This document shows, piece by piece, positions 1 through 64,000 of a stretch of 64,000 nucleotides of DNA. Both the position numbers and the translations under genes were made by a program. The stretch spans positions 160,001 to 224,000 of the forward strand of contig JAGVGF010000006.1 in the NCBI GenBank assembly GCA_020057295.1, read 5' to 3'. Position 1 is the first letter of the stretch. Each line of letters starts with the position of its first letter. The notes beneath the pieces were generated by a model. The model did no database searches. It worked only from the letters and a program-made list of their open reading frames with translations, and was not told where the DNA came from. The stretch is from an archaeon (lineage in GTDB: Archaea; Nanobdellota; Nanobdellia; Woesearchaeales; UBA9642).

Positions 1-444
1 CAATTACTAATCAAACATTACTACAATATCGGCATAGCTACTGATACGCCTGATGGTTTGAAAGTTCCCGTAGTTAAGAGTTCTGAGCATAAAAATATTT
101 TACAGATAGCTATAGAAATTGCTGACTTAGCATCAAGAGCTAAGAATAAAACTATCAAGTTAGATGAAATGAATGATGGAACATTCACAATCTCAAGTTT
201 AGGTAATAGTTTTGGTCAAGGTTTTACTCCAATCATAAATTATCCTGAAGTAGCCATAATGGGTGTCGGCAGAATAATTGAAAAACCAGTAATATTTAAT
301 GGACAAATTGTTCCAAGAAAGATTATAACATTATCACTTACGGCAGATCATAGACTCGTTGATGGTGCTGAAGCATCAAGATTCATGAATGACGTTAAAA
401 ATTATCTTGAAGATTTAAACGCATTGTTATTGGAGTTGAGCTGA
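1..444 (+). CDS. pdhC: Dihydrolipoamide acyltransferase (2-oxoacid dehydrogenase E2), C-terminal catalytic domain, 5' truncated by window
   Basis: Frame is open from base 1 (QLLIKHYYNIGIATDTPDGLKVPVVK). Motifs GTFTISSLG, TPIINYPEVAI and catalytic DHRLVDG. Stop overlaps the lpdA start. Confidence 0.9.
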   Translation, partial: QLLIKHYYNIGIATDTPDGLKVPVVKSSEHKNILQIAIEIADLASRAKNKTIKLDEMNDGTFTISSLGNSFGQGFTPIINYPEVAIMGVGRIIEKPVIFNGQIVPRKIITLSLTADHRLVDGAEASRFMNDVKNYLEDLNALLLELS

Positions 445-1874
445 TGGTTGTCGGTTCTTTAGATATTCAAACTGATGTTCTAATTATTGGTGCAGGTCCA
501 GGAGGGTATGTTGCAGCAATACGTGCCGCACAGCTTGGGAAGGAAGTAATGGTTGTTGAAGATAGTTCTAAACTTGGCGGAGTTTGTTTGAATACTGGAT
601 GTATTCCAACTAAGGCAGTCATTCATGCTTCTAATTTTCATCAGACAATTAAAGATATGGCTTGGGCAGGAATAACTGTTAAGGATTATACAGTAGACTT
701 GTCAAAAATGCATGCGTGGAAACAAGAAATTGTAGATAAGCTGGGAAATGGTATTAAAAGTTTGTTTAAGAATTATGGGATAGAAGTTGTTCCTGGAAGG
801 GCTGTGTTTAAGAATGATCATGAAGTGCATATTGAAGGAAAAACCGATATTACAAGTATAAAATTTAAGAATTGTATTATCGCAACCGGTTCATCAATCA
901 TTGAAATTCAAGGGTTTAGGTTTGATGGAAAATATATTATTGGAAGTGATGAAGCTTTAGAATTACGCGATATTCCGAAAAAGATGATAATTATTGGTGG
1001 AGGTTATATTGGTACAGAAATGGGCACAGTTTATGCTAAACTTGGAACGGAAGTAAGCATAGTAGAATTCACCGACAGGTTGATTTCAGTATTAGAACCT
1101 GATGTTGTTGATGTTGTATCAAGAAAACTTGACGAGTTCAATGTTAAAAAATATTTGAAAAGTAAAGCTTTAAACTGTGAAATTCGCGATAATAAAGTTT
1201 ATGTTAAGATAGAACATGATGGAAAGGAAGAAATATTAGATGCGGATAAAGTTTTGGTTGTTGTTGGTAGAAAACCTAATAGTAATAATATCGGTTTAGA
1301 AAATACTGGAATTAAAATTGATTCTAAAGGTTTTATTAGTGTAGATAAGCAAATGCGTACATCGGTTTCGCACATTTTTGCTATTGGTGATGTTGTTGGT
1401 CAGCCTATGCTTGCACATAAAGCAAGTCGTGAAGCTAAAGTTGCTGCTGAAGTAATTTCTGGATTGCCATCTGCATTTGATAATAAAGTAATTCCATTCG
1501 TTGTATTTAATGATCCTGAGATTGCATCAGTTGGATTGAGAGAAGATGAAGCAAAAGCTAAAGGTATAAAATACATTGTTGGAAAGTTTCCTTTTAGCGC
1601 AAGTGGTAGAGCAATGACTCTAAATCAGACTGAAGGATTTGTAAAATATATTGCTGAAGAAAGTACGGGAATAATTCTCGGGGTACATGCTGTTGGTCCA
1701 AGTGCTTCAGACATAATTAGTGAAGCAACACTCGGCATTGAAATGGGTGCGACACTTGAAGATATCGCATTAACAATTCATCCGCATCCAACACTTCCAG
1801 AAACAATGATGGAAGCAGCAGAAGTAACATTAGGACAAGGGATACACATTTTTAATCCTAAATTTAAGAAATAA
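444..1874 (+). CDS. lpdA: Dihydrolipoamide dehydrogenase (E3)
   Basis: FAD motif GAGPGGY, redox disulfide GGVCLNTGCIP, NAD motif GGGYIG, C-terminal HPHPTLPE. Confidence 0.96.
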   Translation: MVVGSLDIQTDVLIIGAGPGGYVAAIRAAQLGKEVMVVEDSSKLGGVCLNTGCIPTKAVIHASNFHQTIKDMAWAGITVKDYTVDLSKMHAWKQEIVDKLGNGIKSLFKNYGIEVVPGRAVFKNDHEVHIEGKTDITSIKFKNCIIATGSSIIEIQGFRFDGKYIIGSDEALELRDIPKKMIIIGGGYIGTEMGTVYAKLGTEVSIVEFTDRLISVLEPDVVDVVSRKLDEFNVKKYLKSKALNCEIRDNKVYVKIEHDGKEEILDADKVLVVVGRKPNSNNIGLENTGIKIDSKGFISVDKQMRTSVSHIFAIGDVVGQPMLAHKASREAKVAAEVISGLPSAFDNKVIPFVVFNDPEIASVGLREDEAKAKGIKYIVGKFPFSASGRAMTLNQTEGFVKYIAEESTGIILGVHAVGPSASDIISEATLGIEMGATLEDIALTIHPHPTLPETMMEAAEVTLGQGIHIFNPKFKK

Positions 1875-1999
1875 TATTATACTTTTATACAAAATATTCT
1901 AGACACGAATTTTCCCATTTTCCGAAATCTATTTAAAGACAGTATATTTAGTATACTTGTACTCTTTTTAGAGTAAATGATGGTTTAGGAGGGATTTTA

Positions 2000-2404
2000 A
2001 TGAAACACGAAGGCATGTTTGGAAAATGTAAAATATTTACGGAAGGATACGCATACTTTTTTTTTAGATTAGTGATAGGTTTATTGTTCATACTACACGG
2101 ATCTGCTAAGTTTGGATCAGGAATTCCAGGCAATTGGATGATGCTGGTTGCTGGATTAATTGAAGTTGTAGGAGGATTATTCTTAGTACTTGGATTATGG
2201 ACTAGATTAGCAGCTATAATCTCTGCATTAGAGATGTTGTACGCATTCGTTGTTGTACATGCAATTGGAAAAGGAACAATTAATCCTTTAGCAAATGGCG
2301 GCGAAGCAGCACTGTTGTTCTTACTAGCATTCCTTGTACTTGTAACGTATGGTGCAGGAATTTGGGCTTTAGAAAGATCATGGAGCAAAAACGAGTGCTT
2401 CTAA
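2000..2404 (+). CDS. DoxX family membrane protein
   Basis: RLVIGLLFILHG..K, IEVVGGLFLVLGLWTRLAA, NGGEAALL, GAG.WALE. AGGAGG RBS upstream. Confidence 0.85.
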   Translation: MKHEGMFGKCKIFTEGYAYFFFRLVIGLLFILHGSAKFGSGIPGNWMMLVAGLIEVVGGLFLVLGLWTRLAAIISALEMLYAFVVVHAIGKGTINPLANGGEAALLFLLAFLVLVTYGAGIWALERSWSKNECF

Positions 2405-2493
2405 GCACTTTATTTTAATTTTTTTATTTATTTTATCTTTCACAATTTTTTTAAACAGATGTTTATTCTTCGATTGTGTGTTGAGGTGAATTT

Positions 2494-3141
2494 TTGAGTA
2501 ATAGAACATTAGTAATTTATGCACATCCTGATCATGAATCTCATGCTAAATATACGCTTGAACTTGTTGAACAGGAATTAAAAAGAAAAAATTCTAACTA
2601 TGAAGTTTTAGATTTATACAAAATAGGTTATAACCCTGTAGTATCTGAAAAGGAACTTTATGGTTCAAAAGAAGAACGTCTTGATGAACAGACTCAACTG
2701 TTTCAAAAAAAAGTTTCTGATAGCAAATTGTTAATATTTATCTATCCCGTATGGTGGAACACTATGCCAGCTATATTAAAAGGATTTATTGATCGTGTTT
2801 TCTCAGCTGGTTTTGCATTCAAATATGAACCAGTCATTCCTGCCGGAATAAAAGGATTTGTTGATAAATTTTTAAGATTATTTAAGTACAGATTCAATTA
2901 CGGCATGCCTGTAGGATTATTAAAAGGTAAAAGGGCAATAATACTTACAAGTACTGGAGGTCCTAAGATTTTATCATATCCGTTCACCGGAATGAGATTT
3001 AAGAAAATAATACAGAAAGATATGTTAGGATTTTTTGGCATAAAATCAAGATTGTATTATGTAAGTGGCGCGTATAAGCTTGATGATTATCAGAAAGAAA
3101 AAGTAAAGAAGAATATAAGGAGAGCATCAAAACATTTCTAA
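2494..3141 (+). CDS. Flavodoxin-fold NAD(P)H-dependent (quinone) oxidoreductase
   Basis: YAHP, DLY, YPVWWNTMPAILKGFIDRVF..GFAF, LKGK. TTG start with GAGGTGA RBS. Confidence 0.88.
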   Translation: MSNRTLVIYAHPDHESHAKYTLELVEQELKRKNSNYEVLDLYKIGYNPVVSEKELYGSKEERLDEQTQLFQKKVSDSKLLIFIYPVWWNTMPAILKGFIDRVFSAGFAFKYEPVIPAGIKGFVDKFLRLFKYRFNYGMPVGLLKGKRAIILTSTGGPKILSYPFTGMRFKKIIQKDMLGFFGIKSRLYYVSGAYKLDDYQKEKVKKNIRRASKHF

Positions 3142-3146
3142 TAAAC

Positions 3147-3680
3147 ATGAAACTAATAATTATCTATGGTCCACCTGCAATCGGAAAATTTACCGTAGCT
3201 AAAGAATTGGCAAAGCTAACAAGCTACAAAGTATTTCACAACCATATAGCATTAGATGCAGTCGAATCTGTTTTTACTTCTGATAAAAAAATATTCTGGA
3301 GTCTTGTTTCTGAATTTAGATTAAGAATTATTGAAGAAGCCGCAAAAGAGAACATACCAGGAGTAATATTCACTTCAGGATATCATGGACAACCTCTGGA
3401 TCCTACTTTAAAAAAGATAATTACAAAGGTTAAAAAACATAAAGGAAAAGTATACTTTGTTCATCTTATAGCAGATAGAAAAGAATTATTCAAGAGAGTA
3501 ACATCTGCCGAGAGAAGGAGATATCTAAAAACTAGAACTGCCTCTGATTTAAAGAGAAGATTAGCAAACTGGGATATGACCAAAGATGTTCCATTCAAAG
3601 AACCTAATCTTACAATCGATAATACCAAACTTTCTGCACGAACAGTTTCTAGAATGATAAAGAAATATTATAAGTTATAA
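3147..3680 (+). CDS. P-loop NMP/shikimate-kinase-like protein
   Basis: N-terminal Walker A-like GPPAIGKFT, FHNH motif and C-terminal IDNT. Confidence 0.75.
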   Translation: MKLIIIYGPPAIGKFTVAKELAKLTSYKVFHNHIALDAVESVFTSDKKIFWSLVSEFRLRIIEEAAKENIPGVIFTSGYHGQPLDPTLKKIITKVKKHKGKVYFVHLIADRKELFKRVTSAERRRYLKTRTASDLKRRLANWDMTKDVPFKEPNLTIDNTKLSARTVSRMIKKYYKL

Positions 3681-3696
3681 AAAAATTCTAATTTAT

Positions 3697-4710
3697 TTAT
3701 TGTAAACTTTGTACAACTGTTATTGCTGTTAGTTCTACAACATCTTTAACGCTTGCTCCGCGTGATAGATCGTTTACTGGTTTGTTTAAACCTTGCATTA
3801 TGGGGCCTATAGCATTATATCCGGCCATTCTCTGAACTAACTTGTAACCGATATTTCCGGCGTTCAGATCAGGAAATATTAATACATTAGCCTGTCCTTC
3901 AAGCATAGAATCTGGACACTTCTTCTTGTACACATCTGGAACTATTGCCGCATCAACTTGTATCTCTCCATCTACAGATAATTCAGGATTTTTTTGTTTA
4001 ATAATCTTAGTAGCATTTTGAACTGTATCTACAAGTTCATGTTTTGCACTTCCTCTTGTGGAAAATGATAACATTGCAATTTTTGGCTTTATTCCAAAAT
4101 TTATCACTGTTTCTGCACTTGTTAATGCAATACTTGCTAACTCTTCAGATGTCGGATCAATAGTTAAGGCTATGTCTGCAAAAAAATATACTTTTTGTCC
4201 TTTTTCCATAATCATTAATCCACTTGCTCTCTTAACATTCTCTTTAGTCTTTATTATCTGAAATGCCGGGAGATATGGTTTTGTTGAAGAATTTATTCCT
4301 GATATCATCCCATCAACAGTACCCTTATGTACTAGCATTCCTGCATAGAAATGCGACTGTCTCATTAATTTGCCTGATTCTTCTAAAGTTATTGCCTTGC
4401 CATCATGTATTCTCATTTCACGGAATTCTTTTGTAAATAGTTCTAATTCCGCTTTGCGAGTTTCATCTAATGGATCTATAATATTTTGTTCAGTAATATT
4501 TTTTATCCCTTCAGAATTTAATATTGCACGTATATCGTCCTTGTTTCCTATAATTATTGGTGTAGCAATTCCCTTTTTTAATATAATAGAACATGCCCTA
4601 ATAATTGTTTTGTCAACTTCTGGAAATACTATTGTCTTCTTTGATTTATTATTTGCAGCTATAGCCTTTATAGTTACTTGTTCAATAAATGTTTTCTTAA
4701 ACCACAACAT
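3697..4710 (-). CDS. pta: Phosphate acetyltransferase
   Basis: IVFPE, AMLSFSTRGS, DGEIQVDAA, ANVLIFPDLNAGNIGYK, PVNDLSRG. Confidence 0.93.
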   Translation of the reverse strand: MLWFKKTFIEQVTIKAIAANNKSKKTIVFPEVDKTIIRACSIILKKGIATPIIIGNKDDIRAILNSEGIKNITEQNIIDPLDETRKAELELFTKEFREMRIHDGKAITLEESGKLMRQSHFYAGMLVHKGTVDGMISGINSSTKPYLPAFQIIKTKENVKRASGLMIMEKGQKVYFFADIALTIDPTSEELASIALTSAETVINFGIKPKIAMLSFSTRGSAKHELVDTVQNATKIIKQKNPELSVDGEIQVDAAIVPDVYKKKCPDSMLEGQANVLIFPDLNAGNIGYKLVQRMAGYNAIGPIMQGLNKPVNDLSRGASVKDVVELTAITVVQSLQ

Positions 4711-4749
4711 AAACTCACCCTATTTTTTAATTTTATATAGACTATTTGA

Positions 4750-5331
4750 CTACTTCTTTTTTCTAGATTTGGATTTAGATAATATCTTTTTTGAATTTTC
4801 CTTACTTCCTATCTTTTTATATCCTATCCACATTATAATCAATAATTCTGCTAGTACAACTAATGCTCTTAAGACTTTACTCATGTCACTAAAATATCTT
4901 ATGGTTGCATAAAACATCGTTATTAATCCTGCAAACATCAATCCTGCTCCAAGATAATCAATCATCAAATATATTCCTAGAATTACTATTATTAATCCTA
5001 CAGGTAATAATATGAAAAATATGTTTCGATTATATTCTTGTTGTGCATCATTAAATTGTTTGTTGCAGAAATCGCACGTGTCATACACTTGACATCCTTT
5101 CTCTGTATAATTGTATACCGGCATTCCACCATCTCTACTACATTGGTTTTCTGCTGGAACAGGTTGATATGTACAATTCTGATCAACCTTTGCAGGATAT
5201 GGTCTATAATTATTGTATCCGCAATATTTGTCGTATGTCGGTTCTTGATATACAGCATCAACAAATAATCCTAAGAATAATGGCAAGAGAACCGTTATCC
5301 CAATAACCATTGCAACTCTTTTAGCATCCAT
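4750..5331 (-). CDS. Membrane protein with small Cys-rich extracellular loop
   Basis: One N-terminal and three C-terminal hydrophobic helices flanking a loop with six Cys. GAGGTG RBS upstream on the minus strand. Confidence 0.7.
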   Translation of the reverse strand: MDAKRVAMVIGITVLLPLFLGLFVDAVYQEPTYDKYCGYNNYRPYPAKVDQNCTYQPVPAENQCSRDGGMPVYNYTEKGCQVYDTCDFCNKQFNDAQQEYNRNIFFILLPVGLIIVILGIYLMIDYLGAGLMFAGLITMFYATIRYFSDMSKVLRALVVLAELLIIMWIGYKKIGSKENSKKILSKSKSRKKK

Positions 5332-5435
5332 AAAAACACCTCAAATTAACATAAAGTTGAATATGAGGTTATACTTGTTTTGGTATTTATAATTTTTGTG
5401 AATAAATTTTTAAACAGTCTTTCGTTCTATATATC

Positions 5436-7193
5436 ATGTCACGTATAGCTGTAATCGATAAGCATAAATGTCATCCGGACAGGTGCGGGAATTATCTTTG
5501 CATTAGAGTGTGCCCTGTCAATAGAATGGGTGAAGAATGTATTACACAAAATGCAGGCAAGGCACAGATAGATGAAAAACTCTGTACGGGATGTGGTATC
5601 TGTCCAAAAAAATGTCCTTTTGGAGCAATTACGATAATTAATTTACCAGAAGAACTTGATAGAGAACCAATAAATAGGTACGGAATTAACGGTTTCGCAT
5701 TATATAATCTTCCTACACCAATATTTGGGAAAGTTGTTGGAGTAATTGGAAGAAACGGGATTGGTAAAAGTACTGCATTAAAGATTCTGTCTAAACAGAT
5801 TATGCCAAATCTTGGAAGAATAGATAAAACTCCAGAGAGTGTTACAATTAGGGATGTCATAGATTATTTCAAGGGTACAGAGGCACAAGCATATTTTGAA
5901 AAGTTAAGAGATGGAAAGATAAAGATATCATATAAACCTCAACAAGTTGATCAAATACCAAAACAGTATCAAGGAATGGTTTATGATCTATTAAAAAAAG
6001 TTGATGAGAAAGGAAAAATTGATGAAATTATTGAAATGCTTGAATTGAAAAATATTTTACAGAGTAACGTTACCGAATTATCAGGTGGAGAATTACAACG
6101 TGTTGCAATTGCTGCGACAGTCTTAAAAGATGCTAATGTTTATTTCTTTGATGAGCCAACATCATATTTAGATATAAAACAGAGAATGAAAGTTGCAAAA
6201 TTCATTAAAGGACTTGCAAATGAAAATACTGCTGTAATGGTTATCGAACACGATTTAATTATTTTAGATTATATGACTGATATGATTCATTTAATGTATG
6301 GTCATGAAGGTGTTTACGGTGTTGTCTCAGGAGTAAAGACTACAAAGAACGGTATTAATGTATATTTATCAGGATTCTTAAAAGAGGAAAATGTTAGATT
6401 TAGAGATCATGCTATAAAATTCAATCCTTCAGCTGTAAGTGTTGAAAAGAAAGATTTATTGCTTACAGAATGGAATGCTTTAGAACATCAACAAGGAAGA
6501 TTTAATTTAAAGGTTGATAATGGAAAAATATATCGTGGAGATGTAATGGGTGTGTTAGGACAGAACGGTATTGGAAAGACCACATTCGTAAAAATTTTAG
6601 CAGGAGTAATAAAAACTAAAGAAGATAATCAGTTGAAATTAACAGTATCATATAAACCACAATATTTGGAGCCTAGCGATGAACTTGTAATGTCTGCATT
6701 GCATAGAGCGATACAAAGATATGAAATACAAATAATCAGGCCATTAAATCTTAAAGAGTTATACACGAGAAAATTAAATGAATTATCTGGTGGAGAATTA
6801 CAAAAAGTTGCAATTGCACAAGCATTGTCACAAGATGCGGATATTGTTTTAATGGATGAACCATCAGCATATCTTGATGTAGAGCAGCGTCTTGTTGTTT
6901 CCAAAGTTATCAAGGAAGTAATGTTTACTACAGGAAGAAGTGCAATAATTGTAGATCATGATTTATTATTCATAGATTATCTTTCTGATAAAATATTAGT
7001 ATTTGATGGTGAACCAGCAATTAGCGGAATTGCAAATGCTCCGATGAACATGAGCGATGGAATGAATAAATTCTTATCAGACTTAAATATAACATTTAGA
7101 AGAGATGATGAGAATTATCGTCCAAGAATTAATAAAGAAGAATCTGTAAAAGATAGAGAACAAAAATCTTCTGGAAAATTATATTATCATTAA
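5436..7193 (+). CDS. rli: ABCE1/RLI ribosome recycling ATPase
   Basis: N-terminal Fe-S domain (CHPDRC..CIRVCP; CTGCGICPKKCPF) and two ABC domains (GRNGIGKS/GQNGIGKT, LSGGELQ, DEP). Ends RPRINK..S.KD.EQK..G..Y. Confidence 0.96.
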   Translation: MSRIAVIDKHKCHPDRCGNYLCIRVCPVNRMGEECITQNAGKAQIDEKLCTGCGICPKKCPFGAITIINLPEELDREPINRYGINGFALYNLPTPIFGKVVGVIGRNGIGKSTALKILSKQIMPNLGRIDKTPESVTIRDVIDYFKGTEAQAYFEKLRDGKIKISYKPQQVDQIPKQYQGMVYDLLKKVDEKGKIDEIIEMLELKNILQSNVTELSGGELQRVAIAATVLKDANVYFFDEPTSYLDIKQRMKVAKFIKGLANENTAVMVIEHDLIILDYMTDMIHLMYGHEGVYGVVSGVKTTKNGINVYLSGFLKEENVRFRDHAIKFNPSAVSVEKKDLLLTEWNALEHQQGRFNLKVDNGKIYRGDVMGVLGQNGIGKTTFVKILAGVIKTKEDNQLKLTVSYKPQYLEPSDELVMSALHRAIQRYEIQIIRPLNLKELYTRKLNELSGGELQKVAIAQALSQDADIVLMDEPSAYLDVEQRLVVSKVIKEVMFTTGRSAIIVDHDLLFIDYLSDKILVFDGEPAISGIANAPMNMSDGMNKFLSDLNITFRRDDENYRPRINKEESVKDREQKSSGKLYYH

Positions 7194-7206
7194 AATGTGA
7201 ATAAAT

Positions 7207-7908
7207 ATGAATAAATCAAAAATTCATAATAATACAATAATAACTCTATTCTCTATAACTCTTGCTATAATTATATTATTTGGATCGATGAATATCATAA
7301 TTTTTGATAAAGATTTCTATTATAGAGAGTATACAAAAAATGATGTTTACAGTAAAATTTCTACAAACAATCAAAATAATAATACAGCAGTAGACATAGC
7401 TCATAATGCTACGATTAATATTATGGATTATTTTCATGGAGATGCTGAACTAAAATATTTTACCAATGATGAAAAAAAACACATGGCAGATGTTAAGGTT
7501 CTAATTAATTTAATGACGACAATATATTATGCAGCAGTATTTTTATCTATAATACTTTTTGTTTATTGTTATGTCGCATTTAAGAAAGATAAATTCATGT
7601 TCGTTAAAATAATTACTCGCGCAATATTATATTCGTCTATATTTTTGATAATATCTTTGCTAATAATATTTTTATTGAGTGTATTTTATTTTGAATTATT
7701 ATTTGTGTTGTTTCATCTAATATTATTTCCTCAAGGAAATTGGACTTTTGACAGCACATCATTTTTGATAACTTTATTTCCACAACAGTTTTTCTTCGAT
7801 ATAACATTAAGAATTTTTGTGTATGCATTGTTTCAAGCAGCCTTATTCTTTGGCATCGGATGGTGGATTAATAAACATTTAAAGATTCATGAGAAACATC
7901 ACATCTAA
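7207..7908 (+). CDS. Integral membrane protein, DUF1461/TIGR01906-like
   Basis: FT.DE..HM.DVK and F.LFH.ILFPQGNW.F.....LI.LFP..FF motifs. Confidence 0.8.
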   Translation: MNKSKIHNNTIITLFSITLAIIILFGSMNIIIFDKDFYYREYTKNDVYSKISTNNQNNNTAVDIAHNATINIMDYFHGDAELKYFTNDEKKHMADVKVLINLMTTIYYAAVFLSIILFVYCYVAFKKDKFMFVKIITRAILYSSIFLIISLLIIFLLSVFYFELLFVLFHLILFPQGNWTFDSTSFLITLFPQQFFFDITLRIFVYALFQAALFFGIGWWINKHLKIHEKHHI

Positions 7909-7955
7909 GTAAGTCAACACAACCTATTTAAACCCTTAATATTTCTGAAAGTATA

Positions 7956-8714
7956 ATGGATTGGACAATATTATACATACTGGTTAGCGTATTGCTTGTT
8001 AGCATAGTTTCTCTAATAGGGATATTCACATTTATTATAAGATCAAAAAATTTAGAAAAAATATTGTTATATATGATAAGTTTCTCCGTCGGAGCATTAT
8101 TTGGAGATGTATTCATCCATTTGCTTCCAGAAGCATTTAATGGAACAACAAACATGACAGTGATTGGAATATATATTCTCATCGGAATATTATTCTCATT
8201 TGCTGTAGAGAAATTTATTCATTGGAGACATTGTCACGTTCCAGATCAGAAAGGACATCATCACTCTTTTGCTTATATGAGCCTTGTTGGAGATAGTGTC
8301 CATAATTTCATTGATGGATTAATAATTGCTGGAGCATATATTGTTAGTATTCCCGTTGGAATTGCCACAACCATCGCTGTTGTTCTTCACGAAATACCTC
8401 AAGAAATAGGAGATTTTGGTGTGCTTTTACATGGAGGATTTTCAAAGTCTAGAGCATTGTTTTTCAATTTCTTAACAGCACTGACTGCAATCGTAGGAGC
8501 ATTAATTGGATTTTTAATGAGTGGAAGTGCAGAGTTGTTAGTATTTATTGTACCATTCGCAGCTGGAAATCTTATCTATATTGCTGGAACGGATTTAATA
8601 CCTCAATTACACGGAGATAGTTGTGAAAATATTACATTTGGAAAAAGCGTTGGACAACTATTATGTGTTATACTAGGAATTCTTGTAATGATGAGTATGT
8701 TACTTCTAGAATAA
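7956..8714 (+). CDS. ZIP family zinc/metal transporter
   Basis: HLLPEA, His-rich loop HWRHCH...HHH, DSVHNFIDG, HEIPQEIGDF. Confidence 0.92.
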   Translation: MDWTILYILVSVLLVSIVSLIGIFTFIIRSKNLEKILLYMISFSVGALFGDVFIHLLPEAFNGTTNMTVIGIYILIGILFSFAVEKFIHWRHCHVPDQKGHHHSFAYMSLVGDSVHNFIDGLIIAGAYIVSIPVGIATTIAVVLHEIPQEIGDFGVLLHGGFSKSRALFFNFLTALTAIVGALIGFLMSGSAELLVFIVPFAAGNLIYIAGTDLIPQLHGDSCENITFGKSVGQLLCVILGILVMMSMLLLE

Positions 8715-8752
8715 AGATTTAGAAAACATTGAAAATAAAAAAATAAAGGATC

Positions 8753-9304
8753 TTATAATCCACCGTATTTCTTCTTCGAATGTTTTTTCAAAGAGCTCAT
8801 GAGCATATCTCTCAACACTTTAGAATTTTGTGCATTCACACCATCTATATGCGCTACCACTCCTGAAGCTCCTCCAGCAGTTTCTAAATGTACATCATAT
8901 AATCCAAACATTCTATCTAAGAAATCCTGATCAACGTAAACATTCTGTATCTTCTCATACGGTAAAGATATTTCTATTCTTGAGATTACACCTTTCTTTA
9001 TTATTACTTCATCATGTGTCAAGTTGTAAAAATAGTATTTATAGTATAAAGACTGCCAAAGCACTGAAAGTCCAAACACTATGACTGCAAGAAGTATGAA
9101 TATTAGGAATATCACTCCTATCGCCGTGCCCACCCCGCCATAACTGGAATTGAATATCACATTTATCCCGAAAAAAAATGCGAAGAATACCAAGAATATC
9201 AGCCATCCAAACGCTGCACCTAGACTCTTCTTTAGTATCTTTATTTTTTCTAAAGGTATCTTACTACATGTTGTTCCTGGAGTACAATATATTTGATTGA
9301 CCAT
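8753..9304 (-). CDS. Bacterial PH-domain (bPH_2/YdbS-like) membrane protein
   Basis: Two TM helices, then Y.LT..EV.IKKGVI.R.E..LPYEKIQNV...Q..LDR.FGL..V.LETAG. Confidence 0.8.
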   Translation of the reverse strand: MVNQIYCTPGTTCSKIPLEKIKILKKSLGAAFGWLIFLVFFAFFFGINVIFNSSYGGVGTAIGVIFLIFILLAVIVFGLSVLWQSLYYKYYFYNLTHDEVIIKKGVISRIEISLPYEKIQNVYVDQDFLDRMFGLYDVHLETAGGASGVVAHIDGVNAQNSKVLRDMLMSSLKKHSKKKYGGL

Positions 9305-9369
9305 TATATCACCAACCGATATAAGTGCTGAAGTATTTATAAAAGTATTCCTTACCTTTTGCTATAGAA

Positions 9370-9855
9370 TTACTCTTTCCTAAACTCAGTAATTACTGGA
9401 TTTACAATATCGACATAAGATTCTGGATTCATTTCTATAGAATCTGTATGTGTTCCTGCACTGAATACTATCGATTCTCGCGTTAATAAACCTTCGTCAA
9501 AATATACTTGAATATTAAATAAAATTCCAAATGGTGGAACACTTCCAATAGTACATCCAGTCTCTCTTAGAACTTCATCTGGACTTGCAAGTGCAACATT
9601 TTTACTGTCTAGAAGAATCTTCAATTTTTTTAGATCTATTCTCTTGCTTGCTTGTATTACCGCTTGTATAAATACATAAGTTCCATCTTTTCTCTGTAAT
9701 TTACATATGATGGCTTTTGCTGCATCATCAAGATTTGTGTTTCTTATTGCAGCAGCATCCTGGCTTGTATGTACATGTTCATGAGTATAATGAACATATT
9801 TAGCATTATGTTTGTCTAATAATTCTTTTATTTGAAGAAATGTTGATGTAGCCAT
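9370..9855 (-). CDS. YbaK/EbsC/ProX-family aminoacyl-tRNA deacylase
   Basis: H..V.TS.DAA, AKAII.K, GC.IGSVPPFG, FSAG.HT.SI. Confidence 0.87.
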   Translation of the reverse strand: MATSTFLQIKELLDKHNAKYVHYTHEHVHTSQDAAAIRNTNLDDAAKAIICKLQRKDGTYVFIQAVIQASKRIDLKKLKILLDSKNVALASPDEVLRETGCTIGSVPPFGILFNIQVYFDEGLLTRESIVFSAGTHTDSIEMNPESYVDIVNPVITEFRKE

Positions 9856-9901
9856 TTTAGAATTGTAATCGGTTAATTATTTTTGATTAATTATTTTATG
9901 T

Positions 9902-11662
9902 TTATTTCTCAACTTTCAGATGTAATTCTCGTCTTACTTTCTCGTCTATATCTGATGGACATCCATCCATTGGGCATTCGCCTTGTTTATTTTTTGGGAA
10001 TGCTATTACTTCTCTGATATCATTTGTTCCGCACATTAATGCTACTAGCCTATCCATTCCTGGCGCAAATCCTCCGTGCGGTGGAGCTCCGTACTTGAAT
10101 GCTTCTAATAAAAATCCGAATTTCTTCTCTGCATCTTCGATTGTTAATCCTATAACATTCATTACTCTTTCTTGAATATCTCTTCTATTGATTCTTATAC
10201 TTCCTGATGCTACTTCTACACCATTTAGTACTAAGTCATAGCATAATGCTCTTACTTTTCCTGGATCTGCATCTTTGCCATCTAAGTATTGTAGATGTTC
10301 TTCTTTTGGCATCGTGAATATATGATGTGCTGCATCCCATTTTTGGTCTTCAGAATTCCATTCGAATGATGGGAAATCATAAATCCATGCAAATGCAAAT
10401 GCTGATTCATCGTATAATTTTAGTTTCTTTGCAACTTCTTTTCTTATATTTGCAAGGGCATCATTACATGTTTTGAATTGATCAGCAACTATTAATATTG
10501 TAGATTTTTCTTTTGCATCTAATTCTCTTATCAGATTCATTTGTATTTCTGTTGATAAGTATTTTGCTGCGCTTCCTTCAAGTCTTAATTGTTTAGATGC
10601 TTCATCTGTTATTACTTTTAATACAACTAAACCTTTTGCTTTGTAGACTTTAGCAAGTTCTGTAAATTCATCAGTATCTTTCCGTGCAAATTCATGGTCT
10701 ATAGATAATGCTTTGATTATTCCAGAATCTTCAATTACATTTTTGAATACTGAAAATTCTGAATCTTTAACAACTTCTGTAACATCTTGTAAGAATAATT
10801 CATAACGTATGTCTGGTTTGTCACAACCGTATTTTAGCATTGAATCATCATATGCTATTCTAGGGAATGGTGTTTTTAGTTCGTAATTAATTGTCTTTTT
10901 GAAAATATTTTTCATTAATCCTTCGCCAACTGTAAATACATCTTCTTGGTGGCAGAATGACATTTCCACATCTATTTGTGTAAATTCTGGTTGTCTATCA
11001 GCTCTTAAATCTTCATCTCTTAAACATCTTGCAATTTGATAGTATCTATCAAATCCTGAAACCATTAAAATTTGTTTGTAAATTTGTGGACTTTGTGGAA
11101 GAGAATATGCTTTTCCAGGATTTACTCTTGATGGTACAATATAATCTCTAGCACCTTCTGGAGTACTTCGAATTAAAAGTGGTGTTTCTATTTCATAAAA
11201 TCCTTGACTATTCATGAATTCTCTAGTTGCTTGCATTGCTAAATGCTTCATTTTAATATTATGTTGCATTTGTGGCCTTCGTAAATCTAGATATCTATAT
11301 TTTAGTCTAGTTTCATCAGTATTATTTAAGGGATTATCTAAATCTAATGGAATAACTTCACAAGTATTTAGAACAGTTAATTCTTCTACAAACACTTCTA
11401 TAGTTCCTGTTTCTAATTTCTTATTTGCTTCAGGTTTTTTTCTTACTATTCCTTTTACTTGTATAACAAATTCTCTTCTTAGAGTTTTAACTTCAGGAAT
11501 ATCTTCAGTATTAACTGTTAATTGTGTAATACCATAACGATCTCTTAAGTCTAAGAATGCTAATCCGCCATGTAATCTTATAGAATGTACCCATCCCGAT
11601 AATGTTACATTCTTTCCAGAATCTGTTTCTCTTAGTTCATTACATGTATGTGTTCTATACAT
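9902..11662 (-). CDS. aspS: Aspartate--tRNA ligase, bacterial type with GAD insertion, probably non-discriminating
   Basis: MYRTHTC.EL, LKYRYLDLRR, STPEGARD, PQSPQ..KQ.LM, RDED.RADRQPEFTQ.D.EMSF, GAPPHGG..G.DR, IREVIAFPK. 586 aa. Confidence 0.95.
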   Translation of the reverse strand: MYRTHTCNELRETDSGKNVTLSGWVHSIRLHGGLAFLDLRDRYGITQLTVNTEDIPEVKTLRREFVIQVKGIVRKKPEANKKLETGTIEVFVEELTVLNTCEVIPLDLDNPLNNTDETRLKYRYLDLRRPQMQHNIKMKHLAMQATREFMNSQGFYEIETPLLIRSTPEGARDYIVPSRVNPGKAYSLPQSPQIYKQILMVSGFDRYYQIARCLRDEDLRADRQPEFTQIDVEMSFCHQEDVFTVGEGLMKNIFKKTINYELKTPFPRIAYDDSMLKYGCDKPDIRYELFLQDVTEVVKDSEFSVFKNVIEDSGIIKALSIDHEFARKDTDEFTELAKVYKAKGLVVLKVITDEASKQLRLEGSAAKYLSTEIQMNLIRELDAKEKSTILIVADQFKTCNDALANIRKEVAKKLKLYDESAFAFAWIYDFPSFEWNSEDQKWDAAHHIFTMPKEEHLQYLDGKDADPGKVRALCYDLVLNGVEVASGSIRINRRDIQERVMNVIGLTIEDAEKKFGFLLEAFKYGAPPHGGFAPGMDRLVALMCGTNDIREVIAFPKNKQGECPMDGCPSDIDEKVRRELHLKVEK

Positions 11663-11820
11663 ATTAATGAATATTTTACTCTGATTTTTAAAGTTTGTTG
11701 AAAAACATTAAATGAAAATACTAAGGGTACAACTATATAATAACAATATTTATTAATCCTTAGCATCAGATTACACGTTAAGGTATATTTTAATATACTA
11801 AGAAAATTTGGAGGGATAAA

Positions 11821-12420
11821 ATGGCTGGTGAAACATTACCAATTGACGCTGTAGGAGCTACTGCTGGTGGACAAGGTCTTGAAGCAATTATTTTAGTGAT
11901 AGCAGCACTGATATTTGTTGCAATAGTTGTAGGTGTAGCATTATATGTATATACTGCAATGGCATGGATGCGTATTGCAAAAAAAACAAATACTGAACCT
12001 GCATGGCTTGCATGGATACCAATAGCTAATATTGTATTGATTAGCAGGGTCGCTAGAATGCATTGGTGGCCAATATTATTATTAATACCAGGAATGATAT
12101 TTTCAATATTTAATACAATATATCCTGAGACAATAATATTCTTAATATTGTATGTAGTAAGTGTATTGCTTTATGGAATATTCCACGCTATTTGGATGTG
12201 GAAAACATTCGAAAGAGTTGGTAGACCTGGATGGTGGGCAATAATAACATTTGCATTTGCAGCACTATCTACACCATTTTTAGCAATGGAAATTCCTGGA
12301 CTAACTATGCTTTTAGGTATAACATTAGCAGTTATTGGAACTGCATTATCGCTTGTATTCTTAGGCTTCGCTGCCTGGGGAGATAAGGGCGTAACTAAAG
12401 CAAAAAAATCTAGAAAGTAG
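11821..12420 (+). CDS. Membrane protein (DUF5684-like, W.AWIPI motif)
   Basis: IAKKT..EPAWLAWIPIAN, WW..LL, multiple TM helices. GGAGG RBS. Confidence 0.65.
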   Translation: MAGETLPIDAVGATAGGQGLEAIILVIAALIFVAIVVGVALYVYTAMAWMRIAKKTNTEPAWLAWIPIANIVLISRVARMHWWPILLLIPGMIFSIFNTIYPETIIFLILYVVSVLLYGIFHAIWMWKTFERVGRPGWWAIITFAFAALSTPFLAMEIPGLTMLLGITLAVIGTALSLVFLGFAAWGDKGVTKAKKSRK

Positions 12421-12477
12421 AAAAAGATTATTTTTTATTTTTTTATAATTTTTAATTTCTCAGAAAATTTTACTAAA

Positions 12478-13044
12478 TTATTTCTTCATTATGTCATGTA
12501 ATAATTCTTCAACTTTTTGTAAATTCCATTTTATTGCATCGCCTTTCTTTCGTAACTCTCCATTTCGTAAATCCAGTCTTGCAAATGCACCGTATATTTC
12601 GTCAACTAATTCTCTTATAGCTTTAACTTCATTCTTGTTTTTTGCTATCGCTTCAAGTACTGATCTTCTTCCTAACTCGCCTGTTAAATCGCTTAATCCT
12701 GCAAGATAAATGTAGGGATCTAAATCTAGTTCTTTGTATGTGGGTAATTTTTTGTCTTTGATGAATCCATAGAAACAGCATGCTTCACAATATTCTTCCA
12801 ACGCATTATCCATGCTTCCTTTAAGTGTTGAATGTTTGTCAACAATTCTTTTTAGAGTGATTATAAGTTTTTTTGCTTCATCTAACAATTTTTTGGCTTG
12901 ATCTAATTCTTTACGATGTAAAGAGTATATAGCTGACTTACTATTTTTTAATATTATCCTTGATGTAGCAATGATTATTTCTCTCTGTGCATCTTCTTCT
13001 TTCATATACGCTTCTATTTCCTTGAATGATTTTTGGTCTAACAT
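12478..13044 (-). CDS. Translin/Trax family protein (archaeal C3PO-like nuclease)
   Basis: RE.II..SR.I...SK.AIY.LH, EEYCEA, YLAGLSDLTGEL.R, LRKKGD. Confidence 0.88.
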   Translation of the reverse strand: MLDQKSFKEIEAYMKEEDAQREIIIATSRIILKNSKSAIYSLHRKELDQAKKLLDEAKKLIITLKRIVDKHSTLKGSMDNALEEYCEACCFYGFIKDKKLPTYKELDLDPYIYLAGLSDLTGELGRRSVLEAIAKNKNEVKAIRELVDEIYGAFARLDLRNGELRKKGDAIKWNLQKVEELLHDIMKK

Positions 13045-13107
13045 AGTATTTGTTAATTAATTATTTTAGAAATGATATGTATATTTAAATTTATCTTCTA
13101 CTCATCA

Positions 13108-13509
13108 TCAGTTTGCAAGTACTTCGTTCGGAGTAGTTTGATTAAAATATTCGCATCCTGTGACACAAGTCACATCTCCTGTTTGTCCGCTAATCTTTAA
13201 TAGTACTTGTGTAAATTTTCCTGTGTCAGGGTTCGTGAATAACACATTAGAATACCATGTAGAATTTTTACTGTACATGTTTACACGCGTATAACTATTA
13301 TGTTTAGCTATGGCTACAGCATTTCCGAAATTATCTGTAGCTCTTCCAGCAGTATCTTCTTGAACCACTAATGAAGGCAATACAGGACATTTACTTGAAT
13401 CCTTCTGTACACTTCCTTCGTAACATACATACTTAGTACATCCTGTAATTATTATTAAAGTCAGAATAATCGATAGAATTAATGGTAATTTCGACATGTG
13501 TTTATTCAT
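13108..13509 (-). CDS. Putative lipoprotein/secreted hypothetical protein
   Basis: Hydrophobic N-terminus ending in lipobox-like ITGC, then YVC..G......CP. Confidence 0.6.
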   Translation of the reverse strand: MNKHMSKLPLILSIILTLIIITGCTKYVCYEGSVQKDSSKCPVLPSLVVQEDTAGRATDNFGNAVAIAKHNSYTRVNMYSKNSTWYSNVLFTNPDTGKFTQVLLKISGQTGDVTCVTGCEYFNQTTPNEVLAN

Positions 13510-13639
13510 AATATCATCACTTAATCATTAAGGTAAGAGTTTTTTATAAATTTATTGGAATTAGTAATTCTTTGATAGTATTTAGTCCTCTGTAATAATC
13601 AAAAGATTTATATATAAATTCTTTACTAAATTGAGTATC

Positions 13640-14218
13640 ATGACAGTATTCGGTGATAGTATAAACTTTTTAGTAAAGCTTGGCATCTACGATATAGTCT
13701 TGCCGTTCCTCTTAGTTTTTGTACTTGTTTTTGCACTTTTAGAGAAAACTAAAGCACTAGGAACTGAAAGAGCTCGTGACGACAAAGGCGAATATCAAGA
13801 ATATACTAAGAAGAACCTTAATGCTATGGTAGCGTTTGTTACTGGATTCTTTGTAGTAGCAAGTTCTCAACTTGTTTCCGTAATCAATAGAAGTTTATCA
13901 CAAATATTCTTATTATTATTACTTGTTATATGTTTCTTGATGGTTGCAGGAGCATTACATCAACAGACTAAGGAAGGATTCTTCCTTGATCCTAAGAAAC
14001 ACGGATTTTATTACGGTGCATTTATGGTTATAGTATTTGGAGGCATCATTGCTATATTCCTTAATTCTTTAGGTTGGCTTGATCTTGTGTATAACTTTTT
14101 AAAGGATAACTGGAATACAGATTATATTGCGTCAGTAATATTTATAATTATTATAGTAGGATTTATGGCTTGGATTATGAGTGATCCTAAACCTAAACCC
14201 GAAGAGAAAAAAGATTAA
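13640..14218 (+). CDS. Multi-pass membrane protein, paralog 1 of tandem trio
   Basis: GIYDIVLPFLLVFVLVFALLEKTK...KNLNAMVAFV. ATG at 13640 is preferred over TTG at 13631. Confidence 0.75.
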   Translation: MTVFGDSINFLVKLGIYDIVLPFLLVFVLVFALLEKTKALGTERARDDKGEYQEYTKKNLNAMVAFVTGFFVVASSQLVSVINRSLSQIFLLLLLVICFLMVAGALHQQTKEGFFLDPKKHGFYYGAFMVIVFGGIIAIFLNSLGWLDLVYNFLKDNWNTDYIASVIFIIIIVGFMAWIMSDPKPKPEEKKD

Positions 14219-14229
14219 AAGGTGAAATT

Positions 14230-14880
14230 ATGGCATACTACGGTACTGGTTATTATGGTAGTGGTTCTGGAGGAATTTTTGCTCAAGGAATCTTTAAATT
14301 ACAAGAGATGGGTATTGCAGATGTCATTCTACCATTCATTCTAGTATTCACAATCGTTTTTGCTGTAATGCAGAAGACTAAAATTTTAGGCACAGAGAAA
14401 GTTGGTACTGAGGATAAACCTCGAAAGAATTTTAACGCAGTTATTGCTTTAGTTATGGCTCTTGCTGTAATCATACCTCACGTTACTGGAACATATCCTA
14501 GTCCTGAATCTGATGTTGTAAACATTATGAATCAGGCTTTGCCTAATGTTTCTGTTGTATTAATTGCTGTAATTATGATGTTACTTATCATAGGAGTATT
14601 TGGTGGCGATGTGAGTATTGCTAAGACTTCACTTGCTGGATGGGCTGTTGTGTTCTCTGTACTCGCTACAATATTTATCTTCGGTAGTGCTGCTAATTGG
14701 TACAACTTGCCGAATTGGCTTTACTTCCTAAACGATTCAGACACTCAAGCACTTATAGTGATTATACTCGTATTTGCAATACTGATATGGTTCATTACTA
14801 AAGAAGATAAACCTAAAGATCCTAAAAAATACGGTGGTATTGAAGATCTTGGTAGAATCATGGGTTACAAAAAGGATTAA
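14230..14880 (+). CDS. Multi-pass membrane protein, paralog 2 of tandem trio
   Basis: GIADVILPFILVFTIVFAVMQKTKILG...KNFNAVIALV. GGTGA RBS. Confidence 0.78.
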   Translation: MAYYGTGYYGSGSGGIFAQGIFKLQEMGIADVILPFILVFTIVFAVMQKTKILGTEKVGTEDKPRKNFNAVIALVMALAVIIPHVTGTYPSPESDVVNIMNQALPNVSVVLIAVIMMLLIIGVFGGDVSIAKTSLAGWAVVFSVLATIFIFGSAANWYNLPNWLYFLNDSDTQALIVIILVFAILIWFITKEDKPKDPKKYGGIEDLGRIMGYKKD

Positions 14881-14882
14881 TC

Positions 14883-15464
14883 ATGGCAACATTTATTGAT
14901 ATAAGCATTATTAAGAACTTCACAACAATATTTACGTTCTTATTAGTGTTTGTTATAATCTACGGCTTATTAGAAATGTTTAACGTATTTGGTGAAGGCC
15001 GTAAGAGTATTCATGCAATTATTGCTATGGTTATCGCATTCTTAGTCAGTGTATCTAGTGGTGTATTGACTGTTATTCAAACATTCACACCGTGGTTTGT
15101 AATATTAATTTTATTTATATTTTTTATACTTTTTGCTGTTAGAATGTTTGGTGTTAGTGGTGAGAGTATTACTAAGGCATTTCATAACAAGAGCGCAATA
15201 CTTACATGGGTAATAATAATTACTGTACTAATATTATTATTCTCTTTAGGAGCAGGTTTTGGTCAACAAACTTTAGACCAAGGTCAAACAGGCGGTAAAG
15301 TTACTAGTGTTGCTACTGGTAATCAGACTGCGCCAACTGATAGTGGTGATTTTAGTCAGAATTTATATAATACTATCTATCATCCTAAAGTTTTAGGATT
15401 AATATTGGTAATGTTGATAGTTGTTGTTTCTATGTTATTATTGACGGATGCTGAAGGACCATAA
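14883..15464 (+). CDS. Multi-pass membrane protein, paralog 3 of tandem trio
   Basis: IFTFLLVFVIIYGLLE...FG...KSIHAIIA. Starts 2 nt after the previous stop. Confidence 0.72.
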   Translation: MATFIDISIIKNFTTIFTFLLVFVIIYGLLEMFNVFGEGRKSIHAIIAMVIAFLVSVSSGVLTVIQTFTPWFVILILFIFFILFAVRMFGVSGESITKAFHNKSAILTWVIIITVLILLFSLGAGFGQQTLDQGQTGGKVTSVATGNQTAPTDSGDFSQNLYNTIYHPKVLGLILVMLIVVVSMLLLTDAEGP

Positions 15465-15468
15465 GAAT

Positions 15469-17571
15469 TTATTTTTGTAAAATCATTTTTATTGTTTTTA
15501 CGTATGGTTTTTCTGTTCCTGTTGTTGGATTTACTGTCATTCTTAATAAATATAATCCGCTGCTTAATCCATTCCCATTTATTTGTTCTGTATAAGTTCC
15601 ACTTGATTGTATTCCTTCATCTATTTCTCTAACTAATTGTCCTAATGTATTATATAATCCTAATTTTACATGAGCATTCTGCTTTAGAGAGTATTGAATA
15701 TTTGTTGTTGGATTAAATGGATTAGGATAATTTTGTAATAATTCATAATTTTTAGGAACTGACTCGTCTATTCTAACACTTGTTAATGTTTTTGCTGTTA
15801 CTATCTTGCTAGTGTTTGATGCTACAACAGTATCTATGCCATCAGTAACTTTTCCAGTAAAAATATATGTTGTATTAGGTTCCAAAATATTTGATGGAAT
15901 TGTTAATTTTGTATTTTTTGTAATTATTACTGAATCTATTTTTCCACCCTTCATATTAATAATATATCTTAGCGTATCTGTATCTACTGAAGGATTCCAA
16001 TCTCTAACAACATCTACATTTGCATACTTTACAGTATCTGATACTTCCTTGAAACTCCAAGCAGATGGAGGAATATTTGCTGTTGTGAATGTTACAACGT
16101 TGGTTGCGTTTACTGTATCTATTCCATCTGTAACTTTTCCTTCGAGAGTGTATGAAGTGTTTGGTTTTAATAATGTTGAATCTATTAATACATTTCCAGA
16201 ATTATTTTTTACTTTGAAAATGAGATCTAAATCCGGACCAAAAACTCTTATTAGTCCTTTTAATGAATCACCGTCTGCATCTAAGGAAAAATTTGGTGTA
16301 TATATCACAGGTAGTTTCCCATTGGTAAATGTTGCTTTTGAATTATTTAATGGACTTATAATTGTAATAGGTTCTGGTGAAGTGTTCTTTGTTGTAAATT
16401 TTACAAATGGCGACCATGCACCTGCTCCTTTTGATCCAATGGTTCTTGTTCTTGTATAATATGTTGTATGTGCGTTACCGTTGAATGTTTTTGTTGTTCT
16501 GTCCATTGTTGAATCTTCTAATAATGGAACTGTTGTCGTATCCTTGAAGATTTGTAAATGATATCTTACTGCATTACTGTCTTTACTAGCAATAATATCT
16601 ACTAATTTATCTACAGTAGAATTATTAGATGGACTTGTTATAAGTCCAGAATTTGGAATTACAGGTTCGACAAAATCAGTCATATTGCCCATGAATAAAT
16701 CTTGTTGTTTGTCTCTCTTACGGAAATGTTGATCTAATGTTAAAGCAAGATAACTTCCATCAATTGGTTGCCATCCAGGATTAGACTGAACCGAAGGATC
16801 TGAATTAGATGGAACGGGTAAAGGAGGTATAGCAGGCCATCCATTATATGCCTTAACTATTTCGTGATTTATTCTCCAAATTTGAGAAGCTCCAATTTGA
16901 GAAGAGCCTTTGAATACTATACGATTTATATTATAATTTATACTACTAAAATTAGTTCCGGCATTCATAAATATCGTAAATGTTGTATCAGGGCTAGAAT
17001 TACTTGAAACAAAATTATACAAAGAATATCCTGTACTTCTCTCCATCGTATCTTTTGCAGCAATAATAGCCAAACTGTCTAGTCTTACTAATGTACTATC
17101 ACTTGAAAAATTTTCTATTCTTGTATTTACAGGATTTATTTGAGACCAGTGCGGAGGATCTTTATTTTTTGATACGTCATAAAGTCTCATCCACCATTCT
17201 GACACTAATGAATCTTTTCCCCACGGTCCCTCTCTTATTGTTTTTGGTGTTGCAAGCCATATTGTTGTATCGTTTGTAATATTCATATTTTGTTCAAATG
17301 TTTTATAATCTTGATGAGATAGTTTTACTGAATGTGTTCCTCCAGGTATTTTTGTAAAAGAAGAGTTACCATTCACGTCAGAAGATCTTGTATATTGTCC
17401 CTTATCTAAAGAAACAACGGCACCAGAAATAGGATTTCCTGCTCCATGTTTTAACTCTGTAACTTTAAAATTTACGTTAAATGTTTGTGCGAGAACGTTT
17501 GTTGTAAACATAGCTCCAGCTAATAAAGATAATCCTAATATCTTCGTCTTACGAACAATATTTTCAAGCAT
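15469..17571 (-). CDS. Secreted protein: carboxypeptidase-regulatory-like domain, FN3/Ig-like domains, C-terminal T9SS type A (Por) sorting-like domain
   Basis: Signal peptide ending VLA-Q; PISGAVV..SDVNG..F..IPGGTH.V..S..DY; C-terminus P.NYELLQNYPNPFNPTTNIQYSL....HVKL..YN.LGQLV...G..LSSG.Y...KMIL.K. Confidence 0.85.
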   Translation of the reverse strand: MLENIVRKTKILGLSLLAGAMFTTNVLAQTFNVNFKVTELKHGAGNPISGAVVSLDKGQYTRSSDVNGNSSFTKIPGGTHSVKLSHQDYKTFEQNMNITNDTTIWLATPKTIREGPWGKDSLVSEWWMRLYDVSKNKDPPHWSQINPVNTRIENFSSDSTLVRLDSLAIIAAKDTMERSTGYSLYNFVSSNSSPDTTFTIFMNAGTNFSSINYNINRIVFKGSSQIGASQIWRINHEIVKAYNGWPAIPPLPVPSNSDPSVQSNPGWQPIDGSYLALTLDQHFRKRDKQQDLFMGNMTDFVEPVIPNSGLITSPSNNSTVDKLVDIIASKDSNAVRYHLQIFKDTTTVPLLEDSTMDRTTKTFNGNAHTTYYTRTRTIGSKGAGAWSPFVKFTTKNTSPEPITIISPLNNSKATFTNGKLPVIYTPNFSLDADGDSLKGLIRVFGPDLDLIFKVKNNSGNVLIDSTLLKPNTSYTLEGKVTDGIDTVNATNVVTFTTANIPPSAWSFKEVSDTVKYANVDVVRDWNPSVDTDTLRYIINMKGGKIDSVIITKNTKLTIPSNILEPNTTYIFTGKVTDGIDTVVASNTSKIVTAKTLTSVRIDESVPKNYELLQNYPNPFNPTTNIQYSLKQNAHVKLGLYNTLGQLVREIDEGIQSSGTYTEQINGNGLSSGLYLLRMTVNPTTGTEKPYVKTIKMILQK

Positions 17572-17592
17572 AATATACCATAGAATAATAGG

Positions 17593-17608
17593 TTTATAAA
17601 TTTTACGC
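17593..17608 (-). promoter_or_regulatory. Archaeal BRE/TATA promoter for the 700-aa T9SS-CTD gene (probably leaderless)
   Basis: Minus strand GCGTAAAATTTATAAA. The TTTATAAA box is separated from the ATG at 17571 by 21 nt. Confidence 0.6.
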
Positions 17609-17633
17609 TTGTTACCACCTAACAGTTACTAAT

Positions 17634-20600
17634 TTACTTAACACTTAAGTTAAATTGATCATCATATATTTCGTAATTATTATACCAACTATTTAGACCA
17701 CAATAATTAGTAAATTTACTCTTACAAAGAGCATTAGTTCCACATAATTGAGTGGCAATTGATGGAAAATTTTGAAGAGGATATAAACAATCCGTCTTAA
17801 ATTGCCATTTATTAGTTGTTTTATTAAAAATTGCAGGTTGATCGCATTTCTTAGTCAAATTATTAGATGCAACAAGATTATTCATAATAGACCTATAACC
17901 TTCATCGCACTTCACAGGAGAAGGTTTGCATGAATCGGAAGACGAATAATAATCATATTTTTTATCAGGACACGCAGGGTAAATACCGCCTTTATCGCCT
18001 TGACCTTTCAAAGTTAATACTTCCTTAATTTTTTTGAATTCTCCTCCAGATATCGCAACGTACTTGTTTACACCTAAATCATAAGTCATTGTCTGTCCCT
18101 CTTTCAAACAAACAGGACATCCTGTAACATTATCTTGAACAATAGTTCCATTGACACATTCCGCATGCAATTTCATTTTAGAAGACACACCATGTTCAAT
18201 ATTACATAAAGCAGCATTAATTTTGTTTGGATCTAAAATAACGGAGTCAGTCGTAGTTCTCTCACGATCAATACCATCTGCATCTATTATTTTGGTAGTA
18301 TCAGGGAATTGATGTATTCCACAATCTGGATCCGCTGATGTTCCATTAACCTTTGCACATATAGGTGTACTCGAGAAATCATCAGGACAGAAACCATCCA
18401 TATTAATACTACAAGCTCTATCTTCAACTGTAGCATCAGGATAAACTATAGCCAAATCAGAAGGAGGACTACAAGTAACTTGTAAAACAAAAGATCTTTC
18501 TGATGATGCTTTTATCCATTCTTTACCATTCCATCTTGCACAATATCCATACTCTCCCTCAACAGAATACTTTACATTTGCGACACCTGTGGATTTACAG
18601 TATTTTAATAATGATTTTTGATCGGCACAAATATTTAATTGTGCTGTAGATCTAGTAGTTTTGTTGTCAATAGCAGACACCTTAGGGCTTACAGCAGTTA
18701 CAGCTCCAGAACCAACACAAGTAACAGAATTAATATCAGCACCGTATTTTAGATTTTGTCCTCCGACATAACTCAAACAAGGAGTTCCTACACCAATTTT
18801 TACTCCAACAATTGCATCACCATAACCTAAATAACTACAGAATTGTTTTAACGTGAAAGAATCACCACAAACAGGATATCTATTATTATCACCATTATAC
18901 AATTTAAGTAAATCGTTGCTCGTAGAATAAGTTTGTTTACTATTAGATAAAGGTCTTCCAATTTTATAATTATTACATATAACTCCTCCTGCACCTAACT
19001 GATTAACTAGGAGAGAAGGCCATTCTGTAAATCCTTTAAGAACAGCACCATATTGATTGTATGTAGTAGCTGCATTATTACAAGTATCAATTATTATTTT
19101 ATAATTTCCTGAACTACCATACCATATATTACTTCTAAAAACACCCGATCCTGGTAATCCATCACGGAATGCAGCCTGCATAGCATATAATCTGTTGGCA
19201 ACAAAATGTTCTGTAGTCTCTCCAGGACTTAATGAAACGGAATAAGTTATCGAACCTCTCTGATTACCATCAACAGTTGCTCCATCTTTTACTCTGTGAT
19301 TACCACCAGCAAACATTTCACCATCATAACTAATTTTGAAATCTGGATCATCAACGCTACCAATATCAACTTGTAAATTCGATACAAGATCTTGACATGT
19401 TGTTGCTGGACCATGATAATCGACAGTTATTCCAATTGCACCATTAGTATCACAAGAATATACAGCTCCATATGCACTGTTAGTAACACCAGGTATTATA
19501 TTACATCTATTACCACCAGTTAATGTTACACCTTCAATTTTACAATCAATTTTTTTACATGCATTACTACACGCATCAGCAAAATCTTCACTATTACCAT
19601 CATCACATTCTTCTGCACCTTGTACTCTTCCATCACCACAACTCTGACAAGTTCCTTGTCCAGTAATACTATTACAATCAGAACTACATGTTGGTACACC
19701 TATGTAAGCACCATAATAATTAGTACCAGCAGCACTCTTTCCACCATAAAATTCTGAACAAGTGTGTGATCCAGGATTTGTTCCGTCACAAGTCTCTGTT
19801 CCTTCAACAGCATTATTACCACAATAAGAACATGTTCCTCGAGTAATTGCACAAGTACTACTACAAGAAGGAGTTCCATGATTCATATCACGATCAACAT
19901 TATTATACACGATACTATATTCAGAGCAAGTATGCGAACCAATATTTGTTTTATCACATTCTTCAGTACCTTCAATAATATTATTCATACATAAAGAACA
20001 AGTTCCTTTCGTTAAAGCACAATTAGTACACGATGGAGTTCCATGATTCAAATTCCAGTAAGCATTGTTAAACAATGTAGTGAATTCATCACAACTATAA
20101 CCACCAAGATTTGAACCATCACACTGCTCACTTCCTTCAACAATATTATTCATACACAAAGAACATGATCCTAAAGTTATTTGACAATTACCATTACATC
20201 CTGGAGTTCCATGATTCAAATTCCAGTCAGCATTGTTAAACAATGTAGTAAAATAGTCACATGAATATCCTTCATCTAAATTAATCACTGAACCATCGCA
20301 TTGTTCATAAACTCCATAAGCATTAGGCCATTGAAGAGAACCATCGCCGCATCGTGTACAGTCTGGATCAGATATCCCGTGACTTGCACATATTCCTGAC
20401 GATATTCCGCAACTTGATCCATAATTATTCGGACATATTCCATCACTGGCTCCGCAAGTATAAATATTATAATTTCCAGAAGAAACATCATATAATTTTA
20501 CACCATAACCGTGTGTTCCAGAATAACATGTTCCAGAACATATTGGAGATATTGATCCTGAGCAAACATAAGATGTAGTCCAGCTACCACATTCATATAC

Positions 20601-21497
20601 ACATCCAGTTCCAGAGCCGTTCCATAATGCAAATTGTTCTAAAGAGTTTAAAGGTTTTGCATCGAAAGATTCTCCATTAATAAATTCGCGATTATTCACC
20701 GAAATATCAGATAAAGTTATTTTTGGACAAATCCAGGAACTGCAATATTGTGAAGTCTGACAGACACCGGTACAATAATAATTATCTGGAGCATCGCAAG
20801 TCATTTCTGCATTTGTGTTACATGAACCTTCACAATAACAATTTCTATTATTTAATTCTCCTCCTTGTTTACTATCACACATAGTTGTTGGTGAACTATA
20901 TGTTACAGCGTAAACTTTATTATTGCCTGGAGTGTTATCACAAATGTAGTTGTAACATCCACCATTAGCTACGACATACATTCCGTCTTTGTAAGACACT
21001 GTACCATAAGAACTACATGCAATGTTTTGGCATTGACCATTTACACAATTCTGATTTGCTCCACACACATTTCCACACGATCCACAATTAGTAACAGTAT
21101 TTATTGGAGTCTCACACCCATCAGATGCTATTTGATTACAATTTTTTTGTGTATTACGCGCACAAGGTTCGCATCCGCTAGAATCATCACAGTAAGAATT
21201 TATGCCACAATTTTGACTAAAATAACACGATACGCCACCAGTCCACCTAGCAGTGTTATATCCTGTACTCGTACAACCAAGAAAATCAATAGGATTACAA
21301 CTAGGATAAGAAACGGGATTTTTAAACACACATGCTCCACCAGTCCATGTACACAAACTATTCATTAAACATCCTGAATATGATTCGTGTGGACAAGGTG
21401 GACGCGCATAAACAATGTTTGATAATATTATTACTAAAAATATTAGTAGAACAATGGTGATTCCTTTCCAAATATAACTTCGCCTACTCATCCTCAT
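17634..21497 (-). CDS. Large Cys-rich secreted/surface protein with myxobacterial-type (DUF4215-like) CG[DN]G..E.CD repeats
   Basis: N-terminal signal/TM; CGDG...EQCDG, CMNN..EG.E.CD, CGDGRVQGAEECDDGN, DGCETP...NCGSCGNVC and DG.CP...DPDC motifs. Confidence 0.8.
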   Translation of the reverse strand: MRMSRRSYIWKGITIVLLIFLVIILSNIVYARPPCPHESYSGCLMNSLCTWTGGACVFKNPVSYPSCNPIDFLGCTSTGYNTARWTGGVSCYFSQNCGINSYCDDSSGCEPCARNTQKNCNQIASDGCETPINTVTNCGSCGNVCGANQNCVNGQCQNIACSSYGTVSYKDGMYVVANGGCYNYICDNTPGNNKVYAVTYSSPTTMCDSKQGGELNNRNCYCEGSCNTNAEMTCDAPDNYYCTGVCQTSQYCSSWICPKITLSDISVNNREFINGESFDAKPLNSLEQFALWNGSGTGCVYECGSWTTSYVCSGSISPICSGTCYSGTHGYGVKLYDVSSGNYNIYTCGASDGICPNNYGSSCGISSGICASHGISDPDCTRCGDGSLQWPNAYGVYEQCDGSVINLDEGYSCDYFTTLFNNADWNLNHGTPGCNGNCQITLGSCSLCMNNIVEGSEQCDGSNLGGYSCDEFTTLFNNAYWNLNHGTPSCTNCALTKGTCSLCMNNIIEGTEECDKTNIGSHTCSEYSIVYNNVDRDMNHGTPSCSSTCAITRGTCSYCGNNAVEGTETCDGTNPGSHTCSEFYGGKSAAGTNYYGAYIGVPTCSSDCNSITGQGTCQSCGDGRVQGAEECDDGNSEDFADACSNACKKIDCKIEGVTLTGGNRCNIIPGVTNSAYGAVYSCDTNGAIGITVDYHGPATTCQDLVSNLQVDIGSVDDPDFKISYDGEMFAGGNHRVKDGATVDGNQRGSITYSVSLSPGETTEHFVANRLYAMQAAFRDGLPGSGVFRSNIWYGSSGNYKIIIDTCNNAATTYNQYGAVLKGFTEWPSLLVNQLGAGGVICNNYKIGRPLSNSKQTYSTSNDLLKLYNGDNNRYPVCGDSFTLKQFCSYLGYGDAIVGVKIGVGTPCLSYVGGQNLKYGADINSVTCVGSGAVTAVSPKVSAIDNKTTRSTAQLNICADQKSLLKYCKSTGVANVKYSVEGEYGYCARWNGKEWIKASSERSFVLQVTCSPPSDLAIVYPDATVEDRACSINMDGFCPDDFSSTPICAKVNGTSADPDCGIHQFPDTTKIIDADGIDRERTTTDSVILDPNKINAALCNIEHGVSSKMKLHAECVNGTIVQDNVTGCPVCLKEGQTMTYDLGVNKYVAISGGEFKKIKEVLTLKGQGDKGGIYPACPDKKYDYYSSSDSCKPSPVKCDEGYRSIMNNLVASNNLTKKCDQPAIFNKTTNKWQFKTDCLYPLQNFPSIATQLCGTNALCKSKFTNYCGLNSWYNNYEIYDDQFNLSVK
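20034..20249. repeat. Intragenic direct repeat, 48 bp x2, period 168 nt
   Basis: tggagttccatgattcaaattccagt[a/c]agcattgttaaacaatgtagt at 20034-20081 and 20202-20249, one mismatch. Encodes TTLFNNA[D/Y]WNLNHGTP. Confidence 0.85.
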
Positions 21498-21641
21498 TTT
21501 TTACCTTTTAACTCACCTTTTAGTAATACACGACAATGTTATTTAAATATATTGCGTTTTTTAAACTTAAATTTAGATAATATAAAAACTAAGAATAGTA
21601 TCTGTTAATATATCTATTATGAAAATATATAATAAGAAAAA

Positions 21642-23441
21642 TTATTTTTTCAAAATCATCTTTATGGTTTTCATGTATGGTTTTTCTGTTCCTGTTGTCG
21701 GATTTGCAATCATTCTCAATAAATATACACCGCTACTTAATCCGTTTCCATCTACTTGTTCTGTATACATTCCAGAATTTTGTATTCCTTTATCTACTTC
21801 TCTGACTAATTGTCCTAATGTGTTATATAATCCTAATGTTACATGAGCATTCTGCTTTAATGAATATCTAACATTTGTCGTCGGATTAAAAGGATTAGGA
21901 GAGTTTTGTGAAAGTTCGAACGATTTAGTATTATTTTTTAATATTAATTCTATATTGTTTGAATATTTAAATTGTCCATCATTATCTATTTGTTTTAATC
22001 TATATTCTACTGTATCAGAAATATTTGTTTCTACAAATTCATATGTTCTTGATACGGATGAACTTCCTGAACCTTGAACAAATCCTACTCTTTTCCAATC
22101 TTTAATTTTTCTATCAACATTTTTTTCTACATCAAAGCCATAATTATTTACTTCTGTTGCAGTAGTCCATTTAAGACGAGCAATATTATCAATATATGAT
22201 CCTATAAACGATACTAATTCTACTGGAAGAGGAGTTGAATTAGTAGTATTTGACCATTCACTAACTCCTGCTTCGTTTTTTGCTCTAACTCTTACAAAAT
22301 ATTTTGTATTTGGAGAAGCAGTAAAATTTTTATCTGTTCTTCTAAGTAAAGAATCATTTACTGAAAAAGTTGTGAATGATGAATCTGTGGATATTTGTAA
22401 ATGATATGTTTCCGTACCAAATGAATTTGTCCATTTAACAAGCATTTCTAAAGGGACTCCTGTTGAATTATTAACTGGTTGTGTTATAGATACTGAAGAT
22501 GGAATTGTTGGACTAACATAATCTTCTATATTTAATAAGAATGCGTTTTGTTCTCCTCTAACTTTTGCCTTATGATGTCTCTCAGCAGTTTTTGTTAATA
22601 TATTATCATCTAATGTAAATTCTGGAGGATGTCCGTTCGGATCCATATTACTTGAAAATGTTGTTACATAACTTTTATCATCTCCAAATCCTGCAACTTC
22701 GTGTTGTAAGATAGGAATTGTTGGACCAGGAGAAACATTTGCACTGATAATATTTATTAAACCATTTCCATCATCGAATATAGTAGTTTGATTGTTATAT
22801 GGACTGTTAAAAGTTATTAGCACTCCACCATTATCTACTACATCCGCTGAATCTGTTGTTAATATATATCTTTTTTCTTTCAATATAAATTCTATGCTTG
22901 ATGTGTCGGAATCTTGCCATTGCGTTAATCCATTTCCTAATGCTTTTCTAAATATTAACGAATCGTATGATGTTGCGTTGCTTAAGAATGTTTTTTTAGG
23001 GTAATCTGCAAATAGAGGGTCTTTATTTTTTGGAGCACTACTTGAATATAGATCTATCATTTTCTCAGCTGTAATTATTCCTGTTCCTTTAGTTACAGTT
23101 TGTGTTGTTTCTGGAAGCGTAAAATTTAATGTCTTATTGCTTGTAATATTTACTGCAGTTTCAAAAAAATCCATATATCCTTTTTTACTGATTCTTACAT
23201 TATGTGTTCCTGATTGTATTCCTGCAATGGAGTAATTTCCGTTAACATCTGTTTCTGCAGTAATGGCACTTGAATCCACATATAATTTTACATTTTCTAT
23301 TGGAACTCCTGTTGAATCTTTTAATGAAGTAATTTTTCCTTGTAAAGTGTAGTTTTGAGCTGAAGCTAATCCTGATACAAATAAAACAGGTAAAACTATT
23401 TTACGGAATAATCTACCTACAATATTATCGAGTTTTAGCAT
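21642..23441 (-). CDS. Secreted protein: carboxypeptidase-regulatory-like domain, FN3, PLPVEL Ig module, C-terminal T9SS type A sorting-like domain
   Basis: Signal peptide ending ASA-Q; TDVNGNYSI.GI..GTH.V..SK.GY; PLPVELVSF...LKWTTATEVNNYGFDVEK...YRLKQIDNDG.FKYS; FELSQNSPNPFNPTT...KMILKK. Confidence 0.87.
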   Translation of the reverse strand: MLKLDNIVGRLFRKIVLPVLFVSGLASAQNYTLQGKITSLKDSTGVPIENVKLYVDSSAITAETDVNGNYSIAGIQSGTHNVRISKKGYMDFFETAVNITSNKTLNFTLPETTQTVTKGTGIITAEKMIDLYSSSAPKNKDPLFADYPKKTFLSNATSYDSLIFRKALGNGLTQWQDSDTSSIEFILKEKRYILTTDSADVVDNGGVLITFNSPYNNQTTIFDDGNGLINIISANVSPGPTIPILQHEVAGFGDDKSYVTTFSSNMDPNGHPPEFTLDDNILTKTAERHHKAKVRGEQNAFLLNIEDYVSPTIPSSVSITQPVNNSTGVPLEMLVKWTNSFGTETYHLQISTDSSFTTFSVNDSLLRRTDKNFTASPNTKYFVRVRAKNEAGVSEWSNTTNSTPLPVELVSFIGSYIDNIARLKWTTATEVNNYGFDVEKNVDRKIKDWKRVGFVQGSGSSSVSRTYEFVETNISDTVEYRLKQIDNDGQFKYSNNIELILKNNTKSFELSQNSPNPFNPTTNVRYSLKQNAHVTLGLYNTLGQLVREVDKGIQNSGMYTEQVDGNGLSSGVYLLRMIANPTTGTEKPYMKTIKMILKK

Positions 23442-23462
23442 AGTATATTATGATAAGCAGTA

Positions 23463-23501
23463 TTTATAAAGTTTTTGGTTGTAGTCACTCAATAGTGACT
23501 A
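23463..23501 (-). promoter_or_regulatory. TATA box for the 599-aa T9SS-CTD gene plus adjacent 8-bp inverted repeat
   Basis: TTTATAAA at 23463-23470, 21 nt from the ATG at 23441. TAGTCACT-caat-AGTGACTA at 23482-23501. Confidence 0.55.
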
Positions 23502-23529
23502 TTATTAAGAATTTTTTCTAATAAAATAA

Positions 23530-26500
23530 CTAGTTTACAACAATATTTTTCTTTCCATAAATAAGATATTTTCCACTCGTACTATTAAACAAATTAGAAA
23601 TTCCACAATAATAACCTATTTTATCAGTCACAACAATATCAGGGAATGTACAATTAGTAATAATACTATTTACAATAAGATCATATTTCGGATCTTCAAC
23701 AATGTTACCAGGAATTACAGCTGCAGTAGGATTTATTAAACAATTGCGTACACATTCATTAGATAAAGTAACTTTTTTCTTATCTAAACCACATTTTTTA
23801 GCACATTTTTTAACAGTATCAGCACTAGAACCATTAACTCTCTCATCACCAGTTATATTCACAAATAAAGGTAACTTAAATAACGCGTTAAGCAATTTAG
23901 AACAATTATTTCCTGTATTGAAATCCGTACCTACATCACAACTATTTAAAGCCGGAAAACAATATCCGTCTGTCAAACCATATCTGAATCCTTGAGGACA
24001 AAGAGTTTTATTAGCTGAACATATAACTGTATTTCCATCGTAATTAGTTACAGCAGGATTATCCAAATTTAAACTTGCTACTAGACATGCAGCTTGACCA
24101 CTAGAATTTTTATACACACAATTAGACGCGCCAGCGCATATCTTATGAACAGGAGGAACTGGTAATGCACATGATTGACCTAAAACAGTTAGTCCAAGTT
24201 TATCACGAACTTCTGCGCATGTCATCCACGTATGATGTGCAGAATCTATAGTGAAATTTACACCAGAGTTTGCAACAGGAATATTTTGTGTATGTGGATA
24301 GAATTTATCATCAACAGTATTCAAAGTTTTTGCCGCGTTTGTAAAGAATGCTGCTCCGCCAGGAGGAATTACACCCATTAATTTTCCTGCACATTTAGCA
24401 GGAATTGTACCATTTAAAGTATAATTAAATTCTATAGAAGTACTTCCTGCGCCAATACTTAAATCTCCCATTTCGCTACTATTTAATCCAATCACAGCTC
24501 CTTGACCGCCAATGTTACATGCACCATCAGTACTATTAATATCAACTTGTGCAAATCTTGCAGCAGAACAATCACCTGTAAAATTAATTACTACACGAAC
24601 TTTATCTTTTGGAGCACACACTCCCCTATCACAACCAGTACCAGGATACACTGCAACATTTGTAATAGAACATAATTGACAATATACACATCCAGGATTA
24701 CTACTATCACAACTCTCACCATATTGAGGTTGAGTAATTCCATCACCACATCGTGCAGCATCTTGAGTCCATTTCGGCCAATCTATAGTGCATGTATCAA
24801 GACATGGTGCATGACCAGGATAAGGCTGTCCAGCTTTTACGACATGAGTTACACCGAGTGTATCGCATATTTCTCGACCATTATTATTATGATCTCCGTA
24901 TATTTTATAATAATTAGTTCCGCCAGCATTAAGTCCTCGTTGAAAATCATTTTCGGTTAAATCATAAAATGTCCTATCAAGATTAGAAATATCATATGTT
25001 TGAGTTTCATCATTACACCAACTATCATATTTAAAATCACAATGTAACGTAGCCATAAAATAATTAGGATCAGTATCACTAAGAGGAACAACATAAAAAT
25101 CAGGATAATCTGGAACCCACCATCTATTAGACCAAAATTTTGAATGGTTTAAATATCCCCAAAAGCCAGTAAACTGTCTCCATTCTATGTGTGCTTGATA
25201 CCCGCTTTCACAATACGTTTCAGTGCCATCACAAAGAGTTCCATTTTGTGCAAGCCAAGGAAAAGGACCTCCATTAAGATTAGTAGCTCCTTCAGAAATA
25301 GTCTGTGCAATAGCATCTCCACATCTAGTCCTAAGAGTACAATTAGGCGAGCATCCACTACCATCTTGACCAATCATGTTGTCAGGATCATACTCGTCAT
25401 AAGGATCATTTGCTCTTCTTGAGCATGTTACTGATGTTGTAATATTCTTACTATTATTTGTTATCCATTGTAATCCATTCCATAATTTACATGATGCTAC
25501 AGAACCTGAATGAGTCGCAGCAGCTTCATTTGAAGTTGCATAATTATTATCTATACAATATTTTACTCTGCTTGGTTTATCATCACATATAACAACGCGA
25601 GATCCGTCTGTTGCATTTGGAGAAGGATATGTTTTACTTCCACTAGTAGTATTATAATCGCATTGTTCGCCTGCATCTAATTTTCCATCACCACATATTG
25701 GACCAATAATAGTTATATTTGAACATGTAGTATTACAATAGGAACAAACAGTATTAGGTGCAGCAACACATGCTGTGTTAGTATTAAATCCTCCTAAATC
25801 ACATTGTTCTGTAATACTATTATGATTAGGAGTTTGTTTCATACCATCACCACAGATTGACCAATGACATTTGTAACAATCAGCAGTATCAGTAGGACCA
25901 ACATCACATTGTTCTCCATATATTGTATCTACAAAATAATTTCCACAAGAGCCATTAGTTAAAGTTATACCTTTAGTTAGTGTTGTAGAATAATAATTAG
26001 ATTGTTTGTTTAAAGGAATTGGTAAACCACTATAAGCTTCTGAAGCGACTAGTGTTAAAGTTTGTCCATTACATCCAACGGGTATTGAAGGAATTTTATC
26101 GCTAAGTAAATTTGTAGGAGAAGTAAAACTACTAAGATTAGGATTGAAGATTAATAATATCATTTTAGAAATAACATTAGTAGAATCTGGAGTGTTATAA
26201 TTCATAACACAAGAACCGTATGCAGATGCGAAATCTATCTGTACACTTTTTGCTTTAGAACAATCTCCAGTATAATTTACAGTAATATTTAATTTATTAT
26301 CAGAATTACATGCACTATTAACAATATCACATCCATTACCTGGTTTAATATCTATACCAGTAATTTTGCAAGTTCCACACGCTCCATCGCCCATACAGAA
26401 TGTATTTGCTGGACATTGTGCATCACTAGTACACGCAACACATTGCCGGAATATGCATGTAGGCTTCAAAGAATTTTTAACTACACAATCAGTATTAGTA

Positions 26501-29500
26501 TCACACTCTATATTATATAAGTATATAGGATTTATCTGTGTACCAGCATAATACGCAAGAATGGTTGGAGGAAGAGTTGCTCCAATACCAAAATATTCCG
26601 TGTCTATTTTTTCAGAAACATCTTTAGAAGCTAGAACTTTTTTGGAAGGATATGAACCAAGTAAATCATCTTCAGTAATGTCTAATAATCTTTTTGATAA
26701 GTCATTAACAGGTAAAGATTTTACAACAACTCCACCATCATATCTAAATGATATTCCTGTAATATTATTTATTACTTTATTACCACAAATCAAAGGAAGT
26801 GTTGGTACTGTATAAGTAAAAGACGTAGTAGTTATAAGAGGAGTATTTAATAATGTATTAGATCCTGTCATGCCTTTCATCGAGCCACTACTAAATTGTA
26901 TCTTACAAGAATTATCAGAACTTGCAGCATCCACTTGTATTGCTTCTGTTAATGCACAATTGCCAGTATATCTAACATTAACAGTCCAAGTAGTACCAAC
27001 ATTACATGCATTAGCACTACTGCTACCACATGATGAAGGAGTAATTGATGCACTTAATATTGTACAATCTTTAATTTGACAAGTATTAGTACATCCGACA
27101 CTAGTATCTGGAATATTATTGGAGCAAGTAACAGGATATACATAAGCGGCAATCAGAGTATTCCATCCCCCAACATATTTGATACATGGCGTTCCAAAAG
27201 TTATTGGTGTTGCGCCAACAGTTGCAGTATTAAATCCATTCTCCAAACAGAATCTTGTCAATGAAGTAGTATCTCCACATACACCATAATAGTTAGCACC
27301 ATTATTATTTGAACGTTGCATAGATGCAGTAGTACTAAACGTAACAGATGATGGAGGTATATAATCACATTGCTCGCCAGAATCTGTAATAGTATTACCA
27401 CATGTTGTACATCGTGAAACATCATATCCACTACAACCAGTATTACATCCTAATGTTCCTATCCATGTTCTACCATCATTCTTTACGCCCGTACAAGTCA
27501 TAGAATTCAGCGTTGTACCATCACATGTTTCTGAAAATTCTTTAACATTATTTCCACAATATCCACATTTACTATAATCAAAATTACAAGAATTAGTACA
27601 TGAAACAACTCCATTATTGCAGTTCACAGCATTTCCGTTAGCATTAGAACATGAATTGTATTGACTGCAAACTTTTCCATTAATATCAGAACCGTCACAT
27701 ATTTCAGCAGGTTCTCTTATACCATTACTACAATAACCACAACCAGCAGAATTTAGTTTACATCCACCACAAATTAAATTTCCGTTGTTGGCCGGAACAT
27801 CAGCACCATTTCCTTGTGGATCGCTATACACATTATAGTTTGCACAAGTTTTTCCATAAGCAGTTGAACCGTCACATTCATCTCCTCTATTTGGATCGAT
27901 TATATTATCACCACAAATACTCGGAACCCATGAACATCCTAAAGTAGTACATTTAGCTCCACGATACGCGCTACAATCAATTGTACCATCACAATAATTT
28001 GGATTAATAGCAGGTTCAACAGTGTAGCAATTGAGAGGTGCATCTGCACTACAATCATATCCGGACCATGAAAGAGAAGGTATTTCAAATTCGCCACAAC
28101 TTCTAGTTGATGGACCTTTACATATATATTCTAATTTACAAGAACTACATCCATCACCGACAACAGAATTTCCATCATCACATTCTTCTCCATCTAAAAC
28201 GTTAACTACACCATCACCACAAACATTTGGTTGCCAACCACAACCAGCAGCAGTACAAGCAGAATTAGACTGCAAAGAAGAATCTTTACACTCAATTATA
28301 CCGCCACAACTATGATAACATTCACTCCAAAACTGATCAGCATAGCAACCAGCAGGAGCAGTATCACATTCAGTCTCACAATTATCAACAAAATAACCAT
28401 TACAACTTTGAGTTGATGAACCTTTACAAACGTACGTCTTTAAACAACTACTTGAACATCCATCGTAATTGTTTAGATTACCATCATCACACTGTTCTCC
28501 AGCAGCAACATTCATCACACTATCACCACAAACATTTGGTTGCCAAGTACAACCAGCAGCAGTACAAGCAGAATTAGACTGCAAAGAAGAATCCTTACAA
28601 TTAATTGTGCCACCACAAATATTTGGATCATTGCCTGATTCAACAGTAGAGCAATCAGTAGGAGCATTTGCACCACAATCATAACCAGACCATGAAAGAG
28701 AAGGTATTGCAAAAATATCACAACTTCCAGTTGATGAACCTTTACAGACATAATCTAATGCTATACGACAAGTTCCTTGTACAAAAGCTGAACAGTCAGT
28801 TCTACATCCAGGAGTGCCTATATATTCTGCACCATAAATATTAGCACAAGTGGAACCACTAGTACCATCACAAATTTCAAAACCATTTCGTATATTATCA
28901 CCACAATGTTGTGTAGTAGTACATGCATTTAAAGTACAAGAAGCAGAACAACTTTTAGAACCGATGTATCCATTAGTAATACAAATAGTTCCACTACCAT
29001 CACATTGCTCATTACCATTTCTTACGTTATCACCACAAGATTCAGAAGGAACACAAGTTCCTGACCAAGAACAAGATCCAGTACATGATTCAGTTCCCGC
29101 ATAACCTGCTGCAGTAGTACATGCTCGAGTATTGCCATCGCATTGCTCAGGACCAATCGTTATTGAATCTCCGCAATAATATGGAGTAACACAATTATTC
29201 CAGCTACACCAAAGGTCGCAAGATTTAGAGCCAGGATAACCGTTAACAAAACATGTTTCAGTATTACTATCACATTGTTCATTACCATTTCTTACGTTAT
29301 CTCCACAAGATTCATAAGAATAACATTGATCATACCCGTTACACAAACCACCACATCGTTGAGTTCCAGAATAACCTGCTACGGTTGAACAAGATACAGT
29401 ATCACCATCACATAATTCACGACCATTCCTCCAGCCGTCACCGCACATTTCTGTAGAATAACAATTAGAATAGCCTGTGCACAAGAAACAACTTTGAGTG

Positions 29501-29811
29501 CCAGTATAGCCGTTAAAATCTGTACAAGATTGAGAACCGCCATCGCAAGTTTCATAACCATTCTTTTTACCATCACCACAAGATTCACAAAATCCACAAC
29601 CAGCCCACCGACAACTAGAACAATAATTTAGGCCATTATATCCCCCACCACAGGAACAAGAATTAGGCCAATTTTGATCACACTGCTCTCCAGGATCCAA
29701 AATAGTATCACCACAATATGCGGAAACATTAGAAGAAATAATAATTAATAGAAAAGTGCTTAATATAAAAAATATTGTTAGTGAAAATAACGTTTTATTC
29801 TTCATCATCAT
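23530..29811 (-). CDS. Very large Cys-rich secreted/surface protein with many DUF4215-like repeats
   Basis: Signal peptide ending VSA-Y; many CG[DN]x..E.CD units (e.g. GEQCDDGNLNNYDGCSSSC, GEECDDGNSVVGDGCSSC); three copies of a C.I....P..C...C......V.[YF]TG.C....Q[VI]D module. Confidence 0.82.
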   Translation of the reverse strand: MMMKNKTLFSLTIFFILSTFLLIIISSNVSAYCGDTILDPGEQCDQNWPNSCSCGGGYNGLNYCSSCRWAGCGFCESCGDGKKNGYETCDGGSQSCTDFNGYTGTQSCFLCTGYSNCYSTEMCGDGWRNGRELCDGDTVSCSTVAGYSGTQRCGGLCNGYDQCYSYESCGDNVRNGNEQCDSNTETCFVNGYPGSKSCDLWCSWNNCVTPYYCGDSITIGPEQCDGNTRACTTAAGYAGTESCTGSCSWSGTCVPSESCGDNVRNGNEQCDGSGTICITNGYIGSKSCSASCTLNACTTTQHCGDNIRNGFEICDGTSGSTCANIYGAEYIGTPGCRTDCSAFVQGTCRIALDYVCKGSSTGSCDIFAIPSLSWSGYDCGANAPTDCSTVESGNDPNICGGTINCKDSSLQSNSACTAAGCTWQPNVCGDSVMNVAAGEQCDDGNLNNYDGCSSSCLKTYVCKGSSTQSCNGYFVDNCETECDTAPAGCYADQFWSECYHSCGGIIECKDSSLQSNSACTAAGCGWQPNVCGDGVVNVLDGEECDDGNSVVGDGCSSCKLEYICKGPSTRSCGEFEIPSLSWSGYDCSADAPLNCYTVEPAINPNYCDGTIDCSAYRGAKCTTLGCSWVPSICGDNIIDPNRGDECDGSTAYGKTCANYNVYSDPQGNGADVPANNGNLICGGCKLNSAGCGYCSNGIREPAEICDGSDINGKVCSQYNSCSNANGNAVNCNNGVVSCTNSCNFDYSKCGYCGNNVKEFSETCDGTTLNSMTCTGVKNDGRTWIGTLGCNTGCSGYDVSRCTTCGNTITDSGEQCDYIPPSSVTFSTTASMQRSNNNGANYYGVCGDTTSLTRFCLENGFNTATVGATPITFGTPCIKYVGGWNTLIAAYVYPVTCSNNIPDTSVGCTNTCQIKDCTILSASITPSSCGSSSANACNVGTTWTVNVRYTGNCALTEAIQVDAASSDNSCKIQFSSGSMKGMTGSNTLLNTPLITTTSFTYTVPTLPLICGNKVINNITGISFRYDGGVVVKSLPVNDLSKRLLDITEDDLLGSYPSKKVLASKDVSEKIDTEYFGIGATLPPTILAYYAGTQINPIYLYNIECDTNTDCVVKNSLKPTCIFRQCVACTSDAQCPANTFCMGDGACGTCKITGIDIKPGNGCDIVNSACNSDNKLNITVNYTGDCSKAKSVQIDFASAYGSCVMNYNTPDSTNVISKMILLIFNPNLSSFTSPTNLLSDKIPSIPVGCNGQTLTLVASEAYSGLPIPLNKQSNYYSTTLTKGITLTNGSCGNYFVDTIYGEQCDVGPTDTADCYKCHWSICGDGMKQTPNHNSITEQCDLGGFNTNTACVAAPNTVCSYCNTTCSNITIIGPICGDGKLDAGEQCDYNTTSGSKTYPSPNATDGSRVVICDDKPSRVKYCIDNNYATSNEAAATHSGSVASCKLWNGLQWITNNSKNITTSVTCSRRANDPYDEYDPDNMIGQDGSGCSPNCTLRTRCGDAIAQTISEGATNLNGGPFPWLAQNGTLCDGTETYCESGYQAHIEWRQFTGFWGYLNHSKFWSNRWWVPDYPDFYVVPLSDTDPNYFMATLHCDFKYDSWCNDETQTYDISNLDRTFYDLTENDFQRGLNAGGTNYYKIYGDHNNNGREICDTLGVTHVVKAGQPYPGHAPCLDTCTIDWPKWTQDAARCGDGITQPQYGESCDSSNPGCVYCQLCSITNVAVYPGTGCDRGVCAPKDKVRVVINFTGDCSAARFAQVDINSTDGACNIGGQGAVIGLNSSEMGDLSIGAGSTSIEFNYTLNGTIPAKCAGKLMGVIPPGGAAFFTNAAKTLNTVDDKFYPHTQNIPVANSGVNFTIDSAHHTWMTCAEVRDKLGLTVLGQSCALPVPPVHKICAGASNCVYKNSSGQAACLVASLNLDNPAVTNYDGNTVICSANKTLCPQGFRYGLTDGYCFPALNSCDVGTDFNTGNNCSKLLNALFKLPLFVNITGDERVNGSSADTVKKCAKKCGLDKKKVTLSNECVRNCLINPTAAVIPGNIVEDPKYDLIVNSIITNCTFPDIVVTDKIGYYCGISNLFNSTSGKYLIYGKKNIVVN
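28213..28593. repeat. Intragenic direct repeat, about 72 bp x2, period 309 nt
   Basis: atcaccacaaacatttggttgccaa..acaaccagcagcagtacaagcagaattagactgcaaagaagaatc at 28213-28284 and 28522-28593. Encodes DSSLQSNSACTAAGC.WQPNVCGD. Confidence 0.85.
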
Positions 29812-30469
29812 TACTCTTGACGACTTTTGATTTTGTCGTAGAAGATTTTTTCTCAGATTTAAATTTTTGTGTAATAGAATTTAATTCATTTACATTATCA
29901 ATGAATGTTGGTAAAACTTTTCCAAATACTTTTTCCATTGCTTGCAATTGTGCACCGACGTCAATCATATGTTTATCATAATCTCCAATCTTTCCAATAA
30001 TTGCATTGTGTAATTTATCGAATTGTGCTTGTAAGTCTGTCATCTGTTGTTCCATTGATGCTAACTTATTATCTGCTTTTTGTTTCCATTCAATTACTTT
30101 ATTTATGTCTTTTACAAGTTCATTCCATTTCTCGTCTATGATTGCTTCTACTAATTCTTCGGGCGATCCTTGTAATGAACTCATTGAAACCCCTTGTGAA
30201 GGCATAGATTGTATTGGTGGTAATTGATTACCAAGTTGTTGCATTTGTGGACTTAATTGAGAATTTGATTGTTCGCCTGCTGCTTGTGGTGAACCCATTT
30301 CTGATTGTGATATTGCATCAAATATCTGGCTAGAAGTATAACCATCTCTTTGTAATGTTTGTATAATCTGATTATTAGTGTAGCCTTGCTGCTTCATTGC
30401 AGAAACTTGTCCAATCGGAATATCTGGACCAGCAGCGAGGTCAGATTTGTTAGACTTAAATATACCCAT
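29795..30469 (-). CDS. Hypothetical cytoplasmic protein: small helical N-domain, Gln/Ser/Pro linker, coiled coil
   Basis: QV..MKQQGY.NNQII..LQ.DGY...QI.DA; EELVEAIIDEKW followed by heptad-rich segment. Stop overlaps the start of the 2093-aa gene. Confidence 0.75.
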   Translation of the reverse strand: MGIFKSNKSDLAAGPDIPIGQVSAMKQQGYTNNQIIQTLQRDGYTSSQIFDAISQSEMGSPQAAGEQSNSQLSPQMQQLGNQLPPIQSMPSQGVSMSSLQGSPEELVEAIIDEKWNELVKDINKVIEWKQKADNKLASMEQQMTDLQAQFDKLHNAIIGKIGDYDKHMIDVGAQLQAMEKVFGKVLPTFIDNVNELNSITQKFKSEKKSSTTKSKVVKSNDDEE

Positions 30470-30649
30470 AACACCCTCTTTATATTATTAACGCACAATT
30501 ACTATATATAATATGCATTTATACCAATAACATGTTTATAAACTTTACGCTCAACTATATATAGTATATTATTACAACATTATCCGAGTTCATCGTAACA
30601 TTTTTAAACAATATATGTTTTCGTGAAATATTATTGTGGGGTAAATTTT

Positions 30650-32044
30650 ATGGGTTTGTTTGATAACATTATCAATAATCTGCCAGAAGTATCACGTCCA
30701 AGTCAGAAGAAGTTGCCTTTTAAGGACAAGCTTAAATGGACTCTGATTATATTGATGATATTCTTTGTACTTGGAATGATTCCATTATTTGGTCTTGGTT
30801 CTAATGCATTACAACAGTTTGAATTCTTATCTATTATATTAGGTGCAAGTTTCGGATCCATAATATCACTTGGTATCGGTCCAATAGTTACTGCATCTAT
30901 CGTATTACAATTATTGAATGGTTCTGGACTTTGGAAATTTGATATGACCACACATGAAGGTAAGCAAAGATTTCAAGGATTTCAGAAATTATTCTCTATA
31001 TTTTTCATCATATTAGAAGCTGGCGTATATGTATTCATGGGAGGTCTTTCACCTAATGCAGCATACATCGGTACTTCATTATATTTCCAGTTAGAATTAG
31101 TTTTAGTATTCCAATTAATCCTTGGCGGAATAATGATTATGTTTATGGACGAGATTGTTACTAAATGGGGTTTTGGTTCTGGTATCTCATTATTTATTGC
31201 GGCAGGTGTTGCTCAACAAGTATTTATCAGAGCATTTTCATTTCTTCCGAATCCATCTAGTCCAGGAACGGTTACTGGAGCGATTCCTAACTTATTTATT
31301 AGTTTAGCAGGAGGAGATCCTACTACTGCGATGTTAATGATTGCATCCATTGTAGCAACTATAGTTGTATTCCTACTTGCAGTTTATGTTCAAGCAATGA
31401 AAGTAGAAATACCACTTAGTTTTGGTAGAGTAAGAGGACATGGAATAAGATGGCCATTAAATTTCTTATACACATCTAACATTCCAGTAATTTTAGTCGC
31501 TGCATTAATGGCTAATGTACAATTATTTGCAACATTATTACAAAAATGGGGTCATCCAATACTTGGAACATTTAGTGGTAGCTCTCCAACATCAGGATTC
31601 GTATTATGGATTTATGGTGGAGATGTTGTCGGAAAACTTATTAAAGGATCATTTGTACCAGCAGATTTATTTCATGCATTAGTATATATATTATTCATGG
31701 TTATTGGTTCAGTAGTATTCAGTATATTCTGGGTTCAGTCAGCAGGTATGGATTCTAGAAGTCAAGCTAAACAGATAATGTCTTCAGGATTACAAATTCC
31801 AGGATTTAGACGAGATGAAAGAGTATTAGAAAGAGTTCTAGATAGATATATTTGGCCATTGACAATAATGGGTGCAATTAGTGTAGGATTTTTAGCAGCT
31901 CTTGCAGATTTAAGCGGAGCATTATCTAGAGGAACAGGAATATTATTAACAGTAATGATTATATACCAATTATATGAGAATATTGCTCGTGAACACATGA
32001 TGGATATGAATCCAATGATGAGAAAGTTCATGGGAAGTAAATAA
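30650..32044 (+). CDS. secY: Preprotein translocase SecY (archaeal Sec61alpha)
   Basis: LPEV..P, KLKWT, LGIGPIVTASIVLQLL.G, DE.V.KWG.GSGISLFIAAG, LYTSNIPVIL, IPGFRRD, GTGILL.V.I. ATG at 30650. Confidence 0.96.
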   Translation: MGLFDNIINNLPEVSRPSQKKLPFKDKLKWTLIILMIFFVLGMIPLFGLGSNALQQFEFLSIILGASFGSIISLGIGPIVTASIVLQLLNGSGLWKFDMTTHEGKQRFQGFQKLFSIFFIILEAGVYVFMGGLSPNAAYIGTSLYFQLELVLVFQLILGGIMIMFMDEIVTKWGFGSGISLFIAAGVAQQVFIRAFSFLPNPSSPGTVTGAIPNLFISLAGGDPTTAMLMIASIVATIVVFLLAVYVQAMKVEIPLSFGRVRGHGIRWPLNFLYTSNIPVILVAALMANVQLFATLLQKWGHPILGTFSGSSPTSGFVLWIYGGDVVGKLIKGSFVPADLFHALVYILFMVIGSVVFSIFWVQSAGMDSRSQAKQIMSSGLQIPGFRRDERVLERVLDRYIWPLTIMGAISVGFLAALADLSGALSRGTGILLTVMIIYQLYENIAREHMMDMNPMMRKFMGSK

Positions 32045-32101
32045 TTAAAATTAAAAAATATTTATTTTATTAATTTTTAAAATTTTTGAGGGGGAGTTTT
32101 T

Positions 32102-32869
32102 ATGGCAGGTTTTTTAGATACAATATTTAATCCTTGGTTAGGTCAAGCGCTACTTTTACCATCATTCTGGTCCCTATTAATTATATGTACATTTATCACG
32201 CTACTTGTTACTGTAGTCTATAAATATACTACTAATCAAGTAGAGATGAAACGTATCAAGGGAGACTTAAAGAAGTATCAGAAAGAGATGCGTGAAACTA
32301 AAGATACTAAGAAATTAATGGTCATACAAAAGAAGGCTTTAGAATTAAATATGAAATATATGACCTCTTCATTTAAGTCAACATTATATACTTTTATTCC
32401 TATAATAATTATATTCGCTTGGCTTAACATGCATATTGCATACGAGCCAATCAGACCAAATACAGATTTTATTATAACTGCACAATTTGGTGAAGGTGCT
32501 AAGGGATTTATTAATTTGACAACCATGCCTGAAATGAAATTTCTGAATGATGCATCACAAGAAATTAAAGATAATAAAGCAGTGTGGAAATTAAATGGAG
32601 ATTCGGGAGAGTATAAACTGAATTTCGATTATAATAATGAAGGACCATATACACACACAGTGTTAATTACTAATGATAAAACTTATACCACTCCAGAAAA
32701 GATTATTAAAGATAGTAAATTGAAATCTATAATTAACGGTAATGCTCCAGTTCATCCATTTGGTCAAGATTTTAACTTGTTTGGATGGTATCCTGGATGG
32801 TTAGCCACATACATAATACTATCATTAATACTTTCTGCAGGATTTAGAAAAGTATTCGATGTATACTAA
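32102..32869 (+). CDS. DUF106 / EMC3-TMCO1 (Oxa1 superfamily) membrane insertase-like protein with extracellular insertion
   Basis: TM, coiled coil (MKRIK..LKKYQKEM), SFKSTLYTFIPIIIIF.WL, GWL.TYII.S...S...RK. Canonical position after secY. Confidence 0.85.
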   Translation: MAGFLDTIFNPWLGQALLLPSFWSLLIICTFITLLVTVVYKYTTNQVEMKRIKGDLKKYQKEMRETKDTKKLMVIQKKALELNMKYMTSSFKSTLYTFIPIIIIFAWLNMHIAYEPIRPNTDFIITAQFGEGAKGFINLTTMPEMKFLNDASQEIKDNKAVWKLNGDSGEYKLNFDYNNEGPYTHTVLITNDKTYTTPEKIIKDSKLKSIINGNAPVHPFGQDFNLFGWYPGWLATYIILSLILSAGFRKVFDVY

Positions 32870-32941
32870 ACTATTTTTATTTCTTTAATTTCTAAGCACA
32901 AATTTGTAGGTTATAACTAGAATCAGTCATCACAAAACAAG

Positions 32942-33000
32942 AGAAATGTGCACATTTCTAAGTTTTGAACCCCGTCTAAGAGTTCAAAACATTTATAAAT
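32942..33000. promoter_or_regulatory. Palindrome, inverted repeat and TATA box upstream of rpl34e
   Basis: Perfect 18-bp palindrome AGAAATGTGCACATTTCT (32942-32959); GTTTTGAAC-N11-GTTCAAAAC (32962-32990); ATTTATAAAT (32991-33000). Confidence 0.55.
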
Positions 33001-33100
33001 GCCCTAAAATTCCTTTATATTAGATAAGATAAGCATGTTCGAGTAAGTTTCATGGTATTCGAATAAGCACAAATTAACAATAATAATTCAGAGGTCAAAA

Positions 33101-33364
33101 ATGCCAAGAGGAAATTTAAAATCAAGAACATACAGAAGAATTCATGTAAGAACTACAAAGGGATCTAAATTAGTTTATGCTAAGAGAAAGCCATCAAAAG
33201 CACATTGTGCAATGTGTAATGCAATACTTCATGGTGTTGCAAGTGAAAGACCATACATAATGGGCAAGTTAGCAAAGACTGAAAAGAGACCTGAAAGACC
33301 ATTTGCTGGACAATTATGTAGTAAGTGCATGAGATTAAAAATCAAGTCAACATTAACAGAATAA
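33101..33364 (+). CDS. rpl34e: 50S ribosomal protein L34e
   Basis: SRTYRR..VRT, KPSKAHC..C...LHGV, KTEKRPERPF.G.LC.KC. Confidence 0.93.
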   Translation: MPRGNLKSRTYRRIHVRTTKGSKLVYAKRKPSKAHCAMCNAILHGVASERPYIMGKLAKTEKRPERPFAGQLCSKCMRLKIKSTLTE

Positions 33365-33464
33365 ATTTATTTTTATTAATTATTTAATTTTATAAAAAAA
33401 CAAGAGATTGTCTCCCGGATTTTTCGGCGACGGAATCGTTTCTGTGGAGATGGAGAAGATTAAA

Positions 33465-33839
33465 ATGTTTGAAGTAGGAAGAATATGTGTAAAAATAGCT
33501 GGCAGAGATGCTGGACAAAAATGTGTAATAGTAGATGTTCTAGACGATAAATATGTTCTAGTTGACGGTATGACTCGTAGAAGAAAATGTAACAAAATGC
33601 ATTTAGAACCTTCAAGTCAGACTGTAGCAATAACACAAAATGCATCACATGAACATGTTATTAAAGCATTTAAGGAATTAGGTTTAGAAGTTAAAACTAC
33701 TAAGGTTAAAGGAAAAACTGTAAAACCAAAAGCAGCAAAGTTATCAATAGTAAAACCTGTCGATACAAGACCTAAGAAAGAAAAGAAACCTAAAGCAGAA
33801 AAAGTTAAAGCTGAGAAATCAGAAAAGGTTAAAAAATAA
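33465..33839 (+). CDS. rpl14e: 50S ribosomal protein L14e with Lys-rich C-terminal tail
   Basis: MFEVGRICVKIAGRDAGQKCVIVD..D..YVL.DG..RRRKCN..HLEP. True start is likely the ATG at 33465. Confidence 0.93.
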   Translation: MFEVGRICVKIAGRDAGQKCVIVDVLDDKYVLVDGMTRRRKCNKMHLEPSSQTVAITQNASHEHVIKAFKELGLEVKTTKVKGKTVKPKAAKLSIVKPVDTRPKKEKKPKAEKVKAEKSEKVKK

Positions 33840-33914
33840 ATTTTTTAATCATTTTTTATTTTATTCTTTAAATTTATATTTCATTTTTTGTAAAATTTTA
33901 TTATCACAACAATA

Positions 33915-33922
33915 TTTATAAA
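33915..33922 (+). promoter_or_regulatory. TATA box of the 1062-aa pilin-like gene
   Basis: TTTATAAA ending about 25 nt before the ATG at 33948, with no obvious RBS. Confidence 0.5.
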
Positions 33923-33947
33923 CTTATTCTCTTAATTTTTATACTAT

Positions 33948-36900
33948 ATGAGGGATGGTTATAAAAAGAGGGGTCAATTCACAATATTTGTTATTGTAGG
34001 GATAGTTATATTCTTTATATTTTCATTTGCGATATATTCTAGAGCTAAGCTTGTTAGTACACAATTAACAACATTGGCCGATAGACAAATCAAAGAATAT
34101 ATTGATAGAAATTCTATTAATCAATATGTTACAAGTTGTCTGGATGCTGTAGCAAACGAAGCTATAATACAAGCAGGCATTCAGGGAGGAGTATATAATT
34201 TTAGTGGACAAACGTTAAACACAGATTATGTCTTATATACCGATTCATATCATAATCGTACAGTTAATCTTTCAATAGTTATCAAAGAAAATAACGGTTG
34301 TCCAGATAGCAGACCTGCATATCAATATGTTGTAACTCAAAGTCCGGGATTTTATCCATTCACTTTTGGAAATGTATATCTTAATGCTCTTGACTCATTA
34401 TACAAACCAGCATATGCTGGAGGAATAAATAATTGTACAATTAATAATTTTCATGAACATAGCGGTTTTTTTGGTGTGAATAATCTTTCAATACTTTGTG
34501 ATCTTAATGGTGCTAATACAGTAGATTTTAGATATGGTAATAGTAATTCTATCAGTTGTGATTATTATAATTATGAAAACACTTTGCAAGTTTCCATGCA
34601 AGATTTTATATCTCGAGAAGTTAATAAGTGCATAAATTTTACTGAAGTTTTAAAACGTAGTCCTAGTAATATTACACTAGTTGGCAATGTTAGTTCTAGA
34701 GTTTTGTTTGGTCAACAAGGAATGGAAATAACTTTAGAATATCCTTTTACAATTATGATGTTTAATCGTCAACCTGTTACTAGAATGTTTGATTTTACCG
34801 TAAATAAGAATATTGCATTCAAAGAATTATATGATTACACGTATGAGCTAGCTAACAATGAAGTTAAAGATATTAAATTTTATATCAACAGGAGTGGAAA
34901 TAGTATTACTAGTCGCAGTACACGAAGATTGGGTGAAGACGTTTTTAGTTCAAACTATATTATAGATATACATTCAGGTAATGCTTATAATAATTTTACA
35001 GATATAATTAGCGTAATTGATTATGATAATAAAATTAATGGTGAACCTTTAGTAATTAATTTTGGTATAAAAAATCGTAGACCTGCATTAGAATATATTC
35101 ACGAAGGTACATCAGATTTGTACGATGTGTTGGGTGTAGAAAATGAAACGATGATACTTACACCAGTAGGTTTTGATCCCGACAGAGAAGCTGACAATGA
35201 ACATTTAACATACATATATAATTTGTGGGCTGAAGATTATAAAAATGTTTACAATTACACAGATATTAAATGTCGTGAGCCCGACAATTTAAATTATATT
35301 ATTGCTAATTGTACTAATGGTTTTAATATTTCCTTATCAGGCGCACCACATAATTGGTCTAATTCCACATTATATATATCAACACAAACCAATGCAAGTT
35401 ATAGACCATCTAAAGAAGATACAGGATATCATATTGTTAGAATTACTATATATGATCGTAATAATTTATATGATTATCAAGATGTACGCATAATGGTATT
35501 TGATTTACCAACAGCTAAAATCAATGCAACAAACCTTTATGATGATATACCATCAAATTATACATCATATGAGGATGCATACATACTCAATGGTACAAAC
35601 TCAATTGCTGGAACAATCGCACAATCTATCGGTGCAACATTATCAACATTCACATGGAATGATAGTCAAGAACCATTCAATATCACCGTAGATGTAAGAC
35701 CAGGAATACAGTACAGAACATTATTTATTCCAAATATTAGCCTATTAACTTTTTCTCCAGATGTTGCAATATGGAATATCACACAGTATACGTTTGCAAA
35801 GAAGGGAGTAAGTTCTCAAATACACAATATATCATTAACCGTGAATACTTCAATGGGATTAAAACATACAGCAACATGGCAAGTAAATGTCACACAATGC
35901 GTTCCACATAAAGCAACACCATTTGTATATCCCTATCCTTATAATCCTCAACCGTATAATTTAATTAATTCACTAATGGCAAATCATACATGTTGCCTGA
36001 GCAATTATTCATACGCACCTAATACTGTAGAATGTTTTAATAATGTAAGATATGGATTAAACAGAACATTAACAGATTATAGATTTTATCCAAACATACC
36101 TCAAGATCCAAATGCAAATCCTTCATACAATATAGTTTATTCGGGAATTATTCTTGGAGATAAAACAGATAACGATATTTTTAGACAAACATTCTTAAGA
36201 AATTGTTCAGCAGATAGAGGAAACACATGTACTGGTCAAGCATCAGAAGAAAGAGAAGATGTTACAAAATGTGATGATAAAAATAATGGTGTTAGTAACA
36301 TATGGGTTTTTGGAACTTATGAAAGATGCAGTGGTCCTCCTATTGCTAATATTAATGTAAATTTATCAAGTAATCCTGGATGCATAAATTATGGCTCTGG
36401 ACAAACATTCGAAAAATTATCAGGAGCCGGAACAGGAAGTTGCACGGGAGCCAGCGGAAGATGTGCGACAGGCAATGGTCCTGCTGAATCATTCGGATTC
36501 GGCGTATCAGTATACAAATATAAATGTGCAGGCGGTTGTAATAGTGTTAATGGTAAATGTGAACCTACTAACTGTTTATGTGATAGAACTTGCGATGGTG
36601 GTGTTAGTAGCGAATGTGAAATTTATGGTCCCGGATCACACAACACAGGTAAATGCGACATTAATAGTATAGAGAAGGAATGTAATAATTGTAATTATCA
36701 AACAACAGGGAAATGTAAATTGACAGGATTAAATAATTGCAATGCAAATATAGATTGTGATGGAAAAACTCCTGGAATGGCAACAGGAAATTGTAACGCA
36801 GGAATAAATCCTGGAATTCCAGATAAATGTAGTAATTCTTGTGGTGTTGAAGATTTTGGAACAACATGTAGTAGTTCGTGTCCTGGAGTAGCAACAGAAT

Positions 36901-37136
36901 GTGATACTAAATCTCCTCTAAGTATTTCTTCTAACCCTAATAAGTACTGTAATGAGAATTGTCAACTGGAAGATTGCGGGGCACATATTCCAGATATGAG
37001 CGAACCAAGTCATTGCAAAACTCAATGTACATTTAATTCTGATTGCTCTACTAATAGTTGTTGTACAACACCCGGAAAGCTAAGATTTAGAGATTGTCTT
37101 GAAATAGGAGAAACATGCAATTCAGCACCATCATAA
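33948..37136 (+). CDS. Large class III signal-peptide (type IV pilin-like) protein with Ig/PKD-like middle and Cys-rich C-terminus
   Basis: KKRG/QFTIFVIVGIVI pilin-like N-terminus; YVTSCL....EAI...G.QGG; NRRP.L...GFDPD; C-terminal ~300 aa very Cys-rich. Confidence 0.8.
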   Translation: MRDGYKKRGQFTIFVIVGIVIFFIFSFAIYSRAKLVSTQLTTLADRQIKEYIDRNSINQYVTSCLDAVANEAIIQAGIQGGVYNFSGQTLNTDYVLYTDSYHNRTVNLSIVIKENNGCPDSRPAYQYVVTQSPGFYPFTFGNVYLNALDSLYKPAYAGGINNCTINNFHEHSGFFGVNNLSILCDLNGANTVDFRYGNSNSISCDYYNYENTLQVSMQDFISREVNKCINFTEVLKRSPSNITLVGNVSSRVLFGQQGMEITLEYPFTIMMFNRQPVTRMFDFTVNKNIAFKELYDYTYELANNEVKDIKFYINRSGNSITSRSTRRLGEDVFSSNYIIDIHSGNAYNNFTDIISVIDYDNKINGEPLVINFGIKNRRPALEYIHEGTSDLYDVLGVENETMILTPVGFDPDREADNEHLTYIYNLWAEDYKNVYNYTDIKCREPDNLNYIIANCTNGFNISLSGAPHNWSNSTLYISTQTNASYRPSKEDTGYHIVRITIYDRNNLYDYQDVRIMVFDLPTAKINATNLYDDIPSNYTSYEDAYILNGTNSIAGTIAQSIGATLSTFTWNDSQEPFNITVDVRPGIQYRTLFIPNISLLTFSPDVAIWNITQYTFAKKGVSSQIHNISLTVNTSMGLKHTATWQVNVTQCVPHKATPFVYPYPYNPQPYNLINSLMANHTCCLSNYSYAPNTVECFNNVRYGLNRTLTDYRFYPNIPQDPNANPSYNIVYSGIILGDKTDNDIFRQTFLRNCSADRGNTCTGQASEEREDVTKCDDKNNGVSNIWVFGTYERCSGPPIANINVNLSSNPGCINYGSGQTFEKLSGAGTGSCTGASGRCATGNGPAESFGFGVSVYKYKCAGGCNSVNGKCEPTNCLCDRTCDGGVSSECEIYGPGSHNTGKCDINSIEKECNNCNYQTTGKCKLTGLNNCNANIDCDGKTPGMATGNCNAGINPGIPDKCSNSCGVEDFGTTCSSSCPGVATECDTKSPLSISSNPNKYCNENCQLEDCGAHIPDMSEPSHCKTQCTFNSDCSTNSCCTTPGKLRFRDCLEIGETCNSAPS

Positions 37137-37235
37137 ATATTTCATTATAATAAACCAATATCAATTTGTGCTTACAAAACCAAAACATATTTAAATACTA
37201 TTGGTGGGTATTAGTGTTAAAAAGGTGGGTGTTTA

Positions 37236-40200
37236 ATGAACTTAAGGGTTTTAAAGTATTTTATAGTATTTATCCTCTTACTAAGCACGTTTATACTGGT
37301 TAATTCTTCTAATGTTAATGCTACATGTAATGTTTGGTTTAATGGTTGTTATAAGGATGCTAATGCATGTACTGTTGGTAGTGCTTCTTATAATCAATAC
37401 AAATGTAGACCATTTGTTGATGTTGATGCACCAATATGTACACTCGGTAATGATCCTAAATGTATGCCTGGATGTTGTTGTCCTACATCTGCTTCTGCTG
37501 AACTTACTCTATCTGGATTATGTAATGTTACTAGAGGAACATTTAATTCTGGTAGTTATACATTAACTCAATGTCAAAATTTTTGTTCTAGTGTGGTTGC
37601 TGGTAGCAAATATAATATTACAGGAACAGTTACAATAGTTGGTACAGGTCTTGTTTCTGGTGCACATATAACTCTTAATCCTAGTGCTAAAAATAATAAT
37701 ACTATTTCTGGTGGTACTTATTCTTTGTACAATGTTGATCCTGGAACGTACACTGTTACTGCAGAATATAGTGGATGTAATAATAATACTCAAGTAGTAA
37801 TTGTTAACTCTAATGTTGTTTCAGATATCACGATTAAGTGTGATTATTATAGTGTTAGTGGTAATGTGAATTATACTTCTGGCGGAATCTCTGGTGCAGA
37901 AGTTAAATCTAGTGTAGGAAATATTATTAGTGGAACAAATGGAGCGTATACTCTTAGTAATATTTTAAAAAATACTGCATTTGATATTACAGCTAATAAA
38001 ACAATTGGCGTTAATTGTTTCGGAACAATACATATTAATCCCGTACAAAGTAATCTTGTCGGACAAAATATTACTTTAGTATGTAATACTTATACTTTTA
38101 ATGGAACAATTAAGAAACGTGATAATTCTCCATTAAGCGATGCAACAGTAAGTAGTAGAGGAGGACTTACAACAGGCAATGCTGCAGGATTTTATAATTT
38201 TAATTCTGTAACTCCTGGAAGTATTACCGTAACTGCTGTAAAAAATGGAATCGCTGTTAGTGGTGGTATAATGAGTTGTAGTGGAGAGTTATCTTTTAGT
38301 TTAGATAATAATTATATCAACAAAGATTTTATTGTAACTTGTTGTACTGATAAAACTTATAAGAGTCCATGTATAGATGGTCAGATAGAAACTACTGTAG
38401 AAACAACATGTGATGATGGTAGACCTTTAACCAATACAAAGAGTTATGCACCATGTAGCGTTCCTACTGCTTGTGAATGGAATTTAACATGGACTGGATG
38501 TGCTGCTAATGCTGAAACTGAAAGTGCTGTTCCTGGTACTCCTGCAAAAATTATTGCTAATGGTTGTGATCCTAATATAATAACGCCACAGCCAGAATTA
38601 GTACGTGCATGTCCAACACAATGTGGTGATGGAAATTTAAATGTTTCTAGAATATTAAATGGTTTTGTAGTTCCTGAAACTTGTGATTATAATTATAAAA
38701 GTGGAATATATAATGTAAGTGATAGTTGTTTCGCTGCATGGCAAGCTGCCGATATTAGTAATCCTAAAAAAATAAATTTTAAGAGCGATTTAACAACAGA
38801 TGCTACATGTTACATTGGAAACTGCACATGTAAAACACCTCCTCCAAAAATAATTCCTACATGTGTTGACAATCCTGGTAATCTTAGTGACTTAAACATT
38901 TCTCATATTGCAATGCAGCACGCATTTAATGTCAGCTGGAATATAACTAATCAAAGCTGTGCAAATTATGTTTCAAACTTTAGTTTAAGAATTTGTAATA
39001 ATGCCACCGGTGCATGCATGGATGTACTAAATAATTATGTTCCAGTAAATAACAGTATTAGTAATAATAGTAGAGCATATTTACATAATGCTTCTGACAA
39101 TAAACCAATACCTATAGTTGAACTTACTGAATATTGTTATGAATTAACAGTTACGTTTAATGATAGTATTGTTGATCCTGCAAAACGTAAAAGCAGTATG
39201 ATTAAGTGTATTAAGGCTGGTGATGAAAAATGTATGAGCATACATACCGATAGTTGGTGTACAAGCAATAAGAAAACTAGTTGTTATGCAAATAATACAA
39301 TTAATATTGTTCCTACTATCTGCTCAGCTACAGAATTTTGTACAAACGTTAACGGAAATGCAGAATGTGTATATCAGCCAGAGTGCAATTTATGTAATGG
39401 TATCTTCGGAATATTAAGTTATAGTGAATTGAGAATACCTAGTCTAAGGTCAGATGCTAATTTAGGAAAACTAATATGGTGTCCTTCATTAGTTCATCCA
39501 AATCCTAATCCTTCGCAAGATTGGTTTGATTCAAGTAATCTTTATGGTTGTTACTTAGATTATTCTATGTCTACAACTGTTGATCAATCGTATGATTGTG
39601 ATAAAGTACTTTCTTGTTATAATTATTTATCTAAAGATTCTTGTGAAAATGATTATTGTAACAAATTTAATCAGACAGGAGCTAATGGTTGTGGATGGCA
39701 ACCATACAACGGGGATAAATCACTTACTCCTAACATTTTTGGTAAAGGTGTATGTAGACCTAAGAACGAATCCGAACAACAGTGCGGATTATGTAATGAT
39801 AATAATCCTTTAAAAGTTAACAGAATATTTAGTAATTGTACTAAAGACATTTGTGGATTATATGGTAACTGTTTCTTTAACACTAACGGAAACAATTGTA
39901 TGAATGCAAGAGATGTTACTTGTCCAACATATACACTTCAAGACGATTGTATAGGAACGAGCAGGAAAAATGTAAGTACGGTTGTTGATTGGAATCTTGT
40001 AGATGGTTTGTTAAGAAAAGTTAGCGGAACTAATGTAAGGATTAATAGTTCTGATGCTGTTGGCTTGGGCGTATGTTATTGGGATGGTTCATGTAAACGT
40101 AATACAGATAATAAAACAGACATAGTTGATTGTAAACCAATAGCATTAGGAGGAAAACTTACTATATGTACTAAAGATTATATTGCTCCAGTAACTAAAA

Positions 40201-43200
40201 TTACTAATCGTACAGCTTACGGATTATTAATGGACTTGAATGGCGAGATAGAAATACAAGATAATAATGCATGGCCGATAGGAGATTCAAGCATAGACAC
40301 TTCATATATTAATATCGGACCATCAAAGACAACATGGATGTATTACTGCGTGTCAGCATATGGTGTAGGTCCATGTTATCCTGATAATACTATGAATTTT
40401 ACTGATTCTCAACAAAAGTATAAGGTTAATTTAACTAACTTCGGTCTAAGCAATGCAAATAATAGTCAATTGTTTACGATGTATTATTTCTCTGAGGATC
40501 CTGCAAAGAATCTTGAATTAATAAAGAGTTTCACATTTAAGTTAGATACTGAAGGACCAAACGTTAATGTAAACATAGGACTTGATCCTTACAAATTAAG
40601 CAGAAATCAATGGTTAACAAATATTACTGTAGATTTACAAGTTGTTAACAACGAATTATCTCCTCCTGTAGAATGTAAATTTACAATGCATCCCCCAGAG
40701 ACTATTGATAGAGTAATATCATTCAATGGTAAGGAACAGTATAATATTCCTCGAAGAGATAATCCTTCAGATGTAAAAATATATAACATAGCTACTGACA
40801 GATTACATACAGCATATCCTGAATTAGTTAATGGCGCATATACTTGGGAGTTGGATTGTTTTGATGCAGCTAAAAATCCTACACATAAAACAGGCAGCAT
40901 TCAAATTGATGGAGATCTAAGAATTAATAACCCTATTCCAAAAACTAAAACATTTACAACAAGAAGTCTAGCTACTGGCACAGTACACACGTATCCTGTT
41001 AATATTAGTGTTAATACTACTGGTCCTGGATTGTGTAAATACAATGATACCACACCATCATTACCTTTCAATAGTGCTTCAATGATTTCAATGATTAATG
41101 GATCATTTAATGATACATTAAAAACACAACAACACAATGCAACTATAAATATTCCATTAAATGAACCTTATATTAATGGGACAGGATTATATTATTATTA
41201 CATTGCATGTAATGTAAGTATTAATAGCGAGTATAATGTTATTACTGGTGATGATTCTGATAATCCTGCATTTGCAATTGATGATGCAGCACCCGAGACT
41301 AAATTAATGGATGCTGGAAGAATTCCAATAAAAGAGTATAATAGCAGTATTCCAGCAAAAGATGGTTCAGTAGAAGATGTATTGAGGTTAATATTATCCT
41401 GTGATGATAATAATACATTATTGAGAACGTTATCGAATGCTAGCATGGCGTTTGGTTGTAATAATACAGCAAGATACTACTGTATATATAATAGTTCAAA
41501 TGATTGTACAAATACTGCAACATACACACAATTTACTAGTGATATAGTGTTGAACTATAATATACGTGATGGTCCAGATAAAAAAATGTATGGTAATAAT
41601 CCTAGAATATTCTTCTACAGTAAAGATCTTGGCGGTAATGTTGAAGATATAAAGTATGTTCAATTAAAGCTTAAAAATAATGTTTTAGAGAATCCTAATG
41701 TTACATTATACAATCCTTATGATATTAGTAAAGATATTATGAATATTACTGCTAGAGGAATAGATATTAATCAAGCATTAATTGCTATAAAAGTTAATTA
41801 TAGTGATGAAACTAATGTTAGTATAGCATCATTGTCTAAATATTATGAAGTTCATAAAATAGATAGCGATAATGCATATGTTCCATTAAGAGAAGATACT
41901 CCGCTTAATAATACTGGAGAATTCCTATTCTTTAGACAATATTGGCCTAATGGAAAATATAATTTAACTATTAATGCTACTGATGAAGATGGCAATAATA
42001 ATATTAATACTACAATATTCTATGTTGAAGCGCCAGAAAACTTTGTACAATTACAATCACCGGTATTAGGCATAGGAACTACAAGATTCTACAACATTAA
42101 TGTGTCAACATTATATGATAGTACATGCAAATATAGTACAAGTGTATATCCAGCATATATTAATCTTTCAGACTGGTATATACAGTTAGATTATAAATTA
42201 TTTAATATAACTAATGTTTCTGAGAATTTATATCATAATATTGCCAATTATGATGGTGATGCTAGCGGAACGTTATATGTAATATGTAAAACTATTGATA
42301 GTTTAGATGAAAGTAATAAATCGTATGTTATGACATCGTTCCCCGTAGGATATTTAACCACAAATCCTGTTGTTAAGAATATTACATTCATCGGCCAACC
42401 AACATTCGATCCATTTAATAGTACGATAATCAATGCATCATACAATGCAACAATAATTAAAGTTATTACAGACCAAGATACCGTATGTAGAATTAATGGT
42501 ACTAGCACAATATTAAACGTCTATAATATGATGTTAAATGGTTCTGGAGTTTTAGAAAATATTTCAGATTATAATAGTTACAGTACAACACACACATTAT
42601 TGATAAATTACAGTGGAAGACTAGGATCCACAATCAGCGGAGTATTCAATTATACTATTAATTGTACCAACCATGCACAGAGAACAATCGCAAATGATAC
42701 AAAGATATATCTAGATTTGAATTATCCTGCACCATCATTAACATACAGCGTAAATAATTCATATATAACTCGTAAGAGCATTAATGTAACATTCAACGAT
42801 CCTTACATTACAAATTATACTTATAGTATTATCACAAATATTGCAGATCCTTGTACATATCTTACTTCCAAAGCATTTGGAACAATACTAGATGTTAAAG
42901 AAACATCAAAAGTATGTGTCAAAGGAGTAGATGTTTTAGGAAGAGCAGATACTAAAACAATTCCTATAACTATTAGAAACTTTGATAGCGGAAATGTTAC
43001 TGTTATTAGTCCAAGATATTTAAAAGATAAATACATACTTGGTCAAACAGCAACATTTGATTTAGTTATTGATACTGATGTAAATGCTACATGTAAATAT
43101 ACTAAGGCTGCAGACTTCCTTGAGGGCGGAACTAATCCTTTAGATACACTATCATTTGACTACATATATAATGATGCTAGAGCTAAGTTAATGAATACTA

Positions 43201-46200
43201 CGAATTCTACAAGTAATATAACAGGATACAACATAGGATTTGGCGAGAATGTTTTTGAGGATTTAATAATTATATGTAAAGCAGCAAATGTCGATCCTAC
43301 ATCATCGCCTAACATTAGCAGAGCATTCAGTGTTGCGTGGGATAATACATCTTCAAGTATCAACATTAATGCGCCACAATTAATTGATGATATGAATAAT
43401 AGAATTGCGGTATTCGATATTACTACTGATGATAATACTATGTGTTATTTCAACGGAACATTATTCAACGGAGATAAAGACAATATATTATATAATGATT
43501 CAACAAAATATGTAAGTTACAAACAAACTCATAGACACACCACATATTATACTAATCCAGAACATTATGTTGGTAATGATATATTATATACATATAATAT
43601 TACATGTATTAATACTGCGGGATTATCAGGCAAGAACAACACTAATATAAGATTCAAGCCAGCTATTAATATATCAGTCACACGTAATAGTCCAACACTA
43701 TATCTGACAAATACTAGCTTACTCGTTTCTGCAAATACATCTATACAAGCTAATTGTTCATTGTATGTCAACAACACATTCAGTAGATGGATGGCTCCTA
43801 CATCAAATAATAAGACACATAATATTTTAATAGATTTGAAAGATAATGAATATAATCTTAATGTATCATGTTTCGTTAATAGTAATATCAGTATAAGAGG
43901 AAGTACGAATTATACAGTTATTGTCGATACTAGACCTAGCAGAGTAGAATTATCTGCTAATTCTATAATGTGTAATTTATCATTCTTTAATGCTAGTTTG
44001 AATATTATTAGCGCATACGGCATTAAAAATTATACATACGTTGTGTATAACGGTTTGAATAACGAGATTAACAGAACTAAAATAACTTCAAGTATGGGTC
44101 GAACATATAATACATTATTAAATTATACAACACCTACAAATGTTAATGGTGAAGCTTACAGTTTAGAAGTTTCTGCAATATTTAATGACGGCAGCACGGA
44201 TAGTAAGACTGTTAGTGTAACAACATATGATCCTGCTACTGATTCTCATTGTGATTATGTTAATCCCGGATTGACTATTACTAATAAAACAATAAATGCC
44301 AATATGGCAGAAGTAAACATTAGCTGTACTGACGCTAACAGTGGATGTAAAGGATATAGTTATGATATCATACCTGTTGGATGGGATTGCGCTACACGTG
44401 CAGTATATGGAAGTTTACAAACATTCACAAATAATAATGCATCAATAATATTAACAAACGGACAAACAGGAAGATTATGTGTAAAAGTCTATGATAATAG
44501 TGTAAATAATAATTATAATACTACTGATGTTACAATAAATACCAGAGTAGCAATATGTAGTAACGGAGAATTAGACAGGATAGACCCAGCAATAATAGCA
44601 AACTACAATCTAGCAATAGGATCAACAAATGATTACAACGAAGTATGTGATGGAAGTAATCTAAGAATAAACAGTTGTATTAATGTGCCACATAGTCCAG
44701 CATATACTGCAGGAACATTAACATGTAACCTCGGAATATGTAGCACATATAACGAATCACAATGCAGACAAGGAATGCCAATAACACTAACAACACCACT
44801 ATACTTCGGAATAGCAAATAAAAGCATATACAATCTAACGATAACAACACCATCAAACAGCACATGCAGACTAGTAACAACACAACTACCAGATCCACTA
44901 CCAGAAGGAGTAACAATAATAGACATATACAACGAGGCAGCTGACAAAAATTTAACAAACAGAACGAATTACAAAGAAAATTATATAACAATAAATGCAA
45001 CAGAACTAAACGATACATCACTATTCAACGAATATGCTAGAATAATATGTAATAACACAGAACCAAACGCGAATGAAACAGGACAAGCATACAATGAGAT
45101 ACCATTAACGTTAGGATACTACGCTAATGGACCAACATTAAATATTACAGGACCATCTATAATAAGAGATTTCAATTCTAGAATAATTACGCTAACTGTA
45201 GATACTAATCATCCTAGTATCTGTTATATTGAAGGACCATTAACTGGAGGAGCATATGCTAAGGCAAATATACCACCAGGTAAAGCATTAAACAAATATT
45301 ATGATTATGATTATACAAGATTAAGAACATTAAATTATATGGCTGTTGTTAATCCATTAGATTATGATAAATTCAGATATAATATTAGTTGTACTGACAG
45401 AGCAAATCTAACCACAGTTAAAGAATACAACATAACATATAACATTAGTCAAGATATTAATATTACATTTAATATGGCTAATTATTCATTAAATTCTAAT
45501 GTAGAAATTGCTGTTAATACAAGCGTCATAGCTAATTGTACTATATTCATAGATGGATTTAATAACGGAACTTTCGGAGCTAACGGATTAATTCATTCTA
45601 AATATTTCACATTAGGAAGCAAAAATAATCATGAGATAGGAGTACAATGTAATATTCCTAATACCGTAATATATTCTGAAATTAAATACCATAATATTAC
45701 TGTTGATTTACAAAATCCTACAGTTAATATAAGTACTATTAACACAACAACTTGTAATCTTGAATCATTCGATGTAAAAGTCAATGGCTCTGATGATACT
45801 ACGCTTATATCATATAATTATACTGTTACGAGCACAGGAATAAGTTATACTAGCGGCAGCATAAATATTCCAGATACTATAACGTTCAATAATGAAGGTA
45901 ACGGATTAACTGATGGTCAAGTATACAATATTGATGTATATACCATAGATCAATTTGGTAAGAACAGCGATCATAAACAATTAGCGATAACTGCACACAG
46001 TCCAAATAATAGCATCACATGTGATAGTAGAGAACCTACTATAACTATTGGTACTGCAACAATTATCAACAACACATTTGCTACTGTAGAAATTAATTGT
46101 ACAGATTCAAAGGATGTAGCTAACGGAATATCTGCTAGTGGATGTCAATCAAAATATAAATATGCAACAGTTCCAAAAGGAGATTGTTCTGGACTAACAG

Positions 46201-49200
46201 AATCAGATTACAAAGAAGCAGAATTCTCCAACACTGATGAATATTCTAGTACGCGTAAGTTAATATTATATGGAGATGTTGCAAAATTATGTGTACGTGG
46301 AATGGATAGAAGCGGAAAATATGCATATGCTAATAAAACCATATCGTTAAATGCAATTGGATGTGGTGATGGAATAATACAGATAAAACCAACATTATCT
46401 GATTTAGGTTATGTATCAAGTTATGATAATTGGAATCAAGCATATTACGATAGTATAACATACGAATATTGTGATACAAATGGAGCCACAGGAGCAACAA
46501 ATTTAAGCGGCCAATCCTGCCAGAGTCTCGGTGAAGGAGTTGGTGGAACATTATCATGCCCACATACTGGTGCTAACAAATGTAATTTCGATACTAGTAA
46601 TTGTGTCAAGGGAATTAATGTTATATTAATTTCTCCATTACCGTTTGGATTAGGTCAATATAATAATTATAATTTGAGTGTTGGTACAAATAATTACACT
46701 TCAGTATGTAAAATAGGTGAATTAACATATCCTGGAGATACAATTGGTTCTTTCAATTATAATACTATGAATGTAATGAATCAGAGTGTAGTAAATAGTA
46801 GTATTAACAATTATACAATAACTATGAATGGTGGAGAGTATTATTATGCGCATAAATATATCATATGTAACGCATCAATTTCAGGATATACTGGACCTGT
46901 TCTAGGAACATTCGGAATATTAGATGTATACACGGGTTATGAAGGAACATTACCAAACATTTCATTAGGATTAGATAGAACTAAATTATTTGATTGGAAT
47001 GATAGGACAGCATATGTCTACATAAATACTACTGACACTAATGGAATTGATGAAAATACTGTTTGTTATATCAATGATAGTGGAATACTATATAATACAT
47101 ATTTAATACCAAACGGAAATGTAACAGATTATAGTACATATAGTTCTAAAAAAGCAGTGTATGTTGATTTCGGATCTAGATATACTAATCCAGCATATAA
47201 AATGTTTACATATAATGTTACATGTATTAATCGTGCACAGAAAAATACTAGTAAAACAATCAATTTAGAATATAATATTGTTGATTATATCAATATAAAT
47301 AAGACTTTCCCATCAAGCCAATACATTGGCAGTGCAACTACAGATCTTGATATAAAAACAAACATATTAGCTAGATGTACTGTCAATGATGGAACATTAA
47401 AATCAATGGACAGCACATTAAGCACTACACACACTACTAATGTTAACATAGGAAACGGATGGAAGAATGTTACAGTAATATGTACATCACCATTTGCTAG
47501 CAGTAGAACTTTAATTAATACTACAGAATTTAGATTTAGAGGAAGTACTGTTGGTCCTAATGATGTAGCAATCAATGTAACATATAATTCATGTAGTTTG
47601 AATGATGTAAATATAACATTTAATTCTACAGATGTTACTGGAACAGGAATTGATAATTATAACTACAGTATTTCATCAGGAGTCAAAGATTGGACTATTG
47701 TAAATACGGTTGGTGGAAATACACACATAAACATTAAACCATCAGTCTCGTTAGTTTCAGGATCAGAATATACTGTACAAGCAACTGCTGTTGATAAAGC
47801 TGGATTTGTATCATCAGTAACATCAACAACATTTAGAGCATTAAATAACACTGTATGGCAATGTGATAATACTAATCCTTCAATGACAATAACATTACAA
47901 CCTGTAACATCAATATATAGAAAAGATGTTGAAATTAAATGTACTGATAATTACTGTACTACTAGTTTCGATTATGCATTGATTGACCAATCAGGAAGTT
48001 GTAATAGTGCAACATATATAACTAAATCTTATGATACAATAAATACAGATTATAGTACTGGAAAATTAACTATTGATAATACTAGTAAAGTTTGTGTCAA
48101 AGGAAGAGACTTAAAAGGAAATCTTGGAACATACGAGTTGGTAGTTACTGTTACTGATAGAACAAGCGGAATTATTAGAATAATTTATCCAACATTCTTA
48201 GAAGGACAATATATAACATCAAATACTAGCGTTACAAACGTAGTGATAGACACTGGTGTAACTGCTAACTGTAGATTAACAGAAGCAACAGGAACACTAC
48301 CAGCATCAAACAATGCAGTATATGCAGGATCTAAAGATTTCAACGTTACAGGAAGCACATTAAAAATACATAATATAACTAATTTCACATTCACTAACGC
48401 AAACACTCTATACGATTGGCTATTCATATGTAATAGAACTGATGTGCTTAATGCTCCAGAAAGTGAAGCATATATTATGGATGTATACAGTTTAATGTAT
48501 GATGCAACAAAACCAACAATAGATAGCGTTTCAAGTACAAGTGTAACAGACAGATGGGATAAAAATACAGAATTAACAATAATAACTAATGAACCTACAA
48601 TATGTTATAGAGATGGAGTAATAATAAATAATCTAAATACAAGCAAATATAATGACTATAATACCAAGCACATTGAAAAGATATCTTACATATCGTTAGG
48701 AGAAACATCACAAACATTCAATTATAATATAATATGTATGAATAGAGCTAAATTAAACAGCACAAGTTCTGGAATATCAGTGTTATACGATTTAAACGAT
48801 ACACTAGGATTAGTAAAGACTGCGCCAGCAAGCAGTTCAGATGATATATACTTAGCAAGTAATAGTGTAGAATTACAAGTTAGAACTAATTTATTAGCAG
48901 TATGCACTGCAAACAATGGTAGTGTAACAAACGTTATGGAATTACAACAACCATCAACAGATCAATACTATTACTATAATATACAATTATCAAGTCTATC
49001 AAATATTACCAATGTAAATGTAACATGTGTACGAAGTGGAAGTATAGATGAATCACACAAATATATATTACATTCTAACGTTGTTGGTCCACAACAACCA
49101 ACTGTAAGTGTATCACCAAACGTGTGTAGTTTAACTAATGTAGCACTAACATTTAATGTTACAGACGCTACAGGTGTTGGTATAAGAGAATATAATTATA

Positions 49201-52200
49201 CTATACTTAATTCAACTTTAGGAACTGCTAAGGGATGGAGTACAATAACTAGCAATACAGACACAGCAACTTTATCATTAACACCGGATCAAACATACAC
49301 TGTACAATTTATAGCAACAGATAATGCTGGATTCAAATCAAGTTTAGGTGTTGGAACATTCATTCCAAGAGCAGGAACAACATGGTATTGCGATAATACA
49401 TATCCTGGAATTAATGTTAGAATAGTTTCCAATTCCATATTCTACAAAGATGTGAATGTATCATGTAATGATAATTACTGTAATACTACATTTAAATGGG
49501 ACTTTATAAGTCAATCAGGAACATGTAGTGGAACATCAACATATGACAAAACAGGATATTATAATCAATTATTATCATTCAATAATAATAGCGGAAGACT
49601 ATGTGTTAAAGGATACGATTACATAGGCCATAATACATACAATGAAACAAGCGTAGATATTATAAGTAGAAATGCTGGTGTGATGAATATTACTAATCCA
49701 ACATTCTTAGAAACGCAATATATTATAGCACGTTCAAATGTTACCGATATTAATTTAACTACAGATATTAGTTCAGATTGTAAATACATAGCAGGCAATA
49801 GTTCAACTAATGATACTATAGCATATTCTGGTGCAACTCCATTTACAACAACAGGCGGAACAACGAATCATAGTATTAGCGGATTTAGAATATACAGTCA
49901 ACCTAACGAATTTGAAGATTACTACTTTATATGTAAACGTAATGACATAGTTGCTTCAGAAAGTGAAGCATATGCTGTTAAGAAAGATTACAGAATAACT
50001 TACGATGGCACTAATCCTGTTATTAATAATTATAGTGCTACAGATGTTACTGATAACTTGAATAAAAAGACTAATATAAGATTAACAACTAATGAACCTA
50101 CAATATGTTATTACAATAATGGATCGTTGATGAATAATGATAATATCAAGTTATATAGTAGTTATACTAAAGATCATGAGACTATTATTGATTATACATT
50201 GACATTAGATAATAATCCACATCAATTGAATTATACATTATACTGTATGAACTTTGTAGGACTAAACAGTACAAAAGTTAATATTTCTATACGTTATGAA
50301 TTCACAAATGTCTTGAATTTAACAAAAGTTAGACCTGATGGCGTAAATAATCCTGTATATTTATCAATTAATAATACAGAATTACAAGTTAAAGTAAATA
50401 TGGATTCTAGTTGTAAATATGTATTAAATGGTGGTGCTCAGACAAACATAGCATTCAGCGCTACAACAGGCAGCGAGTATTATTATACTACAACATTAAA
50501 TAATTTGGCTAATAGTAATACTATAAGCGTTACATGTACAAGATCAGGAAGTCTGCCTGTGAGTGCAGTATATAATGTCTATGCTAATAATGCCGGTCCT
50601 ACTAATATGAATGTAAGTGCTAATACTATAACAACTTGTGGACAACCAAATGTTACAGTAACATTCAGTGCAACCAATACTGGTGCAGGAATTAAAGGAT
50701 TTAATTATACTATAAGAGATGAAACTGCAGGAACATTTATATCAAATGCATTTACTAATAGTACAACAGTAACAATAGATACTAGCGTATGGATTGCAGG
50801 TCATGTATATAAGATTGAATCTAGAGCTGTAGATAATGCTGATGTATCATCATCAAGTGATTGGATTGCAATAACATCTACAACAAGTAGTGCAACAGTT
50901 TGTGATAATACAAATCCATCATTAACTATTACAGATCAACAAACATCATTCTTAGATGTTATGGATGTAAGAATATCATGTACAGATACGATTAGTGGAT
51001 GCACTAGCAGATTTAATTATTCGTTATTGGATGCCAATACAAATAATTGTACTGGCGCAACTTATGATAATACAGAATTATACACTAACAATTTAACCAT
51101 TACTGATCGTGGAAGATTATGTGTTAAAGGTTATGACAGGAATAATAATTCAGGATATAATACAGAGATTGTTAATATAATGAGCAAGAATAATACCGTA
51201 AATGTTACCACAGATACGCCAATCCCTCCTGTAAATTCAATTTATCCAAACACTTTGACAACCACATCACGATTAATCAACGTAACATTAACTTCAACTC
51301 TCGGAGCAACATGTAGGTATGGTTTAACACCAAACAACAATAATGGATTAGCGAATATGTACACTAATTACATACCGTTCAACACATCAGGAGACACCAC
51401 ACACATAATCAGAGAATTTGATACTCAAGAAAAGTACGAACAACTAGTTGATGTAATATGTTACAATCAGAGTTTAAGTGCTACACCATATTCTAGATTA
51501 ACATTACGAATAGTATATATCTCCAGTACAAGTACGCCTTTAATACAGTTTACAGCACAGCCAAGTATTGTTTATGATTGGAATAATCGTAAAGCTAAAT
51601 TGATTATAACGACTAATCAAGAGACTGTATGTACATTAACTTCAGCTAACGACAACAAAAATAATTTACCAACAGATATTGGTAATTATAGTAATGCATT
51701 GACTTATCAATTAAATCATGAAAAAGATTTAGATTATACAGGATATGATATTAGTATTAGAACATTTACTTACAGTGTTACATGTAAGAATCTTGTACAA
51801 TTATCTTCAAGCAATACAACCGCTATATTATATAATGTCAGCAAGAACATATCTATTGAATTAATCTCTCCATTAAATTATAATTCAAGTACTGTAGATT
51901 TAATGATTAATACTAGTTTAATAGCTAATTGTAATTTATTATTAGATGGAACTGATAAGGGAGCATTAAGTAAAGATAATACCGGATTATTCCACAACAT
52001 CGTTTTAACAGGATTAGTTAACGGAACATATAATACTGAATTTAGATGTATTGTACCAATATTAGGTGTTACTGTATCTAAGAATTATAGTATTACTGTT
52101 AATACAAGTAGACCAAGAACATATTGTGGAGATGGTTTGACACAATTCATGACAGCTAATGATAATGGACAGTATGAAGTATGTGATTGTCCAAATGGTA

Positions 52201-54149
52201 TATGTACACAGGAACAAACTAGAGGATTATATTGCGGATCATTTACAGGACAAAACTTTACTGGTCAAGGAATATTAAGATGTGCTAATGATTGTACTGC
52301 ATTCAATAAGGTTGATTGTGATAAAGGTCAAGGATACTGTGGTGATGGTAAGATTCAAGTCAATAGTAATGGACAACATGAAGCATGTGATGGAACTAAA
52401 TTTGCTGAAGGTATGAACTGTGCAAAATTAGGATATACTAGCGGAGAATTGGCATGTTCACATTGTGAATTAAACGCAAGCAGATGTTCTAAAACAGGAG
52501 TGACAACTCCTCCTGGCGGTCCTGTATGTAGTAACGCATTATTAGAAGGAGAAGTTTGTGAAGCTGGATCAGCAAACGTTACGTGTTTATCATTTGGTTA
52601 TGATTATGGATATAATAATGCATTCGTACCATGTACATCATGCAGATACGATTTAGCTGGATGCTACTTCAACTTAACACAAATAGTAACTCCTCCAGGA
52701 GGAAATCCTTGTGGTAATGGTAGACTTGAGAGTAGCGAAGATTGTGATGGAACATTAGGATTAAATACCGTCTCATGTAAATCTATATTAGCTAATAATT
52801 ATAGCATAGGTAATGTAAGTTGTAAGAGTACATGTAAATATGATACAAGTAAATGTGTCGATAGTAGAAATGGCTTGAGCAAATGTGTAAATGGTGTTAA
52901 AGATATTACTGAAGCAGATGTAGATTGTGGTGGAGATTGTGCAGGATGTTCCTTTAATAAAACTTGCTTTGGAAATAGTGATTGTGCAAGTAATAAATGT
53001 GTAAGTAGTAAGTGTGCAATTAATACATGTAACAACAGTAAATTTGATTCAGCATATGAAACAGATGTAGATTGTGGCGGAACATGTAAGCCATGTGATA
53101 ATACTAAGAGTTGTACAGTAACAAGTGATTGTGTATCAGGATATTGTATTAGTAATAAATGTGATGTGAATCCTTGTGCTAATGGAATATTAGATGAGGG
53201 AGAAGTAGATATTGATTGTGGTGGAAGTTGTACATTATGTAATGTCGGACAAAAATGTGCTAGTAGTTCTGAATGTAGCACTGATAGTTGTGTTAACAAT
53301 GTATGTACAGAAAAAGCTGAGCTTCCAAATACTAATCTTGAAGAATTAAAATTGATACTATTAATATTTGGAATAGTACTAACTTTAGGTGGTACAGGAT
53401 ATATTGTATATAGATCGTTCTTTGGACAAAATATTAGCAACGGTAAAAAACCTCCACAAAGCGGAATTCCACCAATAGCTAATATTAAAACTCCTAAACA
53501 ATCTTTAGAAGAACAAAGAGGTATACAGAAACAAAAAGAAGCAATGTCTAAACGTCAAGAGATGCGTGATTCTCAACGTAAGACAATAATACAAAATTTA
53601 GAAACAACAGCTAGACCTAAAAAAACAGAAGAAGAATTACATAAGCTTGAAGAAAAACCAACATTAAAGAAAGAAGAGAAGAATGAAGAAGAATATGTTG
53701 ATTTATCAAATATTGATAATAAAAAATCTACAAAGAACGATAAAGTTAGCTCAAAAGAAAATTCAACATTTGGAAAATTAAAAGATATAACAAATAAAGA
53801 CTCTGGAACTAAGAAAGGCAGTGAAGCATCAACATTTGATAAATTGAAAAATATAAGTAAAAGTGATGAGATAGTTCAAAAGATTGCTCAAATGTCTGGA
53901 AGTTCTAAAGAAGATATAAAACCTGCATTAAATAACAAATTAACAGGAGAAGATGCACTAAAATTATTTGGAAACTTAAATAAAGAAAAAATTACTTCAG
54001 ATGTATTCAGAGAGATATTATCTCACTTGATTGAAGGCGGTAAGATTACTAAAGAGAATGTTTCTAGCATATTATTCGAATACATGGATCGTGGAGTATT
54101 AACTAAGGGCGAAGTTGCTAAAATCTCTTCTGAATTAAAGATAATATAA
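37236..54149 (+). CDS. Giant (5637 aa) membrane-anchored surface protein: signal peptide, carboxypeptidase-regulatory-like domains, ~500-600-aa super-repeats, Cys-rich repeats, C-terminal TM and cytoplasmic tail
   Basis: Uninterrupted 16.9-kb ORF; GGTG RBS and TATTTAAATA upstream. CV[KR]xxD repeat anchor occurs six times; CGDG/CGNG..E.CD and D[VI]DCGG repeats; TM LILLIFGIVLTLGGTGYIVY near 53352-53411; abundant N-x-S/T sequons. Confidence 0.9.
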   Translation: MNLRVLKYFIVFILLLSTFILVNSSNVNATCNVWFNGCYKDANACTVGSASYNQYKCRPFVDVDAPICTLGNDPKCMPGCCCPTSASAELTLSGLCNVTRGTFNSGSYTLTQCQNFCSSVVAGSKYNITGTVTIVGTGLVSGAHITLNPSAKNNNTISGGTYSLYNVDPGTYTVTAEYSGCNNNTQVVIVNSNVVSDITIKCDYYSVSGNVNYTSGGISGAEVKSSVGNIISGTNGAYTLSNILKNTAFDITANKTIGVNCFGTIHINPVQSNLVGQNITLVCNTYTFNGTIKKRDNSPLSDATVSSRGGLTTGNAAGFYNFNSVTPGSITVTAVKNGIAVSGGIMSCSGELSFSLDNNYINKDFIVTCCTDKTYKSPCIDGQIETTVETTCDDGRPLTNTKSYAPCSVPTACEWNLTWTGCAANAETESAVPGTPAKIIANGCDPNIITPQPELVRACPTQCGDGNLNVSRILNGFVVPETCDYNYKSGIYNVSDSCFAAWQAADISNPKKINFKSDLTTDATCYIGNCTCKTPPPKIIPTCVDNPGNLSDLNISHIAMQHAFNVSWNITNQSCANYVSNFSLRICNNATGACMDVLNNYVPVNNSISNNSRAYLHNASDNKPIPIVELTEYCYELTVTFNDSIVDPAKRKSSMIKCIKAGDEKCMSIHTDSWCTSNKKTSCYANNTINIVPTICSATEFCTNVNGNAECVYQPECNLCNGIFGILSYSELRIPSLRSDANLGKLIWCPSLVHPNPNPSQDWFDSSNLYGCYLDYSMSTTVDQSYDCDKVLSCYNYLSKDSCENDYCNKFNQTGANGCGWQPYNGDKSLTPNIFGKGVCRPKNESEQQCGLCNDNNPLKVNRIFSNCTKDICGLYGNCFFNTNGNNCMNARDVTCPTYTLQDDCIGTSRKNVSTVVDWNLVDGLLRKVSGTNVRINSSDAVGLGVCYWDGSCKRNTDNKTDIVDCKPIALGGKLTICTKDYIAPVTKITNRTAYGLLMDLNGEIEIQDNNAWPIGDSSIDTSYINIGPSKTTWMYYCVSAYGVGPCYPDNTMNFTDSQQKYKVNLTNFGLSNANNSQLFTMYYFSEDPAKNLELIKSFTFKLDTEGPNVNVNIGLDPYKLSRNQWLTNITVDLQVVNNELSPPVECKFTMHPPETIDRVISFNGKEQYNIPRRDNPSDVKIYNIATDRLHTAYPELVNGAYTWELDCFDAAKNPTHKTGSIQIDGDLRINNPIPKTKTFTTRSLATGTVHTYPVNISVNTTGPGLCKYNDTTPSLPFNSASMISMINGSFNDTLKTQQHNATINIPLNEPYINGTGLYYYYIACNVSINSEYNVITGDDSDNPAFAIDDAAPETKLMDAGRIPIKEYNSSIPAKDGSVEDVLRLILSCDDNNTLLRTLSNASMAFGCNNTARYYCIYNSSNDCTNTATYTQFTSDIVLNYNIRDGPDKKMYGNNPRIFFYSKDLGGNVEDIKYVQLKLKNNVLENPNVTLYNPYDISKDIMNITARGIDINQALIAIKVNYSDETNVSIASLSKYYEVHKIDSDNAYVPLREDTPLNNTGEFLFFRQYWPNGKYNLTINATDEDGNNNINTTIFYVEAPENFVQLQSPVLGIGTTRFYNINVSTLYDSTCKYSTSVYPAYINLSDWYIQLDYKLFNITNVSENLYHNIANYDGDASGTLYVICKTIDSLDESNKSYVMTSFPVGYLTTNPVVKNITFIGQPTFDPFNSTIINASYNATIIKVITDQDTVCRINGTSTILNVYNMMLNGSGVLENISDYNSYSTTHTLLINYSGRLGSTISGVFNYTINCTNHAQRTIANDTKIYLDLNYPAPSLTYSVNNSYITRKSINVTFNDPYITNYTYSIITNIADPCTYLTSKAFGTILDVKETSKVCVKGVDVLGRADTKTIPITIRNFDSGNVTVISPRYLKDKYILGQTATFDLVIDTDVNATCKYTKAADFLEGGTNPLDTLSFDYIYNDARAKLMNTTNSTSNITGYNIGFGENVFEDLIIICKAANVDPTSSPNISRAFSVAWDNTSSSININAPQLIDDMNNRIAVFDITTDDNTMCYFNGTLFNGDKDNILYNDSTKYVSYKQTHRHTTYYTNPEHYVGNDILYTYNITCINTAGLSGKNNTNIRFKPAINISVTRNSPTLYLTNTSLLVSANTSIQANCSLYVNNTFSRWMAPTSNNKTHNILIDLKDNEYNLNVSCFVNSNISIRGSTNYTVIVDTRPSRVELSANSIMCNLSFFNASLNIISAYGIKNYTYVVYNGLNNEINRTKITSSMGRTYNTLLNYTTPTNVNGEAYSLEVSAIFNDGSTDSKTVSVTTYDPATDSHCDYVNPGLTITNKTINANMAEVNISCTDANSGCKGYSYDIIPVGWDCATRAVYGSLQTFTNNNASIILTNGQTGRLCVKVYDNSVNNNYNTTDVTINTRVAICSNGELDRIDPAIIANYNLAIGSTNDYNEVCDGSNLRINSCINVPHSPAYTAGTLTCNLGICSTYNESQCRQGMPITLTTPLYFGIANKSIYNLTITTPSNSTCRLVTTQLPDPLPEGVTIIDIYNEAADKNLTNRTNYKENYITINATELNDTSLFNEYARIICNNTEPNANETGQAYNEIPLTLGYYANGPTLNITGPSIIRDFNSRIITLTVDTNHPSICYIEGPLTGGAYAKANIPPGKALNKYYDYDYTRLRTLNYMAVVNPLDYDKFRYNISCTDRANLTTVKEYNITYNISQDINITFNMANYSLNSNVEIAVNTSVIANCTIFIDGFNNGTFGANGLIHSKYFTLGSKNNHEIGVQCNIPNTVIYSEIKYHNITVDLQNPTVNISTINTTTCNLESFDVKVNGSDDTTLISYNYTVTSTGISYTSGSINIPDTITFNNEGNGLTDGQVYNIDVYTIDQFGKNSDHKQLAITAHSPNNSITCDSREPTITIGTATIINNTFATVEINCTDSKDVANGISASGCQSKYKYATVPKGDCSGLTESDYKEAEFSNTDEYSSTRKLILYGDVAKLCVRGMDRSGKYAYANKTISLNAIGCGDGIIQIKPTLSDLGYVSSYDNWNQAYYDSITYEYCDTNGATGATNLSGQSCQSLGEGVGGTLSCPHTGANKCNFDTSNCVKGINVILISPLPFGLGQYNNYNLSVGTNNYTSVCKIGELTYPGDTIGSFNYNTMNVMNQSVVNSSINNYTITMNGGEYYYAHKYIICNASISGYTGPVLGTFGILDVYTGYEGTLPNISLGLDRTKLFDWNDRTAYVYINTTDTNGIDENTVCYINDSGILYNTYLIPNGNVTDYSTYSSKKAVYVDFGSRYTNPAYKMFTYNVTCINRAQKNTSKTINLEYNIVDYININKTFPSSQYIGSATTDLDIKTNILARCTVNDGTLKSMDSTLSTTHTTNVNIGNGWKNVTVICTSPFASSRTLINTTEFRFRGSTVGPNDVAINVTYNSCSLNDVNITFNSTDVTGTGIDNYNYSISSGVKDWTIVNTVGGNTHINIKPSVSLVSGSEYTVQATAVDKAGFVSSVTSTTFRALNNTVWQCDNTNPSMTITLQPVTSIYRKDVEIKCTDNYCTTSFDYALIDQSGSCNSATYITKSYDTINTDYSTGKLTIDNTSKVCVKGRDLKGNLGTYELVVTVTDRTSGIIRIIYPTFLEGQYITSNTSVTNVVIDTGVTANCRLTEATGTLPASNNAVYAGSKDFNVTGSTLKIHNITNFTFTNANTLYDWLFICNRTDVLNAPESEAYIMDVYSLMYDATKPTIDSVSSTSVTDRWDKNTELTIITNEPTICYRDGVIINNLNTSKYNDYNTKHIEKISYISLGETSQTFNYNIICMNRAKLNSTSSGISVLYDLNDTLGLVKTAPASSSDDIYLASNSVELQVRTNLLAVCTANNGSVTNVMELQQPSTDQYYYYNIQLSSLSNITNVNVTCVRSGSIDESHKYILHSNVVGPQQPTVSVSPNVCSLTNVALTFNVTDATGVGIREYNYTILNSTLGTAKGWSTITSNTDTATLSLTPDQTYTVQFIATDNAGFKSSLGVGTFIPRAGTTWYCDNTYPGINVRIVSNSIFYKDVNVSCNDNYCNTTFKWDFISQSGTCSGTSTYDKTGYYNQLLSFNNNSGRLCVKGYDYIGHNTYNETSVDIISRNAGVMNITNPTFLETQYIIARSNVTDINLTTDISSDCKYIAGNSSTNDTIAYSGATPFTTTGGTTNHSISGFRIYSQPNEFEDYYFICKRNDIVASESEAYAVKKDYRITYDGTNPVINNYSATDVTDNLNKKTNIRLTTNEPTICYYNNGSLMNNDNIKLYSSYTKDHETIIDYTLTLDNNPHQLNYTLYCMNFVGLNSTKVNISIRYEFTNVLNLTKVRPDGVNNPVYLSINNTELQVKVNMDSSCKYVLNGGAQTNIAFSATTGSEYYYTTTLNNLANSNTISVTCTRSGSLPVSAVYNVYANNAGPTNMNVSANTITTCGQPNVTVTFSATNTGAGIKGFNYTIRDETAGTFISNAFTNSTTVTIDTSVWIAGHVYKIESRAVDNADVSSSSDWIAITSTTSSATVCDNTNPSLTITDQQTSFLDVMDVRISCTDTISGCTSRFNYSLLDANTNNCTGATYDNTELYTNNLTITDRGRLCVKGYDRNNNSGYNTEIVNIMSKNNTVNVTTDTPIPPVNSIYPNTLTTTSRLINVTLTSTLGATCRYGLTPNNNNGLANMYTNYIPFNTSGDTTHIIREFDTQEKYEQLVDVICYNQSLSATPYSRLTLRIVYISSTSTPLIQFTAQPSIVYDWNNRKAKLIITTNQETVCTLTSANDNKNNLPTDIGNYSNALTYQLNHEKDLDYTGYDISIRTFTYSVTCKNLVQLSSSNTTAILYNVSKNISIELISPLNYNSSTVDLMINTSLIANCNLLLDGTDKGALSKDNTGLFHNIVLTGLVNGTYNTEFRCIVPILGVTVSKNYSITVNTSRPRTYCGDGLTQFMTANDNGQYEVCDCPNGICTQEQTRGLYCGSFTGQNFTGQGILRCANDCTAFNKVDCDKGQGYCGDGKIQVNSNGQHEACDGTKFAEGMNCAKLGYTSGELACSHCELNASRCSKTGVTTPPGGPVCSNALLEGEVCEAGSANVTCLSFGYDYGYNNAFVPCTSCRYDLAGCYFNLTQIVTPPGGNPCGNGRLESSEDCDGTLGLNTVSCKSILANNYSIGNVSCKSTCKYDTSKCVDSRNGLSKCVNGVKDITEADVDCGGDCAGCSFNKTCFGNSDCASNKCVSSKCAINTCNNSKFDSAYETDVDCGGTCKPCDNTKSCTVTSDCVSGYCISNKCDVNPCANGILDEGEVDIDCGGSCTLCNVGQKCASSSECSTDSCVNNVCTEKAELPNTNLEELKLILLIFGIVLTLGGTGYIVYRSFFGQNISNGKKPPQSGIPPIANIKTPKQSLEEQRGIQKQKEAMSKRQEMRDSQRKTIIQNLETTARPKKTEEELHKLEEKPTLKKEEKNEEEYVDLSNIDNKKSTKNDKVSSKENSTFGKLKDITNKDSGTKKGSEASTFDKLKNISKSDEIVQKIAQMSGSSKEDIKPALNNKLTGEDALKLFGNLNKEKITSDVFREILSHLIEGGKITKENVSSILFEYMDRGVLTKGEVAKISSELKII

Positions 54150-54162
54150 GAGTACAACTCAT

Positions 54163-54675
54163 ATGAGAAAAGGTCAAGTCGCAGGACAGATATTCATATA
54201 TATTATGGCAGTTATAGTAGTTGGTGGTATAGCCTTAATAGGATATTCTGCAATCAAAGGCATAGTTAGTAAGAGTTGTGATGCTGAAAAATTAACATTT
54301 AAGTCAGACATGGAATCATTAATAGAAAAATATACATCTTATGGTTCTGTAAATAATAAAGTAATTACTGCACCATGTGATTATGACACAGTATGTTTTG
54401 TGGATAGCAGTAAGATGGGAACAGATCTTACTTTATGTACTACAAATAATATTATCAAGGATAGTATACGTGTTGGTAGTTCTGATGGTAGTAGTAAAAA
54501 TATTTTTGTAATATCTGGAGGAAAAACTATAGGTATAGGATATAGTTCACTTATTAGCCTACCACTTGCTCAACAAAATAATTGTACATGTATTAAACAA
54601 CGTAATAAAAATTTTTATATAACATTTAATGGCAAAGGATCTAGTGCGGAAATAAGTCCATACACTCCGGGTTAA
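54163..54675 (+). CDS. Type IV pilin-like protein (class III signal peptide)
   Basis: MRKG/QVAGQIFIYIMAVIVVGGIALIGY; VCFVD motif. Confidence 0.78.
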   Translation: MRKGQVAGQIFIYIMAVIVVGGIALIGYSAIKGIVSKSCDAEKLTFKSDMESLIEKYTSYGSVNNKVITAPCDYDTVCFVDSSKMGTDLTLCTTNNIIKDSIRVGSSDGSSKNIFVISGGKTIGIGYSSLISLPLAQQNNCTCIKQRNKNFYITFNGKGSSAEISPYTPG

Positions 54676-54676
54676 G

Positions 54677-55714
54677 ATGAAAAATGCTTCTAAAATTAAT
54701 AAACTCAACAAGAAAGGTGTTGTGGATGTACAATTTAACTGGATATTTATTATGATTACAGGATTTGTAATACTTTTATTCATTGTTAGTATTGTTTTAA
54801 GTCAAAAGAAAAATTCTGATACACAAGCAGCCTATTCTTCTATGAATCAGATTGTTACAATACTTAAAGGCAAACAGCAAGCGGGAAACGTATATTCTGA
54901 AGTAAGCCTTCCAAAAACCAGTATGAGTTTTAGATGTGATCCGGTAACTAATTATTTTACATTTAAAATTGAAGATTCTGAAAGAATACAAATGCCTTTA
55001 GAAATAATATTTGGTCCTAGAGATGTTGTTAGTAGTAAGGTACAATTTTGGAGTCAATCATTTGATGTACCGTTTCCTGTAACTATATTCACATATATGA
55101 CTACAGCAAATAGTATTATAATGATTTATAACAATACAGACAGTTCTAATGCACAAAAATTATTTGATGATTTACCATCTAATGTTACAAAAAAGATAAC
55201 AACAGATTTTAACGTCATAAAAGATTATACTAAATATAAAATTGTATGTATCGAAGGTAGTTGTCCAACATCATCTATATCTAGAGAATACATTAAAATC
55301 AGTCCTGCTGCAGGATTGTATAGTTATGGTAATGTGACATTTTATACTAAAACTAACACCGTACAGGGAACTGTTCCATACATTTCCAAAGCTTCGCTTC
55401 TTGGAGCATTATTTAGCGATAATGCAGAGTATTATACGTGTCAAATGAATCGTGCAATGATTCAATATGAAGTTAAAAGATCATTAGTTGAAAAAAGATT
55501 AGAGTTATTATACGATGACTTAAACCCGGGACAATGCAAAGTAAGTATTGATGTAGCATTAAATGAATTAGTAATTCCTATGAGAAATAGCGTTTTAAGT
55601 TGGCCTAGTATCACAAATATTTATTCAAAATCATATGGTATAGATGCGGGATCTACAAGTCTTACCGTAAGTAATATGGATTTAACATTGGGTAGCTGTC
55701 CAAAAATATATTAA
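54677..55714 (+). CDS. Type IV pilin-like protein (class III signal peptide), 345 aa
   Basis: NKKG/VVDVQFNWIFIMITGFVILLFIV; GALFSD....Y.C.M..A. Confidence 0.75.
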   Translation: MKNASKINKLNKKGVVDVQFNWIFIMITGFVILLFIVSIVLSQKKNSDTQAAYSSMNQIVTILKGKQQAGNVYSEVSLPKTSMSFRCDPVTNYFTFKIEDSERIQMPLEIIFGPRDVVSSKVQFWSQSFDVPFPVTIFTYMTTANSIIMIYNNTDSSNAQKLFDDLPSNVTKKITTDFNVIKDYTKYKIVCIEGSCPTSSISREYIKISPAAGLYSYGNVTFYTKTNTVQGTVPYISKASLLGALFSDNAEYYTCQMNRAMIQYEVKRSLVEKRLELLYDDLNPGQCKVSIDVALNELVIPMRNSVLSWPSITNIYSKSYGIDAGSTSLTVSNMDLTLGSCPKIY

Positions 55715-55762
55715 AGATATAATAAAGATAAAACAAAATCTGAAAAGTAATCTGGAAAAAAT

Positions 55763-56260
55763 ATGTTGATAAAACGTAAAAACGGACAAGTACAACTTGG
55801 AGAAAGTACGGCAGTGATCGTTGTAGTTATTATAATCCTGTTTTTCGGAATAATATTCTGGAACAAAATTAATAGTTCAGATATACAAAAGATAAATACT
55901 GAATCTCAGGAATTATCTGTTATAGAAATTGCGAATATAGTTTCTGAACTTCCAGAGCTAAAATGTTATGAAGTTAATGTTAACAAGATAAAATGTTTAG
56001 ATTGGTATAAAGTATTAGCGATGAATGCCACAGTAAATAGTAACGGACCTAATTATGAATTCTACAATAACTATTTCAAAAATTCAAAAATCACAATAAG
56101 GCAAATATATCCGACCAGCGTTAATATTACAATATACGATTCAAAACTTAGCAATAACACTAAAACATTGCTTATACCCATTCCCGTAAACATTAAAGAT
56201 TACGTACATAAAACAACAGGATATGGTCTAATAATTGTAGAAGGATATTACAAAGGCTGA
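55763..56260 (+). CDS. Type IV pilin-like protein (class III-like signal peptide)
   Basis: RKNG/QVQLGESTAVIVVVIIILFFGIIFW; LPELKC...CLD..K. Confidence 0.72.
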   Translation: MLIKRKNGQVQLGESTAVIVVVIIILFFGIIFWNKINSSDIQKINTESQELSVIEIANIVSELPELKCYEVNVNKIKCLDWYKVLAMNATVNSNGPNYEFYNNYFKNSKITIRQIYPTSVNITIYDSKLSNNTKTLLIPIPVNIKDYVHKTTGYGLIIVEGYYKG

Positions 56261-56261
56261 A

Positions 56262-56780
56262 ATGAACATCAGACACAATAAAAAGATTAAGGGACAAATA
56301 GAAATATTTGGCTTAGCGGTGATTGTTATACTTATATCAATAGGATTTTTTATATTTGTATCGCTTAAAGCGCAACATCCAACAGAAAATCCTCAAAAAG
56401 AGTATACTAATGACAAGCTTGCTAACGATTTTGTATTATCAATATTAGATGTTAATGTAAAAGATTGTGATACCTTTACTCTTAAAGATTTAATCGTAGA
56501 TTGCGGCAGAGATAGAAAGATAGATTGTGGAGGAACATCTTCATGTTTCGCTGCTAATAAAACAATTACAGACTTGCTTAATGGAACTTTTATGGTCATG
56601 AATACTAAATTTAGATTCTATTCTGAAAATCTTAAAGATAACGCTGGTAGAGAAATCATTAATATAACACATCTTAATTGTACATCTAATATGCGTCAAG
56701 GACAAAGGGGTACAGCAATAATATCTTTATACCCTTGGCCCAACAATGTTTATTTAAATATGAATATCTGCTATCAATAG
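56262..56780 (+). CDS. Type IV pilin-like protein (class III signal peptide)
   Basis: KKIKG/QIEIFGLAVIVILISIGFFIFV. Confidence 0.78.
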   Translation: MNIRHNKKIKGQIEIFGLAVIVILISIGFFIFVSLKAQHPTENPQKEYTNDKLANDFVLSILDVNVKDCDTFTLKDLIVDCGRDRKIDCGGTSSCFAANKTITDLLNGTFMVMNTKFRFYSENLKDNAGREIINITHLNCTSNMRQGQRGTAIISLYPWPNNVYLNMNICYQ

Positions 56781-56816
56781 AAAGCTTTATAATATATTAT
56801 ACCAATATTATGCTCT

Positions 56817-56945
56817 ATGGAAGGCGATGATGATGGTGGAGTGAGTTGGAATAAGATTGTTACATTAGTTTTTGTTATTAGTGCAATGATTATACTTATG
56901 ATTTTGGTTACGATAATATTTATAATGCCTATATTGAGGGAATAA
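56817..56945 (+). CDS. Small single-TM protein (42 aa), not in supplied ORF track
   Basis: MEGDDDGGVSWNKIVTLVFVISAMIILMILVTIIFIMPILRE*. Fills the gap and stops 1 nt before the next ATG (56947). Confidence 0.6.
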   Translation: MEGDDDGGVSWNKIVTLVFVISAMIILMILVTIIFIMPILRE

Positions 56946-56946
56946 A

Positions 56947-57528
56947 ATGATGAATCTACCAGATAAGGATCCAAAAAGCCAAAGATTAGCATTATTACTA
57001 AAGATAATGGTATTCGTACTATTACTTATAGGAGTATTACTGCTTACAGGATATTTGAAGAAGATAATGTTATTTGTCAATCCAGACATTGAAAACTGTA
57101 AAGGCGGTAGTTGTAGAGATTCATGTATTAAGGATCAAGAAATAATGAATAATAATGCTGCATGCAGCGATACAAGCAAAGTCTGCTGTGTAATTAATGA
57201 TAGAACTCCGAGTGCTGAATGTGTAGGATACACTAAAGGGTATGTCTGCGGTAGACTGATGATATGTGATGCTGACTTAGTTTGTGTGAGTAGATGTGAT
57301 TATTGTGCACAAAATCCTGATGATAAAGCATGTGTTATAGATGCAGAAGTAGTAACCATCGGTGCTAGCGTAACTAAATTTGATGATAAATTCACGTGTG
57401 GTTGTACAGAAATGGACTGTAACAGTTTTGATAATAGTAAACTTGGAACATGTGTTAAAGGATTCTGTCCTTCAGATGTGCCTGTAGCAACTAACTATAT
57501 GTGTTGCGTAAATCCTTATAAGAAATAA
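56947..57528 (+). CDS. Single-TM Cys-rich protein with defensin-like six-Cys motif; paralog of 60738..61355
   Basis: TM, then CKGGSCRDSC-x12-C-x6-CC; CDYCAQNP...FTCGC...C...FC...CC. Confidence 0.72.
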   Translation: MMNLPDKDPKSQRLALLLKIMVFVLLLIGVLLLTGYLKKIMLFVNPDIENCKGGSCRDSCIKDQEIMNNNAACSDTSKVCCVINDRTPSAECVGYTKGYVCGRLMICDADLVCVSRCDYCAQNPDDKACVIDAEVVTIGASVTKFDDKFTCGCTEMDCNSFDNSKLGTCVKGFCPSDVPVATNYMCCVNPYKK

Positions 57529-57551
57529 AAATATCAGAATAAAATAAAAAT

Positions 57552-58370
57552 ATGTTAAAAAAAAATACTCGTGGAATGTTTAGTCAACTATTAGTTATTG
57601 TATTGATATTAAGTGCAGCTATACTTATAATGTTAGTAGTTATGAAATTTTTATATTCTAATAACGCCAAAGGTGCTATTGATACATGCAGATTTAGTGT
57701 AGTTGCACAAAGCGCTACAGCACTTAAAGTAGATTCAAGCGGATTGACAAGTCCTATAGCAATTAATTGTGAGAAACGATACGTTAATTTATTCAATAAT
57801 AAGGTGGAAATAGGAAATAATCCTGAAGATACAGATACTGCTCAAATAGTATATAATAATAAGCCCGTAAAGAAATTTTTAGAATTAAACGACTTTATTG
57901 TTAATCAAATTGTCGCTGAAGAAATGAGAATATGCTGGTATCAATTTGGCCAAGGAAGAGTTAAAGTCTTTGCAAATGATAAAAACGTACTTGAAAATAG
58001 CAATGTTTGTTTCATATGTTCTGAGATAAGTTTTAAAGATAATATGGGTAAATCAGAATTTGTAGGATTAGCAGATTATCTTAATCAAACATATATTGCT
58101 AATGAGAAAATGACTTATTACCAATACTTAAATGATGCTTCAATGTCTGCCGAAACTTTTGAACAGTATAATAAAGATGCAAAAAGTTCTGGAAAGACAA
58201 ATATTTATGATATTAAATTATATAAGGATAAAACTTATTATATTATCTTTAAGAAAGGAGACTGGACCTTTAGGAGTAGTTATAGATTTTATCCTATAAT
58301 TATTTCTTCAGATGAAATTAATGGTTATGATGCATATGATCACTCTTTATGCGATATGCAGGCAACATGA
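57552..58370 (+). CDS. Type IV pilin-like protein (class III signal peptide), CW..[FW]G.G family
   Basis: NTRG/MFSQLLVIVLIL; CRFSV; IVAEEMRICWYQFGQG; VCFICSEI. Confidence 0.75.
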   Translation: MLKKNTRGMFSQLLVIVLILSAAILIMLVVMKFLYSNNAKGAIDTCRFSVVAQSATALKVDSSGLTSPIAINCEKRYVNLFNNKVEIGNNPEDTDTAQIVYNNKPVKKFLELNDFIVNQIVAEEMRICWYQFGQGRVKVFANDKNVLENSNVCFICSEISFKDNMGKSEFVGLADYLNQTYIANEKMTYYQYLNDASMSAETFEQYNKDAKSSGKTNIYDIKLYKDKTYYIIFKKGDWTFRSSYRFYPIIISSDEINGYDAYDHSLCDMQAT

Positions 58371-59281
58371 AATCTAAAGGCATAGCATTTAATAATTTAT
58401 TATTGATACTTTTAGCTATGGCTGCTCTAATATTATTTAGTCTGTTCTTATACAATAAATATGCTGATACAAGAGATATGCTTGCTGTACAGAATTGTAG
58501 AAATAGTATTGCAGCACATTCAGTAGTTGCTAAGGGAACATTTAGTCAGATTTTTACAGATGTAAAATGTCCTACAAGAGATATAACTTTAGGCAAAAGT
58601 CAATTAAAAGATTCTAAAAGAATTATTGCTGAAGATATGCATCGATGCTGGTATGAGTGGGGTCAGGGCAAAGAACAATTGTTCCAAGGTGATGGAATGT
58701 TTTGTCACATCTGTGCCACATACACTTTTGATGAAAAAGGACAAAAAATTGATGGATTTATACACTATCTTGCTAGTACACCAATGTATGTCAAATATCC
58801 TGGTGATACTCTAGGAATAAAATATTTAGATTATATGAATCCATATCATACAGAAAATGCTGAACAAATGATTCAGAAAAGCGATCAGGTTATTACACCG
58901 TACGATTATATTAACACTTCAGCACAATACACTACTGTAATAGTCTATGCTTCAGGAAAAGAACAAATACAGAAATTTCTTGAAGGCGGAACAAGAGCGA
59001 CTGTCGGCACTATAGGAGGTCTAGCATTAATTGCCGGTTCTGCCGGATCAGCATATATTGTTGGTAGTCTATTATTACTTAGCAATCCTGGAGGATGGGT
59101 AGTATTAGGAACAGTCGCATTATTAACTCTAGGCTATGAAGCAGTAGGCCTAGCGACTAATGTTAAAAATCCTGAATGGGTTTCATTTATGGTTTTTAGA
59201 CCATACAATGTCGATGAATTATCAAATCTTGGATGTCAAAAGCTTGAAGCTAACCAAGTATCACACGCACCAAATAAATAA
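58367..59281 (+). CDS. Type IV pilin-like protein, paralog of previous gene, with Gly-rich hydrophobic C-terminal hairpin
   Basis: ATGA overlap with previous stop; KSKG/IAFNNLLLILL; CRNSI; IIAEDMHRCWYEWGQG; FCHICAT; LLLSNPGGWVVLG. Confidence 0.75.
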   Translation: MKSKGIAFNNLLLILLAMAALILFSLFLYNKYADTRDMLAVQNCRNSIAAHSVVAKGTFSQIFTDVKCPTRDITLGKSQLKDSKRIIAEDMHRCWYEWGQGKEQLFQGDGMFCHICATYTFDEKGQKIDGFIHYLASTPMYVKYPGDTLGIKYLDYMNPYHTENAEQMIQKSDQVITPYDYINTSAQYTTVIVYASGKEQIQKFLEGGTRATVGTIGGLALIAGSAGSAYIVGSLLLLSNPGGWVVLGTVALLTLGYEAVGLATNVKNPEWVSFMVFRPYNVDELSNLGCQKLEANQVSHAPNK

Positions 59282-59369
59282 GATATAATAATAACATCGT
59301 AAATATCAATGTTATAAATAATAATAAAAATATATAATGGAAATATTTATATTCAATAAGTACTAGGAA

Positions 59370-59525
59370 ATGATTAAAATGATAAAGTTTCATAAGAAGG
59401 GAGAAGCAGGAGAGGGTGCTGGATTCGGATTAGGAAATTTTGCGCAAATAGCACTTCTCGTAGGAATATTTTTAATAATATTAATTATATCGATAGTAAT
59501 ATACAATAAGATAAGCACTCCTTAG
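59370..59525 (+). CDS. Small pilin-like peptide (48-51 aa), not in supplied ORF track
   Basis: MIKMIKFHKKG/EAGEGAGFGLGNFAQIALLVGIFLIILIISIVIYNKISTP*. Confidence 0.62.
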   Translation: MIKMIKFHKKGEAGEGAGFGLGNFAQIALLVGIFLIILIISIVIYNKISTP

Positions 59526-59560
59526 ATTTTAATCGAACTATAAATTTTAATGTGATTATT

Positions 59561-60142
59561 ATGAACAAAAAAGGTATAACAGCAATACTCCTTGTGGTTA
59601 TAGGATTACTTATTTTATTACTAATAATGGTTGGATGGGGTAAATCATTATATGAAGGTATTGTGTCTTGGAGTAATACTTATGAGAAGCCTAAGTTAAA
59701 TTATGATAATGCGTTCTTATTTAATGCACAGTACGTTAGTATTAATGAAAGTGCAGATTTTAAAGCTAAATGTTCTGGTGGAACAAATAATCAGTATATA
59801 TGTACAAAACCTGTAAAAGTATTATTTTATGTGAACATAAAAAATATCGGTTCTAAGATGCGTGTATTATATCCTAACCCCATAATCGATTCCTGTAAAG
59901 GAAGTAATTGTCAAGAATATGTAAGAGTTGGTGGAAGCAGGTCTTGTGCTGTAACTCCAGGAACAGATATACTATGCGAGGCTGGAGAAAATGAGTTTAA
60001 TACGGCAGGAACATATAGAATTTATCCTGCAGTATTTTGTAAAATTGACGATCCAATCAATGGATGTCAAAAGACAGGGATAAGCAGTCCAATATACTCT
60101 TATAATAAGGATAGCTGGATAGAAATCACTATTCAGCCTTAA
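59561..60142 (+). CDS. Type IV pilin-like protein with C-terminal Ig-like domain
   Basis: MNKKG/ITAILLVVIGLLILLLI; V.IKNIG...G.YRIY...C module shared with 61361..62113. Confidence 0.72.
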   Translation: MNKKGITAILLVVIGLLILLLIMVGWGKSLYEGIVSWSNTYEKPKLNYDNAFLFNAQYVSINESADFKAKCSGGTNNQYICTKPVKVLFYVNIKNIGSKMRVLYPNPIIDSCKGSNCQEYVRVGGSRSCAVTPGTDILCEAGENEFNTAGTYRIYPAVFCKIDDPINGCQKTGISSPIYSYNKDSWIEITIQP

Positions 60143-60227
60143 TATTGAATAAAATCATCAAAAAATTTATAAAGAACATATAACAAGATAGAGTATAAAT
60201 GATTATTTTTATCGCGAGGTGCGTCAT

Positions 60228-60467
60228 ATGAAAAAGCAAGGTGTCGAGTTAAGTATGAATGTTATTATAATTGCAGCTATAGGATTATTAGTTTTAGTCA
60301 TATTAGCAGTACTAGTTATAAATTCTGGAGGTAGATTCCAGGGCGGTACACAATCATGTTCTGTAAAGGGCGGAGTATGTTCAGCTACATGTTCAAATGG
60401 CGAGCTTAGCGGCGGAACATGTGAAGGTAGCAACAGATGTTGTAAGATATTTACACTGAGTCCTTAA
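60228..60467 (+). CDS. Small pilin (candidate major pilin) with beta-defensin-like six-Cys head
   Basis: GAGGTG RBS and upstream TTTATAAA; MKKQG/VELSMNVIIIAAIGLLVLVIL; CSVKGGVCSATCSNGELSGGTCEGSNRCC. Confidence 0.8.
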   Translation: MKKQGVELSMNVIIIAAIGLLVLVILAVLVINSGGRFQGGTQSCSVKGGVCSATCSNGELSGGTCEGSNRCCKIFTLSP

Positions 60468-60510
60468 TTTTTATTTTTTCTTTCTATAAAATTTTAAAGG
60501 TTTAAAAAAA

Positions 60511-60762
60511 ATGTTTAAGTCCAACGGTAAAGGTGTCGAGCTAGCGTTTAACACAATAATTCTTATCGTTATCGGACTACTTGTTCTATTCGTTATAGGA
60601 TTTTTTATAATGCGTGGAGGAATGACATTCAATTCTGGAACATCATGTGAAGGCAATGGCGGAACATGTATACCATTTACTAGCACATGTGGTGAAGATA
60701 AACAATTAGCAGCTTGGAGTTGCGGAAGTAGTCAAAGATGTTGCGTTACAAAAACAATATAA
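60511..60762 (+). CDS. Small pilin with beta-defensin-like six-Cys head; paralog of previous gene
   Basis: GKG/VELAFNTIILIVIGLLVL; CEGNGGTCIPFTSTCGEDKQLAAWSCGSSQRCC. Confidence 0.8.
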   Translation: MFKSNGKGVELAFNTIILIVIGLLVLFVIGFFIMRGGMTFNSGTSCEGNGGTCIPFTSTCGEDKQLAAWSCGSSQRCCVTKTI

Positions 60763-61355
60763 AAAAGAAGGGAATGAGTGATATGGTTCTTGGACTAATT
60801 ATTAGTCTAGCAGCCATAATACTTCTAGTTATTGTTATAACAAATATATCAAAGAGTGCTAATAAAAATGTACAATGCGGTGGGTTAATTAGCGGAACAT
60901 GTGAAAAAACATGTTCTACTGGGAAATTACCAACATTAGATATAGGAGATGCTTGTGCTAACAGAAAAGACGGGTTAACTACTTGCTGTGCTGGTTTAGA
61001 TGTTTCTAAGAGTACAACCAGTAATGATAATACTGGTAATGAATTATGTCAAACTAGAGCAGTTGGTGCTGATTGTAGTACACAACAATATTTTTACAAA
61101 GTGTGTAATGCTACAAAACAGTGCGTATACAAGTGTGAATATTGTGCACAAAATCCTGGTGTAAGTGGATGTGCTGGATTTAAAAGTAATAATGATAAGC
61201 TTGTAACATTCAATAGTCAATTTAGTTGTGGATGTAGCAAAGATCAATGCACAGAGAAATCTAAGACTGGTAAGTGCTTAATTAATACAGTACCTCAAGG
61301 ATTCTTTTGCTCTCCAAACTTGTATTGCTGCGAGGTTCCAAATCCTTCAGGATAA
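60738..61355 (+). CDS. Pilin-like Cys-rich protein with defensin-like motif
   Basis: KKKG/MSDMVLGLIISLAAIILL; C-x7-C-x3-C-x13-C-x9-CC; CEYCAQNP...FSCGC. Confidence 0.75.
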   Translation: MLRYKNNIKKKGMSDMVLGLIISLAAIILLVIVITNISKSANKNVQCGGLISGTCEKTCSTGKLPTLDIGDACANRKDGLTTCCAGLDVSKSTTSNDNTGNELCQTRAVGADCSTQQYFYKVCNATKQCVYKCEYCAQNPGVSGCAGFKSNNDKLVTFNSQFSCGCSKDQCTEKSKTGKCLINTVPQGFFCSPNLYCCEVPNPSG

Positions 61356-61360
61356 ATTTT

Positions 61361-62113
61361 ATGAAAAAATATAATAATCGTGGAGAAGTGAATTGGGTTT
61401 TGGTACTAATAGTTGGTCTTATAGCTGTATTAATAATTGTTTTAATAATTAGATCATGGGGTAAGAGTGCGGATAATAATTTCAAGACATTATCTAACTG
61501 CGGATCATTAACGGGCGGAATGGGATTCTGTAGAGTTGAATGTAAGGAGGGCGAATTAAAGTATCAAAACTTTGGCGGATGTCCTCCTAAAGATGATTCT
61601 GGAGCAACATTCTGCTGTATCAATCCTGATAAGAGTGTAAGTTCTGTTCTACCAGAAGAATTTGGAGGCAGTGATACGTATAATTTTAAGATAAAATATA
61701 TTGGATTCCTATATAATGCAAGTGAAGCTATGCCTACAAATTGTCATTTGATTTCTGGAAGTACTGTTAAGATGCAATGCACAAAAGGAATAGGAATAAC
61801 TTTACCCATACAGATAAATATACAGAATGTTGGTACACAACCGTTAGATGTATACGGTCTTCCAATGGTCACAATTAATGATAATTACAATACTATGACT
61901 ACTCCTGCTAACGGTAATACTTTAACAAAATTAGCAGTAGGAGGGGCTGAAAGTAGTGTAGCTAAAATTGTTATTGAACCTTCTAAGGCTAACGGGTTTT
62001 ATAGAATTTATGGATATGCAAAATGTGAAACCCAAGAATGTAAAAATACCAATCCTAAAGGAGTATTAAGAAAATATGATGATAATGCATATATCGAAGT
62101 CACATTCACATAA
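61361..62113 (+). CDS. Pilin-like protein: defensin-like motif plus Ig-like domain
   Basis: ATG at 61361; NNRG/EVNWVLVLIVGLIAV; C-x9-C-x3-C-x12-C-x10-CC; INIQNVG...GFYRIYGYAKC. Confidence 0.75.
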   Translation: MKKYNNRGEVNWVLVLIVGLIAVLIIVLIIRSWGKSADNNFKTLSNCGSLTGGMGFCRVECKEGELKYQNFGGCPPKDDSGATFCCINPDKSVSSVLPEEFGGSDTYNFKIKYIGFLYNASEAMPTNCHLISGSTVKMQCTKGIGITLPIQINIQNVGTQPLDVYGLPMVTINDNYNTMTTPANGNTLTKLAVGGAESSVAKIVIEPSKANGFYRIYGYAKCETQECKNTNPKGVLRKYDDNAYIEVTFT

Positions 62114-62118
62114 ATCTT

Positions 62119-63684
62119 ATGGTTTCATTAAATAATTCTAGGAAAGGGAACTTAGTATTACAATTTGTAGTTTTATTGATAATAACTTTAATAATGATTT
62201 TTGTGATTTCAGCTTTTGGAGTAAAGATATTTGAAGGATTCTTCCCAAGTACTGATTCTTCAACAACTAAAAGTTTCACAGCACTATATACAGCTATGAA
62301 TACTAAATCGTTAAGCACTAAAAATTATGATTCGGTAAAATTAGGAACATATATTGCAAAGGATCACGGAATATATTTCTTTGATAACAGTGCAACAGGA
62401 TGTATAAGAGGGATAGTTAAAATATCTAGACCTACAGCATGTGATGGAAAAGCGAGCTGTTTGTGTTTACTTAAAGGACCTATAGAACATAGCGGAACGC
62501 CTGCAGATACTGATAAATATGTTAAAGTATGTAAAGATTTTAATCAAACATTCTCGATAAATCAAGATACTTTGAGTTTGTACAATTCTGGATGTGGTAC
62601 ATCTACAACTAATCAGTTCTATAATATTATAATTGCGCATACTGGCGAAAAAACAATGGTTATAATGGAAAGTAATGAGTCCAGTCGTAAATATGACGAT
62701 GAAATGAAAAAATTAACATGCCCTACGATAGCGGATAGTGTATCGCCTTCGTATATATGTTCTGGAAAGAAAGATGGAGAAATACTCACAGGTAAAGAAG
62801 TGTTTGATGCATGTAGTGAATACAACAAGACATGGAATGTATTTGTTGCAGAATGTAAATATGATACTAATAAATATCCTAAACGTTGTGAATTAAATTG
62901 TGAAAAGTGGAAATTTGATTGTGAAACAATGATACCAAATTCCGACACTGGATGTGACGCATATAATCAAGGAGGCATAGTAAGAGTTAATGATCAAGAT
63001 TATAAATATCTTCTGGAAGGAAATTTAAACACTGATAAAAGTTATGGTGAAACAAGTAACTATTTCGCATGTAATTTAGACTTGGAAGCATGTCAAATCA
63101 GTAAAAATGGAAATGGTTGTGAGGCAAAAACGGCCGCAGATATACCTTCTGTAGGAACAGGACAATCGTATATGAAATGTTATGAGAAAGGGCAATCATT
63201 TGACGGTAAAGCTGATGCTAGAAAAGCTGTAAATATTCAGAAAATACAATTATCTGGAAATTCTATTAAAGACGGTTCTTGTAAAAAAATTAATTCTAGC
63301 GAATCTGTAATTATAACAAAGAAAAATTCTGATGTTTTTACAAACTATAACGTTTACAAATGTAAGCCTGGATCTGAAGTATCTTTTGAAACAGTCGTAG
63401 AAAATAAAGCAACATATCCTATGAAACTCAGAGCTTTTACTAAACTTGTACAACTGGATGATAGTGTTCCTGCAGTGAGAATGCCAGCAAGTTCTTTGGG
63501 AGAAGTCACAGATGCAGAGATTGGACAAACTACAATATTACCATCAACTATTACTCTAACAGCGGATTTAGGATGGTATTATTCCATTACACCTTCAGTA
63601 ATAATAGATGGAGAAACAACTCCTATAGATTCTTTATCTAGTACACTAGACACTAGATTTTATATAGAGATTAATGACAAGTAG
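62119..63684 (+). CDS. Pilin-like Cys-rich protein (521 aa) with C-terminal Ig-like domain
   Basis: SRKG/NLVLQFVVLLIITLI; RP.AC.G..CLCL motif; C-terminal beta-rich domain. Confidence 0.72.
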   Translation: MVSLNNSRKGNLVLQFVVLLIITLIMIFVISAFGVKIFEGFFPSTDSSTTKSFTALYTAMNTKSLSTKNYDSVKLGTYIAKDHGIYFFDNSATGCIRGIVKISRPTACDGKASCLCLLKGPIEHSGTPADTDKYVKVCKDFNQTFSINQDTLSLYNSGCGTSTTNQFYNIIIAHTGEKTMVIMESNESSRKYDDEMKKLTCPTIADSVSPSYICSGKKDGEILTGKEVFDACSEYNKTWNVFVAECKYDTNKYPKRCELNCEKWKFDCETMIPNSDTGCDAYNQGGIVRVNDQDYKYLLEGNLNTDKSYGETSNYFACNLDLEACQISKNGNGCEAKTAADIPSVGTGQSYMKCYEKGQSFDGKADARKAVNIQKIQLSGNSIKDGSCKKINSSESVIITKKNSDVFTNYNVYKCKPGSEVSFETVVENKATYPMKLRAFTKLVQLDDSVPAVRMPASSLGEVTDAEIGQTTILPSTITLTADLGWYYSITPSVIIDGETTPIDSLSSTLDTRFYIEINDK

Positions 63685-63738
63685 CATCCACTATTAAAAT
63701 CGATACCTATTTAAACTTTCATTCTATATTTATAGTGT

Positions 63739-64000
63739 ATGTTTAGACGTCTGGGAAAGAAGGGTGATGAGAGTAAATTAATGTTTCTCATGTGGGAAGT
63801 TATTGTGTTAGCAATAGTTGTTATTGCATTGATTGTGGCGGTGAGAAGTGTTGCTAATAATAGTAGTTTCTGGAAGAAGTATTATTCTTATGACCTTGCA
63901 ATGATTACTGAATTGGAGCATACTAATCAGGGCGATTTTATTATTAATTACAAACTTAAAGAATATACAGGCATAGCTAAAAGTTTAGGTTTAGTTAGTG
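63739..64000 (+). CDS. Pilin-like protein, 3' truncated by window end
   Basis: TATTTAAA about 24 nt upstream; MFRRLGKKG/DESKLMFLMWEVIVLAIVVIALIVAV...YYSYDLAM, open to the window end. Confidence 0.7.
   Translation, partial: MFRRLGKKGDESKLMFLMWEVIVLAIVVIALIVAVRSVANNSSFWKKYYSYDLAMITELEHTNQGDFIINYKLKEYTGIAKSLGLVS

Follow-up and report, generated by a model that had tools for sequence, protein, structure and literature searches.

What does a bacterial secretion tag do on the exoproteins of an archaeon? [quoted passage not shown] In an archaeon without T9SS, such a tag must serve another purpose.

The sequence-only reading had taken the ends of both proteins for T9SS tails, and profile searches agreed. 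The type A C-terminal domains (CTDs) of the 700-aa protein (residues 607-700; 15472-15753) and the 599-aa protein (residues 506-599; 21645-21926) exceed the curated cut-offs of PF18962 Por_Secre_tail (37.4 bits over residues 615-688 and 30.6 bits over residues 515-586, respectively; cut-off 27 bits) and TIGR04183 (32.6 and 28.7 bits; cut-off 23 bits). FlgD_ig (PF13860) stayed below its cut-off of 27 bits on the window tails (24.1 and 20.9 bits). In a profile search of solved structures, the best matches to the 599-aa tail were T9SS CTDs (8glj_D, E 0.0018; 8glk_D, E 0.003), and FlgD chains were weak in the PDB sequence search (E 0.16). An AF2 model of residues 396-599 of the 599-aa protein (204 aa, mean pLDDT 88.1) places seven strands in model residues 114-202; the hits of fold searches with this model were all generic Ig/FnIII sandwiches, PorU (6za2) coming eleventh in the Foldseek ranking. 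The predicted fold of the tail is a seven-stranded Ig-like beta-sandwich. A glycine in the beta3-beta4 loop and a Lys-rich C-terminal strand are described as important for T9SS recognition in the excerpt of PMC11285876 that we used; G148, K199 and K204, nearly invariant columns of our alignment A1, are kept in the window tail (LGQLV; KTIKMILKK). Judged by these matches, the window tails are genuine members of the type A T9SS CTD family. The genome holds five tailed proteins, and in 5/5 the domain sits at the extreme C-terminus, with zero residues after it, and ends in Lys. Retention of the recognition residues named in that excerpt (PMC11285876), together with the terminal position in 5/5, would also be expected if a signal function still mattered.

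The remainder of both proteins is modular. The 599-aa protein consists of a signal peptide (residues 1-28; 23358-23441), a CarboxypepD_reg domain (residues 41-109; 23115-23321; PF13620 42.4 bits, cut-off 32.3), a rare domain with an invariant His-Glu (QHEVAG) that we call the X domain (residues 105-310; 22512-23129), Fn3, an FnIII-like module and the CTD. Pfam and TIGRFAM matches give the 700-aa protein a similar layout: a signal peptide (residues 1-28; 17488-17571), a CarboxypepD_reg-like domain, the X domain, an Fn3-like domain, two repeated Ig-like modules and the CTD. Both Sec signal peptides were predicted by eye: in each, a basic n-region leads into a hydrophobic core and an AxA-type site precedes Q29, with cleavage after VLA in the 700-aa protein and after ASA in the 599-aa protein and Gln at +1 in each; Q29 of the 599-aa protein is an invariant column among family members. 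The X domain had only 18 representatives at E<=1e-3 among 1.84 billion, and 9/11 X-domain proteins scanned carry a C-terminal Por_Secre_tail match. The PLPVELVSF...WTTATEVNNYGF module, already noticed in the 599-aa protein by the sequence-only reading, is present as a beta-sandwich module at residues ~403-503 (21933-22235). It is conserved across 42 aligned rows (the query and 41 homologs), its model has an FnIII-like fold (VIA Z 10-11, rmsd 2.2-2.9 over 83-103 residues), and it likewise precedes the CTD in Ignavibacteria and Bacteroidota proteins. Each of the two tailed genes in the window has a partner in a duplicated two-gene unit, encoding a Cys-rich secreted protein of 1287 aa (17634-21497; myxo_disulf_rpt 21.2 bits, cut-off 20.8) or 2093 aa (23530-29811; 42.2 bits, same cut-off); these two are paralogs (31-35% identity, E 2e-17).

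The tailed genes are real, integrated chromosomal genes of a Woesearchaeota-type (DPANN) archaeon. The genome (1.2 Mb in 6 large contigs, 100% complete, 0.46% contamination) is archaeal and Woesearchaeota-like, with archaeal SSU and LSU rRNA on one contig (C4) and a SecY whose best named homologs are from Candidatus Woesearchaeota (71-87% identity). Its five tailed ORFs lie on 4/6 contigs (124-268 kb). All contigs are alike in GC (0.306-0.316) and all six in GC3 (0.19-0.21); the five tailed genes have GC3 values of 0.13-0.20, where the genome median is 0.20. In the window, the archaeal neighbours of the tailed genes include ABCE1/RLI, Translin, SecY with a Sec61-type plug and an EMC3/DUF106 insertase, and in a congener (G007) a homolog adjoins the same three membrane-protein genes, these being 65% identical. 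Contigs from other metagenomes support the assembly: one of 552 nt bridges the junction at 15464-15469, and another, independent one includes both the ATG of the 599-aa gene and its TATA box.

The promoters are of the same archaeal kind. A TATA box, TTTATAAA, had been reported exactly 21 nt before the ATG of each gene, and we found it there, at 17593-17600 for the 700-aa gene and 23463-23470 for the 599-aa gene. Across 700 ATG ORFs of at least 200 aa in this genome, TTTATAAA starts at -29 in 27 ORFs and at -30 in 12; each remaining position between -60 and -6 has 0-3. Because of this genome-wide positional peak at -29/-30, its presence at both genes is not a chance AT-rich match. The spacing is the promoter geometry used across the genome, with 23-31% of ORFs showing like TATA geometry on 6/6 contigs.

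Despite their shared layout, the two window proteins are distant paralogs, about 28-29% identical (29% over the N-terminal 400 aa, E 2e-31), and their tails do not follow this divergence. The last 94 residues form a gap-free alignment at 81% identity that contains the motifs quoted by the sequence-only reading, and the tail DNA (15466-15755 versus 21639-21928) is 83% identical over 290 nt, against only 21% identity for the X domains. Similarly, the closest full-length relative of the 599-aa protein (P0002) is 70% identical in the X domain and only 32% in the tail. Between the two genes, the tail has dN 0.12 and dS 0.59, for a dN/dS of about 0.2 estimated from only 58.7 synonymous sites; the N-terminal 381 codons have dN 0.80 and dS 1.12. 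Paralogs at 28% with 81% identical tails and this dN/dS indicate that the tail was exchanged between the two co-resident genes and then held by purifying selection, so the likeness of the tails would stem from exchange and not from close paralogy. The other three tails of this genome are no closer to this pair than bacterial tails are.

Where the genes came from is suggested by their closest relatives, which are Ignavibacteria and Bacteroidota proteins (identity between window and bacterial tails 40-53%). Residues 15-579 of the 599-aa protein align with a gene of an Ignavibacteria-class genome (G434; 32% identity, E 4e-83) that has a SprA match of 1021 bits, and a further member of the family, P0264, bears the name Ignavibacteriales. 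Both rows named as Ignavibacteria in a 15-row tree group with the 599-aa protein (clade support 100/98), and the 700-aa protein and its G007 homolog form a separate clade; with an unrooted tree and 11/15 rows lacking a taxon label, which way the genes moved is our inference. The proposal that the genes were horizontally acquired and then domesticated is well supported, given this likeness over nearly the whole 599-aa gene on the one hand and, on the other, promoter geometry and GC3 that are native to the genome and a congener with a syntenic homolog. Since the alignment with a gene of a T9SS-bearing Ignavibacteria genome runs nearly end to end, transfer appears to have involved whole multi-domain cargo genes crossing between domains of life, beyond the tail alone.

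The tail domain is widespread in the archaeal family to which this genome belongs and patchy across the phylum. It occurs in 10/12 congeners, in 14/18 family members and in 29/301 genomes of a phylum sample (this genome counted), and reaches other orders of the class. G034, a genome closed in a single contig, has four copies. Five relatives (G004, G016, G032, G049 and G054) carry internal, non-terminal copies, as does a metagenome contig of 48% GC. Internal copies score higher with FlgD_ig than with Por_Secre_tail (39.2 versus 29.4 bits in G016; 36.2 versus 30.1 bits in G032).

The sequence-only reading had suggested searching the genome for T9SS parts, and profile searches found none of SprA, PorV, PorU and GldM. 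The same models matched SprA, PorV and PorU over cut-off in 4/4 FCB control genomes and GldM in 2/4, and none of the four proteins in the two archaeal genomes tested. GldN and GldK were also not found in this genome (models without a positive control). In a cell with neither an outer membrane nor a T9SS, a type A CTD cannot be a secretion signal. Other routes to the surface were considered as well. The exosortase/archaeosortase family (PF09721) was not found in this genome, with the M. jannaschii control matched, and the window tails have no C-terminal transmembrane helix or PGF motif, ending instead in a beta-strand with Lys. None of the five tailed proteins has an obvious membrane anchor that would retain it on the surface, and they may simply be released from the cell.

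The explanation we favour, somewhat ahead of even odds, is that these exoproteins came from FCB bacteria by whole-gene transfer and are exported by Sec, with the tail kept as a conserved beta-sandwich module and not as a secretion signal. The archaeon and Ignavibacteria-type FCB bacteria would share a small exoprotein family, T9SS cargo in the latter, whose arrival in the archaeal lineage would be due to interdomain transfer of complete cargo genes, from the signal peptide through CarboxypepD_reg, X domain and Fn3 to the CTD. Native TATA promoters would drive the genes, whose mRNAs are probably leaderless, and the N-terminal signal peptides would direct the proteins to export via SecYEG. The CTD would be retained under purifying selection as a folded seven-stranded beta-sandwich, swapped between the two neighbouring genes. 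Its role is most likely structural or adhesive: it may cap and stabilise the preceding Ig-like domains, and it may also, or instead, tether the exoprotein to a component of the surface. The sequence-only reading had left a choice between an Ig-like module and mimicry or engagement of a partner's T9SS; the internal copies in relatives fit the former better.

Several other explanations have to be weighed against this one. The tail could still be a sorting or anchoring signal, read by archaeal machinery of an unknown kind that attaches or positions exoproteins on the surface, by analogy with PGF-CTERM/archaeosortase. The strictly C-terminal, Lys-ending tails in 5/5 proteins would suit such a role, as would the sharing of the tail by diverse N-terminal parts, its standing as the best conserved part of these proteins, its homogenisation between two co-resident genes and the lack of another visible anchor. 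We nonetheless consider this unlikely: neither exosortase/archaeosortase nor a PorU-type sortase was found in the genome, the domain is internal in relatives, and the other three tails show no special closeness to the window pair, whose genes are only 6 kb apart, so that recombination alone can explain the exchange. The tail might also be a functionless relic that arrived with the transferred cargo genes and has yet to be lost. The cognate machinery was not found in the genome, the cargo family is rare (the 18 representatives noted above), and two of its members (P0262 and P0267, the latter the first piece of a stop-interrupted gene) show no tail. A relic is quite improbable, however, considering that the tail has a dN/dS of about 0.2 and surpasses the remainder of the protein in conservation, that it recurs in most congeners, most family genomes and further orders of the same class, and that five copies are retained in a streamlined 1.2-Mb genome.

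A bolder alternative, raised by the sequence-only reading, is that the tails engage the T9SS surface machinery (PorV/PorU) of an FCB bacterial partner. If so, the T9SS-tagged exoproteins would dock onto, and might even be processed by, the exposed shuttle and sortase parts PorV/PorU of an Ignavibacteria-type bacterium, and a DPANN archaeon would be tethering itself by a bacterial secretion tag to a bacterium that is its host or its prey. Both the tails and the 599-aa gene as a whole have their nearest relatives in Ignavibacteria and Bacteroidota, which implies past physical proximity; the recognition motifs (those given in the excerpted source) and the terminal position are kept, and both purifying selection on the tail and an Ignavibacteria origin of the genes are compatible with such use. 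We regard docking and processing as very improbable, since identity to bacterial tails is only 40-53% and, according to the same excerpt (PMC11285876), the CTDs of two species may prove incompatible even within Bacteroidota. Moreover, the internal copies in relatives cannot be such a tag, and a shared habitat is enough for gene transfer, with symbiosis not needed; that the tails point to a bacterial host is correspondingly unlikely. Finally, a metagenome-assembled genome may include bacterial contamination or chimeric joins, either of which could mimic these results, and some match-rich relatives are bins of lower quality: G012 (completeness 81%, contamination 6%) has 5 of its 8 matches on a single contig, and G013 (completeness 82%, contamination 4%) has 15 matches. 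For the window, an artefact is close to refuted by the completeness, low contamination and six large contigs of the genome, the uniform GC, GC3 and archaeal promoter geometry of the four contigs with tailed genes (one bearing the rRNA operon), the archaeal markers flanking the window genes, the four copies in the closed genome, and the independent metagenome contigs across the 15464-15469 junction and the start of the 599-aa gene.

An archaeal MAG protein listed earlier bears the same domain annotation as the window proteins. It comes from another archaeal lineage with other cargo and, in the part of the source available, is a table entry without comment or analysis of machinery, origin or selection; what appears new here is the whole-gene relation to Ignavibacteria, the probable exchange of tails under selection and the patchy spread across the phylum. 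Among known systems, PGF-CTERM/archaeosortase likewise joins a C-terminal element to secreted surface proteins that are otherwise unrelated, but the window tails are folded domains of ~90 residues without the transmembrane helix or PGF motif, in a genome where the enzyme was not found. The FlgD Ig-like domain (PF13860) is a related beta-sandwich, from which the window tails differ in being terminal and not internal, and in scoring below the FlgD_ig cut-off and above that of Por_Secre_tail. The closest counterpart is the T9SS cargo of Ignavibacteria and Bacteroidota, with which the window proteins share the CTD over the same cut-offs, the modelled seven-strand sandwich, the loop glycine and C-terminal motif (as far as the excerpted source describes them), an N-terminal Sec signal peptide (predicted in the window proteins), a modular architecture and a full-length homolog in a T9SS-bearing Ignavibacteria genome. 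Unlike that cargo, the window proteins belong to a one-membrane archaeon lacking SprA, PorV, PorU and GldM, and their genes use archaeal TATA promoters.

The two window ORFs, of 700 aa (15469-17571, minus strand) and 599 aa (21642-23441, minus strand), each end in a genuine domain of the T9SS type A C-terminal domain (CTD) family. The T9SS-type C-termini that the sequence-only reading had proposed for both were borne out in an HMM check, scoring over the curated cut-offs of Pfam Por_Secre_tail (37.4 bits for the 700-aa and 30.6 bits for the 599-aa protein; cut-off 27) and TIGR04183 (32.6 and 28.7 bits; cut-off 23), while both fell under the cut-off of the related family FlgD_ig (24.1 and 20.9 versus 27). 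The PLPVELVSF module it had read in the 599-aa ORF is also present, directly before the CTD. Over their last 94 residues, the two proteins are 81% identical in a gap-free alignment, and the tail DNA is 83% identical over 290 nt. An alignment-based AlphaFold2 model of residues 396-599 of the 599-aa protein (pLDDT 88.1, versus only 31.8 for a single-sequence model of the whole protein) contains two beta-sandwiches, the first FnIII-like (VIA Z 10-11) and the second of seven strands, which is the architecture described for T9SS CTDs in a passage of PMC11285876. Foldseek and VIA searches with this two-domain model returned matches that were all generic Ig/FnIII sandwiches. A profile of the C-terminal alignment, compared with solved sequences, best matched 8glj_D (E 0.0018) and 8glk_D (E 0.003), both T9SS CTDs from solved translocon complexes, with FlgD weaker (E 0.16). 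The loop glycine and C-terminal motif, described as functionally relevant in PMC11285876, are conserved alignment columns and both are kept in the window tail.

Both proteins share one domain order: a signal-peptide-like segment, CarboxypepD_reg (over its cut-off in the 599-aa protein and under it in the 700-aa protein), a region we call the X domain, an Fn3-like domain, and then the module(s) and the CTD. The modules differ, with the PLPVELVSF module in the 599-aa protein and two repeats of a different module in the 700-aa protein. The putative signal peptide, judged by eye, ends at Ala28 in both and is followed by Gln29, an invariant column in family alignments. Also by eye, Gln directly follows the predicted cleavage site in four of the five tailed proteins of this genome (VLA/Q, 17488-17571; ASA/Q, 23358-23441; SNA/Q, C4:172242-172967; VNA/Q, C5:13771-14499, the latter two on other contigs), and likewise in an Ignavibacteria homolog (ANA/Q). 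The X domain (residues 105-310 of the 599-aa protein) spans about 200 residues with an invariant His-Glu. At 22512-23129 (minus strand), His247-Glu248 (QHEVAG), Ser264 and His289 are invariant across family members, a pattern that would suit a metal-dependent hydrolase. For this domain neither a Pfam nor a structural match was obtained, and a protein atlas search gave nothing usable.

The nearest named relatives of these proteins belong to Ignavibacteria and Bacteroidota. More than 1,000 proteins matched the last ~200 residues of the 599-aa protein at 40-47% identity, those with names being Ignavibacteria, Melioribacteraceae or Bacteroidetes, and all 23 related loci in species-representative genomes were bacterial. 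The X domain is rare: among 1.84 billion proteins, 18 representatives reach E<=1e-3. Eleven X-domain proteins were scanned (one, P0264, is named Ignavibacteriales); a CarboxypepD_reg-type match lay at the N-terminus of every one, and nine had a C-terminal Por_Secre_tail match, seven of them over cut-off. Used alone as query, the X domain gave one match in 151 Ignavibacteria-class genomes (G434) and one in 301 genomes of the archaeal phylum, namely the genome carrying the window, although this query is insensitive, as it missed the 700-aa paralog in that same genome. The G434 homolog, in a genome that encodes SprA, has 618 codons and one in-frame TAG, and aligns over residues 15-579 of the 599-aa protein (32% identity, E 4e-83). 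The TAG lies at 2047-2049 of the fetched locus (L085), the first 299 codons being deposited as a separate protein; this homolog is either a pseudogene or affected by a sequencing error. An unrooted tree of the N-terminal region was built from 15 rows, all of them retained and 11 without a taxon label. In it, the 599-aa protein and its closest full-length relative, P0002, share a clade (100/98) with the two named Ignavibacteria rows, and the 700-aa protein groups on long branches with a homolog from a congener (G007). From these comparisons we conclude that whole cargo genes were transferred between this archaeal genus and Ignavibacteria-type bacteria. Transfer was probably from bacteria to archaea, because the family's modules and tail are native to T9SS organisms, a basis other than a rooted tree. 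The horizontal acquisition and domestication put forward in the sequence-only reading thus gained a near-full-length Ignavibacteria-class homolog, alongside native promoter geometry and adapted GC3, and interdomain transfer with a retained signal domain stands as a clear and well-supported case.

The tail has a history of its own. Against P0002, the 599-aa protein is 70% identical in the X domain and 32% in the CTD; against the co-resident 700-aa protein, the values are 21% and 81%, with 12% at the position of the PLPVELVSF module. For the tail pair dS reaches only 0.59 (58.7 synonymous sites), well short of the 1.12 of the N-terminal 381 codons, which is close to saturation for so AT-rich a genome. 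The tail was therefore copied from one gene to the other, over a distance of 6 kb, once the pair had already diverged. A tail dN of 0.12, for a ratio of about 0.2, points to purifying selection since the exchange. The next closest tail to the pair, the same-genus tail G001a, is 48% identical, and the three remaining tails of the genome are no nearer to it than bacterial tails are. The tail BLAST set held 193 tails (36 archaeal, 28 from bacterial loci and 129 metagenomic). With roughly 40-50% likeness among all these ~90-residue tails, and with metagenomic ones picked for their resemblance to the query, the set gives no count of transfers.

Among relatives, Por_Secre_tail was matched at E<=1e-3 in 23 of 61 sampled genomes, the window's own included (17 over cut-off). 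Matches were present in 10 of the 12 other congeners, in 14 of the family's 18 other genomes and in 8 of 42 from the order's other families. Two poorer bins with many matches (G012, G013) were given no weight. In an even sample of 301 phylum genomes, each at least 90% complete, 29 genomes (19 of 225 genera) were positive over cut-off, four of them from other orders of the class. Three tail matches with identical scores recur at 3009-nt spacing in one archaeal genome (G117:C35 643, 3652, 6661). Small tailed proteins of 230-242 aa occur in three genomes (G000, the window's own, G014 and G034) and are not claimed as a single family, being merely 13-25% identical outside the tail. The closed relative G034 also encodes an 864-aa protein (L080 3156-5750, minus strand) whose C-terminal Por_Secre_tail scores 45.1 bits. 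Besides fn3 and several Ig-like domains of bacterial type, this protein has a domain resembling Peptidase_C13 (25.2 bits against a cut-off of 22.8). Elsewhere the CTD-like domain is internal, with a signal peptide and CarboxypepD_reg before it and ~400 more residues after it; there is one such gene each in G016, G032, G049 and G054 and three in tandem in G004, where they lie side by side at L077 1539-6679 and encode ~565 aa each. The internal copies of G016 and G032 score higher with FlgD_ig than with Por_Secre_tail, and beyond the tail, the G016 protein shows weak similarity to the 599-aa one (E 0.007, a hint only). A profile search of metagenomes with a small family alignment found a single locus, on a contig of 48% GC, with an internal CTD followed by an X domain and adjoining a dihydrouridine-synthase-like ORF; the internal form is therefore probably no archaeal invention.

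In the window, the two tailed genes alternate with genes for secreted Cys-rich proteins of 1287 aa (17634-21497, minus strand) and 2093 aa (23530-29811, minus strand) bearing myxo_disulf_rpt/DUF4215 repeats. As these are themselves paralogs (31-35% identity), the four genes look like a duplicated two-gene unit. Next to them lie genes for three tandem paralogous multi-pass membrane proteins of 195, 216 and 193 aa (13631-15464, plus strand) without a Pfam match; between the third and its counterpart in G007, identity is 65%. The set is syntenic in G007 (L084 6508-7766 and 8966-10814), where a further pair of similar-size ORFs lies upstream and a BRO-N gene (L084 10815-11657, minus strand; 41.8 bits) separates the membrane-protein genes from the tailed-gene homolog. 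The BRO-N family is typical of viruses and mobile elements. Further along the window are a 1062-aa ORF without a Pfam match (33948-37136, plus strand), a 5637-aa ORF (37236-54149, plus strand) and a run of a dozen ORFs without a Pfam family (54163-63684). DPANN genomes commonly encode giant surface proteins. Some window genes look bacterial amid the archaeal ones: an AspRS with GAD domain (9902-11662, minus strand), a Lit-family lipoprotein transacylase homolog (7207-7908, plus strand) and a phosphate acetyltransferase (3697-4710, minus strand).

The tailed genes are native-looking in their genome, presumably that of a DPANN archaeon, as its size and composition fit and as homolog names and general knowledge would label it. 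The assembly (1.20 Mb in 6 contigs, 100% complete, 0.46% contamination) has archaeal SSU and LSU rRNA genes, and archaeal-type genes for ABCE1/RLI, Translin, SecY with a Sec61-type plug (30623-32044) and an EMC3/DUF106 insertase flank the tailed genes, in line with the archaeal neighbours described from the sequence; the best named homologs of SecY are 'Candidatus Woesearchaeota archaeon' (71-87% identity). The 21-nt distance from TATA box to start codon also proved exact, with TTTATAAA, then exactly 21 nt, then ATG in both genes. In a set of 700 ATG ORFs with 200 aa or more, TTTATAAA starts at -29 in 27 ORFs and at -30 in another set of 12, compared with just 0-3 at each remaining position from -60 to -6, so the word and spacing are a promoter signature of the genome itself; the spacing implies that transcripts would be leaderless or near-leaderless. 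Five tailed ORFs lie on four of the six contigs (C2, C3 twice, C4, C5), on C4 together with the rRNA operon. All contigs agree in GC (0.306-0.316), in median GC3 (0.19-0.21) and in the proportion of ORFs that have a TATA word between -33 and -25 (23-31%). The five tailed genes are fully adapted in composition, with GC3 values of 0.13-0.20 that do not exceed the genome median (0.20). Moreover, G034, closed as a single contig, carries four tail copies, and in G007 the same three membrane-protein genes and the same AspRS accompany a homolog of the N-terminal part. A sequencing run with a related strain was used for the proposed junction check (a DNA metagenome, 6% of sampled words; 8 of 278 pieces). 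One piece of 552 nt, with 24 differences, runs from 15180 to 15731 across the 15464-15469 junction. A second, of 519 nt and with 57 differences, runs from 23023 to 23501 and takes in the start codon and TATA box of the 599-aa gene. These 8 pieces left the 17571-17634 and 21497-21642 junctions unbridged, and RNA data with matching words were absent from the listed runs. With tails on four contigs and in a closed relative, we give an assembly artefact almost no credence.

Models of SprA, PorV, PorU, GldM, GldN and GldK (GldL being outside the set, and GldN and GldK having no positive control) found nothing in this genome except PorU matches confined to the model's CTD end, which came from the tailed genes themselves. 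The genome search for T9SS genes that had been called for thus ended without SprA, PorV, PorU or GldM, on models that detect them in FCB bacteria. In the control set, found via tail homologs, SprA, PorV and PorU were over cut-off in all four FCB genomes (two Ignavibacteriales MAGs, Pedobacter and Flavisolibacter) and in neither archaeon (the window's genome and G034), and GldM was over cut-off in two of the four, both Bacteroidota, and again in neither archaeon. A single partial PorV match in G034 (25.9 bits against a cut-off of 250) was regarded as noise. A profile search for type B CTDs found none in the window's genome. A statement in PMC11285876 likewise has T9SS genes absent from archaea. 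We consider that the TATA promoters would drive transcription and that the N-terminal signal peptide would direct export via Sec, whose SecY is encoded in the window. The archaeon has a single membrane, so export requires no second translocation step and the tail cannot serve as a secretion signal in its own cell; it is therefore most likely a retained beta-sandwich module, which may stabilise the preceding Ig-like domains, attach to a surface component, or both, on proteins that look like adhesin- or hydrolase-like exoproteins. That an archaeal sorting system recognises the tail is unlikely, though the foremost of the alternatives; the strictly C-terminal position of the tail and its exchange between the two genes would agree with it, and a profile search of the genome found no exosortase or archaeosortase. 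Slightly less likely still is a relic without function, which the missing machinery would allow and the low dN/dS of the exchanged tails argues against. An engagement of the tail with the T9SS of a bacterial partner would fit the kept loop glycine and C-terminal motif and a family shared with Ignavibacteria, but the internal copies in relatives cannot act as such a tag, and we rate it as improbable.

To our knowledge, the T9SS and its C-terminal signal have been treated as confined to FCB bacteria. No paper that treats the domain in an archaeal context came up in a full-text literature search; the sole archaeal mention found was in a table of a Thermoprofundales study, where a C25 peptidase is annotated with it (PMC6461988). 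The finding is a case of interdomain transfer with a retained signal domain rather than a demonstrated new mechanism. Here a type A CTD is maintained by purifying selection in archaea lacking the searched machinery, on as many as five proteins of one 1.2-Mb genome and in roughly one in ten sampled genomes of this DPANN phylum. It amounts to a natural experiment on the role of a T9SS CTD that is no secretion signal. The passage of entire genes for surface proteins between Woesearchaeota and Ignavibacteria is also a concrete clue to the neighbours of these uncultured archaea. Compared with T9SS cargo, the window tails lack the defining element, a T9SS encoded in the same genome, and a 'T9SS sorting domain' call should not be taken to imply a T9SS. 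The Gln after the predicted cleavage site of tailed proteins recalls the 'Q-rule' of Bacteroidetes signal peptidase I substrates (PMC5837995), and the 864-aa protein of G034 has a gingipain-style cargo layout, in an archaeon.

Follow-up and report, generated by a model that had tools for sequence, protein, structure and literature searches.

A conserved woesearchaeal block of pilin-like genes with a giant anchored protein and a terminal murein amidase: a candidate device for contact with bacterial walls

The window, the whole stretch of 64,000 nucleotides that was analysed, is part of contig C3 of a source genome (G000) of ~1.2 Mb that comes from a Woesearchaeota-like archaeon and is rated 100% complete. 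From position 33948 onwards it holds a dense block of genes that extends over 36 kb and ends 5.8 kb past the window end, at window-equivalent position 69801 (G000:C3:229801; Table 1). ORF listing and translation gave 20 ORFs in the locus, of which 18 are class-III-like, a call made from sequence pattern only and meaning a short basic leader, a small residue at -1 and a hydrophobic helix. The original prediction had described closely spaced + strand genes with about 15 pilin-like ORFs between 33948 and 64000. Every one of the 15 starts was reproduced, as were the shared strand, the close spacing (intergenic distances of -25 to +166 nt) and the position of the giant gene between the first two listed ORFs, 13 nt ahead of the next start; the description holds inside the window, but 64000 does not stand as the end point.

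Table 1. Genes of the 36-kb locus (window positions unless a contig is named; the arrow marks the predicted cleavage site)
Gene or product	Position	Strand	Features
P1	33948..37136	+	1062 aa, class-III-like (MRDGYKKRG↓QFTIFVIVG...), large Cys-rich ectodomain, opens locus
Giant surface protein	37236..54149	+	5637 aa, Sec signal peptide, C-terminal TM
P3	54163..54675	+	170 aa, class-III-like (MRKG↓QVAGQIFIYI...), first of four conserved small genes
P4	54677..55714	+	345 aa, class-III-like (..NKKG↓VVDVQFNWIF..), largest of the conserved four
P5	55763..56260	+	165 aa, class-III-like (..RKNG↓QVQLGESTAV..)
P6	56262..56780	+	172 aa, class-III-like (..KIKG↓QIEIFGLAVIV..)
Membrane protein	56947..57528	+	193 aa, hydrophobic N-terminal segment without Gly site; paralogue of 60738; absent from earlier listing
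Class-III-like	57552..58370	+	272 aa (..NTRG↓MFSQLLVIV..); paralogue of 58367
Class-III-like	58367..59281	+	304 aa (MKSKG↓IAFNNLLLIL..); alternative open ATG upstream at 58349
Class-III-like mini-protein	59370..59525	+	51 aa
Class-III-like	59561..60142	+	193 aa (MNKKG↓ITAILLVVIG..)
Class-III-like	60228..60467	+	79 aa, small Cys-rich head; tandem paralogue of 60511
Class-III-like	60511..60762	+	83 aa, 41% identity to tandem paralogue 60228
Class-III-like	60738..61355	+	205 aa, Cys-rich head; paralogue of 56947
Class-III-like	61361..62113	+	250 aa
Class-III-like	62119..63684	+	521 aa
Class-III-like	63739..64000 (window cuts ORF)	+	304 aa
Class-III-like	G000:C3:224669-225205		178 aa, past window
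Class-III-like	G000:C3:225253-225795		180 aa, past window
Pilin-like peptidoglycan amidase	G000:C3:225803-229801		1332 aa, past window; closes locus

The leaders of the 15 ORFs listed earlier are basic, 3-22 aa long and followed by G and then by a hydrophobic stretch, with [KR]G in 13 of them (the exceptions are 55763, with NG, and 60228, with QG). A crude, ATG-only gene call over the whole 1.2-Mb genome placed an N-terminal hydrophobic segment in all 20 locus ORFs. By this call [KR]G lies no more than 14 aa before the segment in 16 of the 20, compared with 26 of the 265 non-locus ORFs that also have such a segment and served as background (Fisher p = 9e-12); the prepilin-like pattern in the locus is far above chance. 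In alignments of P3 and P6 the leader ranges from 2 to ~55 aa and the site [KR][G/A/S]↓Q is fixed, and P5 and P6 also have a fixed acidic residue at +3 or +6, which in P5 is a nearly invariant E14. A site that stays constant while the leader changes in length has the appearance of a cleaved prepilin signal. All locus proteins score below the curated cut-offs of the Pfam models Class_IIIsignal (PF04021), Pilin_N and TadE-like, and the NCBIfam pilin models gave no match to any of them; the canonical pilins of G000 also fall short of Class_IIIsignal (13-17 bits vs a cut-off of 23.7), which makes this model a poor yardstick for the lineage. The proposal that the leaders are class III signals is backed by the pattern, its enrichment and the fixed site, but by no curated pilin model.

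The locus and its flanks are without an ATPase, platform or peptidase gene, in agreement with what had been seen in the window, and a genome-wide check located all three away from it. G000 has one Peptidase_A24 gene (C3:75245-76111, 53 bits), a family also found in 38 of 41 relatives. T2SSE and T2SSF gave four matches each, which pair up in two places, C3:43-46.6 kb and C5:97.9-101.5 kb. Both of these ATPase/platform loci have their own pilins and lie at least 150 kb from the 36-kb locus or on another contig. Many of the 26 non-locus [KR]G ORFs are pilins adjoining pilus ATPase loci.

P1 has full-length orthologues in 13 relatives, at 28-40% identity (alignment A5), and is matched in 40 of 41, many of these matches spanning the N-terminus only; a Pfam search assigned it to no family, and its AF2 model is poor (pLDDT 58.7), Foldseek returning only tandem Ig/cadherin-like arrays at low TM. 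The giant protein had been called anchored, and this is borne out by a single TM helix at aa 5373-5392, followed by a cytoplasmic tail of ~245 aa; it also has a Sec-type signal peptide, and CarboxypepD_reg (aa 128-200) is its only Pfam match. It is a fusion of a "protein A" (aa 1 to ~1500) and a "protein B" (the remainder), which relatives encode separately, A as a protein of ~1200 aa with 6% Cys and a signal peptide only, B as a protein of 1040-1660 aa with a signal peptide and a C-terminal TM. Its ~7 tandem modules, of 510-610 aa each and with 22-35% mutual identity, are ancient.

Four small genes, P3 to P6, follow. The 39 homologues of P3 are all unnamed or "hypothetical", and their alignment (A3) has leaders of 4-35 aa, G, A or S at -1, a nearly invariant Q5 and conserved Cys; P4 has 20 homologues, those with names being hypothetical proteins of "Candidatus Woesearchaeota archaeon", with QFNWIF nearly invariant. 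P5, for which a Pfam search found no family, has homologues in 774 representative clusters at E <= 1e-3, with only Q9 and E14 reported as nearly invariant, and its family is present, nearly always in single copy, in 263 of 301 genomes sampled phylum-wide (261 of 299 when two unpublished genomes are left out). In P6 (alignment A2) Q12, E14, G17, L18 and five Cys are invariant, one more Cys is nearly so, and position -1 is occupied by G in 28 of 34 sequences, by S in 4 and by A in 2. AF2 models it (pLDDT 91.3) as two helices (12-37 and 44-63) followed by an alpha/beta head, the first helix beginning exactly at the predicted +1 Gln (Q12). Foldseek matched this confident model to no PDB entry at E <= 1e-3, so the head shows no match to a known pilin fold. 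Further along, orthologues of 57552 occur in six of the nine relatives fetched, and the 59370 mini-protein has no homologue among the relatives fetched. In G010, G013 and G016 the counterparts of 60228 and 60511 stand in tandem, two or three copies of 80-86 aa, and 60228 is a candidate polymerising subunit.

The protein that closes the locus matches Amidase_2 (PF01510) over aa 227-399 (E 8.6e-24, 84.8 bits vs a cut-off of 26), and this region aligns with PDB chains of AmpDh2, AmiD and AmpD and retains the motifs that match up with AmpDh2, IVIHYT, AYHAG and IIGHDQI..SDPGP. The first and last of these we take to cover the His/His/Asp motifs of the metal site, with its zinc-binding residues. The protein fits the N-acetylmuramoyl-L-alanine amidase family and is a predicted enzyme of that kind; SLT matches it only weakly (E 0.044). 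Its positional counterparts in relatives carry M23, NlpC/P60, SLT, 3D or M15 in place of Amidase_2 (M23 plus SLT in G010, NlpC/P60 in G016), and some also carry GDSL esterase, GH3 or NAGPA domains. Among 25 terminal proteins, picked by similarity to the G000 protein and hence biased toward relatives of a hydrolase, 17 have a peptidoglycan-hydrolase domain above the Pfam cut-off and three more have one below it, one has GH3/NAGPA and four are without a hydrolase domain; SLT is above its cut-off in six (G010, G124, G042, G078, G079 and G085). A search of G000 found no Mur_ligase_M, which indicates that this archaeon makes no murein of its own.

Comparison of synteny, which had been proposed as a check, showed that relatives at genus, family and order level keep the locus genes together and in unchanged sequence, at protein identities of 22-50%. 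The whole-locus order is kept in G010, G013, G016 and G018 and partly in G003, G006, G014, G024 and G040. A run of small pilin-like genes with a large terminal protein occurs in 25 genomes of the order, followed in 22 of them by one and the same RPA-like gene, and upstream of the locus in G000 and four relatives lie SecY, a DUF106-like gene and two ribosomal protein genes. In all five genomes from other orders of the class there is only a reduced core, which consists of a short P1-like gene, a Cys-rich secreted protein and P4-P6 (P3 was recognised by sequence in one of the five, and P5 was located by profile match). This core lies directly upstream of an S-layer-family gene in 5/5, with PF05124 above cut-off in four, and no hydrolase was found near it in the 40 kb fetched from each of the five genomes. 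A reduced core beside an S-layer gene and without a hydrolase is as compatible with a general envelope structure as with a weapon.

We give an even chance to the reading that this conserved woesearchaeal block encodes a surface device of type-IV-filament-like build, subunits and cargo alike, directed against bacterial walls. In such a device the A24 peptidase would cut off the leaders, and one of the two ATPase/platform machines would pull the hydrophobic helices from the membrane and build a short pilus or pseudopilus by stacking them. P3 to P6 (54163-56780), the conserved small set, could serve as its priming or tip set and the tandem 79/83-aa proteins as its repeating subunit, with P1 and the hydrolase, both large pilin-like proteins, carried on the fibre; the giant protein might grip the partner cell and meanwhile the hydrolase would breach its wall. 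Counted against the device are the lack of an ATPase, platform or peptidase at the locus and the fact that each machine has its own pilins. The original prediction of a composite pilus or adhesin for host contact is supported in part by the machinery, the signals and the conservation, and none of its three refuting tests spoke against it, though "pilus" and "adhesin" stay interpretive words. Its contact device is kept, but the pilin-like amidase found past the window suggests bacterial murein as the target rather than a generic host.

It is possible, if on balance doubtful, that these proteins instead form a fixed cell-envelope complex and no filament, the N-termini being membrane anchors (cleaved or not) and the small proteins a membrane-embedded or S-layer-linked scaffold that displays the giant protein, P1 and the hydrolase. 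The wide occurrence of P5, nearly always in single copy, is typical of a housekeeping envelope part, and the reduced core abutting an S-layer-family gene, the location downstream of SecY, DUF106-like and ribosomal protein genes, the lack of any match to a pilin fold or pilin HMM, and the absence of an ATPase from the locus all agree with such a complex. However, a variable leader ahead of an invariant [KR][GAS]↓Q..E is hard to square with a plain signal anchor, the tandem 80-aa helix-plus-knob proteins resemble fibre subunits, and the peptidase and ATPases are retained in G000 and in 38/41 relatives. Rather improbable is a feeding device of the bindosome type, in which membrane-near proteins with pilin signals would digest free murein or debris for uptake and attack no cell. 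Class III signals do occur on non-pilus proteins of the Sulfolobus bindosome, a case that Makarova et al. 2016 (PMC4858521) also mention, and diverse hydrolase heads, with GDSL esterase, GH3 and NAGPA added in some terminal proteins, would suit digestion; but PF01182 (the glucosamine-6-phosphate deaminase family) was not found in G000, the locus showed no gene for a transporter or binding protein, and a 5637-aa anchored repeat protein is unexpected for nutrient uptake. That the leaders are ordinary signal anchors, clustered without shared function, is very improbable, for although positive residues ahead of an N-terminal helix are common among membrane proteins, the strong [KR]G enrichment and a gene order kept from genus to order at such low identity already disfavour it.

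More tentatively, most Woesearchaeales, and perhaps the wider class, may be partners or predators of bacteria and not of archaea, sharing an ancestral stalk derived from type IV filaments, four universal small pilin-like primers, swappable murein-cutting heads and giant adhesins that open the bacterial wall at contact; this would be a cross-domain attack device without a described counterpart. Woesearchaeota and their kin are among the commonest uncultured archaea. A pilin-like block ending in a wall-cutting enzyme, the swapping of heads and the absence of murein synthesis put a concrete hypothesis in place of "host attachment", namely that the partner is a bacterium and that contact relies on a device of type IV filament design.

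Several known systems invite comparison. The minor-pilin/PilY1 priming complex belongs to bacterial type IVa pili, and the GspH-I-J-K tip to type II secretion. The conserved set P3-P6, in which one protein is roughly double the length of the rest, likewise lies beside large non-fibre proteins and might play a similar part; unlike those complexes, the locus belongs to an archaeal single-membrane envelope, and no sequence or fold similarity to them was detected. Closer is archaeal T4F "system 1", the Epd pili of Methanococcus maripaludis (Makarova et al. 2016, PMC4858521; PLoS Genet 2026, PMC13705601). It shares with G000 many class-III-signal proteins including large adhesin-like ones, pilin genes at a distance from the ATPase, two platform genes to go with that ATPase, and the +1 Gln/acidic motif that the canonical pilins of G000 display (KG↓QAALEF). 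Unlike system 1, the locus gathers ~18 pilin-like genes into a single 36-kb block, together with a 5637-aa anchored protein and a murein hydrolase, and no locus protein exceeds the Class_IIIsignal cut-off. In DPANN the ATPase and platform genes are described as adjacent and the pilins as scattered (PLoS Genet 2026, PMC13705601). Modular type IV pilins such as PilB of Streptococcus sanguinis combine a pilin N-terminus with a displayed functional module (PMC8179133); a comparable fusion for fibre display may exist here, but with a peptidoglycan hydrolase as the module and a total length of 1000-1400 aa, and no such pilin module was met in the accessible literature.

Large extracellular murein lytic-transglycosylase proteins are on record for Woesearchaeota and Pacearchaeota as fam00969 and "Module 98" (Castelle et al. 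2021, PMC8204110; Vigneron et al. 2022, PMC9723730), and these resemble the terminal proteins in lineage, in being large surface proteins with murein-cutting domains in murein-less archaea, and in the SLT domain of six counterparts, although the G000 protein has Amidase_2, with SLT only at E 0.044. The main texts of these two papers contain neither "pili" nor "pilin", and the passages covered describe no pilin-type N-terminus, head swapping or surrounding cluster. Archaea without murein also encode Amidase, M23 and glucosaminidase enzymes, Nanoarchaeota being rich in them, and archaeal peptidoglycan hydrolases kill bacteria (PLoS Biol 2025, PMC12352652). That survey scored Sec and Tat signals only (32% of 210 proteins), and "pilin" and "class III" are absent from its main text; in contrast, the amidase described here has a prepilin-like export signal and its gene closes a conserved cluster, which suggests that Sec/Tat-only surveys overlook the export route of many archaeal peptidoglycan hydrolases. 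Large woesearchaeal murein hydrolases were known already, and we found no report of a pilin-like cluster around them in the literature available to us; what is new here is the pilin-like terminal amidase, the swapped murein-cutting heads, the absence of a Mur ligase from G000 and the fusion of the giant protein, with its modules.

Translation of the 15 open reading frames (ORFs) that the original prediction had listed as pilin-like recovered in each a basic leader of 3–22 residues, a Gly and then a ~20-residue hydrophobic stretch (for example MRKG↓QVAGQIFIYI, KIKG↓QIEIFGLAVIV and GKG↓VELAFNTIILIV, the arrow marking the predicted cut), and an ORF listing placed all sizeable ORFs from 33948 to the window end on the + strand and reproduced the position of the giant gene between the first and second of these pilin-like ORFs. 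One ORF that had gone unlisted also lies in this run (see the table). The presence of the leader pattern and the giant within one block is thereby confirmed, and the block extends beyond the window: the remainder of ORF 63739 (304 aa) is followed by class-III-like ORFs of 178, 180 and 1332 aa, the locus ends at C3:229801, and the next gene encodes an RPA-like single-strand-binding protein. The source genome, G000, in which the window is C3:160001–224000, comprises 1.2 Mb in 6 contigs with 31% G+C and a completeness rating of 100%, and a crude, ATG-only gene call yielded 1257 ORFs. In this call an N-terminal hydrophobic segment is present in 20/20 locus ORFs, and [KR]G occurs no more than 14 residues before it in 16 of these 20, compared with 26 of the 265 ORFs outside the locus that begin with such a segment (Fisher p = 9e-12), many of the 26 being obvious pilins next to ATPase loci. 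None of the small locus ORFs matched Pfam above cut-off, nine small ORFs and one canonical pilin gave no match in NCBIfam, and P1, the protein that opens the locus, matched solely unnamed woesearchaeal clusters in the ESM Atlas (scores 0.84–0.87). A sequencing-run search for the locus stretch returned one DNA run, with a 0.21 share of words, and no RNA runs.

Features of the source genome discussed in the text (bare coordinates are window positions; C3, C4 and C5 are contigs)
Feature	Location	Strand	Content
Row of large secreted proteins	15469–29811	−	700, 1287, 599, 2093 aa
Genes directly 5′ of the locus	30650–33839	+	SecY, DUF106-like membrane protein, ribosomal proteins L34e and L14e
P1	33948–37136	+	1062 aa
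Giant	37236–54149	+	5637 aa
P3–P6	54163–56780	+	four conserved small genes
Unlisted ORF	56947–57528	+	N-terminal hydrophobic segment, without Gly site
Terminal protein	C3:225803–229801		1332 aa, MFNNKRG↓QLFVVVV...
RPA-like OB-fold gene	C3:229941–231074 (L038:5941–7074)		directly after the locus
Peptidase_A24 protein	C3:75245–76111		
First ATPase/platform locus	C3:43.2–46.6 kb		
Second ATPase/platform locus	C5:97.9–101.5 kb		
Surroundings of second ATPase/platform locus (L040)	C5:89216–108721		pilin-like proteins of 137–891 aa, three lipoprotein-like genes
Second, smaller P1-like cluster (L042)	C4:44278–58244		P1-like paralogues of 787 and 775 aa (KRG↓QVTIFVI...), large secreted proteins of 1530 and 1090 aa
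SLT domain outside the locus	C5:31487–32014		separate 342-aa open frame
S-layer homologue	C4:162219–164633		

Alignments of the small conserved proteins bear directly on how these N-termini are to be read. In P3 (31 sequences) and P6 (34), a leader of 2 to about 55 residues stands before a fixed [KR][G/A/S]↓Q, and we regard this pairing of a free-length leader with a fixed site as the computational observation that speaks most strongly for a cleaved prepilin signal. Relatives have G, A or S immediately before the predicted cut; in P6 this residue is G in 28/34 sequences, S in 4/34 and A in 2/34, with Q12, E14, G17 and L18 invariant, and the family alignment also contains five invariant Cys and one nearly invariant Cys. 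In P5 (60 sequences), Q9 and E14 are nearly invariant according to the alignment summary. Homologues carry no protein name except “hypothetical protein”, and the organisms, where named, are mostly Candidatus Woesearchaeota, Nanoarchaeota or Nanoarchaeia, including those from a named-genome scan with the P6 alignment. Several public contigs with P6 homologues (L096, L098 and others) are titled “uncultured Methanosarcinales archaeon” or “Alphaproteobacteria bacterium”, titles that look like placeholders or mis-binned woesearchaeal contigs.

The P6 model (pLDDT 91.3) has a helix at 12–37 that begins exactly at the predicted +1 Gln, a second helix at 44–63 and then an alpha/beta head, and a Foldseek comparison with the PDB returned nothing at E ≤ 1e-3; a pilin could have this general lollipop shape, which does not by itself establish membership by fold. 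The AF2 model of P1 is poor (mean pLDDT 58.7, pTM 0.41), and its Foldseek matches are tandem Ig/cadherin-like arrays at TM ~0.1, including an RTX adhesin extender and the Aureispira grappling-hook protein, a weak hint, and not a finding, that P1 could be a beta-sandwich stalk. A four-chain complex prediction with the soluble parts of P4, P3, P5 and P6 gave a median of 0.71, with 0.00 and 0.00 for the partner-replaced controls and 0.52 for the control in which chain 1 was replaced, which speaks neither for nor against binding.

P1 has a match in 40/41 relatives; within the genus and family its full-length orthologues are 35–49% identical, and many of the remoter matches cover the N-terminal helix only. 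When up to 40 kb downstream was fetched from nine relatives, the entire block was found in identical order in G010, G013, G016 and G018: P1 comes first, with one, two or three secreted proteins of very large size behind it and then P3–P6 (in G018 these four are inverted together); further small pilin-like genes, two or three of them tandem ones of 80–86 aa, come next, and the series closes with three small pilin-like genes, a large terminal protein that is likewise pilin-like, and the RPA-like gene. The block stops at contig edges in G003 and G006, while G014, G024 and G040, which belong to other families of the order, retain P1, giants and P4–P6, with P3 recognisable by sequence in the first two and not in G040. 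The four genes directly 5′ of the locus are all similarly arranged in G003, G014 and G016, as are the last three in G013, where SecY lies beyond the stretch fetched. At the other end, the RPA-like gene follows the locus in G000 and in 21 of 24 further genomes examined within the order; the border between the surface-protein block and this replication gene is unusually stable. G000 also carries a second, smaller P1-like cluster on another contig.

The giant itself has a Sec-type signal peptide, not a prepilin-type one, together with one transmembrane helix (aa 5373–5392) and a tail of about 245 aa. Its first ~1500 residues match a separate ~1200-aa protein of relatives, here called A, which has a signal peptide, a Cys content of ~6% and, near aa 130–250, a CarboxypepD_reg-like domain. 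Residues ~1555–4960 consist of a 510–610-aa module repeated in about five full and two partial copies, which match the N-terminal portion of another separate protein, B; residues 4997–5637 match the C-terminal part of B, including the transmembrane helix and cytoplasmic tail. The giant gene is therefore an A–B fusion with module amplification, and since the modules are 22–35% identical to one another the duplication is old. Comparable giant sizes in G014 and G040 were reached by other ways. Upstream, in the row of four large secreted proteins on the − strand, the 1287-aa protein has a class-III-like start and the 2093-aa protein has a ~200-aa segment in common with giant aa 5019–5212.

At the far end of the locus, Pfam places an Amidase_2 domain at aa 227–399 of the terminal protein (E 8.6e-24) and gives a weak indication of SLT (E 0.044). 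Among solved structures the protein comes closest to the cell-wall amidases AmpDh2, AmiD and AmpD, whose aligned motifs it retains. Other heads occupy the same gene position in relatives, namely Peptidase_M23 and SLT in G010 and NlpC/P60 with a weak glucosaminidase in G016. When 151 genomes of the order were queried with the G000 protein, 51 had a match (E ≤ 1e-5). In the 25 genomes examined, the match is a large protein that closes a run of small pilin-like genes, directly followed in 22 by the RPA-like gene. A peptidoglycan-hydrolase domain over the Pfam cut-off is present in 17/25 (Amidase_2, M23, NlpC/P60, SLT, 3D or M15/VanY, often two), a fraction that may be inflated, as the set was collected by similarity to a hydrolase-bearing protein, although most of the matches were to its N- or C-terminal non-catalytic parts. 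Three more have sub-threshold signs alone (G018, VanY; G094, M23; G006, SLT-like in a local seed search), one (G110) has GH3, NAGPA and a phosphoesterase behind a Sec signal, and a hydrolase domain is absent from the terminal proteins of four (G056, G068, G121 and G136). An SLT lytic transglycosylase domain also occurs outside the locus in G000.

The window had been noted to lack an assembly ATPase, a platform protein and a prepilin peptidase, and a genome-wide check located all three elsewhere: one Peptidase_A24 protein, of a family present in 38/41 relatives, four T2SSE-type ATPase matches and four T2SSF platform matches. ATPase and platform genes are paired at two loci; each combines a single ATPase gene with two platform genes and carries KG↓QAALEF-type pilins of its own, and both lie far from the block at 33948–69801. 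Neighbourhoods resembling that of the second locus occur in G104, with a Muramidase and Amidase_2 hydrolase, and in G161, with an SLT hydrolase; Pfam gave no match for the G126 counterpart of this hydrolase or for the G000 counterparts of 580 and 901 aa.

We regard a type-IV-filament-like device that holds and opens a bacterial partner as the best explanation of the locus, and we do so with moderate confidence. The single A24 peptidase would process the locus subunits, and one or other of the two ATPase/platform machines would assemble them; the device would display P1 and the murein hydrolase, and it and the anchored giant would together hold and open the partner. A reading based on the giant alone, with the locus as a generic adhesin operon, was rejected, because a conserved set of pilin-like genes together with the hydrolase points to a composite device.

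The breadth of the families brings in the main rival. The P5 family comprises 774 representative clusters (E ≤ 1e-3) and was found in 263/301 genomes sampled across the phylum, all of them labelled as the same order or the same class, nearly always in single copy (261/299 without two unpublished genomes). Five genomes of 0.5–0.9 Mb from other orders in the class (G235, G303, G264, G287 and G340; stretches L166–L175) have a reduced core only, consisting of a 250–268-aa P1-like protein, a 1100–1370-aa Cys-rich secreted protein (sometimes in two pairs) and P4–P6, with P5 placed by profile match and P3 recognisable by sequence only in G287; no terminal hydrolase lies within the 40 kb fetched from each. 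It follows that the near-universal part is a small core, not the entire 36-kb block, and this core may be linked with the envelope generally. It stands directly 5′ of an S-layer-family gene in 5/5 (PF05124 over cut-off in 4/5), and the S-layer homologue of G000 is on a different contig from the locus. A fixed, S-layer-linked envelope scaffold with prepilin-type anchors and no fibre is the chief alternative to a filament-like device, possible and in our judgement the less probable of the two. As to the hydrolase, G000 has no match to Mur_ligase_M and so makes neither murein nor pseudomurein peptide stems; PF01182 (Glucosamine_iso, glucosamine-6-phosphate deaminase) was not found in this genome, and a debris-feeding role is improbable. 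Chance is a very improbable explanation.

Large murein transglycosylase proteins have been described in Woese- and Pacearchaeota, alongside a “Module 98” of 51 lineage-specific families (PMC8204110), “vampiristic” Woesearchaeota with large lytic transglycosylases have been reported (PMC9723730), and archaeal peptidoglycan hydrolases are frequent in Nanoarchaeota, in a survey whose scored signals were Sec and Tat only (PMC12352652). The literature search found no published description of the cluster, and the accessible portions of these three articles and of a 2026 census (PMC13705601) made no link between the hydrolase and a prepilin signal or this cluster; their supplements (the Module 98 list of PMC8204110; the S4 and S5 tables and S10 Fig of PMC13705601) may bear on its novelty. 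The census describes DPANN type IV filament genes as scattered, with ATPase and platform genes adjacent and pilins elsewhere (PMC13705601).
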